Origin: Candidatus Hermodarchaeum yapensis
GTDB lineage: Archaea > Asgardarchaeota > Hermodarchaeia > Hermodarchaeales > Hermodarchaeaceae
Assembly (NCBI GenBank): GCA_016840405.1
Contig: JAEOSK010000004.1
Span: 1 to 64,000 of the forward strand
Direction: 5' to 3'
Length of the DNA stretch: 64,000 nt
This document shows, piece by piece, positions 1 through 64,000 of this stretch. Position numbers and translations under genes: made by a program. The notes under the pieces were generated by a model, which did no database searches, was not told the DNA's origin, and saw nothing but the letters and a program-made list of their open reading frames with translations. The stretch's first letter is position 1. The number at the start of each line of letters is the position of its first letter.

Positions 1-14
1 AAGGAAACAGGGGT

Positions 15-1010
15 TTGATTAGGATGAGTGAAGACAAGTCACCAATAATCATTGAATTCGATCAAACCTCTGTGAAGATTGGTCGTACACAGATTTTATA
101 TGACATTAGTTTCTATGCTCGCGAGCGTGAAATTTTAGGGATTATTGGAGCGTCAGGATCTGGGAAGACGACATGTTTGCGTGTAATGACAGCCCAGTTA
201 AAACCGTTCCGTGGGGGAGCAAGTATTGCGGGGCATGATGTGAAGCGCGAAGCCTCAACTATCCATTATGCAACAGGGTATGTCCCCCAACATGAAGATC
301 AGAGTTTGTATTTTCCATTTTCTGGGCTTGAAAATGCTCACTTTTTTGGTCGAATGTATGGAATTACTGGTAAGGAAATTAAACGCCGGGCAATCGAACT
401 CCTTACAATTTTGGGCTTTGATGAGGAGTTGATGCATAAACCTGTAAGGTTTCTGAGTGGAGGTGAGCGAAAACGGGTATCTATCTGTGTTGGCCTGATT
501 CATCAACCTCCCATTCTGCTCCTTGATGAACCCACGACAGGACTTGATGCCCATCTCCGACATGAACTCCTCAATTATCTCAAACAGCTTAACTTCCACT
601 ATGGAACTTCAATGGTGTTAATTTCACATGATCTTGAAGTTGTTGAATATTGTAGCCGTGTAGTCCTTCTAGAGAAAGGGGAAATTTCCTTACAGGGTCA
701 TCCTGATGAGCTCGTTCGATCTTTAACTGGAGGTGGCGAAGCTATCGAAGTTACTTTTGATCGGCTGAGTGAAGATATGATTCGCCAAATGAATGCAATC
801 CCATTTGTAGAAAATACAATTCGATCAGGGCGGGGGAGTCTCAAGGTTTTTGTGGAGGAACCTCACAAACAACTTCCTGATCTTCTTCAAGCGCTCCGGG
901 AACAAGATTGGGAGCCCATTGAACTGAGCGTTGTTGAAGCAAGTTTCTATGACTTCTTCCGAACTAAGGGTTGGAAGGAATTTTCAACTGAAGAGGACGG
1001 CGTGAATTAA
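15..1010 (+). CDS. ABC-2 type transporter ATP-binding protein
   Basis: Walker A GASGSGKT, signature LSGGE, Walker B LLLDEP, H-loop SHD; start may be the ATG at 24. Confidence 0.9.
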   Translation: MIRMSEDKSPIIIEFDQTSVKIGRTQILYDISFYAREREILGIIGASGSGKTTCLRVMTAQLKPFRGGASIAGHDVKREASTIHYATGYVPQHEDQSLYFPFSGLENAHFFGRMYGITGKEIKRRAIELLTILGFDEELMHKPVRFLSGGERKRVSICVGLIHQPPILLLDEPTTGLDAHLRHELLNYLKQLNFHYGTSMVLISHDLEVVEYCSRVVLLEKGEISLQGHPDELVRSLTGGGEAIEVTFDRLSEDMIRQMNAIPFVENTIRSGRGSLKVFVEEPHKQLPDLLQALREQDWEPIELSVVEASFYDFFRTKGWKEFSTEEDGVN

Positions 1011-1128
1011 GATGGTGAAGGAAAATTCACCCTACTCCGAGGTGTTCTTAAAATCTTGGGGAAAGGATGGTGGGTTACGACTAGTTTAATAAGAAAAAAA
1101 GCAAGGTAAATTAGCCGGGTGCGGAACA

Positions 1129-1653
1129 ATGGCAAAGCAACCTTACTATGAATTCAAGATTCTCCTTGTCGGCGACCCTGCCGTCGGGAAGACTAGTATT
1201 ATCCTTAAGTATGTCGAAAACAGGTTTGAAAGAGAATACAAAGCCTCTATAGGTGTCGATTTTGCTTACAAAATCGTTGAAGTGGGAGAGAAGGTAAGCC
1301 GGCTCATTATTTGGGATATTGCCAGTCAGGAGCGATTTGCACCGTATCGATCTAGTTTCTATAAACAAACTGATGGCGCTATGATCGTTTTCGATCTAAC
1401 ACGAACTGATACACTCGAAGCCGTTGAGGCTTGGATGCGTGAAGTCAAAGAAAACGCCGGTGATGTTGTAGTGCTTATAGTTGGTAACAAGGTAGATGCC
1501 AAGAAGAAACGTGTAGTGAAAGAAGTAGATATCGAATCATGGATTGAACGCTACGGATGTAAATATGTGGAAACAAGTGCGATGAGCGGGGAAGGGATTG
1601 ACGAAGCTTTTGAAACTATTACACAAGCAATCATTGACAAACTGGAACTTTAG
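1129..1653 (+). CDS. Rab-like small GTPase (Ras superfamily)
   Basis: G1 GDPAVGKT, IGVDF, G3 WDIASQERF, G4 NKVD, G5 TSA; no C-terminal prenylation motif. Confidence 0.9.
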   Translation: MAKQPYYEFKILLVGDPAVGKTSIILKYVENRFEREYKASIGVDFAYKIVEVGEKVSRLIIWDIASQERFAPYRSSFYKQTDGAMIVFDLTRTDTLEAVEAWMREVKENAGDVVVLIVGNKVDAKKKRVVKEVDIESWIERYGCKYVETSAMSGEGIDEAFETITQAIIDKLEL

Positions 1654-1741
1654 TCCGCTTTTTAAATACTCAATAAAGTAATAAACTCTATTAGGTAGCA
1701 GGTTTTAACATTAGGCACCTTGCTACATGAGTTGATTTTCA

Positions 1742-3028
1742 ATGCCCAAGGAACCATATGATTTTGCAGCTTGGACGCAATTCATCCCTGAATCTGAGAT
1801 TCGTCGACTCTTGAAATATAACGTTCCCTACTATTTTGGGGGCGGAAAACCAGGGGCTTTACCTCTGGAAACACTGGCGAAAATTCTCATCGAACTCGGA
1901 AACGACCAGTTAACTGAGATTAAAAAAGGAAACGAGGCGCGCCCCATTGATGATTGGAACTATGGAGCTACAATGGGGAAAGCATTCCTCAGGAAGACCC
2001 TTGCGAAGCGCTTAATCGAGAAGGATGGGATACAATTAGATGCTGAACACCCTGAGAATGATGTTACTATTACTACGGGCTCCCAACAAGCATTGTATGC
2101 AATTATTGATACCTGCATTGATAAGGATGATGTGATTCTCACAACAAGTCCTGCGTATCTGGGTTTCTTAATGCCAGCAGTTAAGTTGGGTGCACGGATT
2201 GTTACAGTACCCACGGATTTACAGGGTGGTATTCCTGAATACTTCGAAGAAGCCATTAAGGTCTGTAAGAAGGAGCTTGGAAAAAAGCCTGAAATGATCT
2301 ATGTAGTCCCTGATTCTGATAACCCGAAAGGAACGACCATACCAAAGAAACGGCGAGAAGCGCTCTTTGAGATAGCCCAAGAGCATCATGTCATGATTGT
2401 TGAAGATGCAGCGTATCGGGAGATTCAATTCAAAGGTCCCCATGAACCACCCATCAAATCCATGGATACTGAGAACAAGTATGTGGCATATCTACGAACA
2501 TCGAGCAAAGAGGCAGCTGTGGTGAGGATTGGTTACAATGTCTTTCCCCCGAGGGTCCGTGAACATGTCAACAAGGATAAAGGCTATTTAGATCTCGCAA
2601 GTCCAACGATTGTTCAGCGGATTTTGGACATTTATTACCGGAAATACATTGACAAGGTTTTACCAGACGCCCTTAAAACATATCAGAAACGAGCTAGTGT
2701 AATGGGGAAGGCCATTGATGAAACCTTCCCACGAGGGAAACGTACTGATCCAACTGGCGGATTTTTCATCTGGTGGGAGAGCGACGATAGGACATTTGAT
2801 GCTAAGCAATTCCTTGAAACGGTGGCTTTACCTAATGACATCATCTTCGTTCCAGGAGTTGCCTTCTATCCATTGATGGGGCTTAGTTATCGTCCCGAAA
2901 AGAAGAACTTAGTACCAGTTGAACGAGCGCTGAACACGATGCGGATTAGCTATTCGTATACGACATCTGATGTGATTGATACAGGTGTTCGCAAGCTAGG
3001 TGGATTGCTAAAGGACGCACTTTCCTAG
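1742..3028 (+). CDS. PLP-dependent aminotransferase class I/II (LysN/ARO8-like)
   Basis: TTGSQQAL, NPKG, EDAAY, SSK (PLP lysine), GGFFIW. Confidence 0.85.
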   Translation: MPKEPYDFAAWTQFIPESEIRRLLKYNVPYYFGGGKPGALPLETLAKILIELGNDQLTEIKKGNEARPIDDWNYGATMGKAFLRKTLAKRLIEKDGIQLDAEHPENDVTITTGSQQALYAIIDTCIDKDDVILTTSPAYLGFLMPAVKLGARIVTVPTDLQGGIPEYFEEAIKVCKKELGKKPEMIYVVPDSDNPKGTTIPKKRREALFEIAQEHHVMIVEDAAYREIQFKGPHEPPIKSMDTENKYVAYLRTSSKEAAVVRIGYNVFPPRVREHVNKDKGYLDLASPTIVQRILDIYYRKYIDKVLPDALKTYQKRASVMGKAIDETFPRGKRTDPTGGFFIWWESDDRTFDAKQFLETVALPNDIIFVPGVAFYPLMGLSYRPEKKNLVPVERALNTMRISYSYTTSDVIDTGVRKLGGLLKDALS

Positions 3029-3066
3029 TCCCTAACTTCACCCATTTTTTGGTAAACCAAAGAATT

Positions 3067-3615
3067 TCAAAGACGTTTTCTACGCCATTGAAGAATGAGA
3101 ATGGCTAATGATGCAAGGATGAAGTAAGTAGCAAAAAGAGCAGCAACTCCGACAGCTAGCCCCTGAATGAACAAGATTACAAATTCAAGCGTGAAAAGAA
3201 GTGGTCCGAATCTTACTAACAGGAGGAACGCCCCATAGAATGAGTAGATGGGCCATGCTACGATTCCACCGATGAGCAATAAGATGATAGTGATCAACCC
3301 AATTCGACTTTCCACGGGATCTAAGAATCGATGGGGGAGATTGGTTGTTGTGTCGTACTGGAAATAGTAGACGAGGAGAAATGGTGTAGGCTCAAATCGG
3401 AGAAGACTCCAGATCTGAATCCCGGCTTGAATTGGTAGAATGAATAAGGTCAATATCCAGGAATAAAGAAGTAGCATTTCAAAAGGGGTTACCGGCAACA
3501 CGAGACCAATATTGGCAACACCGTACATCGCAAGGAAAGTCAAAAACCCAGTAAAAAGGTGTGTGGCTAGAAACCAGCCAATACGTCGAAACTGTTTTGC
3601 CACTACGATCACCAA
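3067..3615 (-). CDS. hypothetical membrane protein
   Basis: 182-aa ORF with about 4-5 hydrophobic segments. Confidence 0.65.
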   Translation of the reverse strand: MVIVVAKQFRRIGWFLATHLFTGFLTFLAMYGVANIGLVLPVTPFEMLLLYSWILTLFILPIQAGIQIWSLLRFEPTPFLLVYYFQYDTTTNLPHRFLDPVESRIGLITIILLLIGGIVAWPIYSFYGAFLLLVRFGPLLFTLEFVILFIQGLAVGVAALFATYFILASLAILILQWRRKRL

Positions 3616-3898
3616 AATGAGGGTTCATATTACCTAAGTTATGACATTAAAAAGAGCTTGTTTTGAGCGCGATAAATTCAACAGTGATAATTAACGTTAT
3701 CGTGAAAAAATTCTGTGTGAAAAAAACGGAACTGAACTCCAATTTTACATCTAGTTCATTTGGATGGAAGCTATTGGGCCTTTATATAGGTTGAAGTGGT
3801 TTTTTTCACACCATCAGAGCAATTTTAAAAAGGATACTATAGTATACCAAGCGTTAATCCTCTGTAATGCAGTAATAGAAACGCTTTAAAATACGGGA

Positions 3899-4162
3899 TT
3901 GAGATTCATGGTGGGTGGCAATGTGAAATGGTTTAGGAGCCACAGGGAACCTCCCAGTGCTTCAAAAATCATCCGCGTTATAGAAGCAAATGGTCCAATG
4001 ACCAGTAAGGAAATAGTTGAAACCACGAACTTAGCACCACGAACGGTTCGTTACGCTTTGAAACGTTTAGTTTCAGAAGGCTCTATTTCTCGAGTACCTA
4101 ATCTTAGTGACCTTCGACAAACCCTTTTCATGAGACACGTGGAGCGGCGAATGAACCGGTAA
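3899..4162 (+). CDS. small winged-helix transcriptional regulator (MarR/ArsR-like)
   Basis: GPMTSKEIVETTNLAPRTVRYALKRL HTH; PNLSDLRQ wing typical of archaeal wHTH proteins. Confidence 0.75.
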   Translation: MRFMVGGNVKWFRSHREPPSASKIIRVIEANGPMTSKEIVETTNLAPRTVRYALKRLVSEGSISRVPNLSDLRQTLFMRHVERRMNR

Positions 4163-4334
4163 AAAAAGAGCACAAGAAAGTTCACTCATGTTTTTTTAGG
4201 TAATTGACCCATATAAGCGACTTTAAGGGAAAACAGAATATTTCAAAAATATAACCCAACTTGTAGGCGATGTTTTAAGACACATATTTATACAAATGAC
4301 TGGGTAACCTAATTCCGATTTAATCTTGGGCTAG

Positions 4335-4550
4335 GTGGGAAATTTGAAAGAAACACGAACCCGATCAATAATCAAAGCAGTAATTTGGCGAGTGATAGCC
4401 TTAGCTGTTACATATTTGGTTATATTGCTTTTTACAGGAAACATCGAGACATCGATTATTATTGCACTTGTCGCTAATCTTCTAAAAACCATTCTTTACT
4501 ATGCCTTAGAACGTCTATTTCAACGCTTAGAGTGGGGCCTAATAAAGTAG
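4335..4550 (+). CDS. DUF2061-like small membrane protein
   Basis: ETRTRSIIKAVIWRVIA...LYYALERLF..EWG pattern. Confidence 0.75.
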   Translation: MGNLKETRTRSIIKAVIWRVIALAVTYLVILLFTGNIETSIIIALVANLLKTILYYALERLFQRLEWGLIK

Positions 4551-4602
4551 CAGGAAGATTATCTGGCTATCTGCGAGTTAATTCAAGTGTCAACAAAGTA
4601 AT

Positions 4603-4730
4603 TCATTTTAGCTCCAAAGACATGGCGACCCACAGGCTGTCGAACCTCGCGTTTTCAATGAATTTCCCGCGTTTCACAAGCTTCTTCCATGGCGCATTTT
4701 GAACGGTAATAACGCCAAAGGCGAGGGGAT
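4603..4730 (-). pseudogene. N-terminal remnant of an LLM-class (F420-dependent) oxidoreductase
   Basis: FGVITVQNAPWKKLVKRGKFIENARFDSLWVA resembles the LLM N-terminus (GFDSLWVxDH) and stops before the DH. Confidence 0.5.
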
Positions 4731-4837
4731 GTTTTTCAGGTGGAATAAAAACAACCACAAATATGTTGGATGAATTAGATATTAATAATGATGCACGGAG
4801 AGTGTAATTCCAGTATCTGTGCATGTTACAAGCTGAA

Positions 4838-4935
4838 TACAGCGTTTCTCTGTGTTATTTGTAAATATCTTGTGTTTCGAAGACGTATAATTGATCCTTG
4901 ACAAATGATGTGAAAGATGATTTGGATCACGTTGT
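4838..4935 (+). repeat. polarized intergenic repeat copy 1 (A+B)
   Basis: GTTATTTGT-N13-TTCGAAGAC (4876-4884), N22, GATGTGAAAGATGATTTGGATCACGTT. Confidence 0.8.
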
Positions 4936-5054
4936 CAATTCTTTCTGTTTCTAATTTTGAAGAAGGTAAAATGGAATGTTTTGGTTTCCGGAATTCCTAT
5001 AGCATAGACCAAGTTTAAATGAGAGATAATATTTGGGTGAATCAAACTATTTGA

Positions 5055-6329
5055 GTGGGGATTCCGATAACGTCCTTACATACCGTGATTGATGAACACC
5101 TGGTCCGGGCTCGCCGAGTTATCAAATGGGCAGCATTCGTTGTCATAGCCTTAGCAATTACCTGGTTCGTTGTTGCATTGCTATCAGGAAGTGTAGGATT
5201 ATTAGCTAAAGGAATTGATTCTCTCACGGATCTAATCGCTATCATCACGGTATTCCTTGGGCTTTGGCTTGCCCAACGATCCCCTAACCAAAAATATCCT
5301 TATGGGTATTTCAAGGCTGAAACCATGGCGGCCCTGATTGTTGCGGTGTTTGTTTTCATAACAGGATTGGGCGTGCTATGGCAGGCAATCCAACGTATCT
5401 TATTTCCAACCGATTTGAGCTTTCTCATACTGGCGTTAGTAGTATCCATTGCTTCAATCCCAATCATCTTTCTGATGTCATGGTATCTGAAAAAAGTGGG
5501 TCGAGAAACCGGTAGTAATGCGGTATATAATACGGGTCAGGAATTTCAAATGGATATTCTGGCCTCGATCGCTGTCGTTTTAGGTTTAATCTTTGCATTG
5601 TTCGGATTTCCATGGGTTGAGCCCATTGTGGGATTTATAATAGGCCTTTTCATCTTGAGAAGCAGTTTCCAACTGATTTTTGAATCAGGACTCATTTTGA
5701 TGGATGCCGGTCAAGATCCTGAACAAATAACTGCCATAAAACAACTCGCCTTACCGATCCAGGGCGTCCTTGGTGTTCATGCGATTAAACTTCGAAGAGC
5801 AGGACCCATTTGCTTTGGAGAGATGCATCTAGAAGTCCCTGGCAAAACAACTGTCTTCCAATCACATCTTTTAGCTGAAGAAATCTCTAGACGGATCAAA
5901 AACGCATACCCCGATGTACTAACCTTTCTCGTTCATGTTGAACCCGTTTTACCCGTCACATTCCGTGTTGCATTCCCAGTCAACCAACCAAAAGCGACTC
6001 CAGATACGAAACCAAACACGCACTTTGGATCCACCCCGTATTTCTTAATATTAGATATTGACAAGCGGAAGATTACCCTTTGGGAAACAATGCCTAACCC
6101 CTTCGCAAAAGAATTGAAAAAACGCGGGAAACACACGGCACATTTGTTAATTGATGCTAAAGTTGAAATTGTATTTGTGGATAAAATGGGGGAGACACCA
6201 CTAAGCATTTTGCAAAACCATTTAATTCACGTCTATCAGCAAAATTCGCAGGCTAGTTGCCGAAAGAACATAGAAGCTTATCTTGAAGATGAACTGGCAA
6301 TTCTCAAAGCAAAGGAGAAAGTCCTTTAG
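5055..6329 (+). CDS. cation diffusion facilitator with C-terminal NifX/NifB-like domain
   Basis: DSLTD in TM2, YPYGYFKAE, cytosolic LVHVEP domain, then HFGSTPYF..NP.. tail. Confidence 0.85.
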   Translation: MGIPITSLHTVIDEHLVRARRVIKWAAFVVIALAITWFVVALLSGSVGLLAKGIDSLTDLIAIITVFLGLWLAQRSPNQKYPYGYFKAETMAALIVAVFVFITGLGVLWQAIQRILFPTDLSFLILALVVSIASIPIIFLMSWYLKKVGRETGSNAVYNTGQEFQMDILASIAVVLGLIFALFGFPWVEPIVGFIIGLFILRSSFQLIFESGLILMDAGQDPEQITAIKQLALPIQGVLGVHAIKLRRAGPICFGEMHLEVPGKTTVFQSHLLAEEISRRIKNAYPDVLTFLVHVEPVLPVTFRVAFPVNQPKATPDTKPNTHFGSTPYFLILDIDKRKITLWETMPNPFAKELKKRGKHTAHLLIDAKVEIVFVDKMGETPLSILQNHLIHVYQQNSQASCRKNIEAYLEDELAILKAKEKVL

Positions 6330-6336
6330 AGGATTG

Positions 6337-6388
6337 GAGCAAGCTGTTTTTCCTAGTGTTATCCGCTATTCTCCTTAAATTCGAAGAC
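6337..6388 (+). repeat. polarized intergenic repeat copy 2 (A only)
   Basis: GAGCAAGCTGTTTTTCC..GTTATCCGC-N13-TTCGAAGAC, 7 nt after the CDF stop. Confidence 0.85.
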
Positions 6389-6566
6389 CTCTCAGATTTT
6401 TGTAGATGCTACTTCTCACATATTTATCAATTATTAGTAAACATTTATACAGTTTTGTTTTTATTCAGTGCGGATTTGTGTTGTTTTTCGCGAACTTTAC
6501 GAGCAAAATTGAACTGTTAGGTTTCCGTAAATTAATAAGTGTATTTTGGTATAACATTACCGTAAT

Positions 6567-7676
6567 ATGGTAAACATTAAGGTGATAAATATGAAACCTA
6601 CCCGCTATGGGATTGCACTAATTGTTCTCCTTTCCTTCACGGCAATCACTTTCTCAGGAAATTACACGGGGTCGGGGATCAAACACCTTTCTTGGGATAG
6701 TGATTTCGTGTCGTCTTCTTGTACGATTTTTACGGCAGCGATTGACGATACAGTGCTTTTTGGAAATAATGAGGATTGCCCCCTTCCAGGTTCATATCTA
6801 TGGCTTATTCCTTCGCAGGTATTGCAGCTCTCCTCGGAAACTATTTCGATTCACGGTGCGATTTTTTTTGGGTTTGATGGCAATGATCATCCCAATGATG
6901 GGTATCCACAAGGAGGAATGAATGATCAGGGGCTTTGCTGTGACAGTAATGGACTTCCTAGAGCACCATTAAATCCGCATCTTGAGAGAGATTTGCCGTA
7001 TGCCTACCCTTTCTATGAGATATTATGGGATTGTAGCACCGTAAATGAAACAATTGAGTGGTTCGAGTCACATTATCTCGGATCGAGTTTACCTGGCCAA
7101 TTTCATTTTGCGGATGCGACCGGAGATGCCGTAGTCATTAGTGCGGGAACTAATGGAGAACTGGCTTATGCTCGTATAGGGAACACGACTCATCTAGTGT
7201 CGACGAACTTTAATCTCGCCAATTATTCGAATGGCGAATATCCTTGTGAGCGTTATCAAACCGCATGTTCTATGCTGGATGAGATTGTTTCTGAGGGTGA
7301 CTTAACCATTGAAGCATGTCGTGACATTCTGGAGGCTGTTCATCAAGAAGACGGAACGGCCTATAGTAATATCTTTGATCTTGTTAATCGAGATATCTAC
7401 ATCTATCAGAAGCACAACTTTAACGAAGTCATCAAATTAAATCTCGATGAGGAACTGGAATTGGTTGTGCCTGGAGCAGAGGGCGTGAGCAGCGAGAACC
7501 TAGTTCTTGTTAAAGTGATTCGAATTGGAGATCTCTTCACATCACCCATCACTCCATTCATCGGAACTCTACTTGTTGTGGTATGTCTATTTGGTGGAAC
7601 AATAGTGATTAGTGCCCTCGTGATACACTACATCAGAAAAAAATTCAAAGGAACCCCAAAGGAGAGCACGTTCTAA
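6567..7676 (+). CDS. membrane-anchored Ntn hydrolase (C45/choloylglycine hydrolase-like)
   Basis: Signal peptide, CTIF..LFGNNED nucleophile region, GGMNDQGL, STNF, C-terminal TM with basic tail. Confidence 0.8.
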   Translation: MVNIKVINMKPTRYGIALIVLLSFTAITFSGNYTGSGIKHLSWDSDFVSSSCTIFTAAIDDTVLFGNNEDCPLPGSYLWLIPSQVLQLSSETISIHGAIFFGFDGNDHPNDGYPQGGMNDQGLCCDSNGLPRAPLNPHLERDLPYAYPFYEILWDCSTVNETIEWFESHYLGSSLPGQFHFADATGDAVVISAGTNGELAYARIGNTTHLVSTNFNLANYSNGEYPCERYQTACSMLDEIVSEGDLTIEACRDILEAVHQEDGTAYSNIFDLVNRDIYIYQKHNFNEVIKLNLDEELELVVPGAEGVSSENLVLVKVIRIGDLFTSPITPFIGTLLVVVCLFGGTIVISALVIHYIRKKFKGTPKESTF

Positions 7677-7685
7677 ACATGAAAA

Positions 7686-7808
7686 TGTTGCTTTTTAAGA
7701 GTAGAGCAAGCAATTTTTCCTGTCGTTATTTGCTTCTCTGTTGAGGTTCGAAGACAAAGCTGCTGTTTCTTCCCAATGATGTGAAAGATGATTTGTTTCA
7801 CATCGTAG
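7686..7808 (+). repeat. polarized intergenic repeat copy 3 (A+B)
   Basis: GCTTTTTAAGAGTAGAGCAAG..GTTATTTGC-N13-TTCGAAGAC (7747-7755)-N22-GATGTGAAAGATGATTTGTTTCACATC. Confidence 0.9.
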
Positions 7809-7988
7809 AATCTGTTTTGGGTGATAAGTTTCTTCAAGATTTCTAAATCGATTTCAGGACTGGCGAATCGTTTATATCAGATTTTTTGGCAGGAATTATT
7901 TGGAGGGTTTGATGTCCGTATTTGACGATTCTTACTAAAACACAAGACTGTAGTCAGGGAAGAGCAAAATCTGGAGGCTGAACAAAAG

Positions 7989-9104
7989 TTGAACAAGAAA
8001 GGACTTTTCATTTTGGTATTACTGTTCTCAGTGATGTTCTTAGGAATTTCAGGTGTTACAGTTGCTGACGGAGATCCGTTCATATCCATTCAAAGCAATG
8101 TCGCATTTGCGTCTTATTTTGATTCTGGAAATGGAACGGTGAGCAATCCTTGGATATTAGAGAACAAATCATTCGTAGTTCAGAATATGTCTGAAATATA
8201 TTGTATACGAATCGAAGACACAACTGATCACTTCATTATCAGAAATTGCACCTTTACTGGATTTGAAGAAATTCAGGTTGAGGATGAAGGAACATATTAT
8301 CAATATCACGGTTATGGATTAACATTCAAGAATGTTACAAATGGCGAGGTTGATGACTGCCAATTCTACAATTTAGAGTATGTAGCTATGGCGGAAAATT
8401 GCCATAATATAAAAGTAAGTAACTGTGATGCGATTGGAACTTTGGAAGAAGAAGGGTATCAGTATGCTAAGGGATTAAATGTAGTCAATTGTACACAACT
8501 ATTTGCTTATAACAACACTATGAACTATCTCAGTTATGCACTAAGCGGCAGAGGAATCCAAGACTCAATAGCCACCAATAACACGGTGTATATGACATTT
8601 CATGGGTTTGATCTTGGAGACGATTGCGACAACAATACGCTGAAGTTTAACAGTGTAATCTTAGACAGATCTCACGATGTAAGTCCACGAATGGTATCAG
8701 GTGCAGGGGTAAAACAATCAGATATAATTGCAACTGGTATACAGTTTGGGGACAATTCAGAGAACAACGATGTACAATGGAACGATATTACAGGATTCGA
8801 TTACAACGGCATTGATGATGCAGGGAATATGTGGGATTACAATCTGTGGTCGGATTACTACGGTGAGGATGCTGACGAGGACGGTATCGGTGATACACCA
8901 CACACAATCGCTGGTACTGCTGAGTCAGTTGACGAACATCCAAGACTTTACACCCTTTCAGGAGAACCTTACACACCCCCTGCACGACCAACAACTCCAC
9001 TACCAATGATTCCCTCTGAACTCCTCATCGTTGTTACAGTCATCGTAGGAGTCAGCATTATTGCCCTGGTTGTCATTTTCTATCGAAAAAGAAAGGCACC
9101 ATGA
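7989..9104 (+). CDS. secreted right-handed beta-helix (NosD/CASH-like) surface protein
   Basis: Signal peptide, GNGTVSNPWILE, Asn-rich parallel beta repeats, NLWSDY.G.D.D.DGIGDTP, C-terminal TM. Confidence 0.8.
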   Translation: MNKKGLFILVLLFSVMFLGISGVTVADGDPFISIQSNVAFASYFDSGNGTVSNPWILENKSFVVQNMSEIYCIRIEDTTDHFIIRNCTFTGFEEIQVEDEGTYYQYHGYGLTFKNVTNGEVDDCQFYNLEYVAMAENCHNIKVSNCDAIGTLEEEGYQYAKGLNVVNCTQLFAYNNTMNYLSYALSGRGIQDSIATNNTVYMTFHGFDLGDDCDNNTLKFNSVILDRSHDVSPRMVSGAGVKQSDIIATGIQFGDNSENNDVQWNDITGFDYNGIDDAGNMWDYNLWSDYYGEDADEDGIGDTPHTIAGTAESVDEHPRLYTLSGEPYTPPARPTTPLPMIPSELLIVVTVIVGVSIIALVVIFYRKRKAP

Positions 9105-9142
9105 ATAACTAGCTAGTTTGTAATCAGTTCTTATCCAAGGTT

Positions 9143-9261
9143 GGGTTCTTTAAGAAACATTAAGCCGTTTTTCCGCCTGTTATACGCTGGTTTACCTTGC
9201 TTCGAAGACATACATGCAATTCTTAGAAAACGATGTGAACTCGTTTGTTTCACATCATTAG
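9143..9261 (+). repeat. polarized intergenic repeat copy 4 (A+B, B core 9 nt)
   Basis: GTTATACGC-N13-TTCGAAGAC (9201-9209)-N22-GATGTGAACTCGTTTGTTTCACATC. Confidence 0.85.
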
Positions 9262-9336
9262 AAGAGAATTATTATTTTTTCTTCTTTGAAGAATAGGTTA
9301 AAATATTCAGTATTAGTTTAGTGGGTTGGTGAACCT

Positions 9337-9543
9337 ATGTCTAAAGGTGATATTCTCCTAACTGACGAGGATCGAGCATTACTCGTGAGGGTAAATAGCC
9401 TACTTGAAGAAATCATCGAGACTCTTGAAATCTTAGAAGATGATAATGCGATGAAATCCGTTGAAGAAGCTGAGGAAGATGTGAAAGCAGGAAGGGTGAG
9501 AGATTACGATGAATTCATCGAGGAGCTCAGAGGTTCTGATTGA
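9337..9543 (+). CDS. putative RelB/Phd-like antitoxin
   Basis: Acidic 68-aa protein with ETLEILED...EAEEDVKAGRV, typical of the C-terminal half of such antitoxins. Confidence 0.65.
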   Translation: MSKGDILLTDEDRALLVRVNSLLEEIIETLEILEDDNAMKSVEEAEEDVKAGRVRDYDEFIEELRGSD

Positions 9544-9700
9544 TTATACCTTTAGGATCACCCGCAGGTGAAACAGATTTCCGCATAGTACAATTTCTTA
9601 GACAAAATGGTTGCGAACTGTTACTTGAAGTAGAGGCATTTTCTGTGTTTTAAGGAAAAGTTTATGTATTACATTGTATTCTTTCTTGCCTGTGCTGAAG

Positions 9701-10003
9701 ATGACTGAAAAGAGCGCTGTGATAACTATGCGTCTTTCACGCCAAGAATTGGAGAGGATAGAAGCACTAAGGGCGCTCGAGGATGTTGACCGAACAACAT
9801 TATTGAAAGATTTTATTAAAGATGGGTTACACCGACGAGTCGTCCAGATCTATGAAAAAGGCAAACTGACTGCTTCCAAAGCAGCTGAGATACTTAATAT
9901 TTCACTACGAGAGTTCCTTGAAGTGTTGGAGAAGGAAGGCATTCCGATAAACTGGGATTCGGATAGTACGAGGGAGTATCTGGAAAAGCAATATGGGGAA
10001 TAG
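9701..10003 (+). CDS. UPF0175-family putative antitoxin
   Basis: RHH-like N-terminus plus YEKGKLTASKAAEILNISLREFLEVL; overlaps the PIN gene. Confidence 0.8.
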   Translation: MTEKSAVITMRLSRQELERIEALRALEDVDRTTLLKDFIKDGLHRRVVQIYEKGKLTASKAAEILNISLREFLEVLEKEGIPINWDSDSTREYLEKQYGE

Positions 10004-10547
10004 GCCTTTGTCCGTAACCGTATCCGATGCAGGGCCCCTAATCCATTTAGCTCAAATAAGCAAGTTACAGCTCCTTAAGCAGCTCTTCAAACGAGTACTA
10101 ATTACCTCAGGAGTTAGAAGAGAAGTCGTTGACAAGGGGATTAAACTTGGCTATGAAGATGCCCTCCTCGTCAAAGAGGCAATAGGAGAGGGATGGATAA
10201 TAATACAGGATATTACTGCGAAAGCTGCTTCAACGGCCAAAAAGCTAGCGGAAGGTGAAAATGTATCCACACTGGATGCTGAAGCGCTTTTACTTGCGAA
10301 GGAACATGAGGCAAAGAATTTCCTGGTCGATGACAAGATTCTCTCTAGCCTTGCAAAGATGTATGGATTTAATGTGTGGAATACCTGGACCATTTTATTA
10401 GAAGCCCTCAGTAAAGGCTTCATCGAACTCACGGACATAGAATCGGCAATCGACGAGCTAGGTGAGCAGAGACACAAGTTGAAAGCGGAACAAGCTGCTG
10501 AAATATTAAAAGCTGCGAAACATCTAGCATCACGAAAAAGAGATTAA
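9993..10547 (+). CDS. PIN-domain protein (DUF3368-like) toxin
   Basis: VSDAGPLIHLA, VRREV, DAEALLLA, LVDD. Confidence 0.85.
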   Translation: MGNRPLSVTVSDAGPLIHLAQISKLQLLKQLFKRVLITSGVRREVVDKGIKLGYEDALLVKEAIGEGWIIIQDITAKAASTAKKLAEGENVSTLDAEALLLAKEHEAKNFLVDDKILSSLAKMYGFNVWNTWTILLEALSKGFIELTDIESAIDELGEQRHKLKAEQAAEILKAAKHLASRKRD

Positions 10548-10590
10548 GAGCATTGGTATGTATCAGACCCCGTGCAATAAATTCCAAGAG

Positions 10591-10716
10591 TCTGGTGCTT
10601 TTTAAGGTTCGAGCAAGGAGTTTTCCCTGCTGTTATTGGCTTTTCTATTGAGTTTCGAAGACATATATGCTCTCCTTCATAAATGACGTGAAAGGTGATT
10701 TGGTTCACATCGTTAG
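10591..10716 (+). repeat. polarized intergenic repeat copy 5 (A+B, near consensus)
   Basis: TCTGGTGCTTTTTAAGGTTCGAGCAAG..GTTATTGGC-N13-TTCGAAGAC (10654-10662)-N22-GACGTGAAAGGTGATTTGGTTCACATCGTTAG. Confidence 0.9.
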
Positions 10717-10804
10717 TTACTGAAAGAAGTTAATCCAGTTGATGCTGAATCCGCGTATTTGTTCATCGTGGTATCTGCACGAAGACAAGTTGTCGTAGAG
10801 TGGT

Positions 10805-11746
10805 TTAGGGTTGAGGTTGGTAGGATAGTATTAGTTGGGTTTCTTCGACTTCTGGTTTTTGTTTGGCCAAAATGGATGCAGTTAATGAATTTGTTGAGAA
10901 GAAAATGGCTTCTCTTAATGGAAGATCGGTCCATCCTGCAGCTACAATTTCCTTGGCGAGTTCTATTAGCAGTCGTTTCCAAGCGTCTTGATAGCCTGGT
11001 CTGACGGCGCGGAATCTCATTATGATTCGTTCTTCCTTTCCTCTGAGAAAAATGCCATCGGGTTTCAGCCTGAGGGGGGCACTTGCGGCAACGACTTGGT
11101 CTCCTTTGAAAACCATTACGGCGTGGCCGTCTTTTAGAACTCTGTCTTTAAAATAGCTCTCCCACGCTTCTTGGGTTGGGAAGGCATTTCGTACGTTGGA
11201 ATCAGCCTGGCAGACTTCAATCAGCCGATCAACATCTTTACTCGTGGCCACTCGACTACTAAAAGCACTGATATCTTTGGTTAGTTTCCATCCACTAACC
11301 TCCGTAACATCATAGTCAAGGGCATAGAGGAACACCCTTTCTTTCTCGGTGAAGCCTTTCTCTTTGAAAAACCGGATTTGCTCTTCCGCTATCTTTGACG
11401 ACCAAGCCACTCCGGTAGTGATTTCTTGGATTTTTTCATTACGTTTGATGTAGCTAATTAGGTCCTTGAAAAGCTTCCCCTGGACATCGGAGGGGCATCC
11501 GTGTAAAGACCAGGGATAACCCATGCCAATCGTCCAAGGTTGGGACTCAGAGCCACTTGCTGAAATGTAGGCGAGGGGGTCGTCTTTTTCAGTGAATGCA
11601 AACCGCATCAGTTTTGGATCACTATTTAGTGCCTGCACTCTGATTTGGTCCGCGGTTGCGGGAAGACCCGAAGCTGTGGTGTAAATCTTTGCCCTTATTT
11701 CTTCTAAGTTCTGCTCTGGTTCATAATGACGATAAATGACTTTCAT
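10805..11746 (-). CDS. hypothetical protein, probable tandem GNAT fold
   Basis: Two GNAT-like halves (FFKEKGF; AVRPGYQDAWKRLL). Confidence 0.6.
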   Translation of the reverse strand: MKVIYRHYEPEQNLEEIRAKIYTTASGLPATADQIRVQALNSDPKLMRFAFTEKDDPLAYISASGSESQPWTIGMGYPWSLHGCPSDVQGKLFKDLISYIKRNEKIQEITTGVAWSSKIAEEQIRFFKEKGFTEKERVFLYALDYDVTEVSGWKLTKDISAFSSRVATSKDVDRLIEVCQADSNVRNAFPTQEAWESYFKDRVLKDGHAVMVFKGDQVVAASAPLRLKPDGIFLRGKEERIIMRFRAVRPGYQDAWKRLLIELAKEIVAAGWTDLPLREAIFFSTNSLTASILAKQKPEVEETQLILSYQPQP

Positions 11747-11994
11747 GTATTATCAACCTCCTTGGCGACCGTCTTAAAGACAGCCATTCTTAAGATACGG
11801 GCATTATGTATCACGAATGGCTAAAACAATCTCAGGTATTGAGAAGATTAATTTCTACAGTTATAAAAACATGATGAAATCGGATGCATATTATTGTCTG
11901 AAAAACTGCGAACTCCACTATTGCTCCTTTTCATCGGAACCTTTCTTTCAATTGAAGATAACAAAGGTTAAATTACATTCAATCTCGAAGCCTG

Positions 11995-12813
11995 GTGGAG
12001 GTACCTGAATTGAATAATTCTTCGTCTGAAGATGAGCTGAAGCCTAAAACGTGGGGTGGGTTTTGGGATATCTTTGGTGAGGTTCTTGTTGACCTCTTAG
12101 ATATTCCGGAGGGGCAGCGTGTTTTGGACATTGGCACTGGTGGGGGTTCAGTGCTCTACCCCCTTTCGAAAAAAATCGGCGCACCGGGACGTGTCATTGG
12201 TGTCGAAACGTGTGATCATTGTGTGAGAAAAACCAATGCGGAAATCAAGCGATGTAAGATTGGCAATTCAGTTGTGCACAGCATGGATGCGCGTGAAGCG
12301 GATTTCGAGGACCACTCGTTTGATTGCGTCACAGCCGGATTCATTGGGTGGGACGATTACTTTGACTTTCAGACGCTTGAGTACAAGAAACCCGATGAGC
12401 TGATGGGGGCAATATGTAGACTTCTAAAACCTAAAGGGACATTTGGCATGAGTACGTGGCTCCTACAGGAGGATCTGGATTGGATGTATGGGTTCCTCTC
12501 AGCGCAGTCAATTGAGTGCAAACGCAATTACCATGTTGAGAATGAGAAAGGATGGAAAAAGATTCTATCAATAGCCGGATTCCAGAATATACACGGTTAC
12601 ACCCGACAGGCTTCATTCACTTATGATACTCTTTATTTCTGGTGGAAAGAGATGATGGACTATAATTGGCCGGTTACCGGCATAAACAGTGATGTGATTA
12701 CTGAATCCATAAAGGCAGCAGCGTTTGAATCATTACAGGGGCGGTTGACGGAGACTGGCGGAATACCCTTCAGGCGTGATGCCCTCTTTGTGATTGCAAT
12801 CCGCCAGGCGTAG
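11995..12813 (+). CDS. class I SAM-dependent methyltransferase
   Basis: VLDIGTGGG, MDA, FDCV, RLLKPKG. Confidence 0.85.
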   Translation: MEVPELNNSSSEDELKPKTWGGFWDIFGEVLVDLLDIPEGQRVLDIGTGGGSVLYPLSKKIGAPGRVIGVETCDHCVRKTNAEIKRCKIGNSVVHSMDAREADFEDHSFDCVTAGFIGWDDYFDFQTLEYKKPDELMGAICRLLKPKGTFGMSTWLLQEDLDWMYGFLSAQSIECKRNYHVENEKGWKKILSIAGFQNIHGYTRQASFTYDTLYFWWKEMMDYNWPVTGINSDVITESIKAAAFESLQGRLTETGGIPFRRDALFVIAIRQA

Positions 12814-12947
12814 CTCACTATGAAGCCATATTTCCTGGCAAATCAATTAAACTAGATGAATTATTCCCGTTATAGACTTGAATTTCAGTTAGTTTTGGAA
12901 GGCTTTTATTCAATGTTCACGCATGCCTAGCTGGAGGGTCTAAGGTA

Positions 12948-13826
12948 GTGCGATTCTTCGTTGGATTGTATACAAATTGGATGAATGAGTGGCCGGCTAT
13001 TGAAGAGGTTGTGATGGCTGCCGATCGCTTGGGATTTGATGGCGTTGTGATGCCAGACCATTATATGTTCAGTAAAGAAGTTATGGGGATCCGTCCGGAT
13101 CGAAATGCCACCTTGGAGTCGTGGATTGCATTAGCGGTCCTTGCGAGTCGGACAGAGCGAGTGCGGTTGGGAACATTAGTATCGCCCATTCCATTGCGTC
13201 CACCGGGATTACTGGCAAAGATGGTGACCACGGTGGATGTCTTTTCAAAAGGTCGGGTAGTCTTAGGAGTGGGCGCCGGATGGTCAGATGTCGAATTCGA
13301 AGGGTATAGTGTATGGGATTCATCAAAGGTACGCGTTGATAAGGTTGAAGAGGGCGTGGAATTGATGCGCCGCTTATGGACCGAGGACGCAGTGTCTTTT
13401 GAGGGGAAGTATTACCAGACGAAGAATGCGGTATTGGAACCAAAACCGGTGCAACAACCCCATCCAACGCTGCTCTTTGGAGGGCATAAAAACCGAATGC
13501 TGAGGCTAGCCGGTCGGTTTGCTGATATTGCATATATCAAAACCGCTGAAGAAAATCTAGATTTGGAATGCGAACTCTTTGAGGAGAAAAAGGCGAAGGT
13601 GCTACAAAGTGCCAAGGAACATAAACGCAGCAATAGGCTGGCATTTATGTTTGGGAGTTTTCATTTTCATCTCTTATATAATGCATTTGATGTGAATGAG
13701 TGTCGGGGCCGGGTGGAAGCCGCGGAAAAGGTGGGTGCCCAGTTTTTTTTGACCCCATTTCCAGCTGGAAGACAAGTTGAAGCGATGAAACAGTTTGCAA
13801 AAGAGATTATGCCATCATATCGGTAG
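12948..13826 (+). CDS. LLM-class (F420-dependent) oxidoreductase
   Basis: GFDGVVMPDH, RLGTLVSP, GRVVLGVGAGW, PKPVQQPHP. Confidence 0.9.
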   Translation: MRFFVGLYTNWMNEWPAIEEVVMAADRLGFDGVVMPDHYMFSKEVMGIRPDRNATLESWIALAVLASRTERVRLGTLVSPIPLRPPGLLAKMVTTVDVFSKGRVVLGVGAGWSDVEFEGYSVWDSSKVRVDKVEEGVELMRRLWTEDAVSFEGKYYQTKNAVLEPKPVQQPHPTLLFGGHKNRMLRLAGRFADIAYIKTAEENLDLECELFEEKKAKVLQSAKEHKRSNRLAFMFGSFHFHLLYNAFDVNECRGRVEAAEKVGAQFFLTPFPAGRQVEAMKQFAKEIMPSYR

Positions 13827-13859
13827 GCACTAAATTCGTCTAGTCATCAATTCGTGAAG

Positions 13860-13959
13860 AAAACAATTTTTCTGTGTTACCGGCTTTTTAACAACTATTC
13901 GAAGACGTATTTTTCTTCTAGATCGTATCATGTGAAACAAATCCTCCTTCACGTCGTTT
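13860..13959 (+). repeat. polarized intergenic repeat copy 6 (A+B with inverted B core)
   Basis: GTTACCGGC-N13-TTCGAAGAC (13898-13906)-N22-CATGTGAA-ACAAATCCTCC-TTCACGTCGTT. Confidence 0.85.
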
Positions 13960-13994
13960 GAAAGAAATAGTAAGTAAACCAAACTTGGCGCGAT

Positions 13995-15188
13995 TTAGGG
14001 GCCTTCATGTAAGTACTTGAGTAACTGCGTTTTATTCATGTTAGCGATTCCTAGATCCTTGAGGGTGACGCCTTTTTGAAAAAAGTCTATTTTCGCCATT
14101 ACTGAGGCGAGTTTAATGAATGACTCGATAATTGGTGTCTCGACGCCGAACTTCTTGCCTAGTTCATAGAAGAGGTGGCATCCTACGGGTACATCCTCGG
14201 TGATGTACCTGTTGTGAATGTCATAGGGCCCGGTGGCCTTGAGGAGATGGAATTGCTCAGTAAATGGCACGACTACATCGGGACCCATAAATTCTGCGCC
14301 CAGTATGTTTGTTCGTGAAAAGAAGTCTTGTTTGTTAAAGGGTTGGATCTCGACTCCTATGGCTTCGGCGATTCGGCGTTCCTCTTGGTAGAAGGCGTAT
14401 TGGACTTCTGAAATGGATGGGCAGTACGCGTGGGAGTATATTGAGAAATCGTATTTGTCGTGTCCAAATATTACGCCCCAGTTTTCCATTACGCCGACAC
14501 CGAGTATGGTGCCGGGGACATGTAGCATGGGGTTGACGTTGCTCAGTCCGATATCGATGACGGTGTCGCCTTCAACAGGATGGACAACCGTATCTAAGGG
14601 GGGAAAATATTTTGCGGATTCAAAAAAGGCAGGTTGGTCTGCAGAGGGAAGGGCAGCACCCCGCAGCGTGATTGCGCGATACAGAAGATTCAGTTCTGGG
14701 AGTTTTACGCCGCCTTCGGTTTTAATGCGTACACCGTATGGTTGGCTTGACCATTCGCCGATGATGACCTTTTTGTCACATCCCGCCTCGTGCATCATCT
14801 TTCGTAATAATAGGGATCCAAAATTTCCTGTACAGAAGTGAATGACCATGCCGTCTTTTAGATGTGGGATTAGCCTCTCGAAAAACGCTTTGAATCCAAT
14901 AGCGGGAATACTCACAGAAATAATTCCGGCGCCGTCAACCGCTTCCTTCATATTGGTGGTGATCGTGTCAATTTTCGCGAGACCGTCACGCTTGAAGCCG
15001 TATAAATTTACTTGAGGTCCTGCAAGCCGTAGTTCTCGGGTCTCGAGAATTTTTCCTAAATCCTTGGCAAATTCAGGTACCTCGTATAAGCGAACTTCAC
15101 GTCCGGCTAACGCACAATCTGCTGCTTGACATCGTCCTGTGGCGCCTCCTCCTAGAATGGCAATGGGTTTATCTTTCAAGTGTTTCAT
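13995..15188 (-). CDS. NAD/NADP opine (octopine/nopaline) dehydrogenase family protein
   Basis: ILGGGATG Rossmann motif, LSNVNPMLH, RYITEDVPVG, GVETPII. Confidence 0.9.
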   Translation of the reverse strand: MKHLKDKPIAILGGGATGRCQAADCALAGREVRLYEVPEFAKDLGKILETRELRLAGPQVNLYGFKRDGLAKIDTITTNMKEAVDGAGIISVSIPAIGFKAFFERLIPHLKDGMVIHFCTGNFGSLLLRKMMHEAGCDKKVIIGEWSSQPYGVRIKTEGGVKLPELNLLYRAITLRGAALPSADQPAFFESAKYFPPLDTVVHPVEGDTVIDIGLSNVNPMLHVPGTILGVGVMENWGVIFGHDKYDFSIYSHAYCPSISEVQYAFYQEERRIAEAIGVEIQPFNKQDFFSRTNILGAEFMGPDVVVPFTEQFHLLKATGPYDIHNRYITEDVPVGCHLFYELGKKFGVETPIIESFIKLASVMAKIDFFQKGVTLKDLGIANMNKTQLLKYLHEGP

Positions 15189-15647
15189 GAGAATCAGCTC
15201 AAGGCGATAACTGTCCTAAGTCAGTGGGGGCATTGACCGCTCCCAACTTGTTCTAAGAGTTTAAATAGGCTCTGTCGACGAAAACCACTAGCCACACCAA
15301 CCAGCGACCAGCCTCCCTCTCGCGCCGGCGTGGTGGTAATCCGTTGACGTAGGTCACAGCGGGTCCGGAGTGTTCTAAACCTCCCAGACGTACCGCGTCC
15401 TACAACCGCAGGACGTGATGAACAAGCTCCCATTTCCAATTGGTGGTAGTTGACTCAAAATATCAGACTTAATCAAATCACGCCTATTGTGCCCAGCCTA
15501 TTTTTTAATCCAAAAGTTTTTGATTTAGTAGTGCTTATCGGTTTTCAGAGGAAATGGTGATGGTGAAGCAAATCTGTGTTAGAAATATCAAGGCTATCCG
15601 TCATGCATTTCAAATATGATCTGAAAGGTGAGAAAACGTCTAACGTA

Positions 15648-15818
15648 GTGAAATGCCCTAAATGCGGTGAAAAACGGAAACTCCGTCTCATGTTGTTAGA
15701 TACACCTGAAAACAGAAAGAAGGAACAACAAGATCCTGATGGAATTCTCTTAGTCGCTTCAAAGGCGTTTGATGGAAAAATGGAATGTATGAAGTGTAGA
15801 CACTTTTGGACCCCATAA
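15648..15818 (+). CDS. small zinc-finger protein
   Basis: CPKC...CMKC pairs; start uncertain (ORF track gives 15576). Confidence 0.55.
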   Translation: MKCPKCGEKRKLRLMLLDTPENRKKEQQDPDGILLVASKAFDGKMECMKCRHFWTP

Positions 15819-15968
15819 TTTTTTGGTGTTCTCAATAGTGAAAAACGGCTTGTTTTTCATGGCTGATTATTAATAATGAAAATACTGCCTTCAAGAATTG
15901 CCAATCATGCATAAAGGTGACTTAATACACTCGACTTGAATGGATTAAGGCAACACGGGTTTCTATTG

Positions 15969-16020
15969 GAGCAAACGCTTTTTCTGGTTGTAATACGCCA
16001 TTCTCTTAGACTTCGAAGAC
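15969..16020 (+). repeat. polarized intergenic repeat copy 7 (A only)
   Basis: GAGCAAACGCTTTTTC..GTAATACGC-N13-TTCGAAGAC. Confidence 0.85.
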
Positions 16021-16132
16021 ATATTTGTCTTTATAGAAACGAAGTATTTTGAATTAATTATCAGGGCTAGGTATTGAGGGCTTGATGATTGCTAGAATAC
16101 GTTTTATAAGTGAAGTATCGAATCCTTGCGTA

Positions 16133-16534
16133 ATGATGGTTAAAGATATCCGAAATGTAGCTGGTCGAGTTTTTGCGAACCGTCCCGAGGTTAGTGTAGC
16201 TTATATCTTTGGGTCGTTTCTAAAAAGTAAAATTTTCAAAGACATCGATATAGGTCTTTTACTGGAAGAGAATTTCCAACCGGATGCATTGTATGAAGCC
16301 CAACTTGCAGGGCAATTTGAGAAGGAGCTGGGAGAATCCTTTGATATCCGGATTTTAAATGACCGCCCCTTGCGTTTTCTTTTTTATATCCTGCGGGATG
16401 CTAAACTGGTTTATGTTCGGGATGAGCAGCAGCGGATCAGATTTGAGCAACGCGTGTTGATCCAATATATGGATTTCAAAACATACCACGACTTATTCGA
16501 GGAGCACCGGAGGGCGCAATATGTCAATAGATAA
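16133..16534 (+). CDS. MNT minimal nucleotidyltransferase antitoxin (MntA-like)
   Basis: YIFGS..DIDIG motif; overlaps the HEPN gene; TTTTATAAG about 25 nt upstream of ATG 16133. Confidence 0.88.
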   Translation: MMVKDIRNVAGRVFANRPEVSVAYIFGSFLKSKIFKDIDIGLLLEENFQPDALYEAQLAGQFEKELGESFDIRILNDRPLRFLFYILRDAKLVYVRDEQQRIRFEQRVLIQYMDFKTYHDLFEEHRRAQYVNR

Positions 16535-16946
16535 GGCGATGATTGAGGGCAAGATTGACATCATCGAGCGGAATTTAGAATTCCTCGCAACATACAAGCA
16601 GGTAACTGAGAAGGAGTTCATTCAGAGTTACAAGGATGTTCAAGCTGTCAAGTATTCGTTGCTTGAGATTATTGAAGCGTGTATTGACCTCGCTTCGCAT
16701 ATCTCGGTTGCTCGAAACTTCGAACGTGCAGAGAGCTATGCAGAGATTTTTGAAATTCTGGCAAAACAGAAAATTCTCCCTGCTCAACTCGCAGCAAAAC
16801 TGGCAGATATGGCGCGATTTAGAAATCTGCTCGTTCATAGTTATGGGAAAGTTGATAATGTCAGAGTATTAGAATTTGTGAAAACAGAATTAAACGACAT
16901 CAAAAGGTTCATAAAACGCATTTTAAAGCATGTGGAAAATTCATAA
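16521..16946 (+). CDS. HEPN/DUF86 ribonuclease toxin (HepT-like)
   Basis: RNLLVHSY (RX4HXY) motif; IEACIDLASH. Confidence 0.9.
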   Translation: MSIDKAMIEGKIDIIERNLEFLATYKQVTEKEFIQSYKDVQAVKYSLLEIIEACIDLASHISVARNFERAESYAEIFEILAKQKILPAQLAAKLADMARFRNLLVHSYGKVDNVRVLEFVKTELNDIKRFIKRILKHVENS

Positions 16947-16987
16947 TCCTTCACATTTTAGAGAACTAATCTCACCTCGCCGTCGAA

Positions 16988-17059
16988 TCTGGTGCCTTTT
17001 AAGGTTCGAGCAAACCGTTTTCCTTGTTGTTATTTGCTTTTCTATTGGATTTCGAAGAC
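16988..17059 (+). repeat. polarized intergenic repeat copy 8 (A only)
   Basis: TCTGGTGCCTTTTAAGGTTCGAGCAAACCGTTTTCC..GTTATTTGC-N13-TTCGAAGAC; closely matches copy 5. Confidence 0.9.
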
Positions 17060-17327
17060 ATAATTGTGATTTATTCTGACCTCAATTTTCTGAGTCTTCA
17101 AGCGTTTTAGCAGGTTTGATAACAAGCCCTGTCATATCTTGAAGTTTTTCTTATTTTCTTAGATTATGCCGCTTTGTTGTTTCTATCAATATATTGGATT
17201 TGAGATTGGACTGCCTTATAGTACTTCCCTCCAAGCCAAACACAAACAAACAATCATCATCCTCATTTTCACATTACACTCAGTAAGTGAACTACCCCGA
17301 CCTGAAGGACCGGGTCTTCTCGAGGTC

Positions 17328-18614
17328 TTAGATAAGCGGCACTAGTAGCAAGATATAGAGTGAGCATAAAACAATCGAGATGATGTTCACGAGTATCCCG
17401 ATAATGAGAAAAGCGCGTATAGACATCTTGGAATTCTTGAAATTCGTCATTGAAACAATTAACATGGGTACCGTTCCAAAGGGACTTGCTGTTCCGCCCA
17501 AGGAGGCCCCAAATCCTATCCCCCAGAAAAGGGGGTCCCGTATCCCTATAGTCCAACCCATTACTATCGCCATTTCGACTGCAAGTGGTGCAAATGTGGT
17601 TGTCATGGGTGACCCTCCAATGACGAAGGCGCCGAGCCATGTTACCCATAACATCATCAATGAAGCTGGTATCAATTGTCCGCCACTCGCTTGTAAGATT
17701 CCTTCTGAAATGACTCTGAGAATGCCTACATACTCTAAGGCGCCTGAGAGAATGAATAGACCGCCGATGTAAAAGATGATGGTCCATTCTACGTCGCGTA
17801 GACTCGTCCGTGGGTCAGCATGACTTACAATCATAAAAACCATCATTCCTGCAAGCGCCACTACATATACCTGAGGAAATATTGCAAATGCCACGATAAG
17901 TATGCCAAAGAGACCGGCATACACCCAAAATAATCGGCGATTCGGAACCATCATCCATGGATCGAAATCCATTACTAGCTCAAACACCTCTTTATCCACT
18001 GTGACCAATTGGCTCCGAATAATTAAAAACACTGCAACTAGCGTCACAATCAGCACTATTATTGCCAACCCCGCAAATTGCAGGATGTAGTAGGCAAAAT
18101 CAAATCCTGCGTAATTAGCAACGATTACATTTGACGATGTTCCAATTAGGGTGAAGGCTCCACCAACGCCTACTGCTAACATCTCTCCCAGTAAGAACGC
18201 ATGGGGTTTTAGTTTCAGAGCCTGACATGTTAAAATCGTCAAATATCCTATTATTAAGATTACCACCGTACTCATAAGCACCGTTGACAAGCCCGCGGTA
18301 AGTAAGCAAAATAAGACGAAGAGCTTTTTCGGATCGCCTCGAGTCAGTCGGATGAAATGGACGGCGAGAAACTGAAACACCCCTGCACCCCGTATCACTT
18401 CAGCTACGACTGTCATCGCTGTAATAACAAGAATTGGCTCTAAGCGCACCATTGTCAAAATCTCTTGGCCCGGTACCCCCCGTGTTATGAGCGCAATCGA
18501 TGCCAACACCGCCCCAATCATCGCAGCCGTCGTATAATGTACCATACGTGTCACAATCAGCAACACCGTCAAGAGAAAAATTAGTAAAATCAGCAGCCAT
18601 AGCTCCAACTTCAA
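17328..18614 (-). CDS. ArsB/NhaD/SLC13 (P-protein-like) permease
   Basis: About 12 TMs, GGAFTLIGTSSNV, VEWTIIFYIGGLFIL, GASLGGTASPFG. Confidence 0.85.
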   Translation of the reverse strand: MKLELWLLILLIFLLTVLLIVTRMVHYTTAAMIGAVLASIALITRGVPGQEILTMVRLEPILVITAMTVVAEVIRGAGVFQFLAVHFIRLTRGDPKKLFVLFCLLTAGLSTVLMSTVVILIIGYLTILTCQALKLKPHAFLLGEMLAVGVGGAFTLIGTSSNVIVANYAGFDFAYYILQFAGLAIIVLIVTLVAVFLIIRSQLVTVDKEVFELVMDFDPWMMVPNRRLFWVYAGLFGILIVAFAIFPQVYVVALAGMMVFMIVSHADPRTSLRDVEWTIIFYIGGLFILSGALEYVGILRVISEGILQASGGQLIPASLMMLWVTWLGAFVIGGSPMTTTFAPLAVEMAIVMGWTIGIRDPLFWGIGFGASLGGTASPFGTVPMLIVSMTNFKNSKMSIRAFLIIGILVNIISIVLCSLYILLLVPLI

Positions 18615-18879
18615 TCACCTCCTCCTATTGTTCATATTGTACGATCAGGCTCTGTTTTAATGCACCTTGCTTGCATAGGGGTACAATATAAGTTAAACTT
18701 GTGGTGAACCGACGAAGGCATGAGGAACCGGTTACTAATAGGCAACATGTTTAGGTATTATCCTCACTATTAGCAAGTACCGACAAATTTTCTGCACCCT
18801 GCCACCTAGATGCCGCTAGACTAACTTGTTGTAGGATTTGTAAATATAGTTAGAAGACGTTGTAGCTTTGGGAGGAAAA

Positions 18880-18949
18880 TGTTCCTTTTTAAGGCTCGAG
18901 CAGACCATTTTTACGTGCGCTATGTGCCATTTAGCGGGATTTCGAAGAC
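18880..18949 (+). repeat. polarized intergenic repeat copy 9 (part A)
   Basis: CCTTTTTAAGGCTCGAGCAG..GCTATGTGC-N13-TTCGAAGAC. Confidence 0.85.
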
Positions 18950-19142
18950 ATATCTGCTGAAAAAACACTGAGGAAATAACAGACTGGTCTCTAGAACCCT
19001 CCGGGGGGATCGTAATTTCTTATTTTGTTAAAAGAAGTTTGAACTTCCTATTATTACTAAGATAACAACGAAAAGACTTATGCGAATTAATTCACATTTC
19101 AATAGTATTAGATTCCTTTGCGGCTTCACAGTCTCAGAGTCA

Positions 19143-19173
19143 ATGTGAAAGATGATTTGTTTCACGTCGTTAG
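19143..19173 (+). repeat. detached part B palindrome of copy 9
   Basis: ATGTGAAAGATGATTTGTTTCACGTCGTTAG, about 190 nt from part A. Confidence 0.85.
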
Positions 19174-19185
19174 GGTTGATTTTGT

Positions 19186-22100
19186 TCACTTCTTTGTAGG
19201 TTTCTGAAAATTGACAAAGCCCAGACAGTTGTAACTATCAGGGCTTCCTGGACTAGAACATACTCCAGTCGTAACATAATGAATACTACCTAACATTTTC
19301 TTGAATTCTCTTTTTACTACCGGTTTTTTCCCAGGCACTTGAAGCATTTTTCCGATTGTTGTTTGATAACGATTGAAGATGCAATCGCTTCTTTTACAGC
19401 TATTAATCAATTTTTGGAAGGAATCTGCATTCGAAATTGGGTTGAGAGACGCAAAAATTAGATGTTGATTTGAATTCAATTTTTTGGATCGTATTTGATG
19501 TTTTCGTGAGAGACGAGAATTCAAAATTGTATTCCAAATAACTGCATCTTTTGAAGTTGGGGCAAGTACGCTGATCATTCTCGGCAAATAAACCTCGCCC
19601 TGCTTATTTTGGTCAGTAAACACTGGGCTCTTCTGGAATTTGTGTACGAACAAGGAAATACAAGTTCGGTTTCCAAGTCCACAATCAAATGTTGAAACAT
19701 GACTAATGTTTAGATCTCTCTTGTTATTGGAATCGAACGGTTGAAGATTCTTTACATTTAGGAGAATTCGTTGAAGTACATTTGAGAAAATACCTGGCTT
19801 TTCTTCACCACAAAAAGCTACTATAGAATATTTTCTAGTTGTAGGTTTATCAATAATACTTTTAGACGGAGTATAACTCTGGTTAGTGAATTTTCCTGTT
19901 ACTTCTGCAAGTTTTCCTACACTATCAGGCACACACGCATAAACCACCCTAGAAAATGGAGTAATTTCCTGTTCTTCTATGCCAGATGATTTTCCGCTCT
20001 CTTTTGGGAACCACTCTGCAAAAGCAGTCACGGGACAGTGTAAACGGTGAGGGACTTTTAGCATTGGACGGTTCGTAATTTGCTCAAGCTGCTTTATTGG
20101 AAGATCCTTTTTGGATAAAGGAATTCGAGGTGCTCTTAGAGTCCTAAGAATTGAAGAAATTTTGTGTGAAATTAACCGCGAGCCAATTACAGAATAAAAG
20201 GGGATGTTCTGTTCAATCATGTTCTCATTAGTTGTTCGCTGGTCTAATTCACCATGTGCACACACTACAATAAGGGGTGCGGTTCTTTCTAGTTGTTGAA
20301 TCGCTTGAATTAGTTGAGATACCACTACTATGTTTTGCTGTTGTGTGTTCTCTGCTACTAATATACCTTTAATTGGATGTTTTTTTAGGAGAGAATGAAG
20401 AATGGTATAATTCACCTGTTGTTTCTTTACTTCTAGTAAATAGTCTTTGAATCCATTTTTGTCCATCCAAAATACCTGAAAAGCTAATTTCCCTGTAACC
20501 TTATCCTTTTTGCAGAGTGAAATCAATTCATTATCATCAGTAACAATTAATGCCTTTAGCCATCTTGATCGAGAACGAGTTGACTTACGAACTTTTAATT
20601 TTCCATGGAAGAAAAGAGTTTCTAAACAATGGTAGATTCTTTTCTGCCCTTCGCCAAAAATTAGGTAATCATAGCTCCCTGATCTAGACCGACCTACTTT
20701 TGCTGAGGCTAAAACTGCACCTAGATGGTGACCAATTTCACGTTCAAAATACACATGAATCATATCGATTTTTTTAGATCTAGCAAATTGAATGTTATGA
20801 TACAACTGCGATGAAGCAGTTATATTAGCCAGTACTGCTGGTTTTTGAACGGGTTTCGGTATCGCTTCAATATTCTTGATTTCTTCCAATAATGTTTGAA
20901 GAATGTGTGGGGAATCTTCAGTGATGGTGACAAAAGCACTACGTTTCAGTGTTGGAGTAACCGTGGTTCCGATTTTACTAACTACTGCGGGTACCAATAC
21001 ATCTGCATAAAAATCAGGGCGATTAGGTTCTAGTGGAATTGAGATAAATCCATACGTTCCGACAGTGGGAAACTGTCCTAATGTTCTAATTTTCTCAGGT
21101 GAATCTGCTAATACTATTACATTATGAAGAACATAGGATGAACGGATTCTCCCTCTAATTAATTTAAACATATAGGGACCATCGGCCCAGATAGCAATTC
21201 TCTCATCAGGTAGATTTCTCTTAATAGGAATAATGTCTGATAGAATCTCTCTTGTTATAGGTCCAACACCAATTATCAAAATATGTCCTTTTGATTTAGA
21301 GAGTAATTTTTGCATGTAGCAATCTAGGTATTCTTCTGAAAGTGTTTCAAAATGCTCAAATGAACTAATAACTCGGCGATGAAAAAGAACAGAAGCACCA
21401 ATACAAATTCCAAGAAATCCGATAAAAAGACCTAATGCAAATGGTGCCAGTGCGATAAACATCACTAATAAAATTAGCAAAATTACAATATCTGGCCTTC
21501 TTGTTTCCCAGAGATAAGTTGCTACCTTCATTATAGCGAAGTCAGAAACTGTCAAATAATAACCAATAGAAAACAACCAGATAAACAGAGTTAACGCCCA
21601 GATGGATGCAAGATTCAGGAAGGAGTTTTGGTAGATAAATATATTAAAATCAATGACCTCAAAAAGCTGCTGAGTTCTTACAAATTCTCTTGGTACAACT
21701 ATGAAATAGTACAAAGTTGAGGCAATGAAACCTGCAAAGATGAATCTAAGATATGGACTTCTAAGCCGTCCCTCAATAAAGAGTTTTAGAATGTGATAGC
21801 CTGGTTTCCCCTCTCGACGCAGTTTTTTTATTGTGAGTTCTATGTATTCATGCCAAAAGACTTGGAATCCTACACTCATCAGAATTACAAAGTTCACACC
21901 TATTAGCAGAAAAAATTCCCATGTGGTAGTAACAATTACGAAATCAGGCAATCCCCGAATTTCGTAAATCCAAGTAATAAGAGGTATAATTGCCGGAGCT
22001 TCAGTCCTGTTCACTACCACTAAAGGGTTCGCCATTGGAATCATAGTCAAAAAGACAAACAAGGCAAAGAAAATCAGTCCAATCATGTAAGCTGCATGAT

Positions 22101-22416
22101 ATCGAAACTCACCCTGACCCGCCTTCCTCTTCTTTTCTTTATAATCGAAAAGTAAACGGGTATAAACGAACAGAGATACCAAACTTAAAAGGAAGAAGAA
22201 ATCTAGCTTCAAAAAGGGGATTGGCAGTCCGACATTAAATAAATCTGAAAGGGTTAAATGGCTTGAGATTGGAATTAAATTGAACATGATTTCAAGCCAG
22301 AGATGATAGAAACCCAAACCACGACTGAGTGCAATAAACGAAATAACGATTATTCCAAAAAATACTGAAACAAAAAATAATGTTCCTAAGAGAGGTAATC
22401 TCTCATCTTCTGACAA
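19186..22416 (-). CDS. large membrane protein with RCK/TrkA-N-like and ACT-like domains
   Basis: About 7-8 N-terminal TMs; HILIIGVGPIT and YLIFGEGQ Rossmann-like starts; PDSVGKLAEVT and EEKPGIFSNV ACT-like motifs; AT-rich. Confidence 0.6.
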   Translation of the reverse strand: MSEDERLPLLGTLFFVSVFFGIIVISFIALSRGLGFYHLWLEIMFNLIPISSHLTLSDLFNVGLPIPFLKLDFFFLLSLVSLFVYTRLLFDYKEKKRKAGQGEFRYHAAYMIGLIFFALFVFLTMIPMANPLVVVNRTEAPAIIPLITWIYEIRGLPDFVIVTTTWEFFLLIGVNFVILMSVGFQVFWHEYIELTIKKLRREGKPGYHILKLFIEGRLRSPYLRFIFAGFIASTLYYFIVVPREFVRTQQLFEVIDFNIFIYQNSFLNLASIWALTLFIWLFSIGYYLTVSDFAIMKVATYLWETRRPDIVILLILLVMFIALAPFALGLFIGFLGICIGASVLFHRRVISSFEHFETLSEEYLDCYMQKLLSKSKGHILIIGVGPITREILSDIIPIKRNLPDERIAIWADGPYMFKLIRGRIRSSYVLHNVIVLADSPEKIRTLGQFPTVGTYGFISIPLEPNRPDFYADVLVPAVVSKIGTTVTPTLKRSAFVTITEDSPHILQTLLEEIKNIEAIPKPVQKPAVLANITASSQLYHNIQFARSKKIDMIHVYFEREIGHHLGAVLASAKVGRSRSGSYDYLIFGEGQKRIYHCLETLFFHGKLKVRKSTRSRSRWLKALIVTDDNELISLCKKDKVTGKLAFQVFWMDKNGFKDYLLEVKKQQVNYTILHSLLKKHPIKGILVAENTQQQNIVVVSQLIQAIQQLERTAPLIVVCAHGELDQRTTNENMIEQNIPFYSVIGSRLISHKISSILRTLRAPRIPLSKKDLPIKQLEQITNRPMLKVPHRLHCPVTAFAEWFPKESGKSSGIEEQEITPFSRVVYACVPDSVGKLAEVTGKFTNQSYTPSKSIIDKPTTRKYSIVAFCGEEKPGIFSNVLQRILLNVKNLQPFDSNNKRDLNISHVSTFDCGLGNRTCISLFVHKFQKSPVFTDQNKQGEVYLPRMISVLAPTSKDAVIWNTILNSRLSRKHQIRSKKLNSNQHLIFASLNPISNADSFQKLINSCKRSDCIFNRYQTTIGKMLQVPGKKPVVKREFKKMLGSIHYVTTGVCSSPGSPDSYNCLGFVNFQKPTKK

Positions 22417-22626
22417 AAAACCACTCCCAAATTACAGTAAACGAAATGTAATATGCAAAACTCCTTAAAAGTCTTAAAAAATCAGATTTCTTCCTGGGAA
22501 GGTTGGTCACGTTCTCTTTTCTTGAGCATTCTTAGCACGAAAATGAAAATGATGTAAATTGGTTCCCATAAGGAACCGTTAGCGTCAATGCTGGTCGCTG
22601 TTATGGCACTTGTACCACCTGATATA

Positions 22627-22671
22627 CTCTGTTTCCTAGTCTTATTTGTCAATTACAGAAATTTCGAAGAC
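22627..22671 (+). repeat. polarized intergenic repeat copy 10 (degenerate A)
   Basis: GTTTCCTAGTCTTATTTGT-N13-TTCGAAGAC (22663-22671). Confidence 0.7.
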
Positions 22672-22768
22672 AAACATGCTGACAGTGCCAAACCTGTACC
22701 TGTGAGTATTTTTACTCTCTTCAAAAGTAACCTCCAATTTTATGATTATGTGATTCCCAAACTTGGAG

Positions 22769-23788
22769 CTATTCAGCTTCCCACTGATTGGAATCAAACC
22801 AGTGCCAACAGGCAACGAAATGATCTTTTTCGACCTCTTCAAAATGAGGTTCTTCTATGTGGCATCGCTCCTCAGCCATTATACATCGGGTGTGGAATCG
22901 GCACCCGGCGGGTGGAAAAACTGGGAATGGCACTTCCCCAACCGGAGTCTGTCTTAGGTGATCGATTGTGGGATCAGGAATCGGCTCGGAGGAGACTAAC
23001 AGGGCGGTATATTGATGTTTGGGGTTGTCGATGACACGACTAACAGGACCGTATTCTACAATTTTCCCAAGATACATGATGGCAATCCGATCACCAATGT
23101 ATCGTGCGGAGGCAAGATCTCCTGTAATGTAGAGACATGTGAGATTGTATTTGTCAATGAGATTTTTGAGTAATTGTAAGATGGCTATTCGAATTGAGGC
23201 GTCGAGCATCGAGACGGGTTCGTCTGTTACAAGGAATTCTGGTTGTGTGGAAATTGCCCGGGCAATGGCGACACGCTGCCGTTGGCCACCACTGAGCATA
23301 TGTGGTAGTTTAGTGAAGAAGTGTTCGGGAGGGATGAGATTTACATCCTTGAGGGCTTGTCTAATCCTGAAGAATAGGACATCTTTTTTGTCTACTAATT
23401 TGTGGACTCTTAGAGCTTCAGCGACAGTATCAAAGACCTTTTTTCGGGGATTCAGGCTATCGTACGGGTCCTTGTAGACCATTTGGAGTTTTGGACGCAG
23501 TTCATGTTTTTCTTTCTCAGAGAGTGTGCTTATCTCCTTTCCAGCGTAAGTAATCGTCCCCTCAGTTGGTGGAAGGAGGTTGAGCAGTAAACGCCCAGTG
23601 GTGGTTTTGCCACATCCCGATTCACCAGCGAGAACAAACACTTCGTTTTTATAGATATCAAAGGAGATATCATCAACAGATTGGACCCAATATTTTTCAC
23701 GTTGAAAAAGTGATGAAAGACGACTCTGAGGGATAGGGAAGTATTTTTTCAGGTTACGAATTTTGATTAGAATCTCTTTCGTTACCAT
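22769..23788 (-). CDS. oligopeptide/dipeptide ABC ATPase (OppF/DppF-like)
   Basis: GESGCGKT, LSGGQRQR, DEPVSMLD, C-terminal GCRFHTRC; H-loop ITGD is atypical. Confidence 0.9.
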   Translation of the reverse strand: MVTKEILIKIRNLKKYFPIPQSRLSSLFQREKYWVQSVDDISFDIYKNEVFVLAGESGCGKTTTGRLLLNLLPPTEGTITYAGKEISTLSEKEKHELRPKLQMVYKDPYDSLNPRKKVFDTVAEALRVHKLVDKKDVLFFRIRQALKDVNLIPPEHFFTKLPHMLSGGQRQRVAIARAISTQPEFLVTDEPVSMLDASIRIAILQLLKNLIDKYNLTCLYITGDLASARYIGDRIAIMYLGKIVEYGPVSRVIDNPKHQYTALLVSSEPIPDPTIDHLRQTPVGEVPFPVFPPAGCRFHTRCIMAEERCHIEEPHFEEVEKDHFVACWHWFDSNQWEAE

Positions 23789-23794
23789 TGTTGA

Positions 23795-24772
23795 TTACTT
23801 CCAGACGTTTTTCCTCCAGAGTTGGTCGGCGTGGTGACAGGCGATGAAATGTCGTTTTTTAATCTCACGGTATTTGGGTTGTGTTTTGTAGCAGAGAGTT
23901 GTAGCGATGGGACAACGTGGATGAAAACGACAACCTGAGGGTGGAGTTAACAGGTCGGGTGGTGATCCAGGAATGAACACCAACTCTTCAGAACCTAGTA
24001 AACTAGGAATGGAACGGATGAGTCCTTCGGTATATGGATGCAGTTGATCTTTGAATATAGTTTTTACATCTGCCAGTTCCACGATTTGTCCTGCATACAT
24101 GATGGCGACGCGATCACAGGCTTCGGCAATCGTTGCCAAGTCATTTGTTATGAGAATGATTGAAAGTCGTAGGTATTCTTGAAGATTTTTGAGAAGTTGG
24201 AGGAGTTGAACTGCAACCGTTATATCGAGGGCAGCGGTTGGTTCGTCAGCGATGAGGATTTTTGGATTGGCGACCAGGGCTAGCGCTATCATAATTCGTT
24301 GGGTCATACCCGCGGTGAATTCATGAGGATAATTAATTGCAAACGCGGGGTCAATGCCGACAACCTCTAGGAGTTCTTCCATGAGTTTCCAGGCTTCGTT
24401 AGGGGTTGTGTCTTCGTGAAGCATAATTGTTTCCACAATTTGGTCGCCCACCCGTAACACGGGGTTGAGAACGCTTCTTGGATTCTGAAAAATCATTGAG
24501 ATTTCTTCCCAACGAATTTTCTGTAACTCAATGGGCGATTTCTGAGTGAGATCCTCCCCATCCAAGACAACCGATCCGTCCACAATGCGTCCTGGCTCTG
24601 GGAGAATATTGAGGAGGGCATAGGCTGTAGTGGATTTTCCACACCCCGATTCACCGGCAAGGCCAAGGATTTCACCGCGCTGTAAGTCGAAAGTGATGTC
24701 GTCAACAGCTTTGACAGTACCACGTTCACTGAAAAAGTAAACTTTGAGATTTTTTACTTCCAGTACTGTCAT
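23795..24772 (-). CDS. oligopeptide/dipeptide ABC ATPase (OppD/DppD-like)
   Basis: GESGCGKS, ADEPT, HPYT, GCRFHPRC; signature FTAGM and H-loop ITND are atypical. Confidence 0.9.
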   Translation of the reverse strand: MTVLEVKNLKVYFFSERGTVKAVDDITFDLQRGEILGLAGESGCGKSTTAYALLNILPEPGRIVDGSVVLDGEDLTQKSPIELQKIRWEEISMIFQNPRSVLNPVLRVGDQIVETIMLHEDTTPNEAWKLMEELLEVVGIDPAFAINYPHEFTAGMTQRIMIALALVANPKILIADEPTAALDITVAVQLLQLLKNLQEYLRLSIILITNDLATIAEACDRVAIMYAGQIVELADVKTIFKDQLHPYTEGLIRSIPSLLGSEELVFIPGSPPDLLTPPSGCRFHPRCPIATTLCYKTQPKYREIKKRHFIACHHADQLWRKNVWK

Positions 24773-24791
24773 CTGTTTTCACTTTTTCATA

Positions 24792-26885
24792 TTAACTTTG
24801 TACGTGGTCTGGTGGATTGAGAACTTCATCGATTGCGTAACCGACGAGGGTAAAGGCTAATGCGAGAAAGAGGATGCATAGTCCTGGAAAGAAGACGTAC
24901 CACCATGCGCCGATATAAGAAGCGCCGGATTGAAACGCCTGCATTAACATACGACCCCAACTCACATCTAATGGATGAGTAAGACCCAAGAAAGCTAGAC
25001 CTGCTTCAGCCAGTAGCGCCCCAGCAGCAGCCAAAATGAATTGAGCGAAGAGAATGGGAATTACTATAGGCAGAATATGTTTAGAAATGATGTAGAAATC
25101 GCTTGCTCCGATGGCACGAGCGGCATCAACATATGCTCGTTGTTTTTCTGTGATGACTTTGGATCGCACTATCCGGGCTGTACTCGTCCACCCAATTAGT
25201 GCAATTATCCAGACGATATTCCACCACCGGGGTTGGAGAATTGCGGCTAATACAATCATCAAGGCAAGTCCCGGGATAATCAAGAAGAAATCAGTTAGTC
25301 GCGATAAGATCTCGTCTATTATTCCACCATAATATCCCGCAATGAGTCCAACAACAAGCCCTGAAATGGTGGCAATTAATGCTGCGATAATAGCGACTCG
25401 AAAAGCATTTTGTGCGCCCCAGAGTAATTGTGCCCAAATGTCTTCCCCTGATTGACCTGCTCCGAGAAATCCATGATAGTTCCCTACAATCTCAAGGGTG
25501 CAATCATCAAGGAAAATGATCAAAGAGGGCGTATCCTCTGGTGTTGGATCGGTAATTAAAATTCGAAGGCGTATCCATAGGGTTCCTCGCCGTTCGAAGG
25601 TATTTGTGATCATAAAATCGTTCCAAGCCCATTCGGGAGAGGAGGTCCAATCACGGTTTTCGGTGATGGCATCACTGCGAAGAATCTCTTCGGTCCATCC
25701 ATTCGCTTCAACGTAACATTCTTGGATTATGTGAATTTGCGCATCACCCCAGGCAGTCAGGTTTTCAATCTTGTAATTATAACGTAGATACGCAGTTTTA
25801 GGACGGTCATAGTAGTCCCAGGTGATGTCCGTTTGTATCCAACCCGATGATGAAACATAATATGATGAATTGTCTGTGTCGGTATAATAAAATCGGAAGC
25901 TTCCAGGACCCGTTAGAGAGCTCCCATCCTGTGTTGTGTGTTGCCCTTCCATTTGGGGATTGGTGGTTGTGTACGTGTACGAGTTTTCGATGCTGCATTG
26001 GATATCATCAAGATGAATCCTCATGTAAGGAGTGTTTTCGGCATTGTAGTTTTGAAAAACGAAATGGAATCGTAGAGTCATATTCTGTGTTGTGGTGAAC
26101 GTGGAAATAATATCTTCAGAAGGCATATTCTTTGTCCTGGCAAACCATCCGAAAGTTCCTGAGGTTTGGTATGTACTGGAAAAGATTTCAATTGGTGGAC
26201 CACTTGAATTTATCATTTCAAGACTGAAAATGACATTAGCCGCAGGAAGGATAACGTAATTATTTTCGATAATGAATATGATGCTATAAGACACGGATAC
26301 TCGGGAGGGATAAAAGCTAGCCAATCCAGGTGGATATCGATCTGCATCAAAGGTGAAGTTGTAGTCAAAATAGGCATCAGTACGTCCATAATCAAGATCA
26401 TCACGTAAGTCATAATATTGGATTGTATAGCAACCGGGACCACTCCCATCGACGAGATCAGATCCGGCGGTTGATCTGTAAAAAGCATCAGTAATTGATA
26501 CTCCACCTCCAACAGCAGAAAACACCCAACCATCCGCATTATCATTGAAATGAGAATTATTCACCACGGTATACCCGATGCCTTCAACTGACGCATTGGA
26601 ACGCCATCCATTGGCATCGTTGTTGAAATGCCAATTTTCTACCGGATGAATTGATTGAAATCCAGTTGAATGGAATGGAAGCAACCAGGTGGGGAAGGCT
26701 AGGGCTGGTGCAAACCCGGGACTGGGCCAGGGTGCGATGAGTGGTGCAAACAGTGCAATTGTCAAAAAAAAGAGGATGATAATCAGACCAACCATACCCT
26801 TACGGTTCTTTCGATATTTTTTCCAGAAACCCGAGAACCGCTGCCGATATTCTTCCCTTCTTGTCATGCTTTTCACCGTTTTCAA
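24792..26885 (-). CDS. OppC/DppC-like permease with large extracellular insertion
   Basis: OppC N-terminal TM, ~410-aa beta-rich insert, then LG..GEDIW, YVDAARAIGAS (EAA motif). Confidence 0.85.
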   Translation of the reverse strand: MKTVKSMTRREEYRQRFSGFWKKYRKNRKGMVGLIIILFFLTIALFAPLIAPWPSPGFAPALAFPTWLLPFHSTGFQSIHPVENWHFNNDANGWRSNASVEGIGYTVVNNSHFNDNADGWVFSAVGGGVSITDAFYRSTAGSDLVDGSGPGCYTIQYYDLRDDLDYGRTDAYFDYNFTFDADRYPPGLASFYPSRVSVSYSIIFIIENNYVILPAANVIFSLEMINSSGPPIEIFSSTYQTSGTFGWFARTKNMPSEDIISTFTTTQNMTLRFHFVFQNYNAENTPYMRIHLDDIQCSIENSYTYTTTNPQMEGQHTTQDGSSLTGPGSFRFYYTDTDNSSYYVSSSGWIQTDITWDYYDRPKTAYLRYNYKIENLTAWGDAQIHIIQECYVEANGWTEEILRSDAITENRDWTSSPEWAWNDFMITNTFERRGTLWIRLRILITDPTPEDTPSLIIFLDDCTLEIVGNYHGFLGAGQSGEDIWAQLLWGAQNAFRVAIIAALIATISGLVVGLIAGYYGGIIDEILSRLTDFFLIIPGLALMIVLAAILQPRWWNIVWIIALIGWTSTARIVRSKVITEKQRAYVDAARAIGASDFYIISKHILPIVIPILFAQFILAAAGALLAEAGLAFLGLTHPLDVSWGRMLMQAFQSGASYIGAWWYVFFPGLCILFLALAFTLVGYAIDEVLNPPDHVQS

Positions 26886-27850
26886 TCAAATCGGACACGT
26901 GGATCAAGATAGCCATAGAGAAGATCAGCGATGAAGTTGGCAATGATAACCGCAATTGCGAGAATAAAGAAAATCGCTTGTAGAACGGGATAATCTCTAG
27001 CTTGGATGGAATCAAAAATGAGTCGTCCTACTCCATACCAATCAAAGACCGTCTCGGTGAGCGTTGCACCGGTTATGAGAAAACCAAAGGTTAACGCAAT
27101 CATAGAGACTAGGGGAAGAATCGCATTCCGCATGGCGTGCTTATACAGAATAGCGTTTTCGTTCACGCCCTTTGCACGGGCGGTGAGGATATAATCCTCT
27201 GACATGACTTCAACGAGCGTGTTCCGTGTTACTAGCATGTAAGCGCCAAAAGAAACAAGGGCAAGAGTAAATGCTGGCAACATAAGATGATGGGCGACGG
27301 ACAATGCAAACAGGAGGGGATCTTCGGGGGCGGGTGAATGGACGGTGCCTCTCTTTGGGAAGAGTGGAAGGTAGGTTGCAAAAAGGAGTATGAAAATCAT
27401 TCCTAACCAAAAGGAAGGTGTTGAATAGAAGGCAAGAGTAGTTGTAACCATGCCTTTGTCCGCTGTGCTTCCTCGTCGAGTAGCAGCAGCGATGCCTGCA
27501 ACGATACCGAGTATTATGGTAATGGCAGCGGCAGTGCCAGTCAACAGGAGAGTATTGGGAAGGCGGGCTGCAATAGTCTCAATAACCGGTCGACTTTCTA
27601 CAAACGAGTAGCCATAATTGAAAGTGAACATGTTGATGATGTATTGAATAAATTGAACGAAGAGGGGCTGATCTAATCCCCACAGCATTCGTAGTTGTTC
27701 GGCCCGGAGGGGGTCAAAATAATCACCGATGAGAATTGAGGATGCATCACCAGGCATTAAGCGGAAGACGAAGAAGCAAAAGATGACTACGGCAATGACT
27801 AAAATGAAGCTATTGATGGTTCGTCGTACAACGAACTCGCGAAAGCCCAC
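26882..27850 (-). CDS. OppB/DppB-like permease
   Basis: MPGD, GLDQPL..Q, RLPNT, DYILTARAKG, RDYPVLQ; GTG start at 27850 after GGAGG. Confidence 0.9.
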   Translation of the reverse strand: MGFREFVVRRTINSFILVIAVVIFCFFVFRLMPGDASSILIGDYFDPLRAEQLRMLWGLDQPLFVQFIQYIINMFTFNYGYSFVESRPVIETIAARLPNTLLLTGTAAAITIILGIVAGIAAATRRGSTADKGMVTTTLAFYSTPSFWLGMIFILLFATYLPLFPKRGTVHSPAPEDPLLFALSVAHHLMLPAFTLALVSFGAYMLVTRNTLVEVMSEDYILTARAKGVNENAILYKHAMRNAILPLVSMIALTFGFLITGATLTETVFDWYGVGRLIFDSIQARDYPVLQAIFFILAIAVIIANFIADLLYGYLDPRVRFD

Positions 27851-28403
27851 CAGTAATGCCTCCAGTTTTACAAAGCACGCCGTTGGCACTCCTGTTACCG
27901 TTTATTATAAGCTTTGCACAATCGGCAGAAATAACGGGAAAGTAAAAAGCACCGAGGAAGAAAAAATAAACTTTAAACGTTCTCAAAGAATGATTCTCCA
28001 CTTTCTTAACACGTATTGATTCAAGTTTTGGTCTTAGATACCGCTCATAAAGAAGGGCAGCCACACTCATGACTAACACGATCGCGACGAAATACTCGAT
28101 AAGAGCTAGAAAATACGTAGGATAAGATGTCCCCTGTTGTAGAAAATACGATATGATAATGTCGTTCATGACGAGGAAACAAAAGGAGAATACAACTCTT
28201 GCAATCGTTTTATATTTGGGCCAAATCCTGAAGTAAATCAGAAGAGGCATCACAAATGACAATATTAAAGCCGCTCCGATTGTTAAGAGCGTGCCATTGA
28301 AGGTGGTTAATGCTGTAATCCCAAGCAAGAGCGCGAATAGTACGAAAATGATTGTGAAGAATTTGGAGTTGCTGATGTCCTCCCAAAAACCATTCTTGGA
28401 CAT
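27810..28403 (-). CDS. hypothetical membrane protein
   Basis: Four TM segments; 3' end overlaps the oppB start, so the C-terminus is doubtful. Confidence 0.6.
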   Translation of the reverse strand: MSKNGFWEDISNSKFFTIIFVLFALLLGITALTTFNGTLLTIGAALILSFVMPLLIYFRIWPKYKTIARVVFSFCFLVMNDIIISYFLQQGTSYPTYFLALIEYFVAIVLVMSVAALLYERYLRPKLESIRVKKVENHSLRTFKVYFFFLGAFYFPVISADCAKLIINGNRSANGVLCKTGGITGGLSRVRCTTNHQ

Positions 28404-28675
28404 ACCCTACCCCCTCTTATAGTACTTGACGAACCCTAAGGCAATAAATATTACTGAAAACACAAGTCATCTTTGGTCTCGCATAATCACTGGAACTTCA
28501 TACCAGTACATTTACTGTGGATGTAAAATCGGTTATCCATAGAAACATATTTCAAACCACTAATTTGTAGCTTTAAATACAGCAACTAAAAAAAATAACG
28601 ACATTATGTTCGAGACTATTGATTCCATGGATTTTTATTCTGGCACTCTCACAATAACCACGGAGGACATAACAA

Positions 28676-29410
28676 ATGAGGGAAACTCAAAGTGCTGATA
28701 CTCTAAAACTATGGATCTTAAGCATAAATAAACCACATCACATCCTGGCAATAATTTGGGTTGTATTTGGATGTCTATTCATAGTGATTGGAATCCAACC
28801 TTTCTTCTTTTTTCCCTCCTTCCCAATTTTTCTGCACTTAGATTTACTACCACTCCTTTTCGTGGCAGGTGTTGGAGTTTTTTTCATCCTCAGTGCAGGG
28901 TTTCTGGTCTACGATTCACAATCCATTCATAACGACCCTTTTCCCGAAGGTAGCTCATGTAAATTACACCCAGACAAACCTGCTTATGATTGGTGCGCCC
29001 TTTGTGGAACGCTCACCTGTCCAGAAGAGCTAGTTCGTATCCAACAGAAATTTTGGGGTACCTCCCCTGGTATGTTCGGATTCGATGGCGTCGCCTGCCA
29101 AGACTGCGCACAACGCCGCGTTAAACGATTCTTCATGATTTTCATACCGCTTCTCCTTCTAGTTTTTCCACTTTTGATTATTAGCGGTGTAAACCTGATA
29201 ATACTCGGTCCAGTTCACCTCGTTGGAGTCCTTGTTTTCACGTTCAGCGTCGTGGTCTTTGGACTAGTTTGCCTTTTCGGGTGGCTTTTTTGGAAGGTAT
29301 GGCGTATAGTCACAACCCCATTATCTCAACAGCCTGAACGGACGATTCCCATTACAGCTCGACTCGTAAAAAGAGGAACCGTTGACGGAAAAACGGTTTT
29401 CAAAAAATAA
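28676..29410 (+). CDS. membrane protein with central B-box-like zinc finger
   Basis: 2 TM, then CKLH..CALC..C..CQDC, then 2 TM. Confidence 0.65.
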   Translation: MRETQSADTLKLWILSINKPHHILAIIWVVFGCLFIVIGIQPFFFFPSFPIFLHLDLLPLLFVAGVGVFFILSAGFLVYDSQSIHNDPFPEGSSCKLHPDKPAYDWCALCGTLTCPEELVRIQQKFWGTSPGMFGFDGVACQDCAQRRVKRFFMIFIPLLLLVFPLLIISGVNLIILGPVHLVGVLVFTFSVVVFGLVCLFGWLFWKVWRIVTTPLSQQPERTIPITARLVKRGTVDGKTVFKK

Positions 29411-29563
29411 TATTCTGATATTTCTTAGTATTCCACAGGTATTTTCAATGAGAATAATTGAAAGGGTGAGGCTTTTTTCTTGTCTAGAAATGAGGGTTTT
29501 TTATCCCAGAAATTACATGTGTTAGCTGCAATTTGCTTATAGACAGGGTGTTTTGTATATGCG

Positions 29564-29902
29564 TTGCACCTACTAGAACAACGCACTTATTCACCAAATC
29601 TTGTACTCGGCATTTTCAGGTCAATTCCCCTACATATCCTTGACCATTTACCCTCTGAGAAAATTAGAGATCGCATGGCACTCGAGCGATTTCTAGACGC
29701 CCTAAGCAAAGTTGCATATGAAACTCAAAAAAGTGCTGTAGATTTTCTACTTGGTATTTCAGTTGATTCAGACCATTCTAGAATTTTCAGAGATGCGGAC
29801 GCTGAGAAAAATGATCTAATATTGAAGCCAGAAATCATTGCACTTGTAGATTACACACGTGACAGGCTTAGAGACCGCGAACGTGAAAGGGCTGGTAGAT
29901 GA
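29564..29902 (+). CDS. hypothetical protein
   Basis: 112-aa ORF, no recognisable motif. Confidence 0.4.
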   Translation: MHLLEQRTYSPNLVLGIFRSIPLHILDHLPSEKIRDRMALERFLDALSKVAYETQKSAVDFLLGISVDSDHSRIFRDADAEKNDLILKPEIIALVDYTRDRLRDRERERAGR

Positions 29903-30148
29903 TGAGCCAACCTCATTTTTCCGACATATCACTTTGAACAAGTTTAGACTAGAAAGAATCCTGCGGTTTTTTATCATAAAAATTCCGAGACTCAGTTGAT
30001 AACACGTGGAGCCACATAGATAGGCAAAGCGGGTCTATATTCCAGAAAATACCACGTGCTAGCACAAACTAGCTTATCTACAGGATGTTTTCTATATGCT
30101 TTGCTTTGCATGCAAGAGCAATTGGAGCCAAGGAAAGTGTTACTAGCG

Positions 30149-30436
30149 TTAGGAAATGCGGATAAGAGTCATAACCCAGAATCCGAGAATTATTGCCACG
30201 AACATTCCAATCATGAAGATAATTTGACCTAGTACCAATAGAGGAAAATTAGTGGGAGAATAGATGGCTATTAAACCCCAAATTATGCCACCAATTATCA
30301 TGAGGAAAGTTGGAATGAGAAAAATTCGCAGGTTAATCCCTTTAAGTGGAGATACCGTCTTTTTCTGAGATTCTACTGCATGGAACGTTCTATGAAGCTT
30401 CAATCTTGGTACACATCTACAAGCCATTACGTCCAC
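30149..30436 (-). CDS. small hypothetical membrane protein
   Basis: Two TM helices; start uncertain. Confidence 0.45.
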   Translation of the reverse strand: MDVMACRCVPRLKLHRTFHAVESQKKTVSPLKGINLRIFLIPTFLMIIGGIIWGLIAIYSPTNFPLLVLGQIIFMIGMFVAIILGFWVMTLIRIS

Positions 30437-30565
30437 CTATACTCCCTATAAAACTGGAGAATTGAGGAGAAAAAAGCTCCTTTTTTAGCGGGGTGTAATC
30501 AAATCGCCCGTTTCTAAGTCAAAAACCTGAAGGAATAAAGGGAATACCATCCCACGATTATACCC

Positions 30566-32653
30566 TTGAGTGTTGAAAAGACCATGCCATCACAAAGTCG
30601 AAGGAAGGAATCGATTCGAATTGGCATTGATGTCGGAGGCACCTTCACGGACGTACTGCTAATTGATTCTACTGGGAAACGGTGGCATGTCAAGGTTCGA
30701 TCTACTCCCGAGGATTCTTCGAAAGGGGTTCTCAATGGCTTATTGAAGATTCTTAATCTTGCTAAGATAAAGCCTAATGCCGTTCGATATCTCCTACATG
30801 GAACAACAGTTGCTACGAATGCAGTGTTGCAGCGGAAAGGTGCAAAAATCAGCCTACTAGTCACGAAGGGTTTTGAAGATATTTTGGAAATCGGACGACA
30901 ACAACGACCAACCCTTTATGATTTATTCGTAGAACGAATTCCACCCCTAGTTCCACGCAACCGAATTTTTGGCGTTGAAGAACGTATTCAAGCAAATGGT
31001 GCTGTCTATACCCCCCTCGCAAAGAAAGAATTGACAAAAACCCTCAAGAGTGCGGTAAGAAACGTTGAAGGTGTGGCTGTATGCCTCCTCTTTGCGTACC
31101 AAAATCCTATTCATGAACAACAACTACTTTCCCAATTACAACACATTAACTCAGATTTACCCGTCTCCATTTCATCCGAAGTGTTACCAGAATATCGAGA
31201 ATACGAACGAATGTCAACCACTGTGTTGAACGCCTATGTGACACCCGTGTTAACACGGTATCTTCAACGTTTAGATGAGGCTCTAACAGATGTGGGGATC
31301 AACACTCCATTGTTGGTGATGCAAAGCCATGGTGGTGTGTTACAATCACGGCTAGCTGGAACTCAAGCAGCACGATTGCTCTTCAGCGGCTTGGCAGGCG
31401 GAACCTTGGGTGGAAAATATACAGGTCAGGTCATGAACCAGGATAACATCATCACCTTCGACATGGGAGGAACCAGTACTGACGTCGCGCTAATTTCAAA
31501 TGGCAAGATCCGAGAAACCGCTGAGGGACAGATTGGCGGATTACCCTGTCGTGTGCCAATGACTGATGTGGAAACTGTCGGTGCGGGCGGTGGAAGTATC
31601 GCTTGGATTGATGAGGGAGGAATTCTGCGAGTCGGACCGCATAGTGCAGGTGCGGACCCGGGCCCGGCAGCTTATGGAACAGGAGGACAAGAGCCGACAG
31701 TAACTGATGCTAACCTTCTTCTTGGACGATTGAATCCTGATTACTTTCTGGGTGGTGAGCTCCTGTTACATTCGGAGCTTGCCAAGCTATCAATTCAAGA
31801 GTTGGCTAACAAGTTGTCCTTATCACCAGAAAACTGTGCCTTTGGTATTGTTCGAGTCGTAAATGCCAATATGGAACGAGCCATTCGTGTAGTCTCTATT
31901 CAACGTGGATTTGATCCACGCGACTTTGTCCTAGTTGCATTTGGGGGAGCTGGACCAATGCATGCGTGGGCGTTAGCGAAGAATTTAGGAGTTCCACGCG
32001 TTCTTGTACCCAGGGCACCTGGACTTCATTCGACCTTAGGGTTATTAGCTACAAATCTCCGTTGTGATCAAAGCCAAACCGTGTTGGAATCAGCTACCTC
32101 ACCCGATTTCAGACGTATCCAAAAAGTATACCAGCAATTGGAAACACAACTACGAGATTTACTTCGAAAACAAGGTGTTCCGCAGAAATCGATTTCGATT
32201 CAACGTTTCACCGATCTCCGGTATGAAGGACAAGCTTACGAAATCACACTTCAAGTTCCAAGGGGTCGAATCTCAAAGGCTTGGATGCAGGAAGTGGTAA
32301 AAGCTTTTCATACCCGCCATGAGCAGCAATATGGCTTTGCAGCAACAGAAGCTCCCGTTACTATTGTGAATCTTCAAGTTATCGCCTTTGGTCCAATGCC
32401 GACATTGAAACCTGCGGAAATAGAACCTCAGAAAGAACTCTCACCTACACCTCAGATGACTCGACCTGTGTTTTTTGAAGAAGTTGAAGGAGTTATTGAT
32501 ACACCGATTTTTGAACGGACTACGTTGGGACAAGGGGCTGTGATTGTGGGTCCAGCGATTATTGAGCAATTAGATTCAACCACGGTTGTTCATCCTAAGA
32601 CCCGAGCAGTCGTAAGCCGAGGAGGTAACTTGGTGTTGGAGGCGATATCATGA
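30566..32653 (+). CDS. hyuA: hydantoinase/5-oxoprolinase subunit A
   Basis: IDVGGTFTD, HGTTVATN, DMGGTSTD, GAGGGS, SAGADPGP. Confidence 0.93.
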   Translation: MSVEKTMPSQSRRKESIRIGIDVGGTFTDVLLIDSTGKRWHVKVRSTPEDSSKGVLNGLLKILNLAKIKPNAVRYLLHGTTVATNAVLQRKGAKISLLVTKGFEDILEIGRQQRPTLYDLFVERIPPLVPRNRIFGVEERIQANGAVYTPLAKKELTKTLKSAVRNVEGVAVCLLFAYQNPIHEQQLLSQLQHINSDLPVSISSEVLPEYREYERMSTTVLNAYVTPVLTRYLQRLDEALTDVGINTPLLVMQSHGGVLQSRLAGTQAARLLFSGLAGGTLGGKYTGQVMNQDNIITFDMGGTSTDVALISNGKIRETAEGQIGGLPCRVPMTDVETVGAGGGSIAWIDEGGILRVGPHSAGADPGPAAYGTGGQEPTVTDANLLLGRLNPDYFLGGELLLHSELAKLSIQELANKLSLSPENCAFGIVRVVNANMERAIRVVSIQRGFDPRDFVLVAFGGAGPMHAWALAKNLGVPRVLVPRAPGLHSTLGLLATNLRCDQSQTVLESATSPDFRRIQKVYQQLETQLRDLLRKQGVPQKSISIQRFTDLRYEGQAYEITLQVPRGRISKAWMQEVVKAFHTRHEQQYGFAATEAPVTIVNLQVIAFGPMPTLKPAEIEPQKELSPTPQMTRPVFFEEVEGVIDTPIFERTTLGQGAVIVGPAIIEQLDSTTVVHPKTRAVVSRGGNLVLEAIS

Positions 32654-34245
32654 AAACCGACCCAGTATCCTTTGAGGTTTTCCGTAACGCTTTCATTTCT
32701 GTAGCTGAGGAAATGGGGGCGGCCTTAGTTCGAACAGCGTATTCACCAAATATCAAGGAGCGCCGTGATTGTTCGGCAGCAGTGTTTGACGTGGAAGGTG
32801 AAATGGTCAGTCAGGCGGAACATATTCCTGTCCATTTGGGAGCAATGCCTGAATCGGTGAAAGCCGCAATCGATGTCTACCCGATTACGCAGTGGGAAAA
32901 GGGGGACGTCGTTATTCTTAATGACCCTTATGAAGGGGGGACCCATCTTCCAGATATTACACTCATTTCCCCTGTTTTGTATAAGGAAGAGGTTTCTGGA
33001 TTTGTCGCAAATCGAGCGCATCACGCGGATGTAGGAGGTTCTGTTCCAGGGTCTATGCCTGGTGGAGCCACAGAAATCTACCAAGAAGGCCTCCGAATCC
33101 CTCCTACTAAGTTGGTTGAAGGTGGTAAGGTGAACCAAGGGCTTTGGCGGATGATCTTGGCAAATGTTCGGACTCCCATCGAACGACAAGGAGACTTACG
33201 AGCCCAATTAGCGTCTAATGCAACAGGTGTTACACGTTTCGAATCTATCCTTCGAAAATATTCACGTCTAACAATTTTTACATTCCTCACTGATTTACAC
33301 GACTACTCCAATAACCGGATGTTACAACAACTCCAGCAGATGCCCAAGGGGAAATACACATTCACCGACTACATGGACAACGATGGCGTCACCTCAGAAC
33401 CAGTAAGCCTTACAGTACAAGTCACCATAAAACAAAACCAAATAATCTTTGACTTTACTGGAAGTAATCCTCAAACTCAAGGCAATATCAATGCGCCTTT
33501 CGCTGTCACCCTCTCCTGTTCATATTACGTGCTTCGATGCGTGACTGACCCTACCATTCCGGTGAATGCAGGTTGTTATGCACCCCTTAAGGTCATTGCG
33601 CCAGTAGGGACCGTTCTCAATCCACGTCCTCCTGCAGCAGTGTCAGCCGGTAATGTTGAAACTTCACAGCGAATCGTTGACGTGCTTCTTGGAGCATTAA
33701 AAGAGGCGCTACCAGATCGTATTCCTGCAGCCAGCCAGGGGACGATGAACAACCTCATCATCGGGGGAACCATTCCTGGAACAACACGGGCTTTCACTTT
33801 TTATGAAACAATCGCTGGAGGACTTGGCGCACGTCCGAAATCTGATGGCATTGATGGAATTCACAGCCATATGACGAATACTGCAAATACGCCTATTGAA
33901 GCGCTGGAGAGTGCTTATCCCCTTCGTGTTCGTTGTTACAAGCTCATTCCGAAGAGTGGAGGTAAGGGACAGTATCGGGGTGGTGAAGGTATCCACCGAG
34001 AGATTGAAGTCCTCTCCGACCAGGCGGTTGTATCTATTCAAAGTGATCGCCGTCACTTTGCCCCGTGGGGACTCCGTGGTGGTCAACCGGCGCTTCCAGG
34101 AAGAAACCGCCACTGGGAGGGAACTGAATGGAAAGAGCTCCCTGGCAAAATTACATTTACCGCACGGAAAGGAGATGTCATAAGCATCCAAACCCCAGGT
34201 GGTGGGGGTTATGGGGCTTCCAAAGAGAAAAAACGAGATCTATAG
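32650..34245 (+). CDS. hyuB: hydantoinase B/oxoprolinase subunit
   Basis: [38 protein letters not shown]. Confidence 0.93.
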
Positions 34246-34893
34246 TATTCCAAAAAGGACAAGGGCATTAACGTAGAAAACTGCTCCAAATAAGATTAAG
34301 AGGACTCCAAAAATTGCGTTAAGAACGCGGTAGCCTTTGGTTCCGATTAGATGAGTTCCCTTATTGGTGAGCCAAGCAGTTCCTATCAGCCATACATAAT
34401 CGATCCATACGTGACTGAGAAACATGATAATAACTCCAGCTAATGCTGCTAAAAGGAGGGCATCGAGTACGATTTTTGCACCAGCAGTAAACCACCAAAC
34501 GATAAAGAAGGGGTTCAACGCAGAAAACACGAAGCCAATAAGAATTGGGTGCCGGGTTGGTTTGTCCTTTGCCAAGTCGATTTCTTCCACATCTTCAATA
34601 GATTTGGTTGCTTCACGAACTTGAAGGGCACCAAAGACAATGAGAACACTACCACCTGCGATTGCTAGTCCAACATGAAACCCTGGAAGATAGAAAAGGA
34701 AGCTTAATCCAAATGCGATAAGGAGAATGACTGGAAACTCAACAAAAGTATGACCAATCGAGAGCCAGAATCCTCCTCTCCAACCCCACCGAGAGGCATT
34801 GGATAGATTGGTAAACAGAAGAGGGCCTGGCGAGAGGGCACCACTCAATGAGATTAAGATGACACTTAGAAGAAAGAGAGGAAAAGGGTTCAC
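34240..34893 (-). CDS. LysE-family translocator
   Basis: SGALSPGP, GH..VE, ALNPFFIVWW. Confidence 0.85.
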   Translation of the reverse strand: MNPFPLFLLSVILISLSGALSPGPLLFTNLSNASRWGWRGGFWLSIGHTFVEFPVILLIAFGLSFLFYLPGFHVGLAIAGGSVLIVFGALQVREATKSIEDVEEIDLAKDKPTRHPILIGFVFSALNPFFIVWWFTAGAKIVLDALLLAALAGVIIMFLSHVWIDYVWLIGTAWLTNKGTHLIGTKGYRVLNAIFGVLLILFGAVFYVNALVLFGIL

Positions 34894-35132
34894 AAGTTCG
34901 CCTCAGAATACTTGATTGGATATATAGTAATGGGATAGTTGATTTTTATATTAACGAATCTATGATGCCAATTTCGTCTTTAGAATCAACAACGAATTAA
35001 CAGAATCTAAAAAATCTGGAACAAGAACAATAGGAGATAAACACATTAGGTATAATCGTGTAATGCCCTTGTCAAGAATGAAATAGAATTCGCTGGTTCA
35101 CAGGCGTACTTAATTAATGAGTTGGATTATTA

Positions 35133-35567
35133 ATGATTGATTTAACACCAGAAGAAATTCCAAAATTAGCTGTTATTGTTACCTTAGGTGTAGGATGTTT
35201 AGATTTTGCTCGCGGTGTAATACACACCTTTCTGCTTGAATATGCCGGGGTATTCATAATGGGATTAGATCTTTCTTTTGCTCGTGAAAACCAGTTATTC
35301 TTATTGGGTGTATTTGGAATTTCTAATTATATCACGGGAACGTTCTTGATTCTGATTGCATTAAAAGCGCGTGAGTTGATTCCGTATATTCTTGTAATAA
35401 TTCCTACGTGGTACATTGTAGGGAATGCTGTAATAAGTCGAACTGTTATTCCCCAAGCAGAATTGGGAGGACTTCCAATGATGCTTGGATATTTCATTAT
35501 TTGTATTCTTACTGCGGTATCGTCTTTTGTGGTTATTTATTACAGGAGACGACAAAAATCAACCTAG
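35133..35567 (+). CDS. hypothetical membrane protein
   Basis: 4 TMs, AT-rich, basic C-terminal tail. Confidence 0.65.
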   Translation: MIDLTPEEIPKLAVIVTLGVGCLDFARGVIHTFLLEYAGVFIMGLDLSFARENQLFLLGVFGISNYITGTFLILIALKARELIPYILVIIPTWYIVGNAVISRTVIPQAELGGLPMMLGYFIICILTAVSSFVVIYYRRRQKST

Positions 35568-36772
35568 TACGTGAAGAAGCCCTCTTTGGCTTTCATACCG
35601 AGTTTGCCTTCTTTCACCATTTTCTTGAGGAGTGGATGGGGAACATAGAAGTCATTGTACTCCTTTGCAACAAATTCCAGTTTTTTGACTACTGCATCAA
35701 TACCTAATGAATCCGCAAGTTCAAGAGTGCCGACTGGTTGGTTGAAACCTAGTTTCATTGTTTTATCAATATCTGCTGGTGATGCTACACCGTCTGCAAC
35801 TAGTTCAGCAGCTCGATTAATGCCTACAACAACTACCATCTGCGGATCAAATTTGTCCGCTAATTCTTGTGACCATACTGTTGGGCGTTGCCAGCGATTT
35901 CCAGGATGTTCATAGAAGCCTTTACCAGTTTTGGCGCCTAATTCACCTTTTTCCATTTTCTCTTCGAGACATTTTGCCATCTTCATGCCTGGAATTCGCG
36001 TTGTCATGAATTTCAAGACATTATACACGACATCAATTCCAACGAAGTCTAACAGACCAAAGGTTCCCATTGGAAGGCCTAATTTCATGGTCGTGGCTGA
36101 GTCAATTTCTTCGGGTGTGAACTCTCCAGAATCGACAAGCTGTCCAACAAAGTTCAACGGAAACATCTGGATGCCATTAGCGATGAACCCAGGGACATCT
36201 TTGTTGCACATAACAGGTTCTTTACCCATTTTCTCCGTCAAGGCATAGATGACTTTGGCAGCAGCGTCCGACGTTTTTTCACCTTTGATTATCTCGACAA
36301 TATTCATCCTGACGACTGGTGAGAAAAAGTGCATTCCAACCACTTTCTCAGGATGCTTGGTGGCTGTAGCAATGTCCGTAATGGGCAGTGAACTGGTATT
36401 GGTAGCCAGGATTGCATTCTTAGGGGCCTTTGCTTCGATATCAGCAAACACTTCCTGTTTGAGGGATAAAATTTCTGGGATAGCCTCAACAATAATATCT
36501 GCATTCTTGACTGCTGCATCACGATCAGTTGTTGTTGAGATCCGTTTGAGAGTGGCATCGTGGTCTTCTTGAGAGATTCTCCCTTTTTCTAGGAATTTTC
36601 CAAGGCTCCATTTAATATCTCCCAAACCTTTCTGTACGAACTTGTCTTTGATATCAACCATGACTACATTATAACCCGCTTGAGCGAAGCTTTGGGTGAT
36701 ACCGTGACCCATCAAACCAGCGCCCAAAACGGTGACGTTTTTCACATCTTCAGCCTTCATGTCAATCACCAT
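35564..36772 (-). CDS. 3-hydroxyacyl-CoA dehydrogenase (duplicated C-terminal domain)
   Basis: GAGLMGHG, EAIPE, TNTSS, GMHFF, two G.K.G.GF repeats. Confidence 0.92.
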   Translation of the reverse strand: MVIDMKAEDVKNVTVLGAGLMGHGITQSFAQAGYNVVMVDIKDKFVQKGLGDIKWSLGKFLEKGRISQEDHDATLKRISTTTDRDAAVKNADIIVEAIPEILSLKQEVFADIEAKAPKNAILATNTSSLPITDIATATKHPEKVVGMHFFSPVVRMNIVEIIKGEKTSDAAAKVIYALTEKMGKEPVMCNKDVPGFIANGIQMFPLNFVGQLVDSGEFTPEEIDSATTMKLGLPMGTFGLLDFVGIDVVYNVLKFMTTRIPGMKMAKCLEEKMEKGELGAKTGKGFYEHPGNRWQRPTVWSQELADKFDPQMVVVVGINRAAELVADGVASPADIDKTMKLGFNQPVGTLELADSLGIDAVVKKLEFVAKEYNDFYVPHPLLKKMVKEGKLGMKAKEGFFTY

Positions 36773-36857
36773 GAGTAATGGAATTCAAACATATGATATA
36801 GGGTCAGTGTGTTGAAGGGACTCTTAAAACTTGATGTTCGTTAATTGCACAATCACC

Positions 36858-39800
36858 TTACAGTAACCCAAGTAATCCAAGGATGAAATTCCGAGTGGGT
36901 TCGAAAAGTAAGAGGATTAGTAAGAGGATGATGATGAACAGAGCCCCATAGACGATTTTGACCTTATGCTTACCCCAGAACCCTGTATGCAACTTATGCA
37001 TGTGCTCAGTGCTCTGGCGGTACCGGGCAAACATCCACGGCAACTGATCTGCAAAATCACCAACTGTCTTCCCTTCTGGGAAATAAGGAGCTAGGGGCTG
37101 ATGTATTGGTGCACCGTCTTTCACTGTTAGTGGTTCGGGTGTGTTCCAGTTAAACAGGAAGTCAATAATGGGATTGACGCCGCTTACTTTCACGGCATTT
37201 TGATACCAGAGCTCACGCCAGTGATAATCTGACGTTACCCATTCGATGTTCCCAGTGCGGGCGTTGACCCAGATGTCAGCGCGTTCCCAGTCTTCGTGGG
37301 GGAGTGGAAGAGTGATTTCCAATGGCCAGTACCAGACATAGCGATAGACCCAGTATGCGTCGGCTTCAAGCCACGTGTTAATCCCATAGGAGAGGTTTTC
37401 GGGGTGATTGGTTGGATGGAAATCTTGAGGGATGAGAACCCATTGTTTTCCAGTCCAGAATTTGGGTTCAGGATAATGAATCCATTGATCTTTGCCTTTT
37501 ACCTCACCTTTGTAATAGGGGTTGAGTTCCCGTCTTGTGCTATAGAAGTAAAGACTAGCAGTATGGATGTCAGGTGGTTTTCCGAAGTATCTTGCAATAA
37601 AGTTGAACCGTCGGCTAAAGCTAACGTGGGGACGGGTCCAGAGTTCAATTTTCCGTGGGTTGATGAGATTTCGAATAATCGTAGGTTTGGCTACATCACC
37701 GGGTGGCGTTATTATAAGGTCGCAGCGGTCGCCTTCACGGGCCTTGATTCCAACTTCGTGGGGGAAAGCTCGTGTCTTAAATCCGCGGATGTATTTGGAT
37801 TGACCGTCACTGCGGTCGTTGGCTTTCATTTCATAGAGGTTGACATCTGTGCCGCCTTGCCAGTCTTCGCGGTACATGCCATGTTCGTAGCGTTGGCTCC
37901 AGTAATCGCGGAAGAGGTGGGCACGTGGTGGTTTGAAGATAACAGGTCCATCGTGTTTGTTGCGTGCCCAGCTGGCGCGTATGAGTTCGATGAAGCCAAG
38001 GCGTTGACCTAATGCAAAGCCGGTGATTTTCAATGGGGTGTCTTTATCAACATCGAGCGGCTTTAGGGCGTGACGGATTTCGGATTCGAAGGGATCGGGG
38101 TATTTGGCTAGTTGGGCTTCACGGAACAGATCAGCGGTAAGGCGTCGTACTCCGAAAACGGTTGAGCTTCCCACTTTGAAGGTGAAAAGGGCTTCTACCC
38201 ATTCTCCGCGCCCATCTTCAAATTCCACATAATAGTCGGTGATTAACAGTTTTGGTTCCCAGGTTTTAGGATCTAAGAAGATATCTAGGCGGTGGTTGGT
38301 CCAACCTTGTCGATAGTTAGCTCCGGGTGCTGGATTTTGTTCACCAGGTTCGAAGCAGAGCCATAATCTGTAGATGTAATATTCTCCATCGTATTTGGCA
38401 TCACCGATGAATACGGTGCCAAAGAAAACTTCTTGGAAGTTCACGCCATTGCGGAGTCGTGCTTGGGCGAGTTCTTCGGCAGTCATGATGCGTGGAGGTG
38501 CCCGAATTCTCAGAAACTCGGATTCCTGAGTGACGCGTTTGGGATCAGGCATTTCGAGGGTAATGGTGCTTTCAACTAAGTAGTTGTTGCCAGAGTGTAG
38601 TTCTCGTTTGCCTTTATAGCGGAGGTTGAACCGGTGTGGGACGTTTTTGAGATGTTTGGTTAATTCGACTGCAGCTGAGCCAAGGGTGACAGTTGGGGTG
38701 AGGGTTTGAGGATTCACATAGTCTTTGATGTCATATTCGGGAGCAAATCGGGGGACGTAGGTTGGGAGTTGAGCACCTTTTTCAAACAGGATGCTGAAGG
38801 TTTCTTCCCATTTGTCCTCTAGTGTGGTTATCCAATTGGTTTCGGCGGTTAGGATTTTTGGACGACTAGCAATTTTGAAGAAGATTGTTTGGATGGAAAT
38901 GGGTTCGGGGGATCCACGATGGTAGATACCAAAGCTTACTGGAAAGAATTGACCAGGGAGAATATTGCCTTCACGGGCTGATTTGGTGAAAACTGTGAAG
39001 AAGGCAGCTTGTGTGAGATCGTCGATTGGAATGAGTGGTGTTTCAGCGGTGGGAGGTTCTTCTGTTGCGCCTTTGAGGGTACCAATGGTTGTTCCATTGT
39101 AGTCGCCTGTCCACATGATACCGAGCCATGGTTGTTCATCTGTTGGTTGTTCAGATGGGAGTTCAGGTTCCAACTCGCGTGAGGGGGCAGCGGCCAGTTC
39201 TATGGGAACGGGTCGAGGAGGGCCAAAGGCATCTGCTGGTTTTCGGTAGAAATCCGTTTCATCGAAAAACCTAGCGTTATCGTCACAGCCAATATAGAAG
39301 TGCTTCATGGTGACTTGGGATGGGTCGCGAGACGCTTGCCAAGGTTGGGAAGTACTTGGGGATAGGTTGGGGAGAACACCAAGTGGACGAACTGTGAGAT
39401 CCGCGGCTTCTTTTTCAGAGACATTCAGGATGGCAAGTTTGATTGGTGTTTCCGCCTCGAAGTAGATGGTGGTTTCAGTTTCAAAGTTGGGATAAACCCC
39501 AATAGCAAAATCACCTTCAAGAAACTCTTTAAGTTCTTCACGAAGAAAGTTCAGAGTTTCGATGGCTTGTTCGGGACCACCAAGTTGTTTTCCGATGCGT
39601 ACTGCTTCTTGGGTATATTCAATGGTCCTGAGATAGACGTTGAGAGTCCAGTTCTCCAATCCAACTTGAGATTGGAGAAATTGCACGATACCGAGAATAT
39701 CCTTGACAGTTTCCACTCTAATCCGGCGTAAAGCATAGAGCCCAACAAGTTCATCAGTAACATTCAGCAATTCCTGTAAACGGGCTTGGGTTGGACGAGC

Positions 39801-41717
39801 ACCTCCACCATCCTCGTCACTTATCACTGCAACTAATTGTCGCATCCACACTTCAAGACAGAGAATTGCTTCGCGATGGCGATTCAATAATTCATAGGCA
39901 TTTTTAGCAAGGAAGAGTTGTCGTCCTCCTTCTTCGACGTTTCCTTCCTCGAGGTTAGCTAGACCAGCAAGCCAGCGGCAGTTTGCAGCTCGCCGACGAA
40001 GATCTTCGGGATCTCGATATGGTACCCAGGTTTCTTCTGAATCCATGGGTAAGCTTTCATCGACGCCCCGTTTCAAACGAAAGGCTTGAGAGTATTGGTC
40101 TGCGGCAGTGGTGAAGTCGATAGAAGGTGCTGCGCCCCAAAAAGGCATCGTCCTGAACTCAAGTTCTTCTTCGGGTGCACCCATTGCCTGCTCAGGAGAG
40201 ACAGAGGGAGTAAATTCGACTTCAAGAAAGCTTAGGTTTTGTCGTAGTTGTCCCTGATTTAGTTTGCAGATTGCTGCAACCCAGTATAAATCCAAGCTTT
40301 TGAATAAATCAACTACATCATCATATCCGACTTCTGCATCAATTAGGCTGCCAAATAGTTGATCCTCTTCGTCAAGCTCCAAGAGAGTGAGGGTTTTTTG
40401 TCGAAGTTCTTCTTTGGAGCCCACGTCCAAGACATCACTGACAATTGCCACACGGTATATATCTGAAATTAATTTTTGGCAAAGTACATTAAGGGCTCCG
40501 CTCGAGCCTTCTGAGAGCCATCGAAAGACCATAGCCATATCAATCAATCGTTGATCTTGGCGTTGCTGAGCTTGAACTAAATTATTGCCGGCTTGTTTTG
40601 CTAGTTCCTTAAAGGCATTGGAACCTTCTAATCCACGTTCTATAAGATTAAACGTCCCGAGCAAGCCCTTCATCGCTTTTTCTGGGTCATCTACAATCTT
40701 TACCTGATGATATCCCAAGCGTTCGATGAGCGTCAGAATGAAATCTGCGGCATATTGAGTCAGCTCTAAACTCTGTTCTCTCGCCTCAGCAACCGTATAA
40801 CCTGAGATGTCCCGTGTAATCCGTAAATTGGCAAAAGCACCTTCCATGTAACTTGAAACAAATCTGAGAATAGAGGGGGAAGGAAGGGCGAGCTCCTCTT
40901 TGCCAGCTTGTTCGAAGAACTCCGCAAGAGCTCGAAATCGATTAAATGCTGTTTCGTCCTCTGGTTCTGCAATGAGGGCGAGAGCCTCTGCCTCATTCCA
41001 GAGAAAAACCGCGGCCAAAGGTACATTGAGTTCGGGATTTTTCTGACGATTTGTTACTGCGGCCATTGCTGTTTTTCGAAAGAGGTCTGCAGCGTCTGTT
41101 AGCATGGCTTGATCTTGGTCAGAAACCTCGCCGCTGACCTCACTGAGGAGTTTTTGAATTGCACGTCCAATATTCAGCACCGTTGAGCCATCATCTAATT
41201 CTTCATAACACCGATACTCACGAATCATGGCAGGAAGAGCAGCAAGAGGAGCTGCATCCACCTTTCTTGTTTGCACCACAGTGCTGAAGCATTTCGCAGC
41301 TCGACGCCATTCCCGAGCTACTCCAAACATTGTGCCTGCAGCATCTAACGCTTGATTTGCTTGCTCTCTAATAATTATAATAGCCTTTTCAGCAGCTTCA
41401 GCCCGTTCTTCGTCGGATCGATATACATAATCATCATACTGAACTTCTTCCTCAAAGTACTGTTCTAATTCCCGCCAACGTTTAGCAACCGTATCAAAGT
41501 CTCGTGCAATCGAGCGAGCAACTTCAACTTCCAGAGTTTTTGCTGAAGCGGCAGACTGAATCCGTTGCAGTAATTCAGCGATCTGTTCGAGAATATCAAG
41601 AATACCTTGACCCTTCGCCTTGGTCAAATGTTTGGCGATTTCTTCGAGATCATCCTGAGCTGCATCAAAAAGGGCTTGATACGCCTTTACCAAAGGTTCA
41701 TGATCCACAGATGCCAT
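36858..41717 (-). CDS. 1619-aa hypothetical protein: helical-repeat N-terminus, two Vps62/NPP1-like segments, C-terminal TM anchor
   Basis: Long ORF with GGAG RBS; TPR/SNAP-like helices; YRYVWYWP..HEDWE..I.V; hydrophobic tail. Confidence 0.7.
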   Translation of the reverse strand: MASVDHEPLVKAYQALFDAAQDDLEEIAKHLTKAKGQGILDILEQIAELLQRIQSAASAKTLEVEVARSIARDFDTVAKRWRELEQYFEEEVQYDDYVYRSDEERAEAAEKAIIIIREQANQALDAAGTMFGVAREWRRAAKCFSTVVQTRKVDAAPLAALPAMIREYRCYEELDDGSTVLNIGRAIQKLLSEVSGEVSDQDQAMLTDAADLFRKTAMAAVTNRQKNPELNVPLAAVFLWNEAEALALIAEPEDETAFNRFRALAEFFEQAGKEELALPSPSILRFVSSYMEGAFANLRITRDISGYTVAEAREQSLELTQYAADFILTLIERLGYHQVKIVDDPEKAMKGLLGTFNLIERGLEGSNAFKELAKQAGNNLVQAQQRQDQRLIDMAMVFRWLSEGSSGALNVLCQKLISDIYRVAIVSDVLDVGSKEELRQKTLTLLELDEEDQLFGSLIDAEVGYDDVVDLFKSLDLYWVAAICKLNQGQLRQNLSFLEVEFTPSVSPEQAMGAPEEELEFRTMPFWGAAPSIDFTTAADQYSQAFRLKRGVDESLPMDSEETWVPYRDPEDLRRRAANCRWLAGLANLEEGNVEEGGRQLFLAKNAYELLNRHREAILCLEVWMRQLVAVISDEDGGGARPTQARLQELLNVTDELVGLYALRRIRVETVKDILGIVQFLQSQVGLENWTLNVYLRTIEYTQEAVRIGKQLGGPEQAIETLNFLREELKEFLEGDFAIGVYPNFETETTIYFEAETPIKLAILNVSEKEAADLTVRPLGVLPNLSPSTSQPWQASRDPSQVTMKHFYIGCDDNARFFDETDFYRKPADAFGPPRPVPIELAAAPSRELEPELPSEQPTDEQPWLGIMWTGDYNGTTIGTLKGATEEPPTAETPLIPIDDLTQAAFFTVFTKSAREGNILPGQFFPVSFGIYHRGSPEPISIQTIFFKIASRPKILTAETNWITTLEDKWEETFSILFEKGAQLPTYVPRFAPEYDIKDYVNPQTLTPTVTLGSAAVELTKHLKNVPHRFNLRYKGKRELHSGNNYLVESTITLEMPDPKRVTQESEFLRIRAPPRIMTAEELAQARLRNGVNFQEVFFGTVFIGDAKYDGEYYIYRLWLCFEPGEQNPAPGANYRQGWTNHRLDIFLDPKTWEPKLLITDYYVEFEDGRGEWVEALFTFKVGSSTVFGVRRLTADLFREAQLAKYPDPFESEIRHALKPLDVDKDTPLKITGFALGQRLGFIELIRASWARNKHDGPVIFKPPRAHLFRDYWSQRYEHGMYREDWQGGTDVNLYEMKANDRSDGQSKYIRGFKTRAFPHEVGIKAREGDRCDLIITPPGDVAKPTIIRNLINPRKIELWTRPHVSFSRRFNFIARYFGKPPDIHTASLYFYSTRRELNPYYKGEVKGKDQWIHYPEPKFWTGKQWVLIPQDFHPTNHPENLSYGINTWLEADAYWVYRYVWYWPLEITLPLPHEDWERADIWVNARTGNIEWVTSDYHWRELWYQNAVKVSGVNPIIDFLFNWNTPEPLTVKDGAPIHQPLAPYFPEGKTVGDFADQLPWMFARYRQSTEHMHKLHTGFWGKHKVKIVYGALFIIILLLILLLFEPTRNFILGLLGLL

Positions 41718-41899
41718 AATTAGTGTCTCCTTTAGGTCCGATTCATCAATATCCTAGGAGGAAAGATACCGACGAAATTCGCCTTTTCATGTACGTTTGC
41801 CCTCAAAAGCTCTTCCACTCGAAGAGAAAAAGATGAATAGAGGAATATTGGATGAGAAAAATAAAAAGGAAGAGGAGGTCGCCTAGGCTCCGGGTGAGA

Positions 41900-42538
41900 T
41901 TAACCTAAGCGGATAACGGTGCCTCCTCTTCCAGCGACAACGACCTTTTTACGACCGTCTTTTTCAATAAGCTTGTTTCCGCTGAGCACAACCTTCCAAT
42001 CAGCAATTTTCAAAACAATCCGATCGCCACTTGCAATAAGAGCACATTTTCCACGCTGTCTATCAAAAATCTGGGCTACCCAACCCCGTCTGCGTTGGAT
42101 GAAGGTTTCATCAAACCAATCCCGATTGTGCTCAAAGAACCGGTCAAAAATTCCTTGAGCACGTTCCTGTGCTTCATCGACTGATTCGAGTAAATATTCT
42201 TTCAAATGTTTACCCTTAACTGGTATTGTTTCTGGTGGCGACCAGTTGCCATCTTCACTTAGCATAAGCAAACTGCCGTTCCAAAGAAACTCCCGGCTTT
42301 GACCAATAGCACCACGCTTAGTCTCAACAATAGCATCGACAATGACTTGACCAAGACCAATAAAGACACCACCAACCTCCACGTTCCGATGAAAAATGGG
42401 AAAATAGAGTGACCCTTCATTCACACTCAGCAAAGCCTTCTCTGACTGAGCAATATCAGTTGGCTGCTTAACCCTCCCAGCGAGGGCACCTAGCACTAAA
42501 TCCCGGTTTCGATAATTCAATGAAAAACTTGGACTCAT
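41900..42538 (-). CDS. hypothetical protein
   Basis: 212-aa ORF with GGTGA RBS, co-oriented with the upstream regulator. Confidence 0.7.
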   Translation of the reverse strand: MSPSFSLNYRNRDLVLGALAGRVKQPTDIAQSEKALLSVNEGSLYFPIFHRNVEVGGVFIGLGQVIVDAIVETKRGAIGQSREFLWNGSLLMLSEDGNWSPPETIPVKGKHLKEYLLESVDEAQERAQGIFDRFFEHNRDWFDETFIQRRRGWVAQIFDRQRGKCALIASGDRIVLKIADWKVVLSGNKLIEKDGRKKVVVAGRGGTVIRLG

Positions 42539-42559
42539 CCAGCATCACCTGCTACTTAA

Positions 42560-43255
42560 TCAATCAGTATCCTCTCCAATTCCCGAAGTCATTTGGTTAT
42601 GCAGATACTCAGCTAGCTTCAATGCCATACGACCAGGAATGGTAATGAGGTAGCGACCGCGTACGCGTTCCTGTGTCACGTACCCAGCATCTTCTAATTG
42701 TTTCAGATGATGTGGGAGAGTCCCTGGTTTTAATCCTGATAACTCCATGAGATCTTGATGATATCGTGGAAAATCAGCCAGTAAATAGAGGATGCGAATC
42801 CGCTCCTCGCTTGCTAAAGGGGCGAGTAGTCGTTGAGCTTCTTCAGGTGGCACCTGACGGGCGGCTACTCCTTCGGGGTCCCAACTGACTTCATTGTCAT
42901 CAAAGCGAACGCGAGCACCTTTGGGACCGATAAACACACTACGCATTGCTCTATTAGCTCCACGCATCGCATCAGAGACAACCGTTTTGATGTAATCGCC
43001 TAACTCGACTCCATAGGCTCCCATTTTTCGACCAAATTCTTCCATCTCTTCTTGGAATACCTCGTCATCCAAATCGATGTTAACGCCCTTCGCTCTCCGT
43101 AACTTCTTGGGAGATTTCGGTGAAGGTTCACGTCTGTAATCTTTTTCCTTTTCCATCCTGCGACGAAGATTTGCCATTTGCTCCTCAAGGCGGCGCATCT
43201 CGTCACGTAATTCGTCTTCGCGTTCCTTTTCCTTGTCTTTCTTTCGACCAAACAT
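42560..43255 (-). CDS. ArsR-family wHTH regulator with N-terminal coiled coil
   Basis: LASEERIRILYLL...GTLPHHLKQLEDAGYV..RGRY. Confidence 0.8.
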   Translation of the reverse strand: MFGRKKDKEKEREDELRDEMRRLEEQMANLRRRMEKEKDYRREPSPKSPKKLRRAKGVNIDLDDEVFQEEMEEFGRKMGAYGVELGDYIKTVVSDAMRGANRAMRSVFIGPKGARVRFDDNEVSWDPEGVAARQVPPEEAQRLLAPLASEERIRILYLLADFPRYHQDLMELSGLKPGTLPHHLKQLEDAGYVTQERVRGRYLITIPGRMALKLAEYLHNQMTSGIGEDTD

Positions 43256-43366
43256 CTAAATTGTGACTCCTATCCAATCTTACTATACTTCAAAAATTCA
43301 ACTAATGCCTTCTCTTTGACACAACATTGTTTTTCCTGATTTCTCTTCATCATATTCGACTCCATT

Positions 43367-43401
43367 CGGTTACTAAACGAGTTAATACGGTTTCTAAACG
43401 A
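43367..43401. promoter_or_regulatory. tandem operator-like direct repeats
   Basis: CGGTTACTAAACGA (43367) and CGGTTTCTAAACGA (43388), 21 bp apart, upstream of the ArsR gene. Confidence 0.5.
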
Positions 43402-43556
43402 TAAATTTTATTCGTTCTGAATTAGAATAAAATCGTTCACAGATATAAACCTTTCGAATTACAACAGAACTTCCTCACCAAAGGTCAGAACCTCGTAAAG
43501 CACATTACACACACTTAAAGGCATTCTCAGCGTCATCTTCCAATGGCGAACATCCT

Positions 43557-44525
43557 GTGAAGGCAAACTCCCAAGCTTTTATCGGTTTTGCGGCGTTTCC
43601 ACTAAGCACCTTCACTTCAGATACGGCTGTTCGTCAAGTGACCACTGTTCTTCGGGCTGAACAGTTGAAAACTGCAGAGCTGCTGTGTCTGTCCAATGTC
43701 CTTGGTCGACCACGGGGCGGGCTTCCCGGTTATCCCTCCCAAGAACGGGCAGCAGATATTGGTAAGCAGATGCAAGAGTTTCATGTTAGTATTCATGGCC
43801 CTTATGTGATTTCACTCACCACCACTGAGAAAGGCAAGCTACGGACAAGTCGAGCACACATGACACGCTGTTTACACATTGCTGATGCAGTCGGAGCGAC
43901 CCACGTCACCTTTCATGCCGGATCCCGCCAAGGAGGAACAGCGGTCAAAACCCGTGTGAAAGAACGATTACTACAAATCATGGCAAAAGCCGAAGGCGAA
44001 GGAATCAACGCAGTACCGGCTCCTGAAGTCGCAGGAAAAATCGCAGGTTTTGGAAATTTTGAAGACACCTGCACTGTTGCGAGTGAGGCAGGATGTTTAT
44101 TTTGCTGGGATTTCGCACATGACTTTGCCAGAGGCGGTGATGTCACGACGGAATCTGGAATCCTACGACGCCTTGAACTCATTGAGCAGAATATCGATTT
44201 GTCTCGCTGGCGACTACCAGTTCACCTCTCAGGTATCGTCGCAGGGCGTCGCGGAGAGGTCCGGCACGCCCCCCTCGAAGGTGGAAGTAACGTTCCTTGG
44301 AAGCTTTTCCTCTCTGTTCTACGGGAACAACGGTTCTTAGACAAGGTGAGTATTGTCTGTGAATCAAAATCCGAGGAAGCAAATGGTCTCGACTTTCGGG
44401 TGAAAGAAGCCCTTCTGTTGAAATCTTTCATTGAGAGTGGACGGATCGAGAAGGATTATCAATCCGCACAGCCTAGCCTTTCACAGTTTTTTACATCAAA
44501 AACGAAGGATAACCAAAAGGATTAG
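43557..44525 (+). CDS. endonuclease IV-like TIM barrel
   Basis: SIHGPY, TFHAG, PEVAGK, DFAH, HLSG, RH, CES metal ligands. Confidence 0.8.
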   Translation: MKANSQAFIGFAAFPLSTFTSDTAVRQVTTVLRAEQLKTAELLCLSNVLGRPRGGLPGYPSQERAADIGKQMQEFHVSIHGPYVISLTTTEKGKLRTSRAHMTRCLHIADAVGATHVTFHAGSRQGGTAVKTRVKERLLQIMAKAEGEGINAVPAPEVAGKIAGFGNFEDTCTVASEAGCLFCWDFAHDFARGGDVTTESGILRRLELIEQNIDLSRWRLPVHLSGIVAGRRGEVRHAPLEGGSNVPWKLFLSVLREQRFLDKVSIVCESKSEEANGLDFRVKEALLLKSFIESGRIEKDYQSAQPSLSQFFTSKTKDNQKD

Positions 44526-45967
44526 ACATGGATGGGCGGTTGGCGTTTTATCCAAGGCAGAGCTACCTCAATTTGTGCGGCTAGTCGAAAGAGAGTTGCT
44601 TCATCTCCAAAGCGACCCACGAAGTGCGTACCGACTGGTAACCCGTCACTTGTCCAGTGAAGAGGCATTGACATGGCTGGTTGTCCTGTGATGTTTTGGA
44701 TTTGTGTGAAGGGGGTAAATTCACCAGCACGTAAGAAGCCTTTCATGGGATGTTCTGGAGGGCAGTCAAAATAACCCAGGGGAACAGGAGGTTCAATGAG
44801 AGTAGGTGTGAGCCAGATATCATATTCTTGGAAAAAGCGGGCAATATCTCGAGATATTTGCTGGAGCATCATGATTGAAAACAGGTAATCACCAGCATTA
44901 TATTGCCGTCCAATTTTCGCTAACTCCCAGGTGAGAGGTTCAACTTCTTCCTGCAGGACAGGACTTCCACGAAGTTGTTCAATATTCCTGAAGACGGCTG
45001 TCACACCTCCCGACCATAGGGCGACAAAGTTTTGATACATGGCTTGAATGTTAAAATCGGGGTTTGCTTCAACCAACTCATGACCATGTTCAGAACACAA
45101 TGAGACGGCAGTATCAATTGCTTTTACACACTCTTTGTGGGCGACTTCACCCGTTATTGCCTTCGATGTGTAGGCTATACGTATTTTTCCCGGATCCGCT
45201 CCAACTTCTTGGAGGAATGGCCGTTTCGGTGGTGGTGCCCAATAGGGATCACCGACATCTGGACCGGCAGTTGCATCAAGTAAGGCGGCACTATCTCGAA
45301 CGGAACGTGTTAGTGCATGTTCGACGACCAGTCCGCTTTGGATATCACCATGTGTGGGCGCCAAGGGATTGCGGGCCCGTGTGGGTTTTATACCAAATAC
45401 ACCACAACAGGAGGCGGGAATACGGATAGAGCCTCCACCATCACTGGCATGCGCCATTGGTACAATCCCTGCAGCCACCGCGGCTGCAGTTCCTCCACTG
45501 GATCCCCCGGTTGTACGTTCAGTATCCCAGGGATTTCGTGTGGGACCAAAGAATAGCGGTTCAGTGGTTGAAAGGAGACCAAATTCTGGAGTATTAGTTT
45601 TTCCAACGGTAATGAGTCCTGCCCTTTTGAATCTCTTAACAAGTTCACTGTCAAAATCAGGAATGTAATCTTTTAGGGCTGCTGAACCATAACTTAGTCG
45701 AACACCCGCATAAGCAGCCAAGATATCCTTCAACAGGAAAGGAACCCCAGTGAAAGGTCCTTTAGGTAGTTTTCCTTTAGCTGTTTTACGAGCCTCGTCA
45801 AACATGGGGGTGATGACAGCGTTGATTTTTGGATTGATGTGTTCGATGCGTTCAATCACGACCTCTACTAACTCAGAGGGTGTTACTTCTTTTTGGCGAA
45901 CCTTTTCTGCGATAGCCGTAGCATCAAGAGTAGCTAATTCACGAGAGTCGACCATAATCTCACCCAA
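44522..45967 (-). CDS. amidase signature family enzyme
   Basis: [30 protein letters not shown]. Confidence 0.93.
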
Positions 45968-46124
45968 ACATCAAGTTTCGCTTTGAATAGGGGACATCCT
46001 ATTCATTATTGTATGGGGATGAATGCACATCTGCTGTTTGCTCGTAGAAGGCTTCTGATGGATGGTTGATTCCTCAGCCTTTAGCAATCACTAAGAATTC
46101 TACCCTGCAGTTTTTGAGAAAAAG

Positions 46125-47066
46125 CTACTCCCGTTCCAATATACCGGTCAAACAGCCAATCCCCCCAGCCGCTTTTGTCACCTCACTGATATTGACCAGA
46201 TGACACTTCAATCCTAGCTCTTCATAAAATCGTTGTGTATTTGGATTTCCACTTGCTGTTAGGATTTTCTTGGGCCCCAATGTGACGAAGTTCATTGATA
46301 GCCCGGTGGCAATTTCAGCTTCATCAGGTGCAAAAAGTGTAGAGAAACCATGTTCCCGTAGTATTTCCAAGGTTGAATCACACAGTCTGCCAGGCCTACA
46401 GATTGCTAGGTCTTGATCTGCAAAGCGAAGGTCCCCCATGAGATGCATAGAACCTGATGGAAGGTCAACTTTTACTGATTCAATTCCCATCTCTTTCAAG
46501 TGACTTGACACCTGCATTGCTCCCTCTTTGTTAGTTCGAAAACCTACGCTAATCATAACCGTGTCAGGGTTGAGCCAAGCCGCATCAGCTCCTTCGAATG
46601 TCCCTTTCCCGTGTATGCTTCTTAAAATGGGTATGCCAAGGCTGGCTAGCCGAGCTGCGACAAATCGTTCCTCTCCTGCGCGGACTGACGAAGCGGGACG
46701 AGAAAGAATCATTCCTTCAGGTGTGGTAAATAACAAATCTGCAACAAACATCAGATTGGGGGGAGGCGTTACATTTGGTTCAAGATACGACACAGTTACA
46801 CCTGAATTTCTGAAGGCTTCTGCAAGGTTATCATGCTGCTTCGTGATTATTTCTATGGATGGAATTTCAATCATCTGCACATCGTCTGGATCTGAGATTC
46901 TCTTAAGCTCAATGCCTGGACGATGAAGAAGCACCTTCCTGAGACGGTTCCACTCATTGTTGACTCCACAGGAACTCCATATGTCCCCAAGTTCTTCTTT
47001 CAACGATCTTTCCCGTGGAGACCAGCCCTTTCCTCCATATGGAGAACCCTTTGACCTGTCTTTCAT
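46125..47066 (-). CDS. amidinotransferase/DDAH/arginine deiminase family protein
   Basis: FVAD, RAGE, FEGAD, RTN, HL, GGIGCLT. Confidence 0.88.
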   Translation of the reverse strand: MKDRSKGSPYGGKGWSPRERSLKEELGDIWSSCGVNNEWNRLRKVLLHRPGIELKRISDPDDVQMIEIPSIEIITKQHDNLAEAFRNSGVTVSYLEPNVTPPPNLMFVADLLFTTPEGMILSRPASSVRAGEERFVAARLASLGIPILRSIHGKGTFEGADAAWLNPDTVMISVGFRTNKEGAMQVSSHLKEMGIESVKVDLPSGSMHLMGDLRFADQDLAICRPGRLCDSTLEILREHGFSTLFAPDEAEIATGLSMNFVTLGPKKILTASGNPNTQRFYEELGLKCHLVNISEVTKAAGGIGCLTGILERE

Positions 47067-47213
47067 CTAAGACACCACGAATCTTCGAAAACTATGTGAT
47101 GACAAGGGAAGTATCTCCCCTTGCACTACTAATTAGTAAAATTACATTTCTTCTCGTACTTGAAGCTTGACTTGATGTGAAGTTTTTTCAAATTGCAACC
47201 TTATGCCTTAGAA

Positions 47214-47267
47214 CGAGGCCCGAAGTTTTTCATGGTTTTATCTGCTTTACTCTCATGTATCGAAGAC
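47214..47267 (+). repeat. polarized intergenic repeat copy 11 (degenerate A)
   Basis: GTTTTTC..TTTATCTGC-N13-ATCGAAGAC. Confidence 0.65.
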
Positions 47268-47289
47268 ATAATTACTGCAAATCGCTAAT

Positions 47290-48420
47290 CTAATCGGATA
47301 GGTGGGTCCTGAACCAATCGATGGTATATGGAAGGATTTCGTCTAAGAAGTTGACGCAGCAGTGCTCTCCAGTAGGGTAGAATTTTAGTTCTTTTTTGCC
47401 CTCGGCCCAGTTGATGATGTAGTCAGCGTGTCTTTTTGCATTTGGGATTAGCCTATCTTTTCCTCCTTGAATGAAAAGCAATGGGCGGTCAAGGGGTGGC
47501 GCTTTTTGGATATCGTATTTGGCTAATTCGTCCTGAGCCTCTTCAAGAGTTCCAAACCCCATGACGTGTAAAATGTTTCTGATCCAGAGAGGGTTCATTT
47601 TTTTAATTTGAGAAGGAGGAGGGAGGTATCCTGGTCCGCCGTTTCCTACGGTGCAAGATATTCGGTTTTCGAATGCGGTTACGTAGGGGGCGAGGTATCC
47701 GCCAAAACTCATGCCGTAGGTTCCGATTCGGCTAAGAGCAATATTGTATTCGTTTTTACTCTCAAACCAGTCGATGATTGCACTAACGACGTTGTTGTAA
47801 TCAGGGATCATTTTCATCCTGGACCACATCTCTCCTTGCCCAGGGCCGTCAAAAGCAAAAACATTGAAACCAGCATTCAAGAGAAGATTGCCCAAGTAGT
47901 AGTTTTCAATTTCTTTGATGTTGTCTAAGCCGTTGATTTGAATTATTAGTGGCGTATTAGGTTTTTGAGCGAGTCGAAGGTATCCGGGGATTGAAGTACC
48001 TCGAAAGGGTATCTCGACTCTTTTCGGTCTTTCAACACCATCATAGAGGGCAATAGCTTTTTTGTAAGCGTCCCTTGCCCGTTCTTGGACCGCCACCTTT
48101 TTTGTGAGATCAATAAAGTAGATATGCTGCCCAATGTGAAAACAGCCTGCAGCTTCATGGAACAGCGCCCTAGCCGTAATGGTGTTACTATCAGTAAGTG
48201 CGGTTGTGGCAAGGGTTTCAAGTACCTCTCCTTCTTTGGTCCACTCATCGCACCACATGTAGAAGTTTTTTATTCGTGAGATGACCCTACGAATCCGATC
48301 TAGGCTCACACCACAAATTAGGAACCGGCTGAACCAGTACCTGTAAACACGCTTTTCATTGAATAAGAAACGGTAAAGTATCCTTTCTTTGAGAGATAAT
48401 TTCCCAATTTCGAGTGGCAT
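47290..48420 (-). CDS. alpha/beta hydrolase (FrsA / dihydroxy-pseudo-oxynicotine hydrolase-like)
   Basis: GLDNIKE, DGPGQGE, GMSFGG, GGKD, GEHC. Confidence 0.88.
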   Translation of the reverse strand: MPLEIGKLSLKERILYRFLFNEKRVYRYWFSRFLICGVSLDRIRRVISRIKNFYMWCDEWTKEGEVLETLATTALTDSNTITARALFHEAAGCFHIGQHIYFIDLTKKVAVQERARDAYKKAIALYDGVERPKRVEIPFRGTSIPGYLRLAQKPNTPLIIQINGLDNIKEIENYYLGNLLLNAGFNVFAFDGPGQGEMWSRMKMIPDYNNVVSAIIDWFESKNEYNIALSRIGTYGMSFGGYLAPYVTAFENRISCTVGNGGPGYLPPPSQIKKMNPLWIRNILHVMGFGTLEEAQDELAKYDIQKAPPLDRPLLFIQGGKDRLIPNAKRHADYIINWAEGKKELKFYPTGEHCCVNFLDEILPYTIDWFRTHLSD

Positions 48421-48671
48421 AGTTACAAATTGATATCATATATTAATTAAATACTGACTGGAAGCTTGTTAGAGGTAATTCGGTAGTGATTAGAGTCTAT
48501 CTTCTGCAGCATTATATTCTTAAAATGCAGAACCAGATTTTTGGTGCTGCATTAACTACATAGATTGAATAACGAAGACTCACTTTCCTAATTATCTCAA
48601 TCGTTTAAGAAACATCTGCTATCAAGACGGTTTTAATTGCTTTACTAGCGCAATGGTCCTGCTCTTCTTTG

Positions 48672-49241
48672 TCATCTGTATTGTTGGTGGGTTTTGTGGG
48701 GTGCAAATCTCTTGTTAGGAGTTCCTTTCTGAAGTCTTCTTAGCGTCATCAACCATGAAATAACGAAGAAGATTGTTGTTGAGATCATGGCACTTATTGG
48801 AGTCATTAAATGTGCCCATGGTCCTAGAATGGCTTCGCTCATTGCTGTAATTATATTAATCCATCCTGTGGTGATAGTTATAGTCAAATACAGGGAATAG
48901 AAAATCAGGGCACTCATCATCACGTATGTTATAGCTATCCAATTATCTTTTGTCATTCGAACCGCTTCAATTGCGATGATCGCTTCTCGGCCCTGATCAG
49001 TTAGTTCGTATGAACCTTGGTATTTGGCTTCGATGAAGCCAACGAGTTTGTTTAGATGATGGGCGAGGTTCCCACTACTGGATATGCCTAGTTTGCGTTT
49101 TAAGTCGCCAAAGCTTAATGTGGTTTGGCTCAGTACTTGTAGAATTTGTATCCTGGTGGTGTGGGAGATGGCTTCAAAAAGTTCAGCTGTCGCAGAATCT
49201 TTACTTTGTGCAACTTTCCCATTCGTTTCTTGTGAATTCAT
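48672..49241 (-). CDS. ArsR wHTH with C-terminal transmembrane helices
   Basis: FEAISHTTRIQIL..SSGNLAHHLNKL..YELTDQG followed by 2 TMs. Confidence 0.8.
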   Translation of the reverse strand: MNSQETNGKVAQSKDSATAELFEAISHTTRIQILQVLSQTTLSFGDLKRKLGISSSGNLAHHLNKLVGFIEAKYQGSYELTDQGREAIIAIEAVRMTKDNWIAITYVMMSALIFYSLYLTITITTGWINIITAMSEAILGPWAHLMTPISAMISTTIFFVISWLMTLRRLQKGTPNKRFAPHKTHQQYR

Positions 49242-49545
49242 CGGGAATTACATTCTCCAATAAATCTCTCAAAACTACACCCTATTTAATTCCTCAGTTC
49301 TTGACCGCTGGTCAATACACCTCGACCAATATTTTTGTCTAAGCTATTGAGTCAATCAAGCACTTTGGTCATGTAAGAAAAACTAGCTAGAGGAAGCCTT
49401 AACTTCTTCAAAAAGCCCAGAAGCGATCAAGTCGGTGTCTGAAAATGAAATAAATTGTAAAAGAGGCAATCCTTCACGGATTGAACCGGAACCAGCGCCT
49501 TTCAGGTTGCACTTCGAACTGGTGGAATGGAATAGATCCAAATCA

Positions 49546-49665
49546 TTGCTTTTTAAGGTTAGAGCAAGCGGATTTTCCAGGCGATATACGCCATTCTCTT
49601 GGGTTTCGAAGACAAATATGCCTGATATCGAACTAACGACGTGAAAGATGATTTGTTTCACGTCA
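49546..49665 (+). repeat. polarized intergenic repeat copy 12 (A+B)
   Basis: GCTTTTTAAGGTTAGAGCAAG..GATATACGC-N13-TTCGAAGAC (49605-49613)-N24-GACGTGAAAGATGATTTGTTTCACGTC. Confidence 0.9.
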
Positions 49666-49777
49666 TATAATCTTGGAAGAAGATGCAATATTGTTAGTGG
49701 GGTTTTTAGACTAATTTTAAAATCAGGATTTTCTTCAACATTTTCACTTGTGCCTCTGTTCGCTTGTCTTCATCCTG

Positions 49778-50785
49778 TTACTTCTGGAGGGTTAAGCTAT
49801 CAGCATAGGGTGCAAGTGTTTTATCAATTTCAGTCATTTGTTTGTTAGAGAGAGGGCCATATTGGAGTGTTTGGCTGATTTCCTCGACTTGCTTTTCGGT
49901 TTTAAAGCCGGGTATTGGGATGACTTGGGGTCCAAGAGCTAAAAGCCACCCAAGGGCAGCTTGCGTTAAGGTACGTCCGCCTCTGATGAGTATGTCGTGA
50001 ATCATTTCGAGCATCTCAAGTTGTTTCGCTTGTCGTCCTTCTTGCATGTCCCACGCGGCTCGAATGTCGTTAGGTACCTTTGAACTCTTGCTAAATTTTC
50101 CAGTCAGCAGACCCATAGCGAGTGGACCCCGTATGATATTCGCTTGGTCGAATTCTTCACAAAGGGCTAGCATTTCTGTATTGCGCTCAAAGATATTATA
50201 GTGGTATTCCATAGCGGTGCAATGAGGTCCTGCAATAAACGTTCTAGCCCGATCAGGATTGACTGTACTCCACCCATAAGCACGAATCATTCCGTTATCG
50301 ACGAGAGTTTCCATCATAGGTACGAGAGCTTTTGCGAGGTGGGCATCGTACGCATTACAATGAAACAAGTAGAGGTCGATATAGTCGGTGTTAAGGCGTT
50401 GGAGACTGGCTTCACAGGCTTTTCGAATCGATTCGGGTTGGATAAGATCTGGATCACCTAACCAAGTCCTAGTGTCTTCTTCGAACATGCCCCCAAACTT
50501 GGTGCATATGATGACCTCATCTCGGTAACCTTTCAAGGCTTGACCTAGAATTCGTTCACTATGACCGCCTCCATAGGCATCAGCTGTATCAAAGAAATTA
50601 ATACCTAAATTCAGAGCTCTATGGATGGCTTGGATGGAATCGTCGTCGTTCACTTGACCATAACTCAACGCAACTCGTTTACCTTCAGTTTGATACCAAA
50701 GGGGTCCACCAATAGCCCAACAACCGAGTCCTACCGAACTGACTTCAATCCCACTTCGACCTAATTTTCGAGTACGAGTTTTCAT
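49778..50785 (-). CDS. aldo/keto reductase
   Basis: RKLGRSGIEVSSVGLG, FDTADAYG, TKFG, SLQRLNTDYIDLYLFH; real start 50785. Confidence 0.92.
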   Translation of the reverse strand: MKTRTRKLGRSGIEVSSVGLGCWAIGGPLWYQTEGKRVALSYGQVNDDDSIQAIHRALNLGINFFDTADAYGGGHSERILGQALKGYRDEVIICTKFGGMFEEDTRTWLGDPDLIQPESIRKACEASLQRLNTDYIDLYLFHCNAYDAHLAKALVPMMETLVDNGMIRAYGWSTVNPDRARTFIAGPHCTAMEYHYNIFERNTEMLALCEEFDQANIIRGPLAMGLLTGKFSKSSKVPNDIRAAWDMQEGRQAKQLEMLEMIHDILIRGGRTLTQAALGWLLALGPQVIPIPGFKTEKQVEEISQTLQYGPLSNKQMTEIDKTLAPYADSLTLQK

Positions 50786-50888
50786 TTTATCATTCTTCAC
50801 GTTTATGTTAATCTGATAACTATCAAACATACATTTTTTCTTATCATTGAACCATCGGCCGGCAATTTCATTAGCACAATATATCTTA

Positions 50889-50997
50889 TTAAGATTAGAG
50901 TAAACGGTTTTTCTTTGATTTATGTGCCATTCTCTCGGGTTTCGAAGACATATGTGCAATTCCGATCAAATGACGTGAAAGATGATTTGGTTCACAT
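50889..50997 (+). repeat. polarized intergenic repeat copy 13 (A+B)
   Basis: TTAAGATTAGAGTAAACGGTTTTTC..TTTATGTGC-N13-TTCGAAGAC (50941-50949)-N22-GACGTGAAAGATGATTTGGTTCACAT. Confidence 0.9.
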
Positions 50998-51060
50998 TAA
51001 AAACTTCTAAAAATCCTTCGCCGAAGATACTAGCAAAATGCTTAGCGTGTTCTTCAAATC

Positions 51061-52167
51061 TTATGATTGCAGTTCCATGGTTTCTCTCAGCCTTTTCCCC
51101 CGTAGAGCATTCATTTTGTTCTTGATTAAGCTTAGACCAACAATTTTTCGGTCGAAGGAAATGGTCATTTGAGGTGAAAGATATGTGATGCTAGCACTGC
51201 CAATGGCATCGGGAAATTTTTCGCGATAATTCTCTTCCCACCTAAGATGACTTCCAATGCTATGGTGGTTTCCAAAGAGTAAGATGTTGTATTTTCCATG
51301 GAGGACTTTGTAGCCTATCGGAATGTAAGGATCTTGAACAATCTCACGAATGATCTTTTCTTTAGACTTTTTAATTTCAAATAGTGAATAGGTCAATACA
51401 TAATTTGGTGGTACAAAATAATTAGGAAAACGGCAAATCGGGGTAGCGAGTATATTCTTTTTTAGTAGTGATGCTATCCGCTTTTCAACCGTCTTTCGAT
51501 GTAATCCAGTTTTTTCACATAAAGCAGCGTAGTTGGCTTTAATTCCATTTCCATCAACTAATTGTTTCATGATTTCGATATCGACAATGTCGAGGGGGTG
51601 GCCATTTAAAGTCAGTTCACCCTTCGCTTTGAAATCGCTCTCAATGAGATGAATTCCGGAGTTGGGGTCGTATTTGATTATACGTTGATTCGAAAAATAA
51701 GTCGTGCTCGAATTAAAATTCGCACCTTCCTCAGAGAGCCCATATTGCGATTTTAATATTGAAGGTAATGATTCCATGTAAATTTGGAAGTTTGTGATGT
51801 CTTTATGATAAACGAACAGTATGGTATCATAGTCTCCTTGCCGTGAACTAAAAGCTGCGAATATATATGGATCCTCTTTTACCCAGTTCTCGAATTTTTT
51901 TCGATCCTGTGGCGTTTTCGGTAGGTCTAATTGTAGATCAATGAGTAGCGGATAGTATTGATAAAGACCGGGGAATCTAAAAACGGGGCGATCGAGAATT
52001 TTATGATTAAAGAGTTTTTCAACTTTTTTCCTAATAGTATTTCTGTGTTTACCAAGAGCTCTTGAAAGATTGCTGAGGTTGACATTTACAGCCTCACCAG
52101 ATACCAGACTTTGCATTAGTATCAGATCTTCTTCATTCTTTAGTAAATTTGACATAATTTCACGCAC
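51061..52167 (-). CDS. tandem-duplicated Lrp/AsnC-like regulator
   Basis: Two HTH units (LSRALGKHRNTIRKKV; LCEKTGLHRKTVEKRI), each followed by a RAM-like GDYD/GKYN segment. Confidence 0.75.
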   Translation of the reverse strand: MREIMSNLLKNEEDLILMQSLVSGEAVNVNLSNLSRALGKHRNTIRKKVEKLFNHKILDRPVFRFPGLYQYYPLLIDLQLDLPKTPQDRKKFENWVKEDPYIFAAFSSRQGDYDTILFVYHKDITNFQIYMESLPSILKSQYGLSEEGANFNSSTTYFSNQRIIKYDPNSGIHLIESDFKAKGELTLNGHPLDIVDIEIMKQLVDGNGIKANYAALCEKTGLHRKTVEKRIASLLKKNILATPICRFPNYFVPPNYVLTYSLFEIKKSKEKIIREIVQDPYIPIGYKVLHGKYNILLFGNHHSIGSHLRWEENYREKFPDAIGSASITYLSPQMTISFDRKIVGLSLIKNKMNALRGKRLRETMELQS

Positions 52168-52410
52168 TTTAAGCCAATATTAATATCTTTTTCGTAATAT
52201 TATATCAACTTTGTCATTATTCGTTGTTGATTATTATCTTATCAAATATGAATATTATTTGAACAAATGTGTCAATTATGTCATTTCTCTTTGCATAATA
52301 GTTAATCTATTTTGTATTTTTTCTCAAAAATTTGTAATCTATATTTAATAATATCTATTCTTCAATTTATAATCAGAGCAAACACAAAAATTGTAAAAAA
52401 GGTGTTTATA

Positions 52411-53625
52411 ATGGAACAAACGGTTGTTGATTTACAGGAACAACGAATTTCCGTACTTGATGATTTGCTCGAACAAGTAAACGTTACCAGCCTTCTAGAT
52501 TCTTGGGGACCAGAGAAGGTCATCCAAGTCTATGACCCTAAAATTAAGATGGAGGGGATCCTCGTAATTGATAATACGGCGCGGGGTCCTGGTAAAGGAG
52601 GATTTCGAATTAGCAGTGGTGTCACGCCTACCGAGGTCTTTAAGCTCGCGAGAACAATGACATGGAAATGCGCTTTAGCGGATCTTCCATTTGGCGGAGC
52701 AAAGGGTGCAATTAATGCAGATGCTTATTCGATTGATAAAATTCGATTCGTGAAGACTTTCGCCAGAGCTGTTTCCACTTTTTCACCCGATCAATGGGTG
52801 GCTGCTCCAGACATGAACGTGGGTGAGAAGGAGATTGAAGCGTTCGTTGAAGAAATCGGTAGTATGAAGGCAGCGACGGGGAAACCTGAACGCCTTGGAG
52901 GAATCCCTCATGAACTTGGTACTACAGGGTTTGGAGTGGGTGTATCAATTGAATCCACCTTGGAGGTTCTCAGTAAAACGGTGACAATTCAAGAGACACT
53001 TGAGAACCTAAAAGTCGTCATTCAGGGCTTTGGCAATGTTGGCTCAGAACTCACTAAGTATTTGGCGAATAGAGGCGCGCGGATTGTAGGCATTAGCGAT
53101 TACTGGGGGGCAGCATATAACCCGAAGGGAATCGATGCTTCAAAAGCGTTGAAACACGCCTATGCCTGCGATGAAGCTCATTCTATTAAGGGATGTAAGG
53201 GTGCAACTGCAATTGCCAGAGATGATGTCACTTATTTGAATTGTGATATCTTGGTTCCGGCTGCGATATCAAATGTCATCACAGGCCAAAACGCCTCGAA
53301 AATAAAAGCGAAACTTGTTTTTGAAGCTGCAAACAACCCAACAACCATCATAGCAGAACAGACCCTCTTTAAGAGAGGAGTCTTAGTCATTCCCGATTGT
53401 ATAGTGAATGCGGGTGGGGTTATCGGTTCCTATGTTGAGTATATCGGGGGGAGTCCTGATGAAGCCTTCGCGATGATTGAAGCGAAAATCTCACAAAATA
53501 CACGTAAAGTGCTGAAAAGCGCAATCAACAGCGATACTATCACATTACCACGGGCCATGGCGATGAAGATTGCACAAAAACGCGTTTCACAAGCAATGCA
53601 TCGACGAGCAGGTCAAGAATTATAG
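52411..53625 (+). CDS. Glu/Leu/Phe/Val dehydrogenase
   Basis: GPGKGG, MTWK, PFGGAKG, APDMN, QGFGNVG, EAAN, NAGGV. Confidence 0.92.
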   Translation: MEQTVVDLQEQRISVLDDLLEQVNVTSLLDSWGPEKVIQVYDPKIKMEGILVIDNTARGPGKGGFRISSGVTPTEVFKLARTMTWKCALADLPFGGAKGAINADAYSIDKIRFVKTFARAVSTFSPDQWVAAPDMNVGEKEIEAFVEEIGSMKAATGKPERLGGIPHELGTTGFGVGVSIESTLEVLSKTVTIQETLENLKVVIQGFGNVGSELTKYLANRGARIVGISDYWGAAYNPKGIDASKALKHAYACDEAHSIKGCKGATAIARDDVTYLNCDILVPAAISNVITGQNASKIKAKLVFEAANNPTTIIAEQTLFKRGVLVIPDCIVNAGGVIGSYVEYIGGSPDEAFAMIEAKISQNTRKVLKSAINSDTITLPRAMAMKIAQKRVSQAMHRRAGQEL

Positions 53626-53652
53626 AGAATAATCTGGAATGGAGGTGAAAAA

Positions 53653-53937
53653 ATGGAAATTAAATTAGTTAGAATCCTACAATGCCTAGATCGATCCTCT
53701 TCGGGTTGTCCGCTAGGTCACATAACACGACATACGAATATCCCTGAGCCATTAAGTCTCCTCGACATCTTGGAAGAAAATAATCTTGTTCAACGCTGTT
53801 CATGTGATGGATGGTCACCTACTGGTCATCCACAATTTGAGATTACATCAAAGGGTTCTCAGAAGCTAAGAGAGATTGAAGCTTCCAGTATTCATATTCC
53901 GATTCGCATTTTAGAAAAAGCTTATGTGGGGCATTAA
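53653..53937 (+). CDS. small wHTH-like protein
   Basis: GGAGGTGA RBS; LLDILEENNLV..FEITSKG. Confidence 0.6.
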   Translation: MEIKLVRILQCLDRSSSGCPLGHITRHTNIPEPLSLLDILEENNLVQRCSCDGWSPTGHPQFEITSKGSQKLREIEASSIHIPIRILEKAYVGH

Positions 53938-54149
53938 TTCAACGCTTCTGAGAAGTGTTCGAAAATACGCATAAGCAGTAGTCTTGGGCGATGAATTATA
54001 TGACGAGGGGGCTGTGGATCCTCCCTTCGGCGAATTGTCAACTACCACTAATTGTAATCTATAGCTTGTATATCGCATCCTGTGATACGGGTTCCTAGCA
54101 ATGGTTGTTGCCATCGCTGGTTGAGCAACGGGAGAGGATTGAAGTCCCC

Positions 54150-54581
54150 TCAATCATGTTTGTGAGTGAGTTTGATGCTTAGTACTACGCCGCAGCTAGA
54201 ACTGAATTTCTCTCCACCTTGCAATAAAGCACCACATGTAGGACAAGTCGTCAATACTTGTTGGTTGGAAACTCGAGTACGGGGACGGTTTTGAGTGGAT
54301 AGAGACGATTGTGTTAGAGCTTACGTGCGGCGATCGTGGATGAATCCTATAACGAAATAAATGGAACAAACGATTAGAAGGAGAACGAGTACCGTGACCG
54401 CGCCAACTATTGCCACAAATGGGTCGAGAAGGGGAGATAGGGACCATGATCCGTAAAATTCAAGGAACAGGTAGAAGCGTATGAAGGCAATAACGATTAC
54501 TACGAGCCTGCATTGACAAAGATAACTCCTGAGCTTTGCGGAGAGAGTTTTATCTTCATTTTCAACACTCAAGTACCCCAC
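54150..54581 (-). pseudogene. TM + zinc-ribbon protein interrupted by an in-frame TAA
   Basis: The 2-TM ORF continues in frame past TAA 54323-54321 into CPTCGALLQGGEKFSSSCG, stop at 54150. Confidence 0.55.
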
Positions 54582-54676
54582 CCAACTTCAAGTTGAAGTG
54601 AAGCCTTCTCATGCGAAATGGTTATGACGTCCTTAGTTAATTGGTGTACGAGATAATTTGTGCAGGAGACTGACTG

Positions 54677-55228
54677 ATGCCCCGACGTCCAAAGTATAAA
54701 ATTGAAAATGTAGTGGCAAGCGTAGAAGTTGTTGCAAAAATCGACCTTAACCTGTTAGTTCGTAAGCAAAAAGATGCGGAATACAACCCTGAACAGTTTC
54801 CAGGGTTGATGCTTCGGATCAAGAATCCGAAGGCCACCATCCTCGTGTTTAGCAGTGGTAAAATGGTGATCACCGGATTACGCAGAGAGACTGAGGCCGA
54901 GGCAGCTGTTGAAAAAGTCGTTAGCAAGATTCGAAAGGCAGGCATTACCGTCACAGGCAAGCCAAAAATCACCATCCAGAATATTGTGGCCAGTGGTGAC
55001 CTTCACAGCCGCATCGATCTGGACCTGGCTCAAATGACGCTGGAACGCTGTCTTTACGAACCCGAAGTCTTTCCCGGACTCATCTACCGAATGAAGACAC
55101 CAAAGGCAGTTTTTCTCATTTTTAGTAGTGGTCGAATTGTGTGTGCTGGCACGAATAAAGAATCCATTACGAAGAAGTCCATCTACCTTCTTGCAGATCA
55201 CCTGCGGGAATTAGGACTCATCGAGTAA
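54677..55228 (+). CDS. tbp: TATA-box binding protein
   Basis: IENVVAS, YNPEQFPGL, LVFSSGKMVITG, repeated in the second half. Confidence 0.97.
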   Translation: MPRRPKYKIENVVASVEVVAKIDLNLLVRKQKDAEYNPEQFPGLMLRIKNPKATILVFSSGKMVITGLRRETEAEAAVEKVVSKIRKAGITVTGKPKITIQNIVASGDLHSRIDLDLAQMTLERCLYEPEVFPGLIYRMKTPKAVFLIFSSGRIVCAGTNKESITKKSIYLLADHLRELGLIE

Positions 55229-55322
55229 TAGTGCTCCATTGAATGCTCCCACATCGACGTTCTCCACGACTGAAGCCGAGGGAGTTCTCGCTGCCTACTC
55301 TAAAAAAATCAGCAACCGTTGC

Positions 55323-55374
55323 AGCAGGACATTTTTCGGGGTGTGATCTGCCCCACGTTACGAATATCGAAGAC
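55323..55374 (+). repeat. polarized intergenic repeat copy 14 (degenerate A)
   Basis: AGCAGGACATTTTTC..GTGATCTGC-N14-ATCGAAGAC. Confidence 0.55.
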
Positions 55375-55455
55375 GTTCCTGAAATGTTTACACCTATGGA
55401 GAATTAATCCACAGCTGCTTATATTAAACCGAGATCTCTGCTCCTTCGGTGATAG

Positions 55456-56226
55456 ATGGTGAACAACAGCATCTGTATCAAAACCGAAGGCTTGACGAAA
55501 ATCTTTGGGTCCGTTCAAGCCATCAGAGAGCTCGATTTAGAGGTGAAATCGGGTAGTCGATTTGGTTTTTTAGGTCCGAATGGGGCTGGAAAGACCACGA
55601 CGGTTCGCATTCTCTCAGGGCTCTTAAAACAGACGAGTGGCACTGGCACGGTCTGTGGATATGACGTATCTACCCAGCGTAATTCGATCAAGGCTGTAAC
55701 GGGTCTTCTCCCCGAAACACCTGGCCTCTACTCCAAGCTTTCTGCCGTGGAGTTCCTCGAGTTTATTGGAGCCCTGAATGGTCGTAATGGAGACTCGCTG
55801 CATCAGCGGATTGACCGCCTTCTGGCCATTCTGGGACTGGAAGGTCGCCAAGAGGATTTACTCGAGTCATATTCGTCTGGGATGAAGCAAAAGGTTCTCA
55901 TGGCTTCGACGTTACTGCATGATCCGCAACTCGTGTTTTTGGATGAACCAACGTCACGTCTCGACCCCGCGGCTTCAGCTCTAGTAAAGGATTTGATACT
56001 CCTTCTCGCCGAGGAAAATGAAACGAGCTTTTTCATCTGCACGCACATTACCAGCTTCGCTGAGGATGTGTGTGATGTAATTGGTATTATCAATGAAGGG
56101 CAATTAGTGATCGTTGATTCGCCTCATCAAATAATTGAATCAACAAAAACGAGGAATCTTGAAGAAGCGTATCTCAAAATCGTCGGTGGCAAGGTCGACC
56201 GCCAGACCTTACTTACATGGAGGTAG
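55456..56226 (+). CDS. ABC transporter ATP-binding protein
   Basis: GPNGAGKTT, YSSGMKQK, FLDEP, CTH. Confidence 0.92.
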   Translation: MVNNSICIKTEGLTKIFGSVQAIRELDLEVKSGSRFGFLGPNGAGKTTTVRILSGLLKQTSGTGTVCGYDVSTQRNSIKAVTGLLPETPGLYSKLSAVEFLEFIGALNGRNGDSLHQRIDRLLAILGLEGRQEDLLESYSSGMKQKVLMASTLLHDPQLVFLDEPTSRLDPAASALVKDLILLLAEENETSFFICTHITSFAEDVCDVIGIINEGQLVIVDSPHQIIESTKTRNLEEAYLKIVGGKVDRQTLLTWR

Positions 56227-57917
56227 CGGAGATGGAGTGTAGATGGCTTCAGATCGCGAAGGCAGAATTTTTCGTCTTGACTGCGAGATTCAAGGGTCAC
56301 CGGAAACTCTTCATGGGCTTAGTGCTTAGCCTTGGATTGCTCTGGGCAGTTTATTTTGCCCCATTAGTAGTGGGGCTCGTGATGGAGGTCCTTACTCCCA
56401 TAACGCCAATTCGTGTAATTCTCCAAGTCATGTTTCCGGGGCTGATGCGTGCAGTGATGCTATTACTGTGGATGCTTCTCCTTATCATCCCCTTAGGTCA
56501 GGCACTTTCAGAGATTAAGATTGGGCAATGGGAGATTCTCCTTGCCAGTAATGTCACAACCCGCGATATCCTCGTTGGAACCTTTCTTGGCAAGATACCT
56601 AGCTATACGTTGTACGTCCTTGTTTTGGCACCACTCTTACTCTCACCTTTTCTACTTGCCCTTCAGGTCTCGCTTCTAGGGCAGCTACTAATTTACACAA
56701 TCCTTACACTGATGATTCTGACCATTAATTGGCTGTCCAACATCATTTGTGCGGCTCTTCAAGCAAAACTAGGTGAGTCCTCACGCGGTAACGATATCGC
56801 CAAAGCCCTCGCCCTGCTAATGGGTTTGATAGCGATTATTCCAGTATTGGGTCTACAGCTCTTCGCCACTCAGTTCTCTGTGATCTTAGGGCTAAACGTC
56901 TTCTTGGTGTTTCCCTTCACCTGGAGTGCTGACCTCGTTAGCTGGCTCGCTATCACCTTCAACGGTATTAACCTTACTGCTTCACAAATAGCGCACTTTC
57001 AGAATGTCCTGCAATTCGATTTACTCACAAATGGGCTACTCATAGTGGTCTTCGGCGTGGTGTGTATTGGTATTGGTCTCCTATCCGCTGAACGTCTCTT
57101 TACATACCAGATAGGGGCGCGAAGCGAAACGGTGAGAACTGTAAAGCGTGAAAACATCCTTCTACGGGGTCTGCGAAAAATCAGTCCTAGTTCCTTTGGG
57201 TCCCTAGTAGTGACCTGTTTTAAGACCTTCTTCCGACAGGTTCAGAACCTCTCTAAGATCGCGATGGCACTTACCCTTTCAGTGATCCTGCCGTTTCTTG
57301 TGATTCTTGTATACGGACAAGGTTCTCCGATAACGTTGGACTCTCTTTTACCAATAACGGGATATGGTCTGGCATTTATGGGTATCATGGCTTTTAGCGG
57401 AACTTCTTTTCTTGAAAGCAAGGATCAGCTTTGGATGATCCAAGCAGTTCCACGGGGGACGTCACGGTTTGTTAAGGCTCGATTAGTAATAGCAGTTCTC
57501 ATTGCTTTACCGCTTAGTCTTATTCCCACAACTGTATTGACCATCATGATGGGGTTGGAGCTATTCCAATTCTTCTGGCTTTTCGGGTATGGCTACGCCA
57601 TGGTGTGCGGCGCTGCATTGTTCGGCACCGGAATCACAGCCTTGAATCCGAACTATGAGGACATAAAATCACCAGTATATACGACGAGTATGATGATCGC
57701 AAATATGATTTGCTTATTCGTTACTATGGCCAGTCCCTTCATACTCAGTGTCATCACAAGGTTCTTCATCGGCGTCTCTCTTGATACTCTTCTTGTGACA
57801 TGGGGTTTCTTGAGCGCAGGAGTCGGTCGAACAATAATCACAGCAGTATTTCTGCTGGTACTCGGTGCACTAGTTGTGTTGGTGGGAACTCGAAGGCTGG
57901 GTCGACCTGGCACTTAA
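56217..57917 (+). CDS. ABC-2 type multi-TM permease
   Basis: About 12-14 TMs in two halves, coupled to the ATPase. Confidence 0.8.
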   Translation: MEVAEMECRWLQIAKAEFFVLTARFKGHRKLFMGLVLSLGLLWAVYFAPLVVGLVMEVLTPITPIRVILQVMFPGLMRAVMLLLWMLLLIIPLGQALSEIKIGQWEILLASNVTTRDILVGTFLGKIPSYTLYVLVLAPLLLSPFLLALQVSLLGQLLIYTILTLMILTINWLSNIICAALQAKLGESSRGNDIAKALALLMGLIAIIPVLGLQLFATQFSVILGLNVFLVFPFTWSADLVSWLAITFNGINLTASQIAHFQNVLQFDLLTNGLLIVVFGVVCIGIGLLSAERLFTYQIGARSETVRTVKRENILLRGLRKISPSSFGSLVVTCFKTFFRQVQNLSKIAMALTLSVILPFLVILVYGQGSPITLDSLLPITGYGLAFMGIMAFSGTSFLESKDQLWMIQAVPRGTSRFVKARLVIAVLIALPLSLIPTTVLTIMMGLELFQFFWLFGYGYAMVCGAALFGTGITALNPNYEDIKSPVYTTSMMIANMICLFVTMASPFILSVITRFFIGVSLDTLLVTWGFLSAGVGRTIITAVFLLVLGALVVLVGTRRLGRPGT

Positions 57918-58083
57918 TTTGAATAAGGAGGAACAAAGCAACTTTATACAGGCTACAACTCCTGTAGACTTTGAATCGGTCATGACCTTTCATACCGGTT
58001 CATCGTCTTCAGGAATATACTGGTCAATGAGTGAAATGGATTTCCGAATGAAGCTGTTGGTTGATGGAAGGTGAACGAGTGGA

Positions 58084-58815
58084 TTGAAACAGGCGGAATT
58101 CAGTGCAAACGGTGTACTTAGTAGTCAAAGAGAGCTGTTACCACGGTTGTATCAGAGCCATCGCCTTTTCGTAATTAACTTCTTTGCCTCACTATTGATG
58201 GTTCCTCTCTGGTTTCTCTGGGTAATCTTCTTCGCAGCAGTGATTGCAGAATCTTTTCAGTGGTTTCTCCTAATAACTGCGCCAATATGGATTGCAATAC
58301 CACTTACTGTTTTTATTTTTGGATATAGCGGGAAAGCATTTTTTGTTTATATGCGATCTGCAAAACACTTCTTAGATAATGCAAAAGTGGATGTCAATGC
58401 CTCTAGGACTGCTGAAGATTTCACTACGTATATGAATCTCCTTTTCCCAGTTCTTCTCCCTTCGATGACATCGACACCCAATTCTACGCAGCAAGAACAG
58501 GAGCGAATCCACAAAATAATTCGAAACTTAAAGAGGGCACCGATCATAGAAGGGGCGATTCTTGGAATCCTTATCTTTAGCTTTGTCAGTTTCTTCGTCA
58601 GACATCCGTATCTCCTTCCCCGCCTTCTTCTTACACTGATTATTCCATTTCTCTGTTTCAACTTCGCTATTATGGTAATCCGACTTGGAATTTTCCTTAG
58701 GTGGCGACAATATGTTAGCCGCTGGCTGAATCTTTATGACAGCCTCACCACTTGGCAGGCAAATCTTGAGTTAAAAATCCAACAAAACGCGAACAGTATC
58801 CAGAGGGAGATTTGA
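58084..58815 (+). CDS. hypothetical membrane protein
   Basis: 4 TMs in two pairs. Confidence 0.65.
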   Translation: MKQAEFSANGVLSSQRELLPRLYQSHRLFVINFFASLLMVPLWFLWVIFFAAVIAESFQWFLLITAPIWIAIPLTVFIFGYSGKAFFVYMRSAKHFLDNAKVDVNASRTAEDFTTYMNLLFPVLLPSMTSTPNSTQQEQERIHKIIRNLKRAPIIEGAILGILIFSFVSFFVRHPYLLPRLLLTLIIPFLCFNFAIMVIRLGIFLRWRQYVSRWLNLYDSLTTWQANLELKIQQNANSIQREI

Positions 58816-59255
58816 TGCCAAAAACATCTACCGCCTCTGATAAAACAAGTTACAAGGCACCTCGTCGAGGGAAATTCGAGATATGGTCAGCATTATTAGA
58901 AGCGTGTCTTCGAATCCCGCGAACACAAAGTTGGCTCATGCGGAAAGTTGGCCTCAACACAGCTACCGCCAAAGAAGCACTGAGTAGTCTCACCAGGGGA
59001 AGACTTCTTGAGCAAGAAAGTGAACCCAAAGTGGGTATTTTTGAATATAAGACCACTGAGAAAGGAAAAGCCGCTCTAGCCCAATATTACCAACTAATTA
59101 CATCCTTCTTCGGAACCAGCCACAAAAGCCGAGTGAAGCAATATATGATCGTCTTGCTTTTCGCCCTCTCCTCTTGCTTTGTCTATGGGCAAATCGTTTT
59201 TCGGCAAGTGTACAGTTTCCTTGCAGGGGGAGACTCGGATCATACTCCTATTTGA
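58812..59255 (+). CDS. archaeal wHTH predicted transcriptional regulator
   Basis: RRGKFEIWSALL..TQSWLMRKVGLN..YKTTEKG. Confidence 0.75.
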   Translation: MMPKTSTASDKTSYKAPRRGKFEIWSALLEACLRIPRTQSWLMRKVGLNTATAKEALSSLTRGRLLEQESEPKVGIFEYKTTEKGKAALAQYYQLITSFFGTSHKSRVKQYMIVLLFALSSCFVYGQIVFRQVYSFLAGGDSDHTPI

Positions 59256-59261
59256 AAAATA

Positions 59262-59294
59262 AATTTTCGTGCAATTCTTTTGAATTTCGAAGAC
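59262..59294 (+). repeat. polarized intergenic repeat copy 15 (truncated A)
   Basis: TGC-N13-TTCGAAGAC (59286-59294) directly abutting the GNAT stop codon. Confidence 0.6.
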
Positions 59295-59858
59295 TTACTT
59301 TTCGTTGCTTTTTGCCATGCTTTTTTCGTAAAAACAGCTCTCTTTGTGTGTAGCTGCGAGCTTGTAACCACAAGAGTCGTATAATATGCGTGCGGCTTTA
59401 TTCGATTCAATTACGTGTAGCCCGATGAGTTTCAGACCCTCACTCCTTGTCCACTCTTCGATTTTTTCCAAGAGTAATTTTGCCAGACCCTGTCTGCGAA
59501 ATCTAAGCACAACATGCAGATTATAAATCCACGTTAATGGTTCCTTAAATCGCCAAAATGGCCCACGATGGCACACCCATACTAGCCCAACTGGTTGTCC
59601 TTCACTGGTTTCTCCAATGAACACCACATGATCTGGACTAGACATATCCACCGGATCGTTCTTATCGAATTCCTCATATTTTCGCTTTATTTCTTCTTCT
59701 GATAAGGAATCTGCGTCTGTGAGTGTCCCTTTATATGATTCAAGTTGACAGTAGTCGAAGAACGCTTGATCCGTTTGGCGATTCCATTCTCGAATATGAA
59801 ATTTCAAAGAGAGACCTTCTTCTGCATTGATTTCTATGTGTTCGTGTATCTTATCCAT
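59295..59858 (-). CDS. GNAT N-acetyltransferase
   Basis: FRRQGLAKLLL, LHVIESNKAARILYDSCGY. Confidence 0.88.
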   Translation of the reverse strand: MDKIHEHIEINAEEGLSLKFHIREWNRQTDQAFFDYCQLESYKGTLTDADSLSEEEIKRKYEEFDKNDPVDMSSPDHVVFIGETSEGQPVGLVWVCHRGPFWRFKEPLTWIYNLHVVLRFRRQGLAKLLLEKIEEWTRSEGLKLIGLHVIESNKAARILYDSCGYKLAATHKESCFYEKSMAKSNEK

Positions 59859-59990
59859 TTTTACATCAAGTGTTTATGAGTAATGATTTAATGGTGAGGG
59901 ATATTTGGCTAATAGTGTGACAAGTCAGAAGTATCATTCTGATGTTTAATGTCAAACAAGTTCTACGTGTCAAAAATATTAAGTGAGAAT

Positions 59991-60596
59991 TTATTCAACT
60001 GTGTCGTTTGATTTTTCCTGAAGAACTTCAACGAGTTTGTACGAGTCCCAGAGATCACCTTGGAATCTAGCAAAAGGAATAATTAGTATAAATTGGACCG
60101 CAAACATGACTAATAACCGGATTATTACGATTGCTAGTGGACCCCAGAGAAGGATTATTGCGTTTTCTATCAGGACAAATGTTGGAGCGAAGAGTTTTGA
60201 AACTGTGAAAGACGCGAGGTTAATGAGGAATAATCCAAAGCTGAATATGAAGTACAAGAGCAGTTGGAGCGTGCTTCGTAGACTTCGGTGAGAATTATGT
60301 CTGAGTTCAACGAATTTTTCTGCAGGGAATTCTTCAGTTTTAACCTTGAGCAACTCTTTCGCCAAATAGAAATTAATTTCGTGACTGATGATAGAACCCA
60401 TAATGGCTAGTCCTAGAGCGTAGGTGATTGTGAGAAACATCATCAGGGGCATCCCCCAGGCTGTGAGAAATTCATGGGGGTATTCAAGGATGTAAATCAC
60501 GACAACGAATAAGAAACCCAGTAGAATCCCAACCAGTGCGAGAATCGCGTCAAAATGGACATCTGGTCGTTGAAGTTTTGTAGGTTTTGTCGTCAT
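59991..60596 (-). CDS. hypothetical membrane protein
   Basis: 4 TMs. Confidence 0.65.
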   Translation of the reverse strand: MTTKPTKLQRPDVHFDAILALVGILLGFLFVVVIYILEYPHEFLTAWGMPLMMFLTITYALGLAIMGSIISHEINFYLAKELLKVKTEEFPAEKFVELRHNSHRSLRSTLQLLLYFIFSFGLFLINLASFTVSKLFAPTFVLIENAIILLWGPLAIVIIRLLVMFAVQFILIIPFARFQGDLWDSYKLVEVLQEKSNDTVE

Positions 60597-60806
60597 TTGA
60601 AACCTTCCGATTGGTTCAATTTGATTTTAATTCTTAAAAACTTGAATCGGGGAGATATATTGAATTTGTTCTTAAGAATGAATTCTTTATGATGGTGTGA
60701 AGAATCTAACTTTACCTACTAAGACGTACAAACAGACCGGGTCGGTTGAAGATCACCTCGAAGTGAGTAAATTCTGAATTAATAGTGTTTGTGATGGTGT
60801 CGTGGT

Positions 60807-61001
60807 TTATTCTAGTTTGACCTTGACGGCTTTGAGGCCGCGGTCGCCTTCTTCAACTTCAAAGGTGACTTTGTCGCCTTCGTTGAGGACCTTTTCGCCT
60901 TCGACTTCGCTTCCGTGAACAAATACGTCTGTTCCGGATTCTCGTTCGATGAAGCCGTAGTTTCGGTCGCGGTTAAACCATTTGACAGTTCCTTTTTCCA
61001 T
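60807..61001 (-). CDS. cold-shock protein (CspA family)
   Basis: GTVKWFN..YGFI, DVFVH; GAGGTGA RBS. Confidence 0.93.
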
Positions 61002-61274
61002 ATGATTCACCTCGATTGTCTTCAGTTAGGTGAGGTTCCCTTTCGGGAGGTTTGGCTGTGTCACGCAGCCGTGCTTTTCCCACGAATAGTATTCTAGGGA
61101 ATTGCTGCATAGCACGATAAGTAAAATTTCTGATAAAAAACGAAATTGTCCTATTTGCTACTATGCAATGCTACAAATATGTGCTATATAGGGGTTTCGA
61201 TGGTGTATAATGTTGTAAGTAGACTATGCCTCATTCAAACAATTTGGTAAACGATTGGGAAAGAGTATTGAGAA

Positions 61275-62123
61275 TTAAAAATCCATTACGGGTTTAGGAA
61301 CCACGATTTCTTCTTTCGGTGCGGCTAGTTTCAAGGCTTCATTGATGATATCTAGAGCTTTTTCGCGGTTATTGGGATCGATAGCGACCATTCCGTAGGC
61401 TTTGATGCCCAGAATCCGTTGCACTAGCTGGGGAGACAAGGCGCCGGGTAGATCTTGTTTATTGGCAATAGCGAGGAGCTCTGCTGCAATGTCTTTGCGG
61501 CGGATTAGATCGATGATATCTTTACTGTTCAGGACATTTTCAAGGGTCGAGTCAGTAACGAGGAGGATAATTCGGCTGCCACGGAAGTAGAGTTCCCAGA
61601 GTTTACGGAAGCGGTCTTGTCCAGCAAAGTCCCAGGTGGAGATTTCGTAGGTGCCAATACGAGCGCCTTCGATTTTTTGGATGTCAATGGCGATGGTCGG
61701 GACATAGCTTGTGGGAGGAACGCCGCCATTTAGAAGAGTAACCAGGGTGGTTTTCCCGACGCCACCGTAGCCGATGATGCTGACTTTTAAAGTAGTGACA
61801 ACGTAGTCGTCAACCTTCGCCATGAAGTCTTCGTATTCGACCTCGTAGCTGATAACACGACGAAATTCATAAGTAACACGATCGAGCTTTTCGCGGAGGG
61901 TATCATCGTCGTCTACACTTTCTGCACAAAGTACGACCACACCGCGTCCTAGGGGTTTACCGATGTATTTGATGGGACCAATTTCCTCGATAAGGGAATC
62001 TTGGGCCTCTTGGACGCGGCCAGCGAAATCTTGCATTTCACCTTGATTGATGGTGATAATCCAGAATTTCTTCTGAACGACGATTTCGTCTCGTGCGTCA
62101 ATGATGAAAACGTGGTGTATCAT
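61275..62123 (-). CDS. longin-like domain fused to an Arf/Ras-like small GTPase
   Basis: N-terminal MIHHVFIID longin-like start; GYGGVGKT, PTI, WDFAGQ, NKQD. Confidence 0.82.
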   Translation of the reverse strand: MIHHVFIIDARDEIVVQKKFWIITINQGEMQDFAGRVQEAQDSLIEEIGPIKYIGKPLGRGVVVLCAESVDDDDTLREKLDRVTYEFRRVISYEVEYEDFMAKVDDYVVTTLKVSIIGYGGVGKTTLVTLLNGGVPPTSYVPTIAIDIQKIEGARIGTYEISTWDFAGQDRFRKLWELYFRGSRIILLVTDSTLENVLNSKDIIDLIRRKDIAAELLAIANKQDLPGALSPQLVQRILGIKAYGMVAIDPNNREKALDIINEALKLAAPKEEIVVPKPVMDF

Positions 62124-62264
62124 CCAGTATCCCCTGGTGAGAGCATCCGCTATTGTCTTTTGTGTATTTCGGGTAAAGCTATTTCAACTTTCCGCACCAA
62201 AACGGAGAAGGAAGGTTTATGTTTACTTTTGCATAAGGTTCATATGGTCGACAATTAAAGCTCT

Positions 62265-63035
62265 GTGGAGTCGATTTCGGTGGAAGTTACAATTCTAGGC
62301 AGTGGCGCATCGCTACTTTCTCCAGACCGTGTTTTATCTGGCTTAATGATTGAAATTGCTGGTGAACCACTTATTTTTGATATGGGTGCCGGCGTGTTAC
62401 ATCGTTTGTCGTGCAGTTTAGTTGAGTTAACACGGATTGAGCATTTGTTCATCAGTCATCTGCACGTGGATCATTGTTCAGACATTGTGGCGCTAGTCCA
62501 AAGCTTATGGTTGATGGGTTATGATAAGACGCTCAATGTGTATGGACCAAAGGATATCCTGAAGATGGGAGAAGCGATTGGTGAGGTGTTTCCCTATCTA
62601 ATTGGAAAAATCAAGATAAAATCTCACACCATTTCTCCTGAGTTTCAGGTAAAGTCAAAGAACTGGACAGTCAAGGCGTTTCCAGTGAATCATGGCGACT
62701 TTGAAGCCTATGGCTACCACCTCGAAGCCGAGGGAAAGCGAATTGTTTATTCAGGTGACACTGCACCAAGCGAAAACTTGGTGAAGGCCGCTAAGGACGC
62801 GGATCTTCTGATTCATGAATGTTCCCTTCCGGACCGTATGAAAGGTATGGCTCCAAATCATTCCACACCTGGTGAAGTCGGGAAGGTGGCGGCGGAGGCG
62901 GATGTCAAAACCTTGGTGATTACCCATTTGTATCCTGAGCTGATAGAAGAACTCGGTGATGCCCTCCGTAGTATTCGAGCGACTTTTTCTGGGAAAATCA
63001 TCGTCCCACGTGATACTCAAATCATTACCTTATAA
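62265..63035 (+). CDS. MBL-fold hydrolase, RNase Z-like
   Basis: ILGSG, SHLHVDH, YSGDT, LIHEC, HST, ITH. Confidence 0.88.
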   Translation: MESISVEVTILGSGASLLSPDRVLSGLMIEIAGEPLIFDMGAGVLHRLSCSLVELTRIEHLFISHLHVDHCSDIVALVQSLWLMGYDKTLNVYGPKDILKMGEAIGEVFPYLIGKIKIKSHTISPEFQVKSKNWTVKAFPVNHGDFEAYGYHLEAEGKRIVYSGDTAPSENLVKAAKDADLLIHECSLPDRMKGMAPNHSTPGEVGKVAAEADVKTLVITHLYPELIEELGDALRSIRATFSGKIIVPRDTQIITL

Positions 63036-63071
63036 TGTTGGACCGAAACATCTTTGAACGGCTAATGATTT

Positions 63072-63557
63072 TTGGTGGGTTTTATGAACAAGCGAGATTT
63101 CCAAGATATGCTAAACCGGGCTGTTCCTATCGAACAATATATGCGTGAGTGTTCAGCAGATTGTAAATCGAAATACGAGGCCTGTCGAGCGGATTATACA
63201 CTGAAACCTGACATACTCGAATCGATCAAGGCATTTGATAACCAGTTTATTGTTGTAACTATTAGTGCTGATTGGTGTAAAGATTGCATAGCCAATGTAC
63301 CAGTGCTTGATTTGGTTCACGAGGCGACAGGCCTTCCTGTGTATATCTTGGGTGGTGTGAAAACAGACCCCTTGAACCCCGATCGACAATGGGCAGTTCC
63401 ACCAAGTCCTCCCGAAGTAAATACGCTAAACATCAAAGCGATTCCAACGATTCTCATTTATGCAAAGAATGGAAAAGAAATAGGTCGAATCATTGAGAAC
63501 CCATCGATAAAACCCACACTGGAAGAAGAACTCCTTTACTTCTTGGAAAAAGCGTAA
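63072..63557 (+). CDS. thioredoxin-family protein
   Basis: WCKDC, IPT, GRIIENP. Confidence 0.85.
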   Translation: MVGFMNKRDFQDMLNRAVPIEQYMRECSADCKSKYEACRADYTLKPDILESIKAFDNQFIVVTISADWCKDCIANVPVLDLVHEATGLPVYILGGVKTDPLNPDRQWAVPPSPPEVNTLNIKAIPTILIYAKNGKEIGRIIENPSIKPTLEEELLYFLEKA

Positions 63558-63584
63558 TTGTGTACTCACTGTATTGTGATTGCT

Positions 63585-63938
63585 TCATAATTTTTCTTCG
63601 TCAATTTCTGGTCGATGTGGAGTAGGACCAGAACCTTCGAAGTGGATAAGCCCTTTCCCCCCACCACCATGGCCTCCAATAAAATGAGCCCGGCGATCAG
63701 CATCTCTTTTTCTTCTTTCCAAATCTTTAGGGCGTTTATCGGGGGGGATAAGGAATAGGAGGAGGAATAGACCAAGGAGCGCCCCATAAAAAGCTGCAAA
63801 GAAAAGATTCGTTATTAGCAGGAAAAAGAAAATTGAAACTAGCGCAATTAGGAGTGATGCCACACAATATCGACGTCTTTTTTGATTTTGGGTGAGTTTT
63901 GGCTTTTGTGGATTGGTCGTGCTTGAAACCCCAATCAC
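63585..63938 (-). CDS. small hypothetical membrane protein
   Basis: 2 TMs, GAGGTGA RBS. Confidence 0.55.
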   Translation of the reverse strand: MIGVSSTTNPQKPKLTQNQKRRRYCVASLLIALVSIFFFLLITNLFFAAFYGALLGLFLLLFLIPPDKRPKDLERRKRDADRRAHFIGGHGGGGKGLIHFEGSGPTPHRPEIDEEKL

Positions 63939-64000
63939 CTCATGTTCACTAGGAAAATTGGGAGTTATATAGTTATTTCGAGAGTAGACACTTATCGTTT

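Follow-up and report, generated by a model that had tools for sequence, protein, structure and literature searches.

Modular capture of genes is the textbook role of integrons, and the archaeal integrons described so far are built, to our knowledge, from the same IntI/attC parts. Sedentary chromosomal integrons and CALINs, including archaeal and Asgard ones, carry co-oriented, genus-typical sites between small, mostly single-gene cassettes, toxin-antitoxin pairs among them, which are reshuffled and exchanged across species with joints at a fixed point of the site; in integrase-less CALINs, the recombinase gene lies outside the array (Ghaly et al., 2022; PMC9668308). Module boundaries with arms of the host-Xer type are found in the Xer-dependent dif modules of Acinetobacter plasmids (PMC6449649; PMC13141974) and in IMEX at dif (PMC5357621). 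In both, the boundary is a 28-bp site with an 11-6-11 organization, a dedicated integrase is absent and modules are shuffled between replicons or species. The sites of the Acinetobacter modules alternate in orientation (PMC6449649; PMC13141974). XerS/difSL, with a 31-bp site that has an 11-bp central region, and XerH/difH each pair a single Xer-type recombinase with an atypically long site (PMC5357621). The only known function of archaeal XerA is to resolve chromosome dimers at a single site, and a role in cassette capture is undescribed in the literature searched (Cortez et al., 2010; PMC2958812).

The array studied here lies in a 64,000-nt stretch of the Candidatus Hermodarchaeum yapensis genome (contig JAEOSK010000004.1, positions 1 to 64,000; the window) and combines integron logic with a different site and no integron enzyme found. 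Like integrons and CALINs, it has co-oriented, genus-typical sites between small cassettes, cassettes that are reshuffled and exchanged across species, joints at a fixed point of the site and, as in integrase-less CALINs, a recombinase gene that would lie outside the array (PMC9668308). Unlike in integrons, there is no IntI, and the site has neither the imperfect R''/L''-L'/R' palindrome nor the GTTRRRY crossover box (PMC9668308). Only a 31-nt hairpin folds, in contrast to the single imperfect hairpin of attC, and the crossover would fall in TCGAAGAC. The cassettes, with a median of 1.9 kb, also show no gene strand bias and occupy several array loci, and neither attI nor Pc was identified at the arrays. 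With dif modules and IMEX the array shares putative host-Xer-type arms at module bounds, the lack of a dedicated integrase and the shuffling of modules. It differs from both in that its palindrome is 11-9-11, is found at roughly half of the joints only and sits 27 bp rightward of the main crossover, which would be an asymmetric 8-bp core without inverted arms, and in that all sites are co-oriented. A single Xer-type recombinase with an atypically long site, 31 bp in total as in difSL, would recall XerS/difSL and XerH/difH; those, however, are single dimer-resolution sites adjoining the recombinase gene, whereas the sites here are multi-copy cassette joints. The likeness to archaeal XerA/dif is that the candidate enzyme scores above the cut-off of the XerA model and that in the genus an 11-6-11 site is linked to xerA. 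The repeats are interpreted, with a probability of about 0.7, as joints in a chromosomal array of gene cassettes that was assembled by site-specific recombination.

The junction element is one-directional and ~60–105 bp long. It consists of a left arm, TCGAAGAC, a linker of ~20 nt with the pattern RTA..TGC..TT and, in about half of the copies, a 31-bp palindrome (11-9-11). The earlier note had placed 15 intergenic copies of GY-N13-(T/A)TCGAAGAC in the window, and motif counting together with a profile recovered the core at each of these positions, on the + strand throughout, with GC at −16/−15 and N14 in the copy at 55366. WTCGAAGAC matches 17 times in the window compared with 1.3 expected by chance. 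The two extra matches, at 8211 (+) and 58906 (−), lie inside ORFs without the flanking blocks and are not copies. The genome-wide profile scan that had been proposed found only the 15 window copies and three on contig C9 in the 2.7-Mb assembly; these 18 copies form two contig regions, all are on the + strand, and the other intergenic regions hold none (nhmmer).

The right end of the repeat had been described as fixed. This is not the end of the element, as seven window copies (4876, 7747, 9201, 10654, 13898, 49605 and 50941) run on into the linker and the palindrome. These are element 1 (4831–4935), with its left arm, the core TCGAAGAC at 4877–4884, the linker and the palindrome at 4905–4935; element 3 (7702–7806; core 7748–7755, palindrome 7776–7806); element 4 (9156–9258; core 9202–9209, palindrome 9230–9258 with a 7-bp spacer); element 5 (10609–10713; core 10655–10662, palindrome 10683–10713); element 6 (13853–13957; core 13899–13906), whose palindrome at 13927–13957 is inverted relative to all others; element 12 (49560–49666; core 49606–49613, palindrome 49636–49666); and element 13 (50896–51000; core 50942–50949, palindrome 50970–51000). 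Elements 2 (6335–6402; core 6381–6388) and 7 (15967–16034; core 16013–16020) lack the palindrome. Elements 8 (17006–17073; core 17053–17060) and 9 (18896–18963; core 18942–18949) form the left and the right joint of a CitMHS cassette, and a solo 31-bp palindrome (19140–19170, +) lies 190 bp past the core of element 9. Element 10 (22618–22685; core 22664–22671) is the final joint of the left island, ~100 bp ahead of the oppF stop, and its position is conserved likewise in two relatives, G002 and G005. On the right side, element 11 (47214–47281; core 47260–47267) is followed beyond elements 12 and 13 by element 14 (55320–55388; core 55367–55374), immediately 3' of a cassette-borne TATA-binding protein (TBP) gene, and by element 15 (59241–59308; core 59287–59294), the most diverged of all copies, whose counterpart in G012 has a decayed core.

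The restriction of the repeat to accessory zones, claimed from the sequence of the window, was borne out by comparison with relatives. All window copies are limited to two accessory islands, at 4162–22768 and 44522–61274, and the syntenic block between them (22769–44525) lies outside the array and carries none; the nhmmer profile likewise found 22.8–47 kb free of copies. This conserved block encodes an opp transporter, hydantoinase A/B, 3-hydroxyacyl-CoA dehydrogenase and a 1619-aa protein, among others. At the position of the left island, G012, G014, G011 and G003 have just a gene of ~250 aa. The flanks of the right island are 24, 156 and 284 bp apart in G011, G014 and G003, respectively, and 45965–59982 is missing from G002. 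These empty or shorter sites identify the islands as inserts between conserved genes. The cassettes are mostly single-gene (median 1.9 kb), toxin-antitoxin pairs among them, and their genes include TATA-binding protein, cold-shock proteins, a leucine-rich-repeat protein and CitMHS. Arrays occupy different chromosomal loci in different species without a common flanking gene. No common chromosomal anchor was found, the array flanks of other species mapping to different contigs of this genome. The core sequence is also absent from the borders of the islands with the chromosome, which counts against the cassette-array reading.

Of the 14 other genomes of the genus, 13 carry the element. It is absent from all four sister-genus genomes and from all 42 other genomes of the phylum; all compared genomes are MAGs of 72–91% completeness, and this genome is 86% complete. 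A search of viral and metagenome contigs with the pattern TTCGAAGACRTANNTGC, which is loose, gave single chance matches only. One matching contig of 1.6 kb may be real. Orientation, which the earlier note had suggested following along each array, is constant per array on 18 of 18 contigs (91 junctions), and the direction of the element is independent of the strand of the neighbouring genes, which are divided 88 to 75 without bias. The absence of a gene strand bias counts against the cassette-array reading.

Cassette order differs between species, and the break-points lie in the repeat core, the outcome for which a strain comparison had been recommended. Comparison between genomes gave 3274 scorable junction pairs. 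The cassette in common is only the downstream one in 18 of them and only the upstream one in 17, and no pair has both in common. Counted from the T of TCGAAGAC, the shared sequence ends at +7 to +11 in 7 of 13 upstream-shared pairs and starts at −5 to +1 in 7 of 11 downstream-shared pairs; that is, 14 of 24 mapped break-points fall inside a ~12-bp window of the ~60–105-bp element. In pair alignments, the upstream cassette keeps its left flank to −1 and the downstream cassette keeps its right flank from +8. Stray break-points at −28, −70, −90 and +31 count against exchange in the core, and in one junction trio the palindrome spacer is the break-point. The CitMHS cassette (17052–18950) matches G010:C19 from core to core with 97% identity. 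Cassette-scale matches of this genome to G007, G010, G012 and G014 extend over 1.2–4.1 kb with 81–97% identity, and the identity of all listed cassette matches is ~68–97%, whereas the flanking core block is 67–72% identical to species outside the lineage of this genome. For the cassettes shared at these junctions the identity is 72–97%, compared with ~70% for core genes. The higher identity of the cassettes points to lateral exchange between species.

Part of this pattern could also arise if the repeats were intergenic terminator or promoter punctuation, and the shuffling a by-product of homologous or microhomology recombination with no dedicated site-specific enzyme. The T-run at −34 to −30 and the TATA-like TTTTTAAG of one subfamily could serve archaeal transcription, and microhomology would likewise favour the core, which, counted together with the TT and TA beside it, forms the longest run of identity among the copies. 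Some break-points outside the core and the island borders without core are also compatible with this explanation. It is nevertheless unlikely, because the repeat keeps one direction next to genes of either strand (88 to 75) and is found in no intergenic region of the genome outside the arrays. Confinement of 14 of 24 break-points to ~12 bp, the movement of cassettes between species and the sequence conservation of the element also argue against it: hardly any copy departs from the 8-bp core, whereas the remainder of the element drifts and is only ~60% conserved.

The same junction pairs bear on a miniature non-autonomous transposon (IS200/IS605- or REP-type, or MITE) with strand-specific intergenic insertion. 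Insertion into conserved DNA would leave both flanks in place, but 0 of 35 flank-sharing pairs keep both, and each half of the element is inherited together with a different neighbour. A lone conserved hairpin ~27 nt from a fixed possible cleavage sequence resembles the left end of IS608, and the strict orientation would also suit such an element. Unlike IS200/IS605 palindrome-associated elements and REP, however, the repeat has a single hairpin and occurs only in arrays rather than at scattered sites, a Y1 (HUH) transposase was not detected in the 86%-complete genome, and terminal inverted repeats, the MITE criterion, are absent from the element ends. Neither an IS or MITE architecture nor any Rfam match was found, and a transposon origin is considered very improbable.

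The fine anatomy of the element separates two further explanations from a recombination site. The upstream blocks were correctly reported to be spaced ~10–11 bp apart, but two of them, TTTTTAAG and GAGCAA, mark a subfamily of ~8 of the 15 copies. In the genus logo, the conserved parts of the left arm are only TTTTT(c), GTTAT, GC and TTcT, again ~10–11 bp apart, and a 3-base periodicity is absent from the genus-wide conservation. Phased blocks without such periodicity indicate a putative protein-binding DNA site. On either strand, RNAalifold predicts just one stem, of 10 bp and inside the 31-bp palindrome, and no structure in the left ~90 nt; this 3' hairpin is the only consensus structure, no covariation or structure was detected outside it, and its G-U pairs are better tolerated on the + strand. 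The window has no match to Rfam families or a tRNA.

The TATA-like block ~25 nt upstream of the conserved part in some copies, as well as the 3' hairpin with its strand-dependent G-U tolerance, might be explained if each element were a small non-coding RNA gene, or an RNA leader acting in cis, that has its own promoter and ends in a hairpin. Against this scarcely credible possibility stand the lack of an Rfam match and of anything structured or covarying outside the hairpin, the conserved loop, hairpin arms that equal a xerA-linked DNA site, a TATA-like block that is missing genus-wide and a hairpin that is missing from half of the copies. A stack of displaced gene ends, left by repeated insertions into the end of one conserved gene that each brought a replacement end, would account for the open minus strand of many copies (MKQIIFHVI...ICLRN...CSNLKK) and for ATG in place of GTG in one C9 copy, but this equally remote coding origin is rejected, as the blocks lie 10–11 bp apart without 3-base periodicity, a tblastn search of the genome with the peptide returned no master gene, the frame runs across the crossover, its halves thus coming from different cassettes, and array loci differ by species with no common flanking gene.

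The cassette-array reading, integron-like and non-attC as the earlier note had suggested, gains support from the uniform polarity, the island restriction, the core break-points and the absence of IntI and attC. A cassette would extend from one TCGAAGAC to the next, with the linker, often followed by the 31-bp palindrome, at its 5' end and the phased left arm at its 3' end. With this end layout, a circularised cassette would rebuild one complete ~60–105 bp site, and circular cassette intermediates are predicted. Strand exchange would take place within the invariant asymmetric 8-bp core, which would explain why the core is invariant, as exchange partners must be identical at that point, and why array polarity is so strict, as an asymmetric core would impose it. 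A canonical tyrosine-recombinase core site requires inverted-repeat flanks. The flanks of this core are not inverted repeats, which counts against the cassette-array reading. No dyad symmetry was found around the core past the TTCGAA hexamer.

Two tyrosine recombinases were found in this genome. The C53 enzyme reads through tRNA-like sequence and was assigned to an ordinary integrated element, and an IS110-type transposase, which just 3 of 19 family genomes have, was set aside. No IntI-type enzyme with the integron-specific additional domain was detected in the assembly (86% complete), the best TIGR02249 score being 152.8 bits against a cut-off of 265; searches of the same genome for a serine recombinase, a Y1 (HUH) transposase (PF01797) and Cas1 were negative, as were Pfam and NCBIfam scans for a recombinase among the cassette proteins. 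Since the genomes are MAGs of 72–91% completeness, a dedicated enzyme could have been missed. XerA (G000:C16:6331-7275) scores 274 bits on NF040815 (recomb_XerA_Arch; cut-off 220), and its best PDB match is P. abyssi XerA (4a8e, E = 5e-54). It is the sole widely conserved recombinase found, in 13–14 of 15 genomes of the genus.

Nine of 10 genomes have a dif-like 11-6-11 site with the arms ATGAYGTGAAA/TTTCACRTCAT no more than 10 kb upstream of xerA, at a distance of 3.0–4.2 kb in 8 of those 9. This site was located only with the palindrome arms as a probe; a generic dif search for perfect 11-bp inverted repeats returned nothing usable. The arms of the array palindrome (ATGAYGTGAAA, with a conserved hairpin loop sequence) equal those of the xerA-linked site, which makes XerA the candidate enzyme. 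Most likely, judging from this arm identity, the recombinase is the host XerA or a partner recruited by XerA. Several features count against XerA: the palindrome is set 27 bp away from the main crossover and has a 9-bp spacer, and 44 of the 91 junctions have no palindrome. The spacers among these junctions are 9 (32 copies), 10 (8), 7 (4) and 8 (3), and never 6. Neither xerA nor the repeat was found in the four sister-genus genomes. XerA orthologues are widespread in Asgard lineages without the repeat, so the co-occurrence of xerA and the repeat amounts to one evolutionary event.

A more specific model, a "Xer-integron", can be proposed only tentatively. The housekeeping XerA, recruited by the 11-9-11 palindrome and by the phased half-site-like repeats, would act as the catalyst that captures, excises and exchanges cassettes at the adjacent core, on a platform that would have evolved independently of IntI/attC and that would move core cell-biology genes between species. 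This model is possible but doubtful; the catalytic role of XerA and that of the palindrome arms are both inferred.

The host group comprises the archaea closest to eukaryotes. If confirmed, the array would mean that cassette platforms evolved more than once. It would also offer a concrete means by which accessory genes, paralogues of transcription and signalling proteins included, could pass rapidly and laterally between Asgard species, and would open archaeal XerA to testing beyond chromosome resolution. The defined core and palindrome offer direct biochemical substrates and a metagenome search key for such arrays.

The motif WTCGAAGAC matches the window 17 times, compared with 1.3 times in shuffled sequence. 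The 15 copies listed in the earlier note were all found, every one on the + strand; two further matches (8211, +; 58906, -) fall within ORFs and lack any flanking block. An nhmmer profile seeded with the copies and run on the whole genome, a metagenome-assembled genome (MAG) of 2.7 Mb in 77 contigs and 86% completeness, recovered only the window copies and three more on contig C9, which are all + like those of the window. The same profile found no copy at 22.8-47 kb of the window, and the GY-N13 spacing was correctly described. The right end had been called fixed, but in seven window copies the similarity runs on for ~50 nt through a linker (RTA..TGC..TT) and then a 31-bp palindrome, ATGAYGTGAAA / 9 nt / TTTCACRTCAT. 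The upstream blocks are present, but in the genus-wide logo TTTTTAAG and GAGCAA are confined to one subfamily.

A sequence-only covariance model detected the element in 13 of 14 congeners, in 0/4 genomes of the sister genus and in 0/42 further genomes of the phylum. Twenty array stretches fetched from nine congeners yielded 91 junctions (each one element copy) on 18 contigs, and the uniform orientation seen in the window extends to them, with one direction per contig on 18/18 contigs. In the genus-wide logo, numbered from the T of the 8-bp core TCGAAGAC, the blocks are TTTTTc (-34 to -29), GTTAT (-23 to -19), GC (-16/-15), TTcT (-12 to -9), TT and then the core, essentially invariant, directly followed by aTA..TGC..Tt..T. 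The logo also contains a direct repeat of the short motif TA-N3-GC-N2-TT, at -21 and +9. The blocks recur with a period of 10-11 bp and 3-base periodicity is absent, which suggests that the element is a protein-binding DNA site rather than a coding remnant. An Rfam search with the element gave 0 matches.

The palindrome is present at 47/91 junctions and nearly always starts 25-34 nt past the core T. Spacer lengths are 9 bp (32 copies), 10 (8), 7 (4) and 8 (3), with no 6-bp spacer, and GATGATTTG is the most frequent spacer sequence. When the consensus was folded on both strands, the palindrome hairpin was the only structure. The palindrome following junction 6 (13927-13957) is reversed relative to all others, and a solo palindrome lies at 19140-19170, 190 bp past junction 9. 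These two cases show the palindrome behaving as a module that can be detached from the core.

Inter-genome comparison of the cassettes, each the DNA from one core to the next, locates the exchange. Among 3274 scorable junction pairs, the downstream cassette alone is common to 18, the upstream cassette alone to 17 and both to 0. Break-points were mapped by X-drop extension from the shared side: the extension ends at +7 to +11 in 7/13 upstream-shared pairs, and similarity begins at -5 to +1 in 7/11 downstream-shared pairs. Because, in alignments of the pairs, the left arm goes with the upstream cassette to -1 and the linker goes with the downstream cassette from +8, the exchange point falls inside the invariant 8-mer. 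The reordering of modules with break-points in the repeat, raised by the earlier note, is borne out by these pairs, which share one flank and never both and break mostly at the core. A minority of break-points lies elsewhere (-28, -70, -90 and +31), and in one junction trio the break between two members falls at the palindrome spacer, so the palindrome may be a second, less used exchange point. Junction counts are conservative because decayed junctions with mutated cores exist. In G014 (contig C32, locus L030; ~5155 in repeat orientation), a decayed junction whose core has become GTAGTAGAC lies ~45 bp upstream of an intact junction, and a similar pair occurs at about 189-250 of locus L027 (G007, contig C66). 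Both pairs have nothing but a left arm between them, which looks like an 'empty cassette'.

Copies had been placed only in accessory zones, and the comparison with relatives agrees. The repeat-free block at 22769-44493 is ordinary chromosome, syntenic in at least 10 congeners on long repeat-free contigs. Matches to window 44.4-44.5 kb and 61.27-61.31 kb stand 24 bp apart in G011, 156 in G014 and 284 in G003, which shows that the right island is an insert between two convergent genes; in G002 (~90% identical), 45965-59982 is missing. The left locus holds 18.6 kb of cassettes, versus a single ~250-aa gene in G012, G014, G011 and G003. This gene (loci L261, L263, L265 and L267) has a conserved N-terminus, MPFFYRRK..., and lies beside oppF; tblastn of the window's genome did not find it. 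No core sequence occurs at the outer island borders, the chromosomal neighbours of arrays differ in other species, and no attI-like anchor was found for the arrays. Small GTPase genes flank the islands (Ras-family, 1129-1653, +; Arf/Roc-family, 61275-62123, -), both typical Asgard 'eukaryotic signature' genes. The conserved block also contains a 1619-aa ORF (36858-41717, -) with 0 Pfam/NCBIfam matches.

The array resembles Xer-dependent dif modules and IMEX arrays (PMC6449649, PMC13141974, PMC5357621), but it does not belong to that family because its joints are not 11-6-11 (arm-spacer-arm) sites. Its logic is also that of sedentary integrons and CALINs, whose canonical attC-based forms are reported in Asgard MAGs (PMC9668308), but it has neither IntI nor attC and is therefore not one of them. 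No description of the element was found in the full-text literature searched. One-flank sharing, core break-points and the absence of attC and IntI support the cassette-capture reading, integron-like but not attC, and the mechanism is most likely site-specific recombination in the 8-bp core.

The window's genome encodes two tyrosine recombinases. The first (contig C53, 4215-5186, -) has a 5' extension that runs through tRNA-like sequence on a contig of only 5.3 kb and is probably part of an ordinary element integrated at a tRNA gene. The second, xerA (contig C16, 6331-7275), exceeds the 220-bit cut-off of the NCBIfam XerA model (274 bits), falls short of the 265-bit cut-off of the integron-integrase model (152.8 bits) and best matches Pyrococcus abyssi XerA (PDB 4a8e) among solved structures. 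xerA occurs in 13-14 of the 15 genomes of the genus, and a search of the sister genus found none (0/4 genomes); in the rest of the phylum orthologues are common, at 35-47% identity. Searches for a serine recombinase, Y1 transposase and Cas1 found none, and an IS110-type gene occurs sporadically. When the palindrome arms served as the probe, 9/10 genomes examined showed, upstream of xerA, an 11-6-11 site with identical arms, at a distance of 3.0-4.2 kb in eight and 9.5 kb in G011; the chance expectation, a rough estimate from base frequencies, is ~6e-4 per 10-kb region. In the cases that could be judged, the site lies between genes, shortly ahead of one for an N-acetyltransferase-like protein. 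Contig C16 (locus L297) has two such dif-like sites, one at 17-44 (6.3 kb ahead of xerA) and one at 3178-3205 (3.1 kb ahead). The two enclose 3.1 kb with about six small genes, possibly a module bounded by Xer sites. As judged from sequence, the repeat carries the same arms as the xerA-linked site, and XerA is the leading, unproven candidate enzyme for the array. Against its acting at the joints, the palindrome is missing from half of them, has a 9-bp spacer and lies 27 bp from the main crossover, whose core lacks inverted arms. A long central region is found in difSL, a 31-bp site with an 11-bp centre in a single-recombinase Xer system (PMC5357621).

The genes between copies are mutually unrelated. 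Cores are spaced at a median of 1.9 kb, single-gene cassettes make up about half of the total, and gene strand relative to the site shows no bias (88 vs 75). Cassette contents include a cation-efflux protein, a methyltransferase, a luciferase-like oxidoreductase, octopine-type dehydrogenases, an aldo-keto reductase, a glutamate dehydrogenase, ABC ATPases and HTH regulators. Two toxin-antitoxin pairs form cassettes, UPF0175 with a PIN-like protein (9674-10547) and MNT (Polbeta) with HepT (16082-16946); sedentary integrons typically have such cassettes too. One cassette carries a 1076-aa ORF (19186-22416, -) with 0 Pfam/NCBIfam matches. In the outer right island, past the last recognisable joint, lies a gene for a 67-aa cold-shock-domain protein (60807-61010, -), with paralogues (~77-81% nucleotide identity) on C9 and on array contigs from six or more other species.

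The CitMHS transporter cassette (17052-18950) is 97% identical, core to core, to G010 contig C19, 12332-14233. Cassette-scale matches to G007, G010, G012 and G014 span 1.2-4.1 kb at 81-97% identity (about 68 to 97% over all the matches listed), whereas the conserved block beside the arrays is 67-72% identical to species outside the lineage of the window's genome, which points to recent lateral transfer between species for at least some cassettes. The host is an archaeon, since its genome encodes three TATA-binding proteins (TBPs) and a search of it for sigma-70 found none. A complete gene for a TBP paralogue (54677-55228, +) lies in the right island immediately ahead of junction 14, and G010, G013 and G014 have segments 87-92% identical to it on their array contigs. 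These near-identical segments indicate that TBP, a basal transcription factor, itself moves as a cassette.
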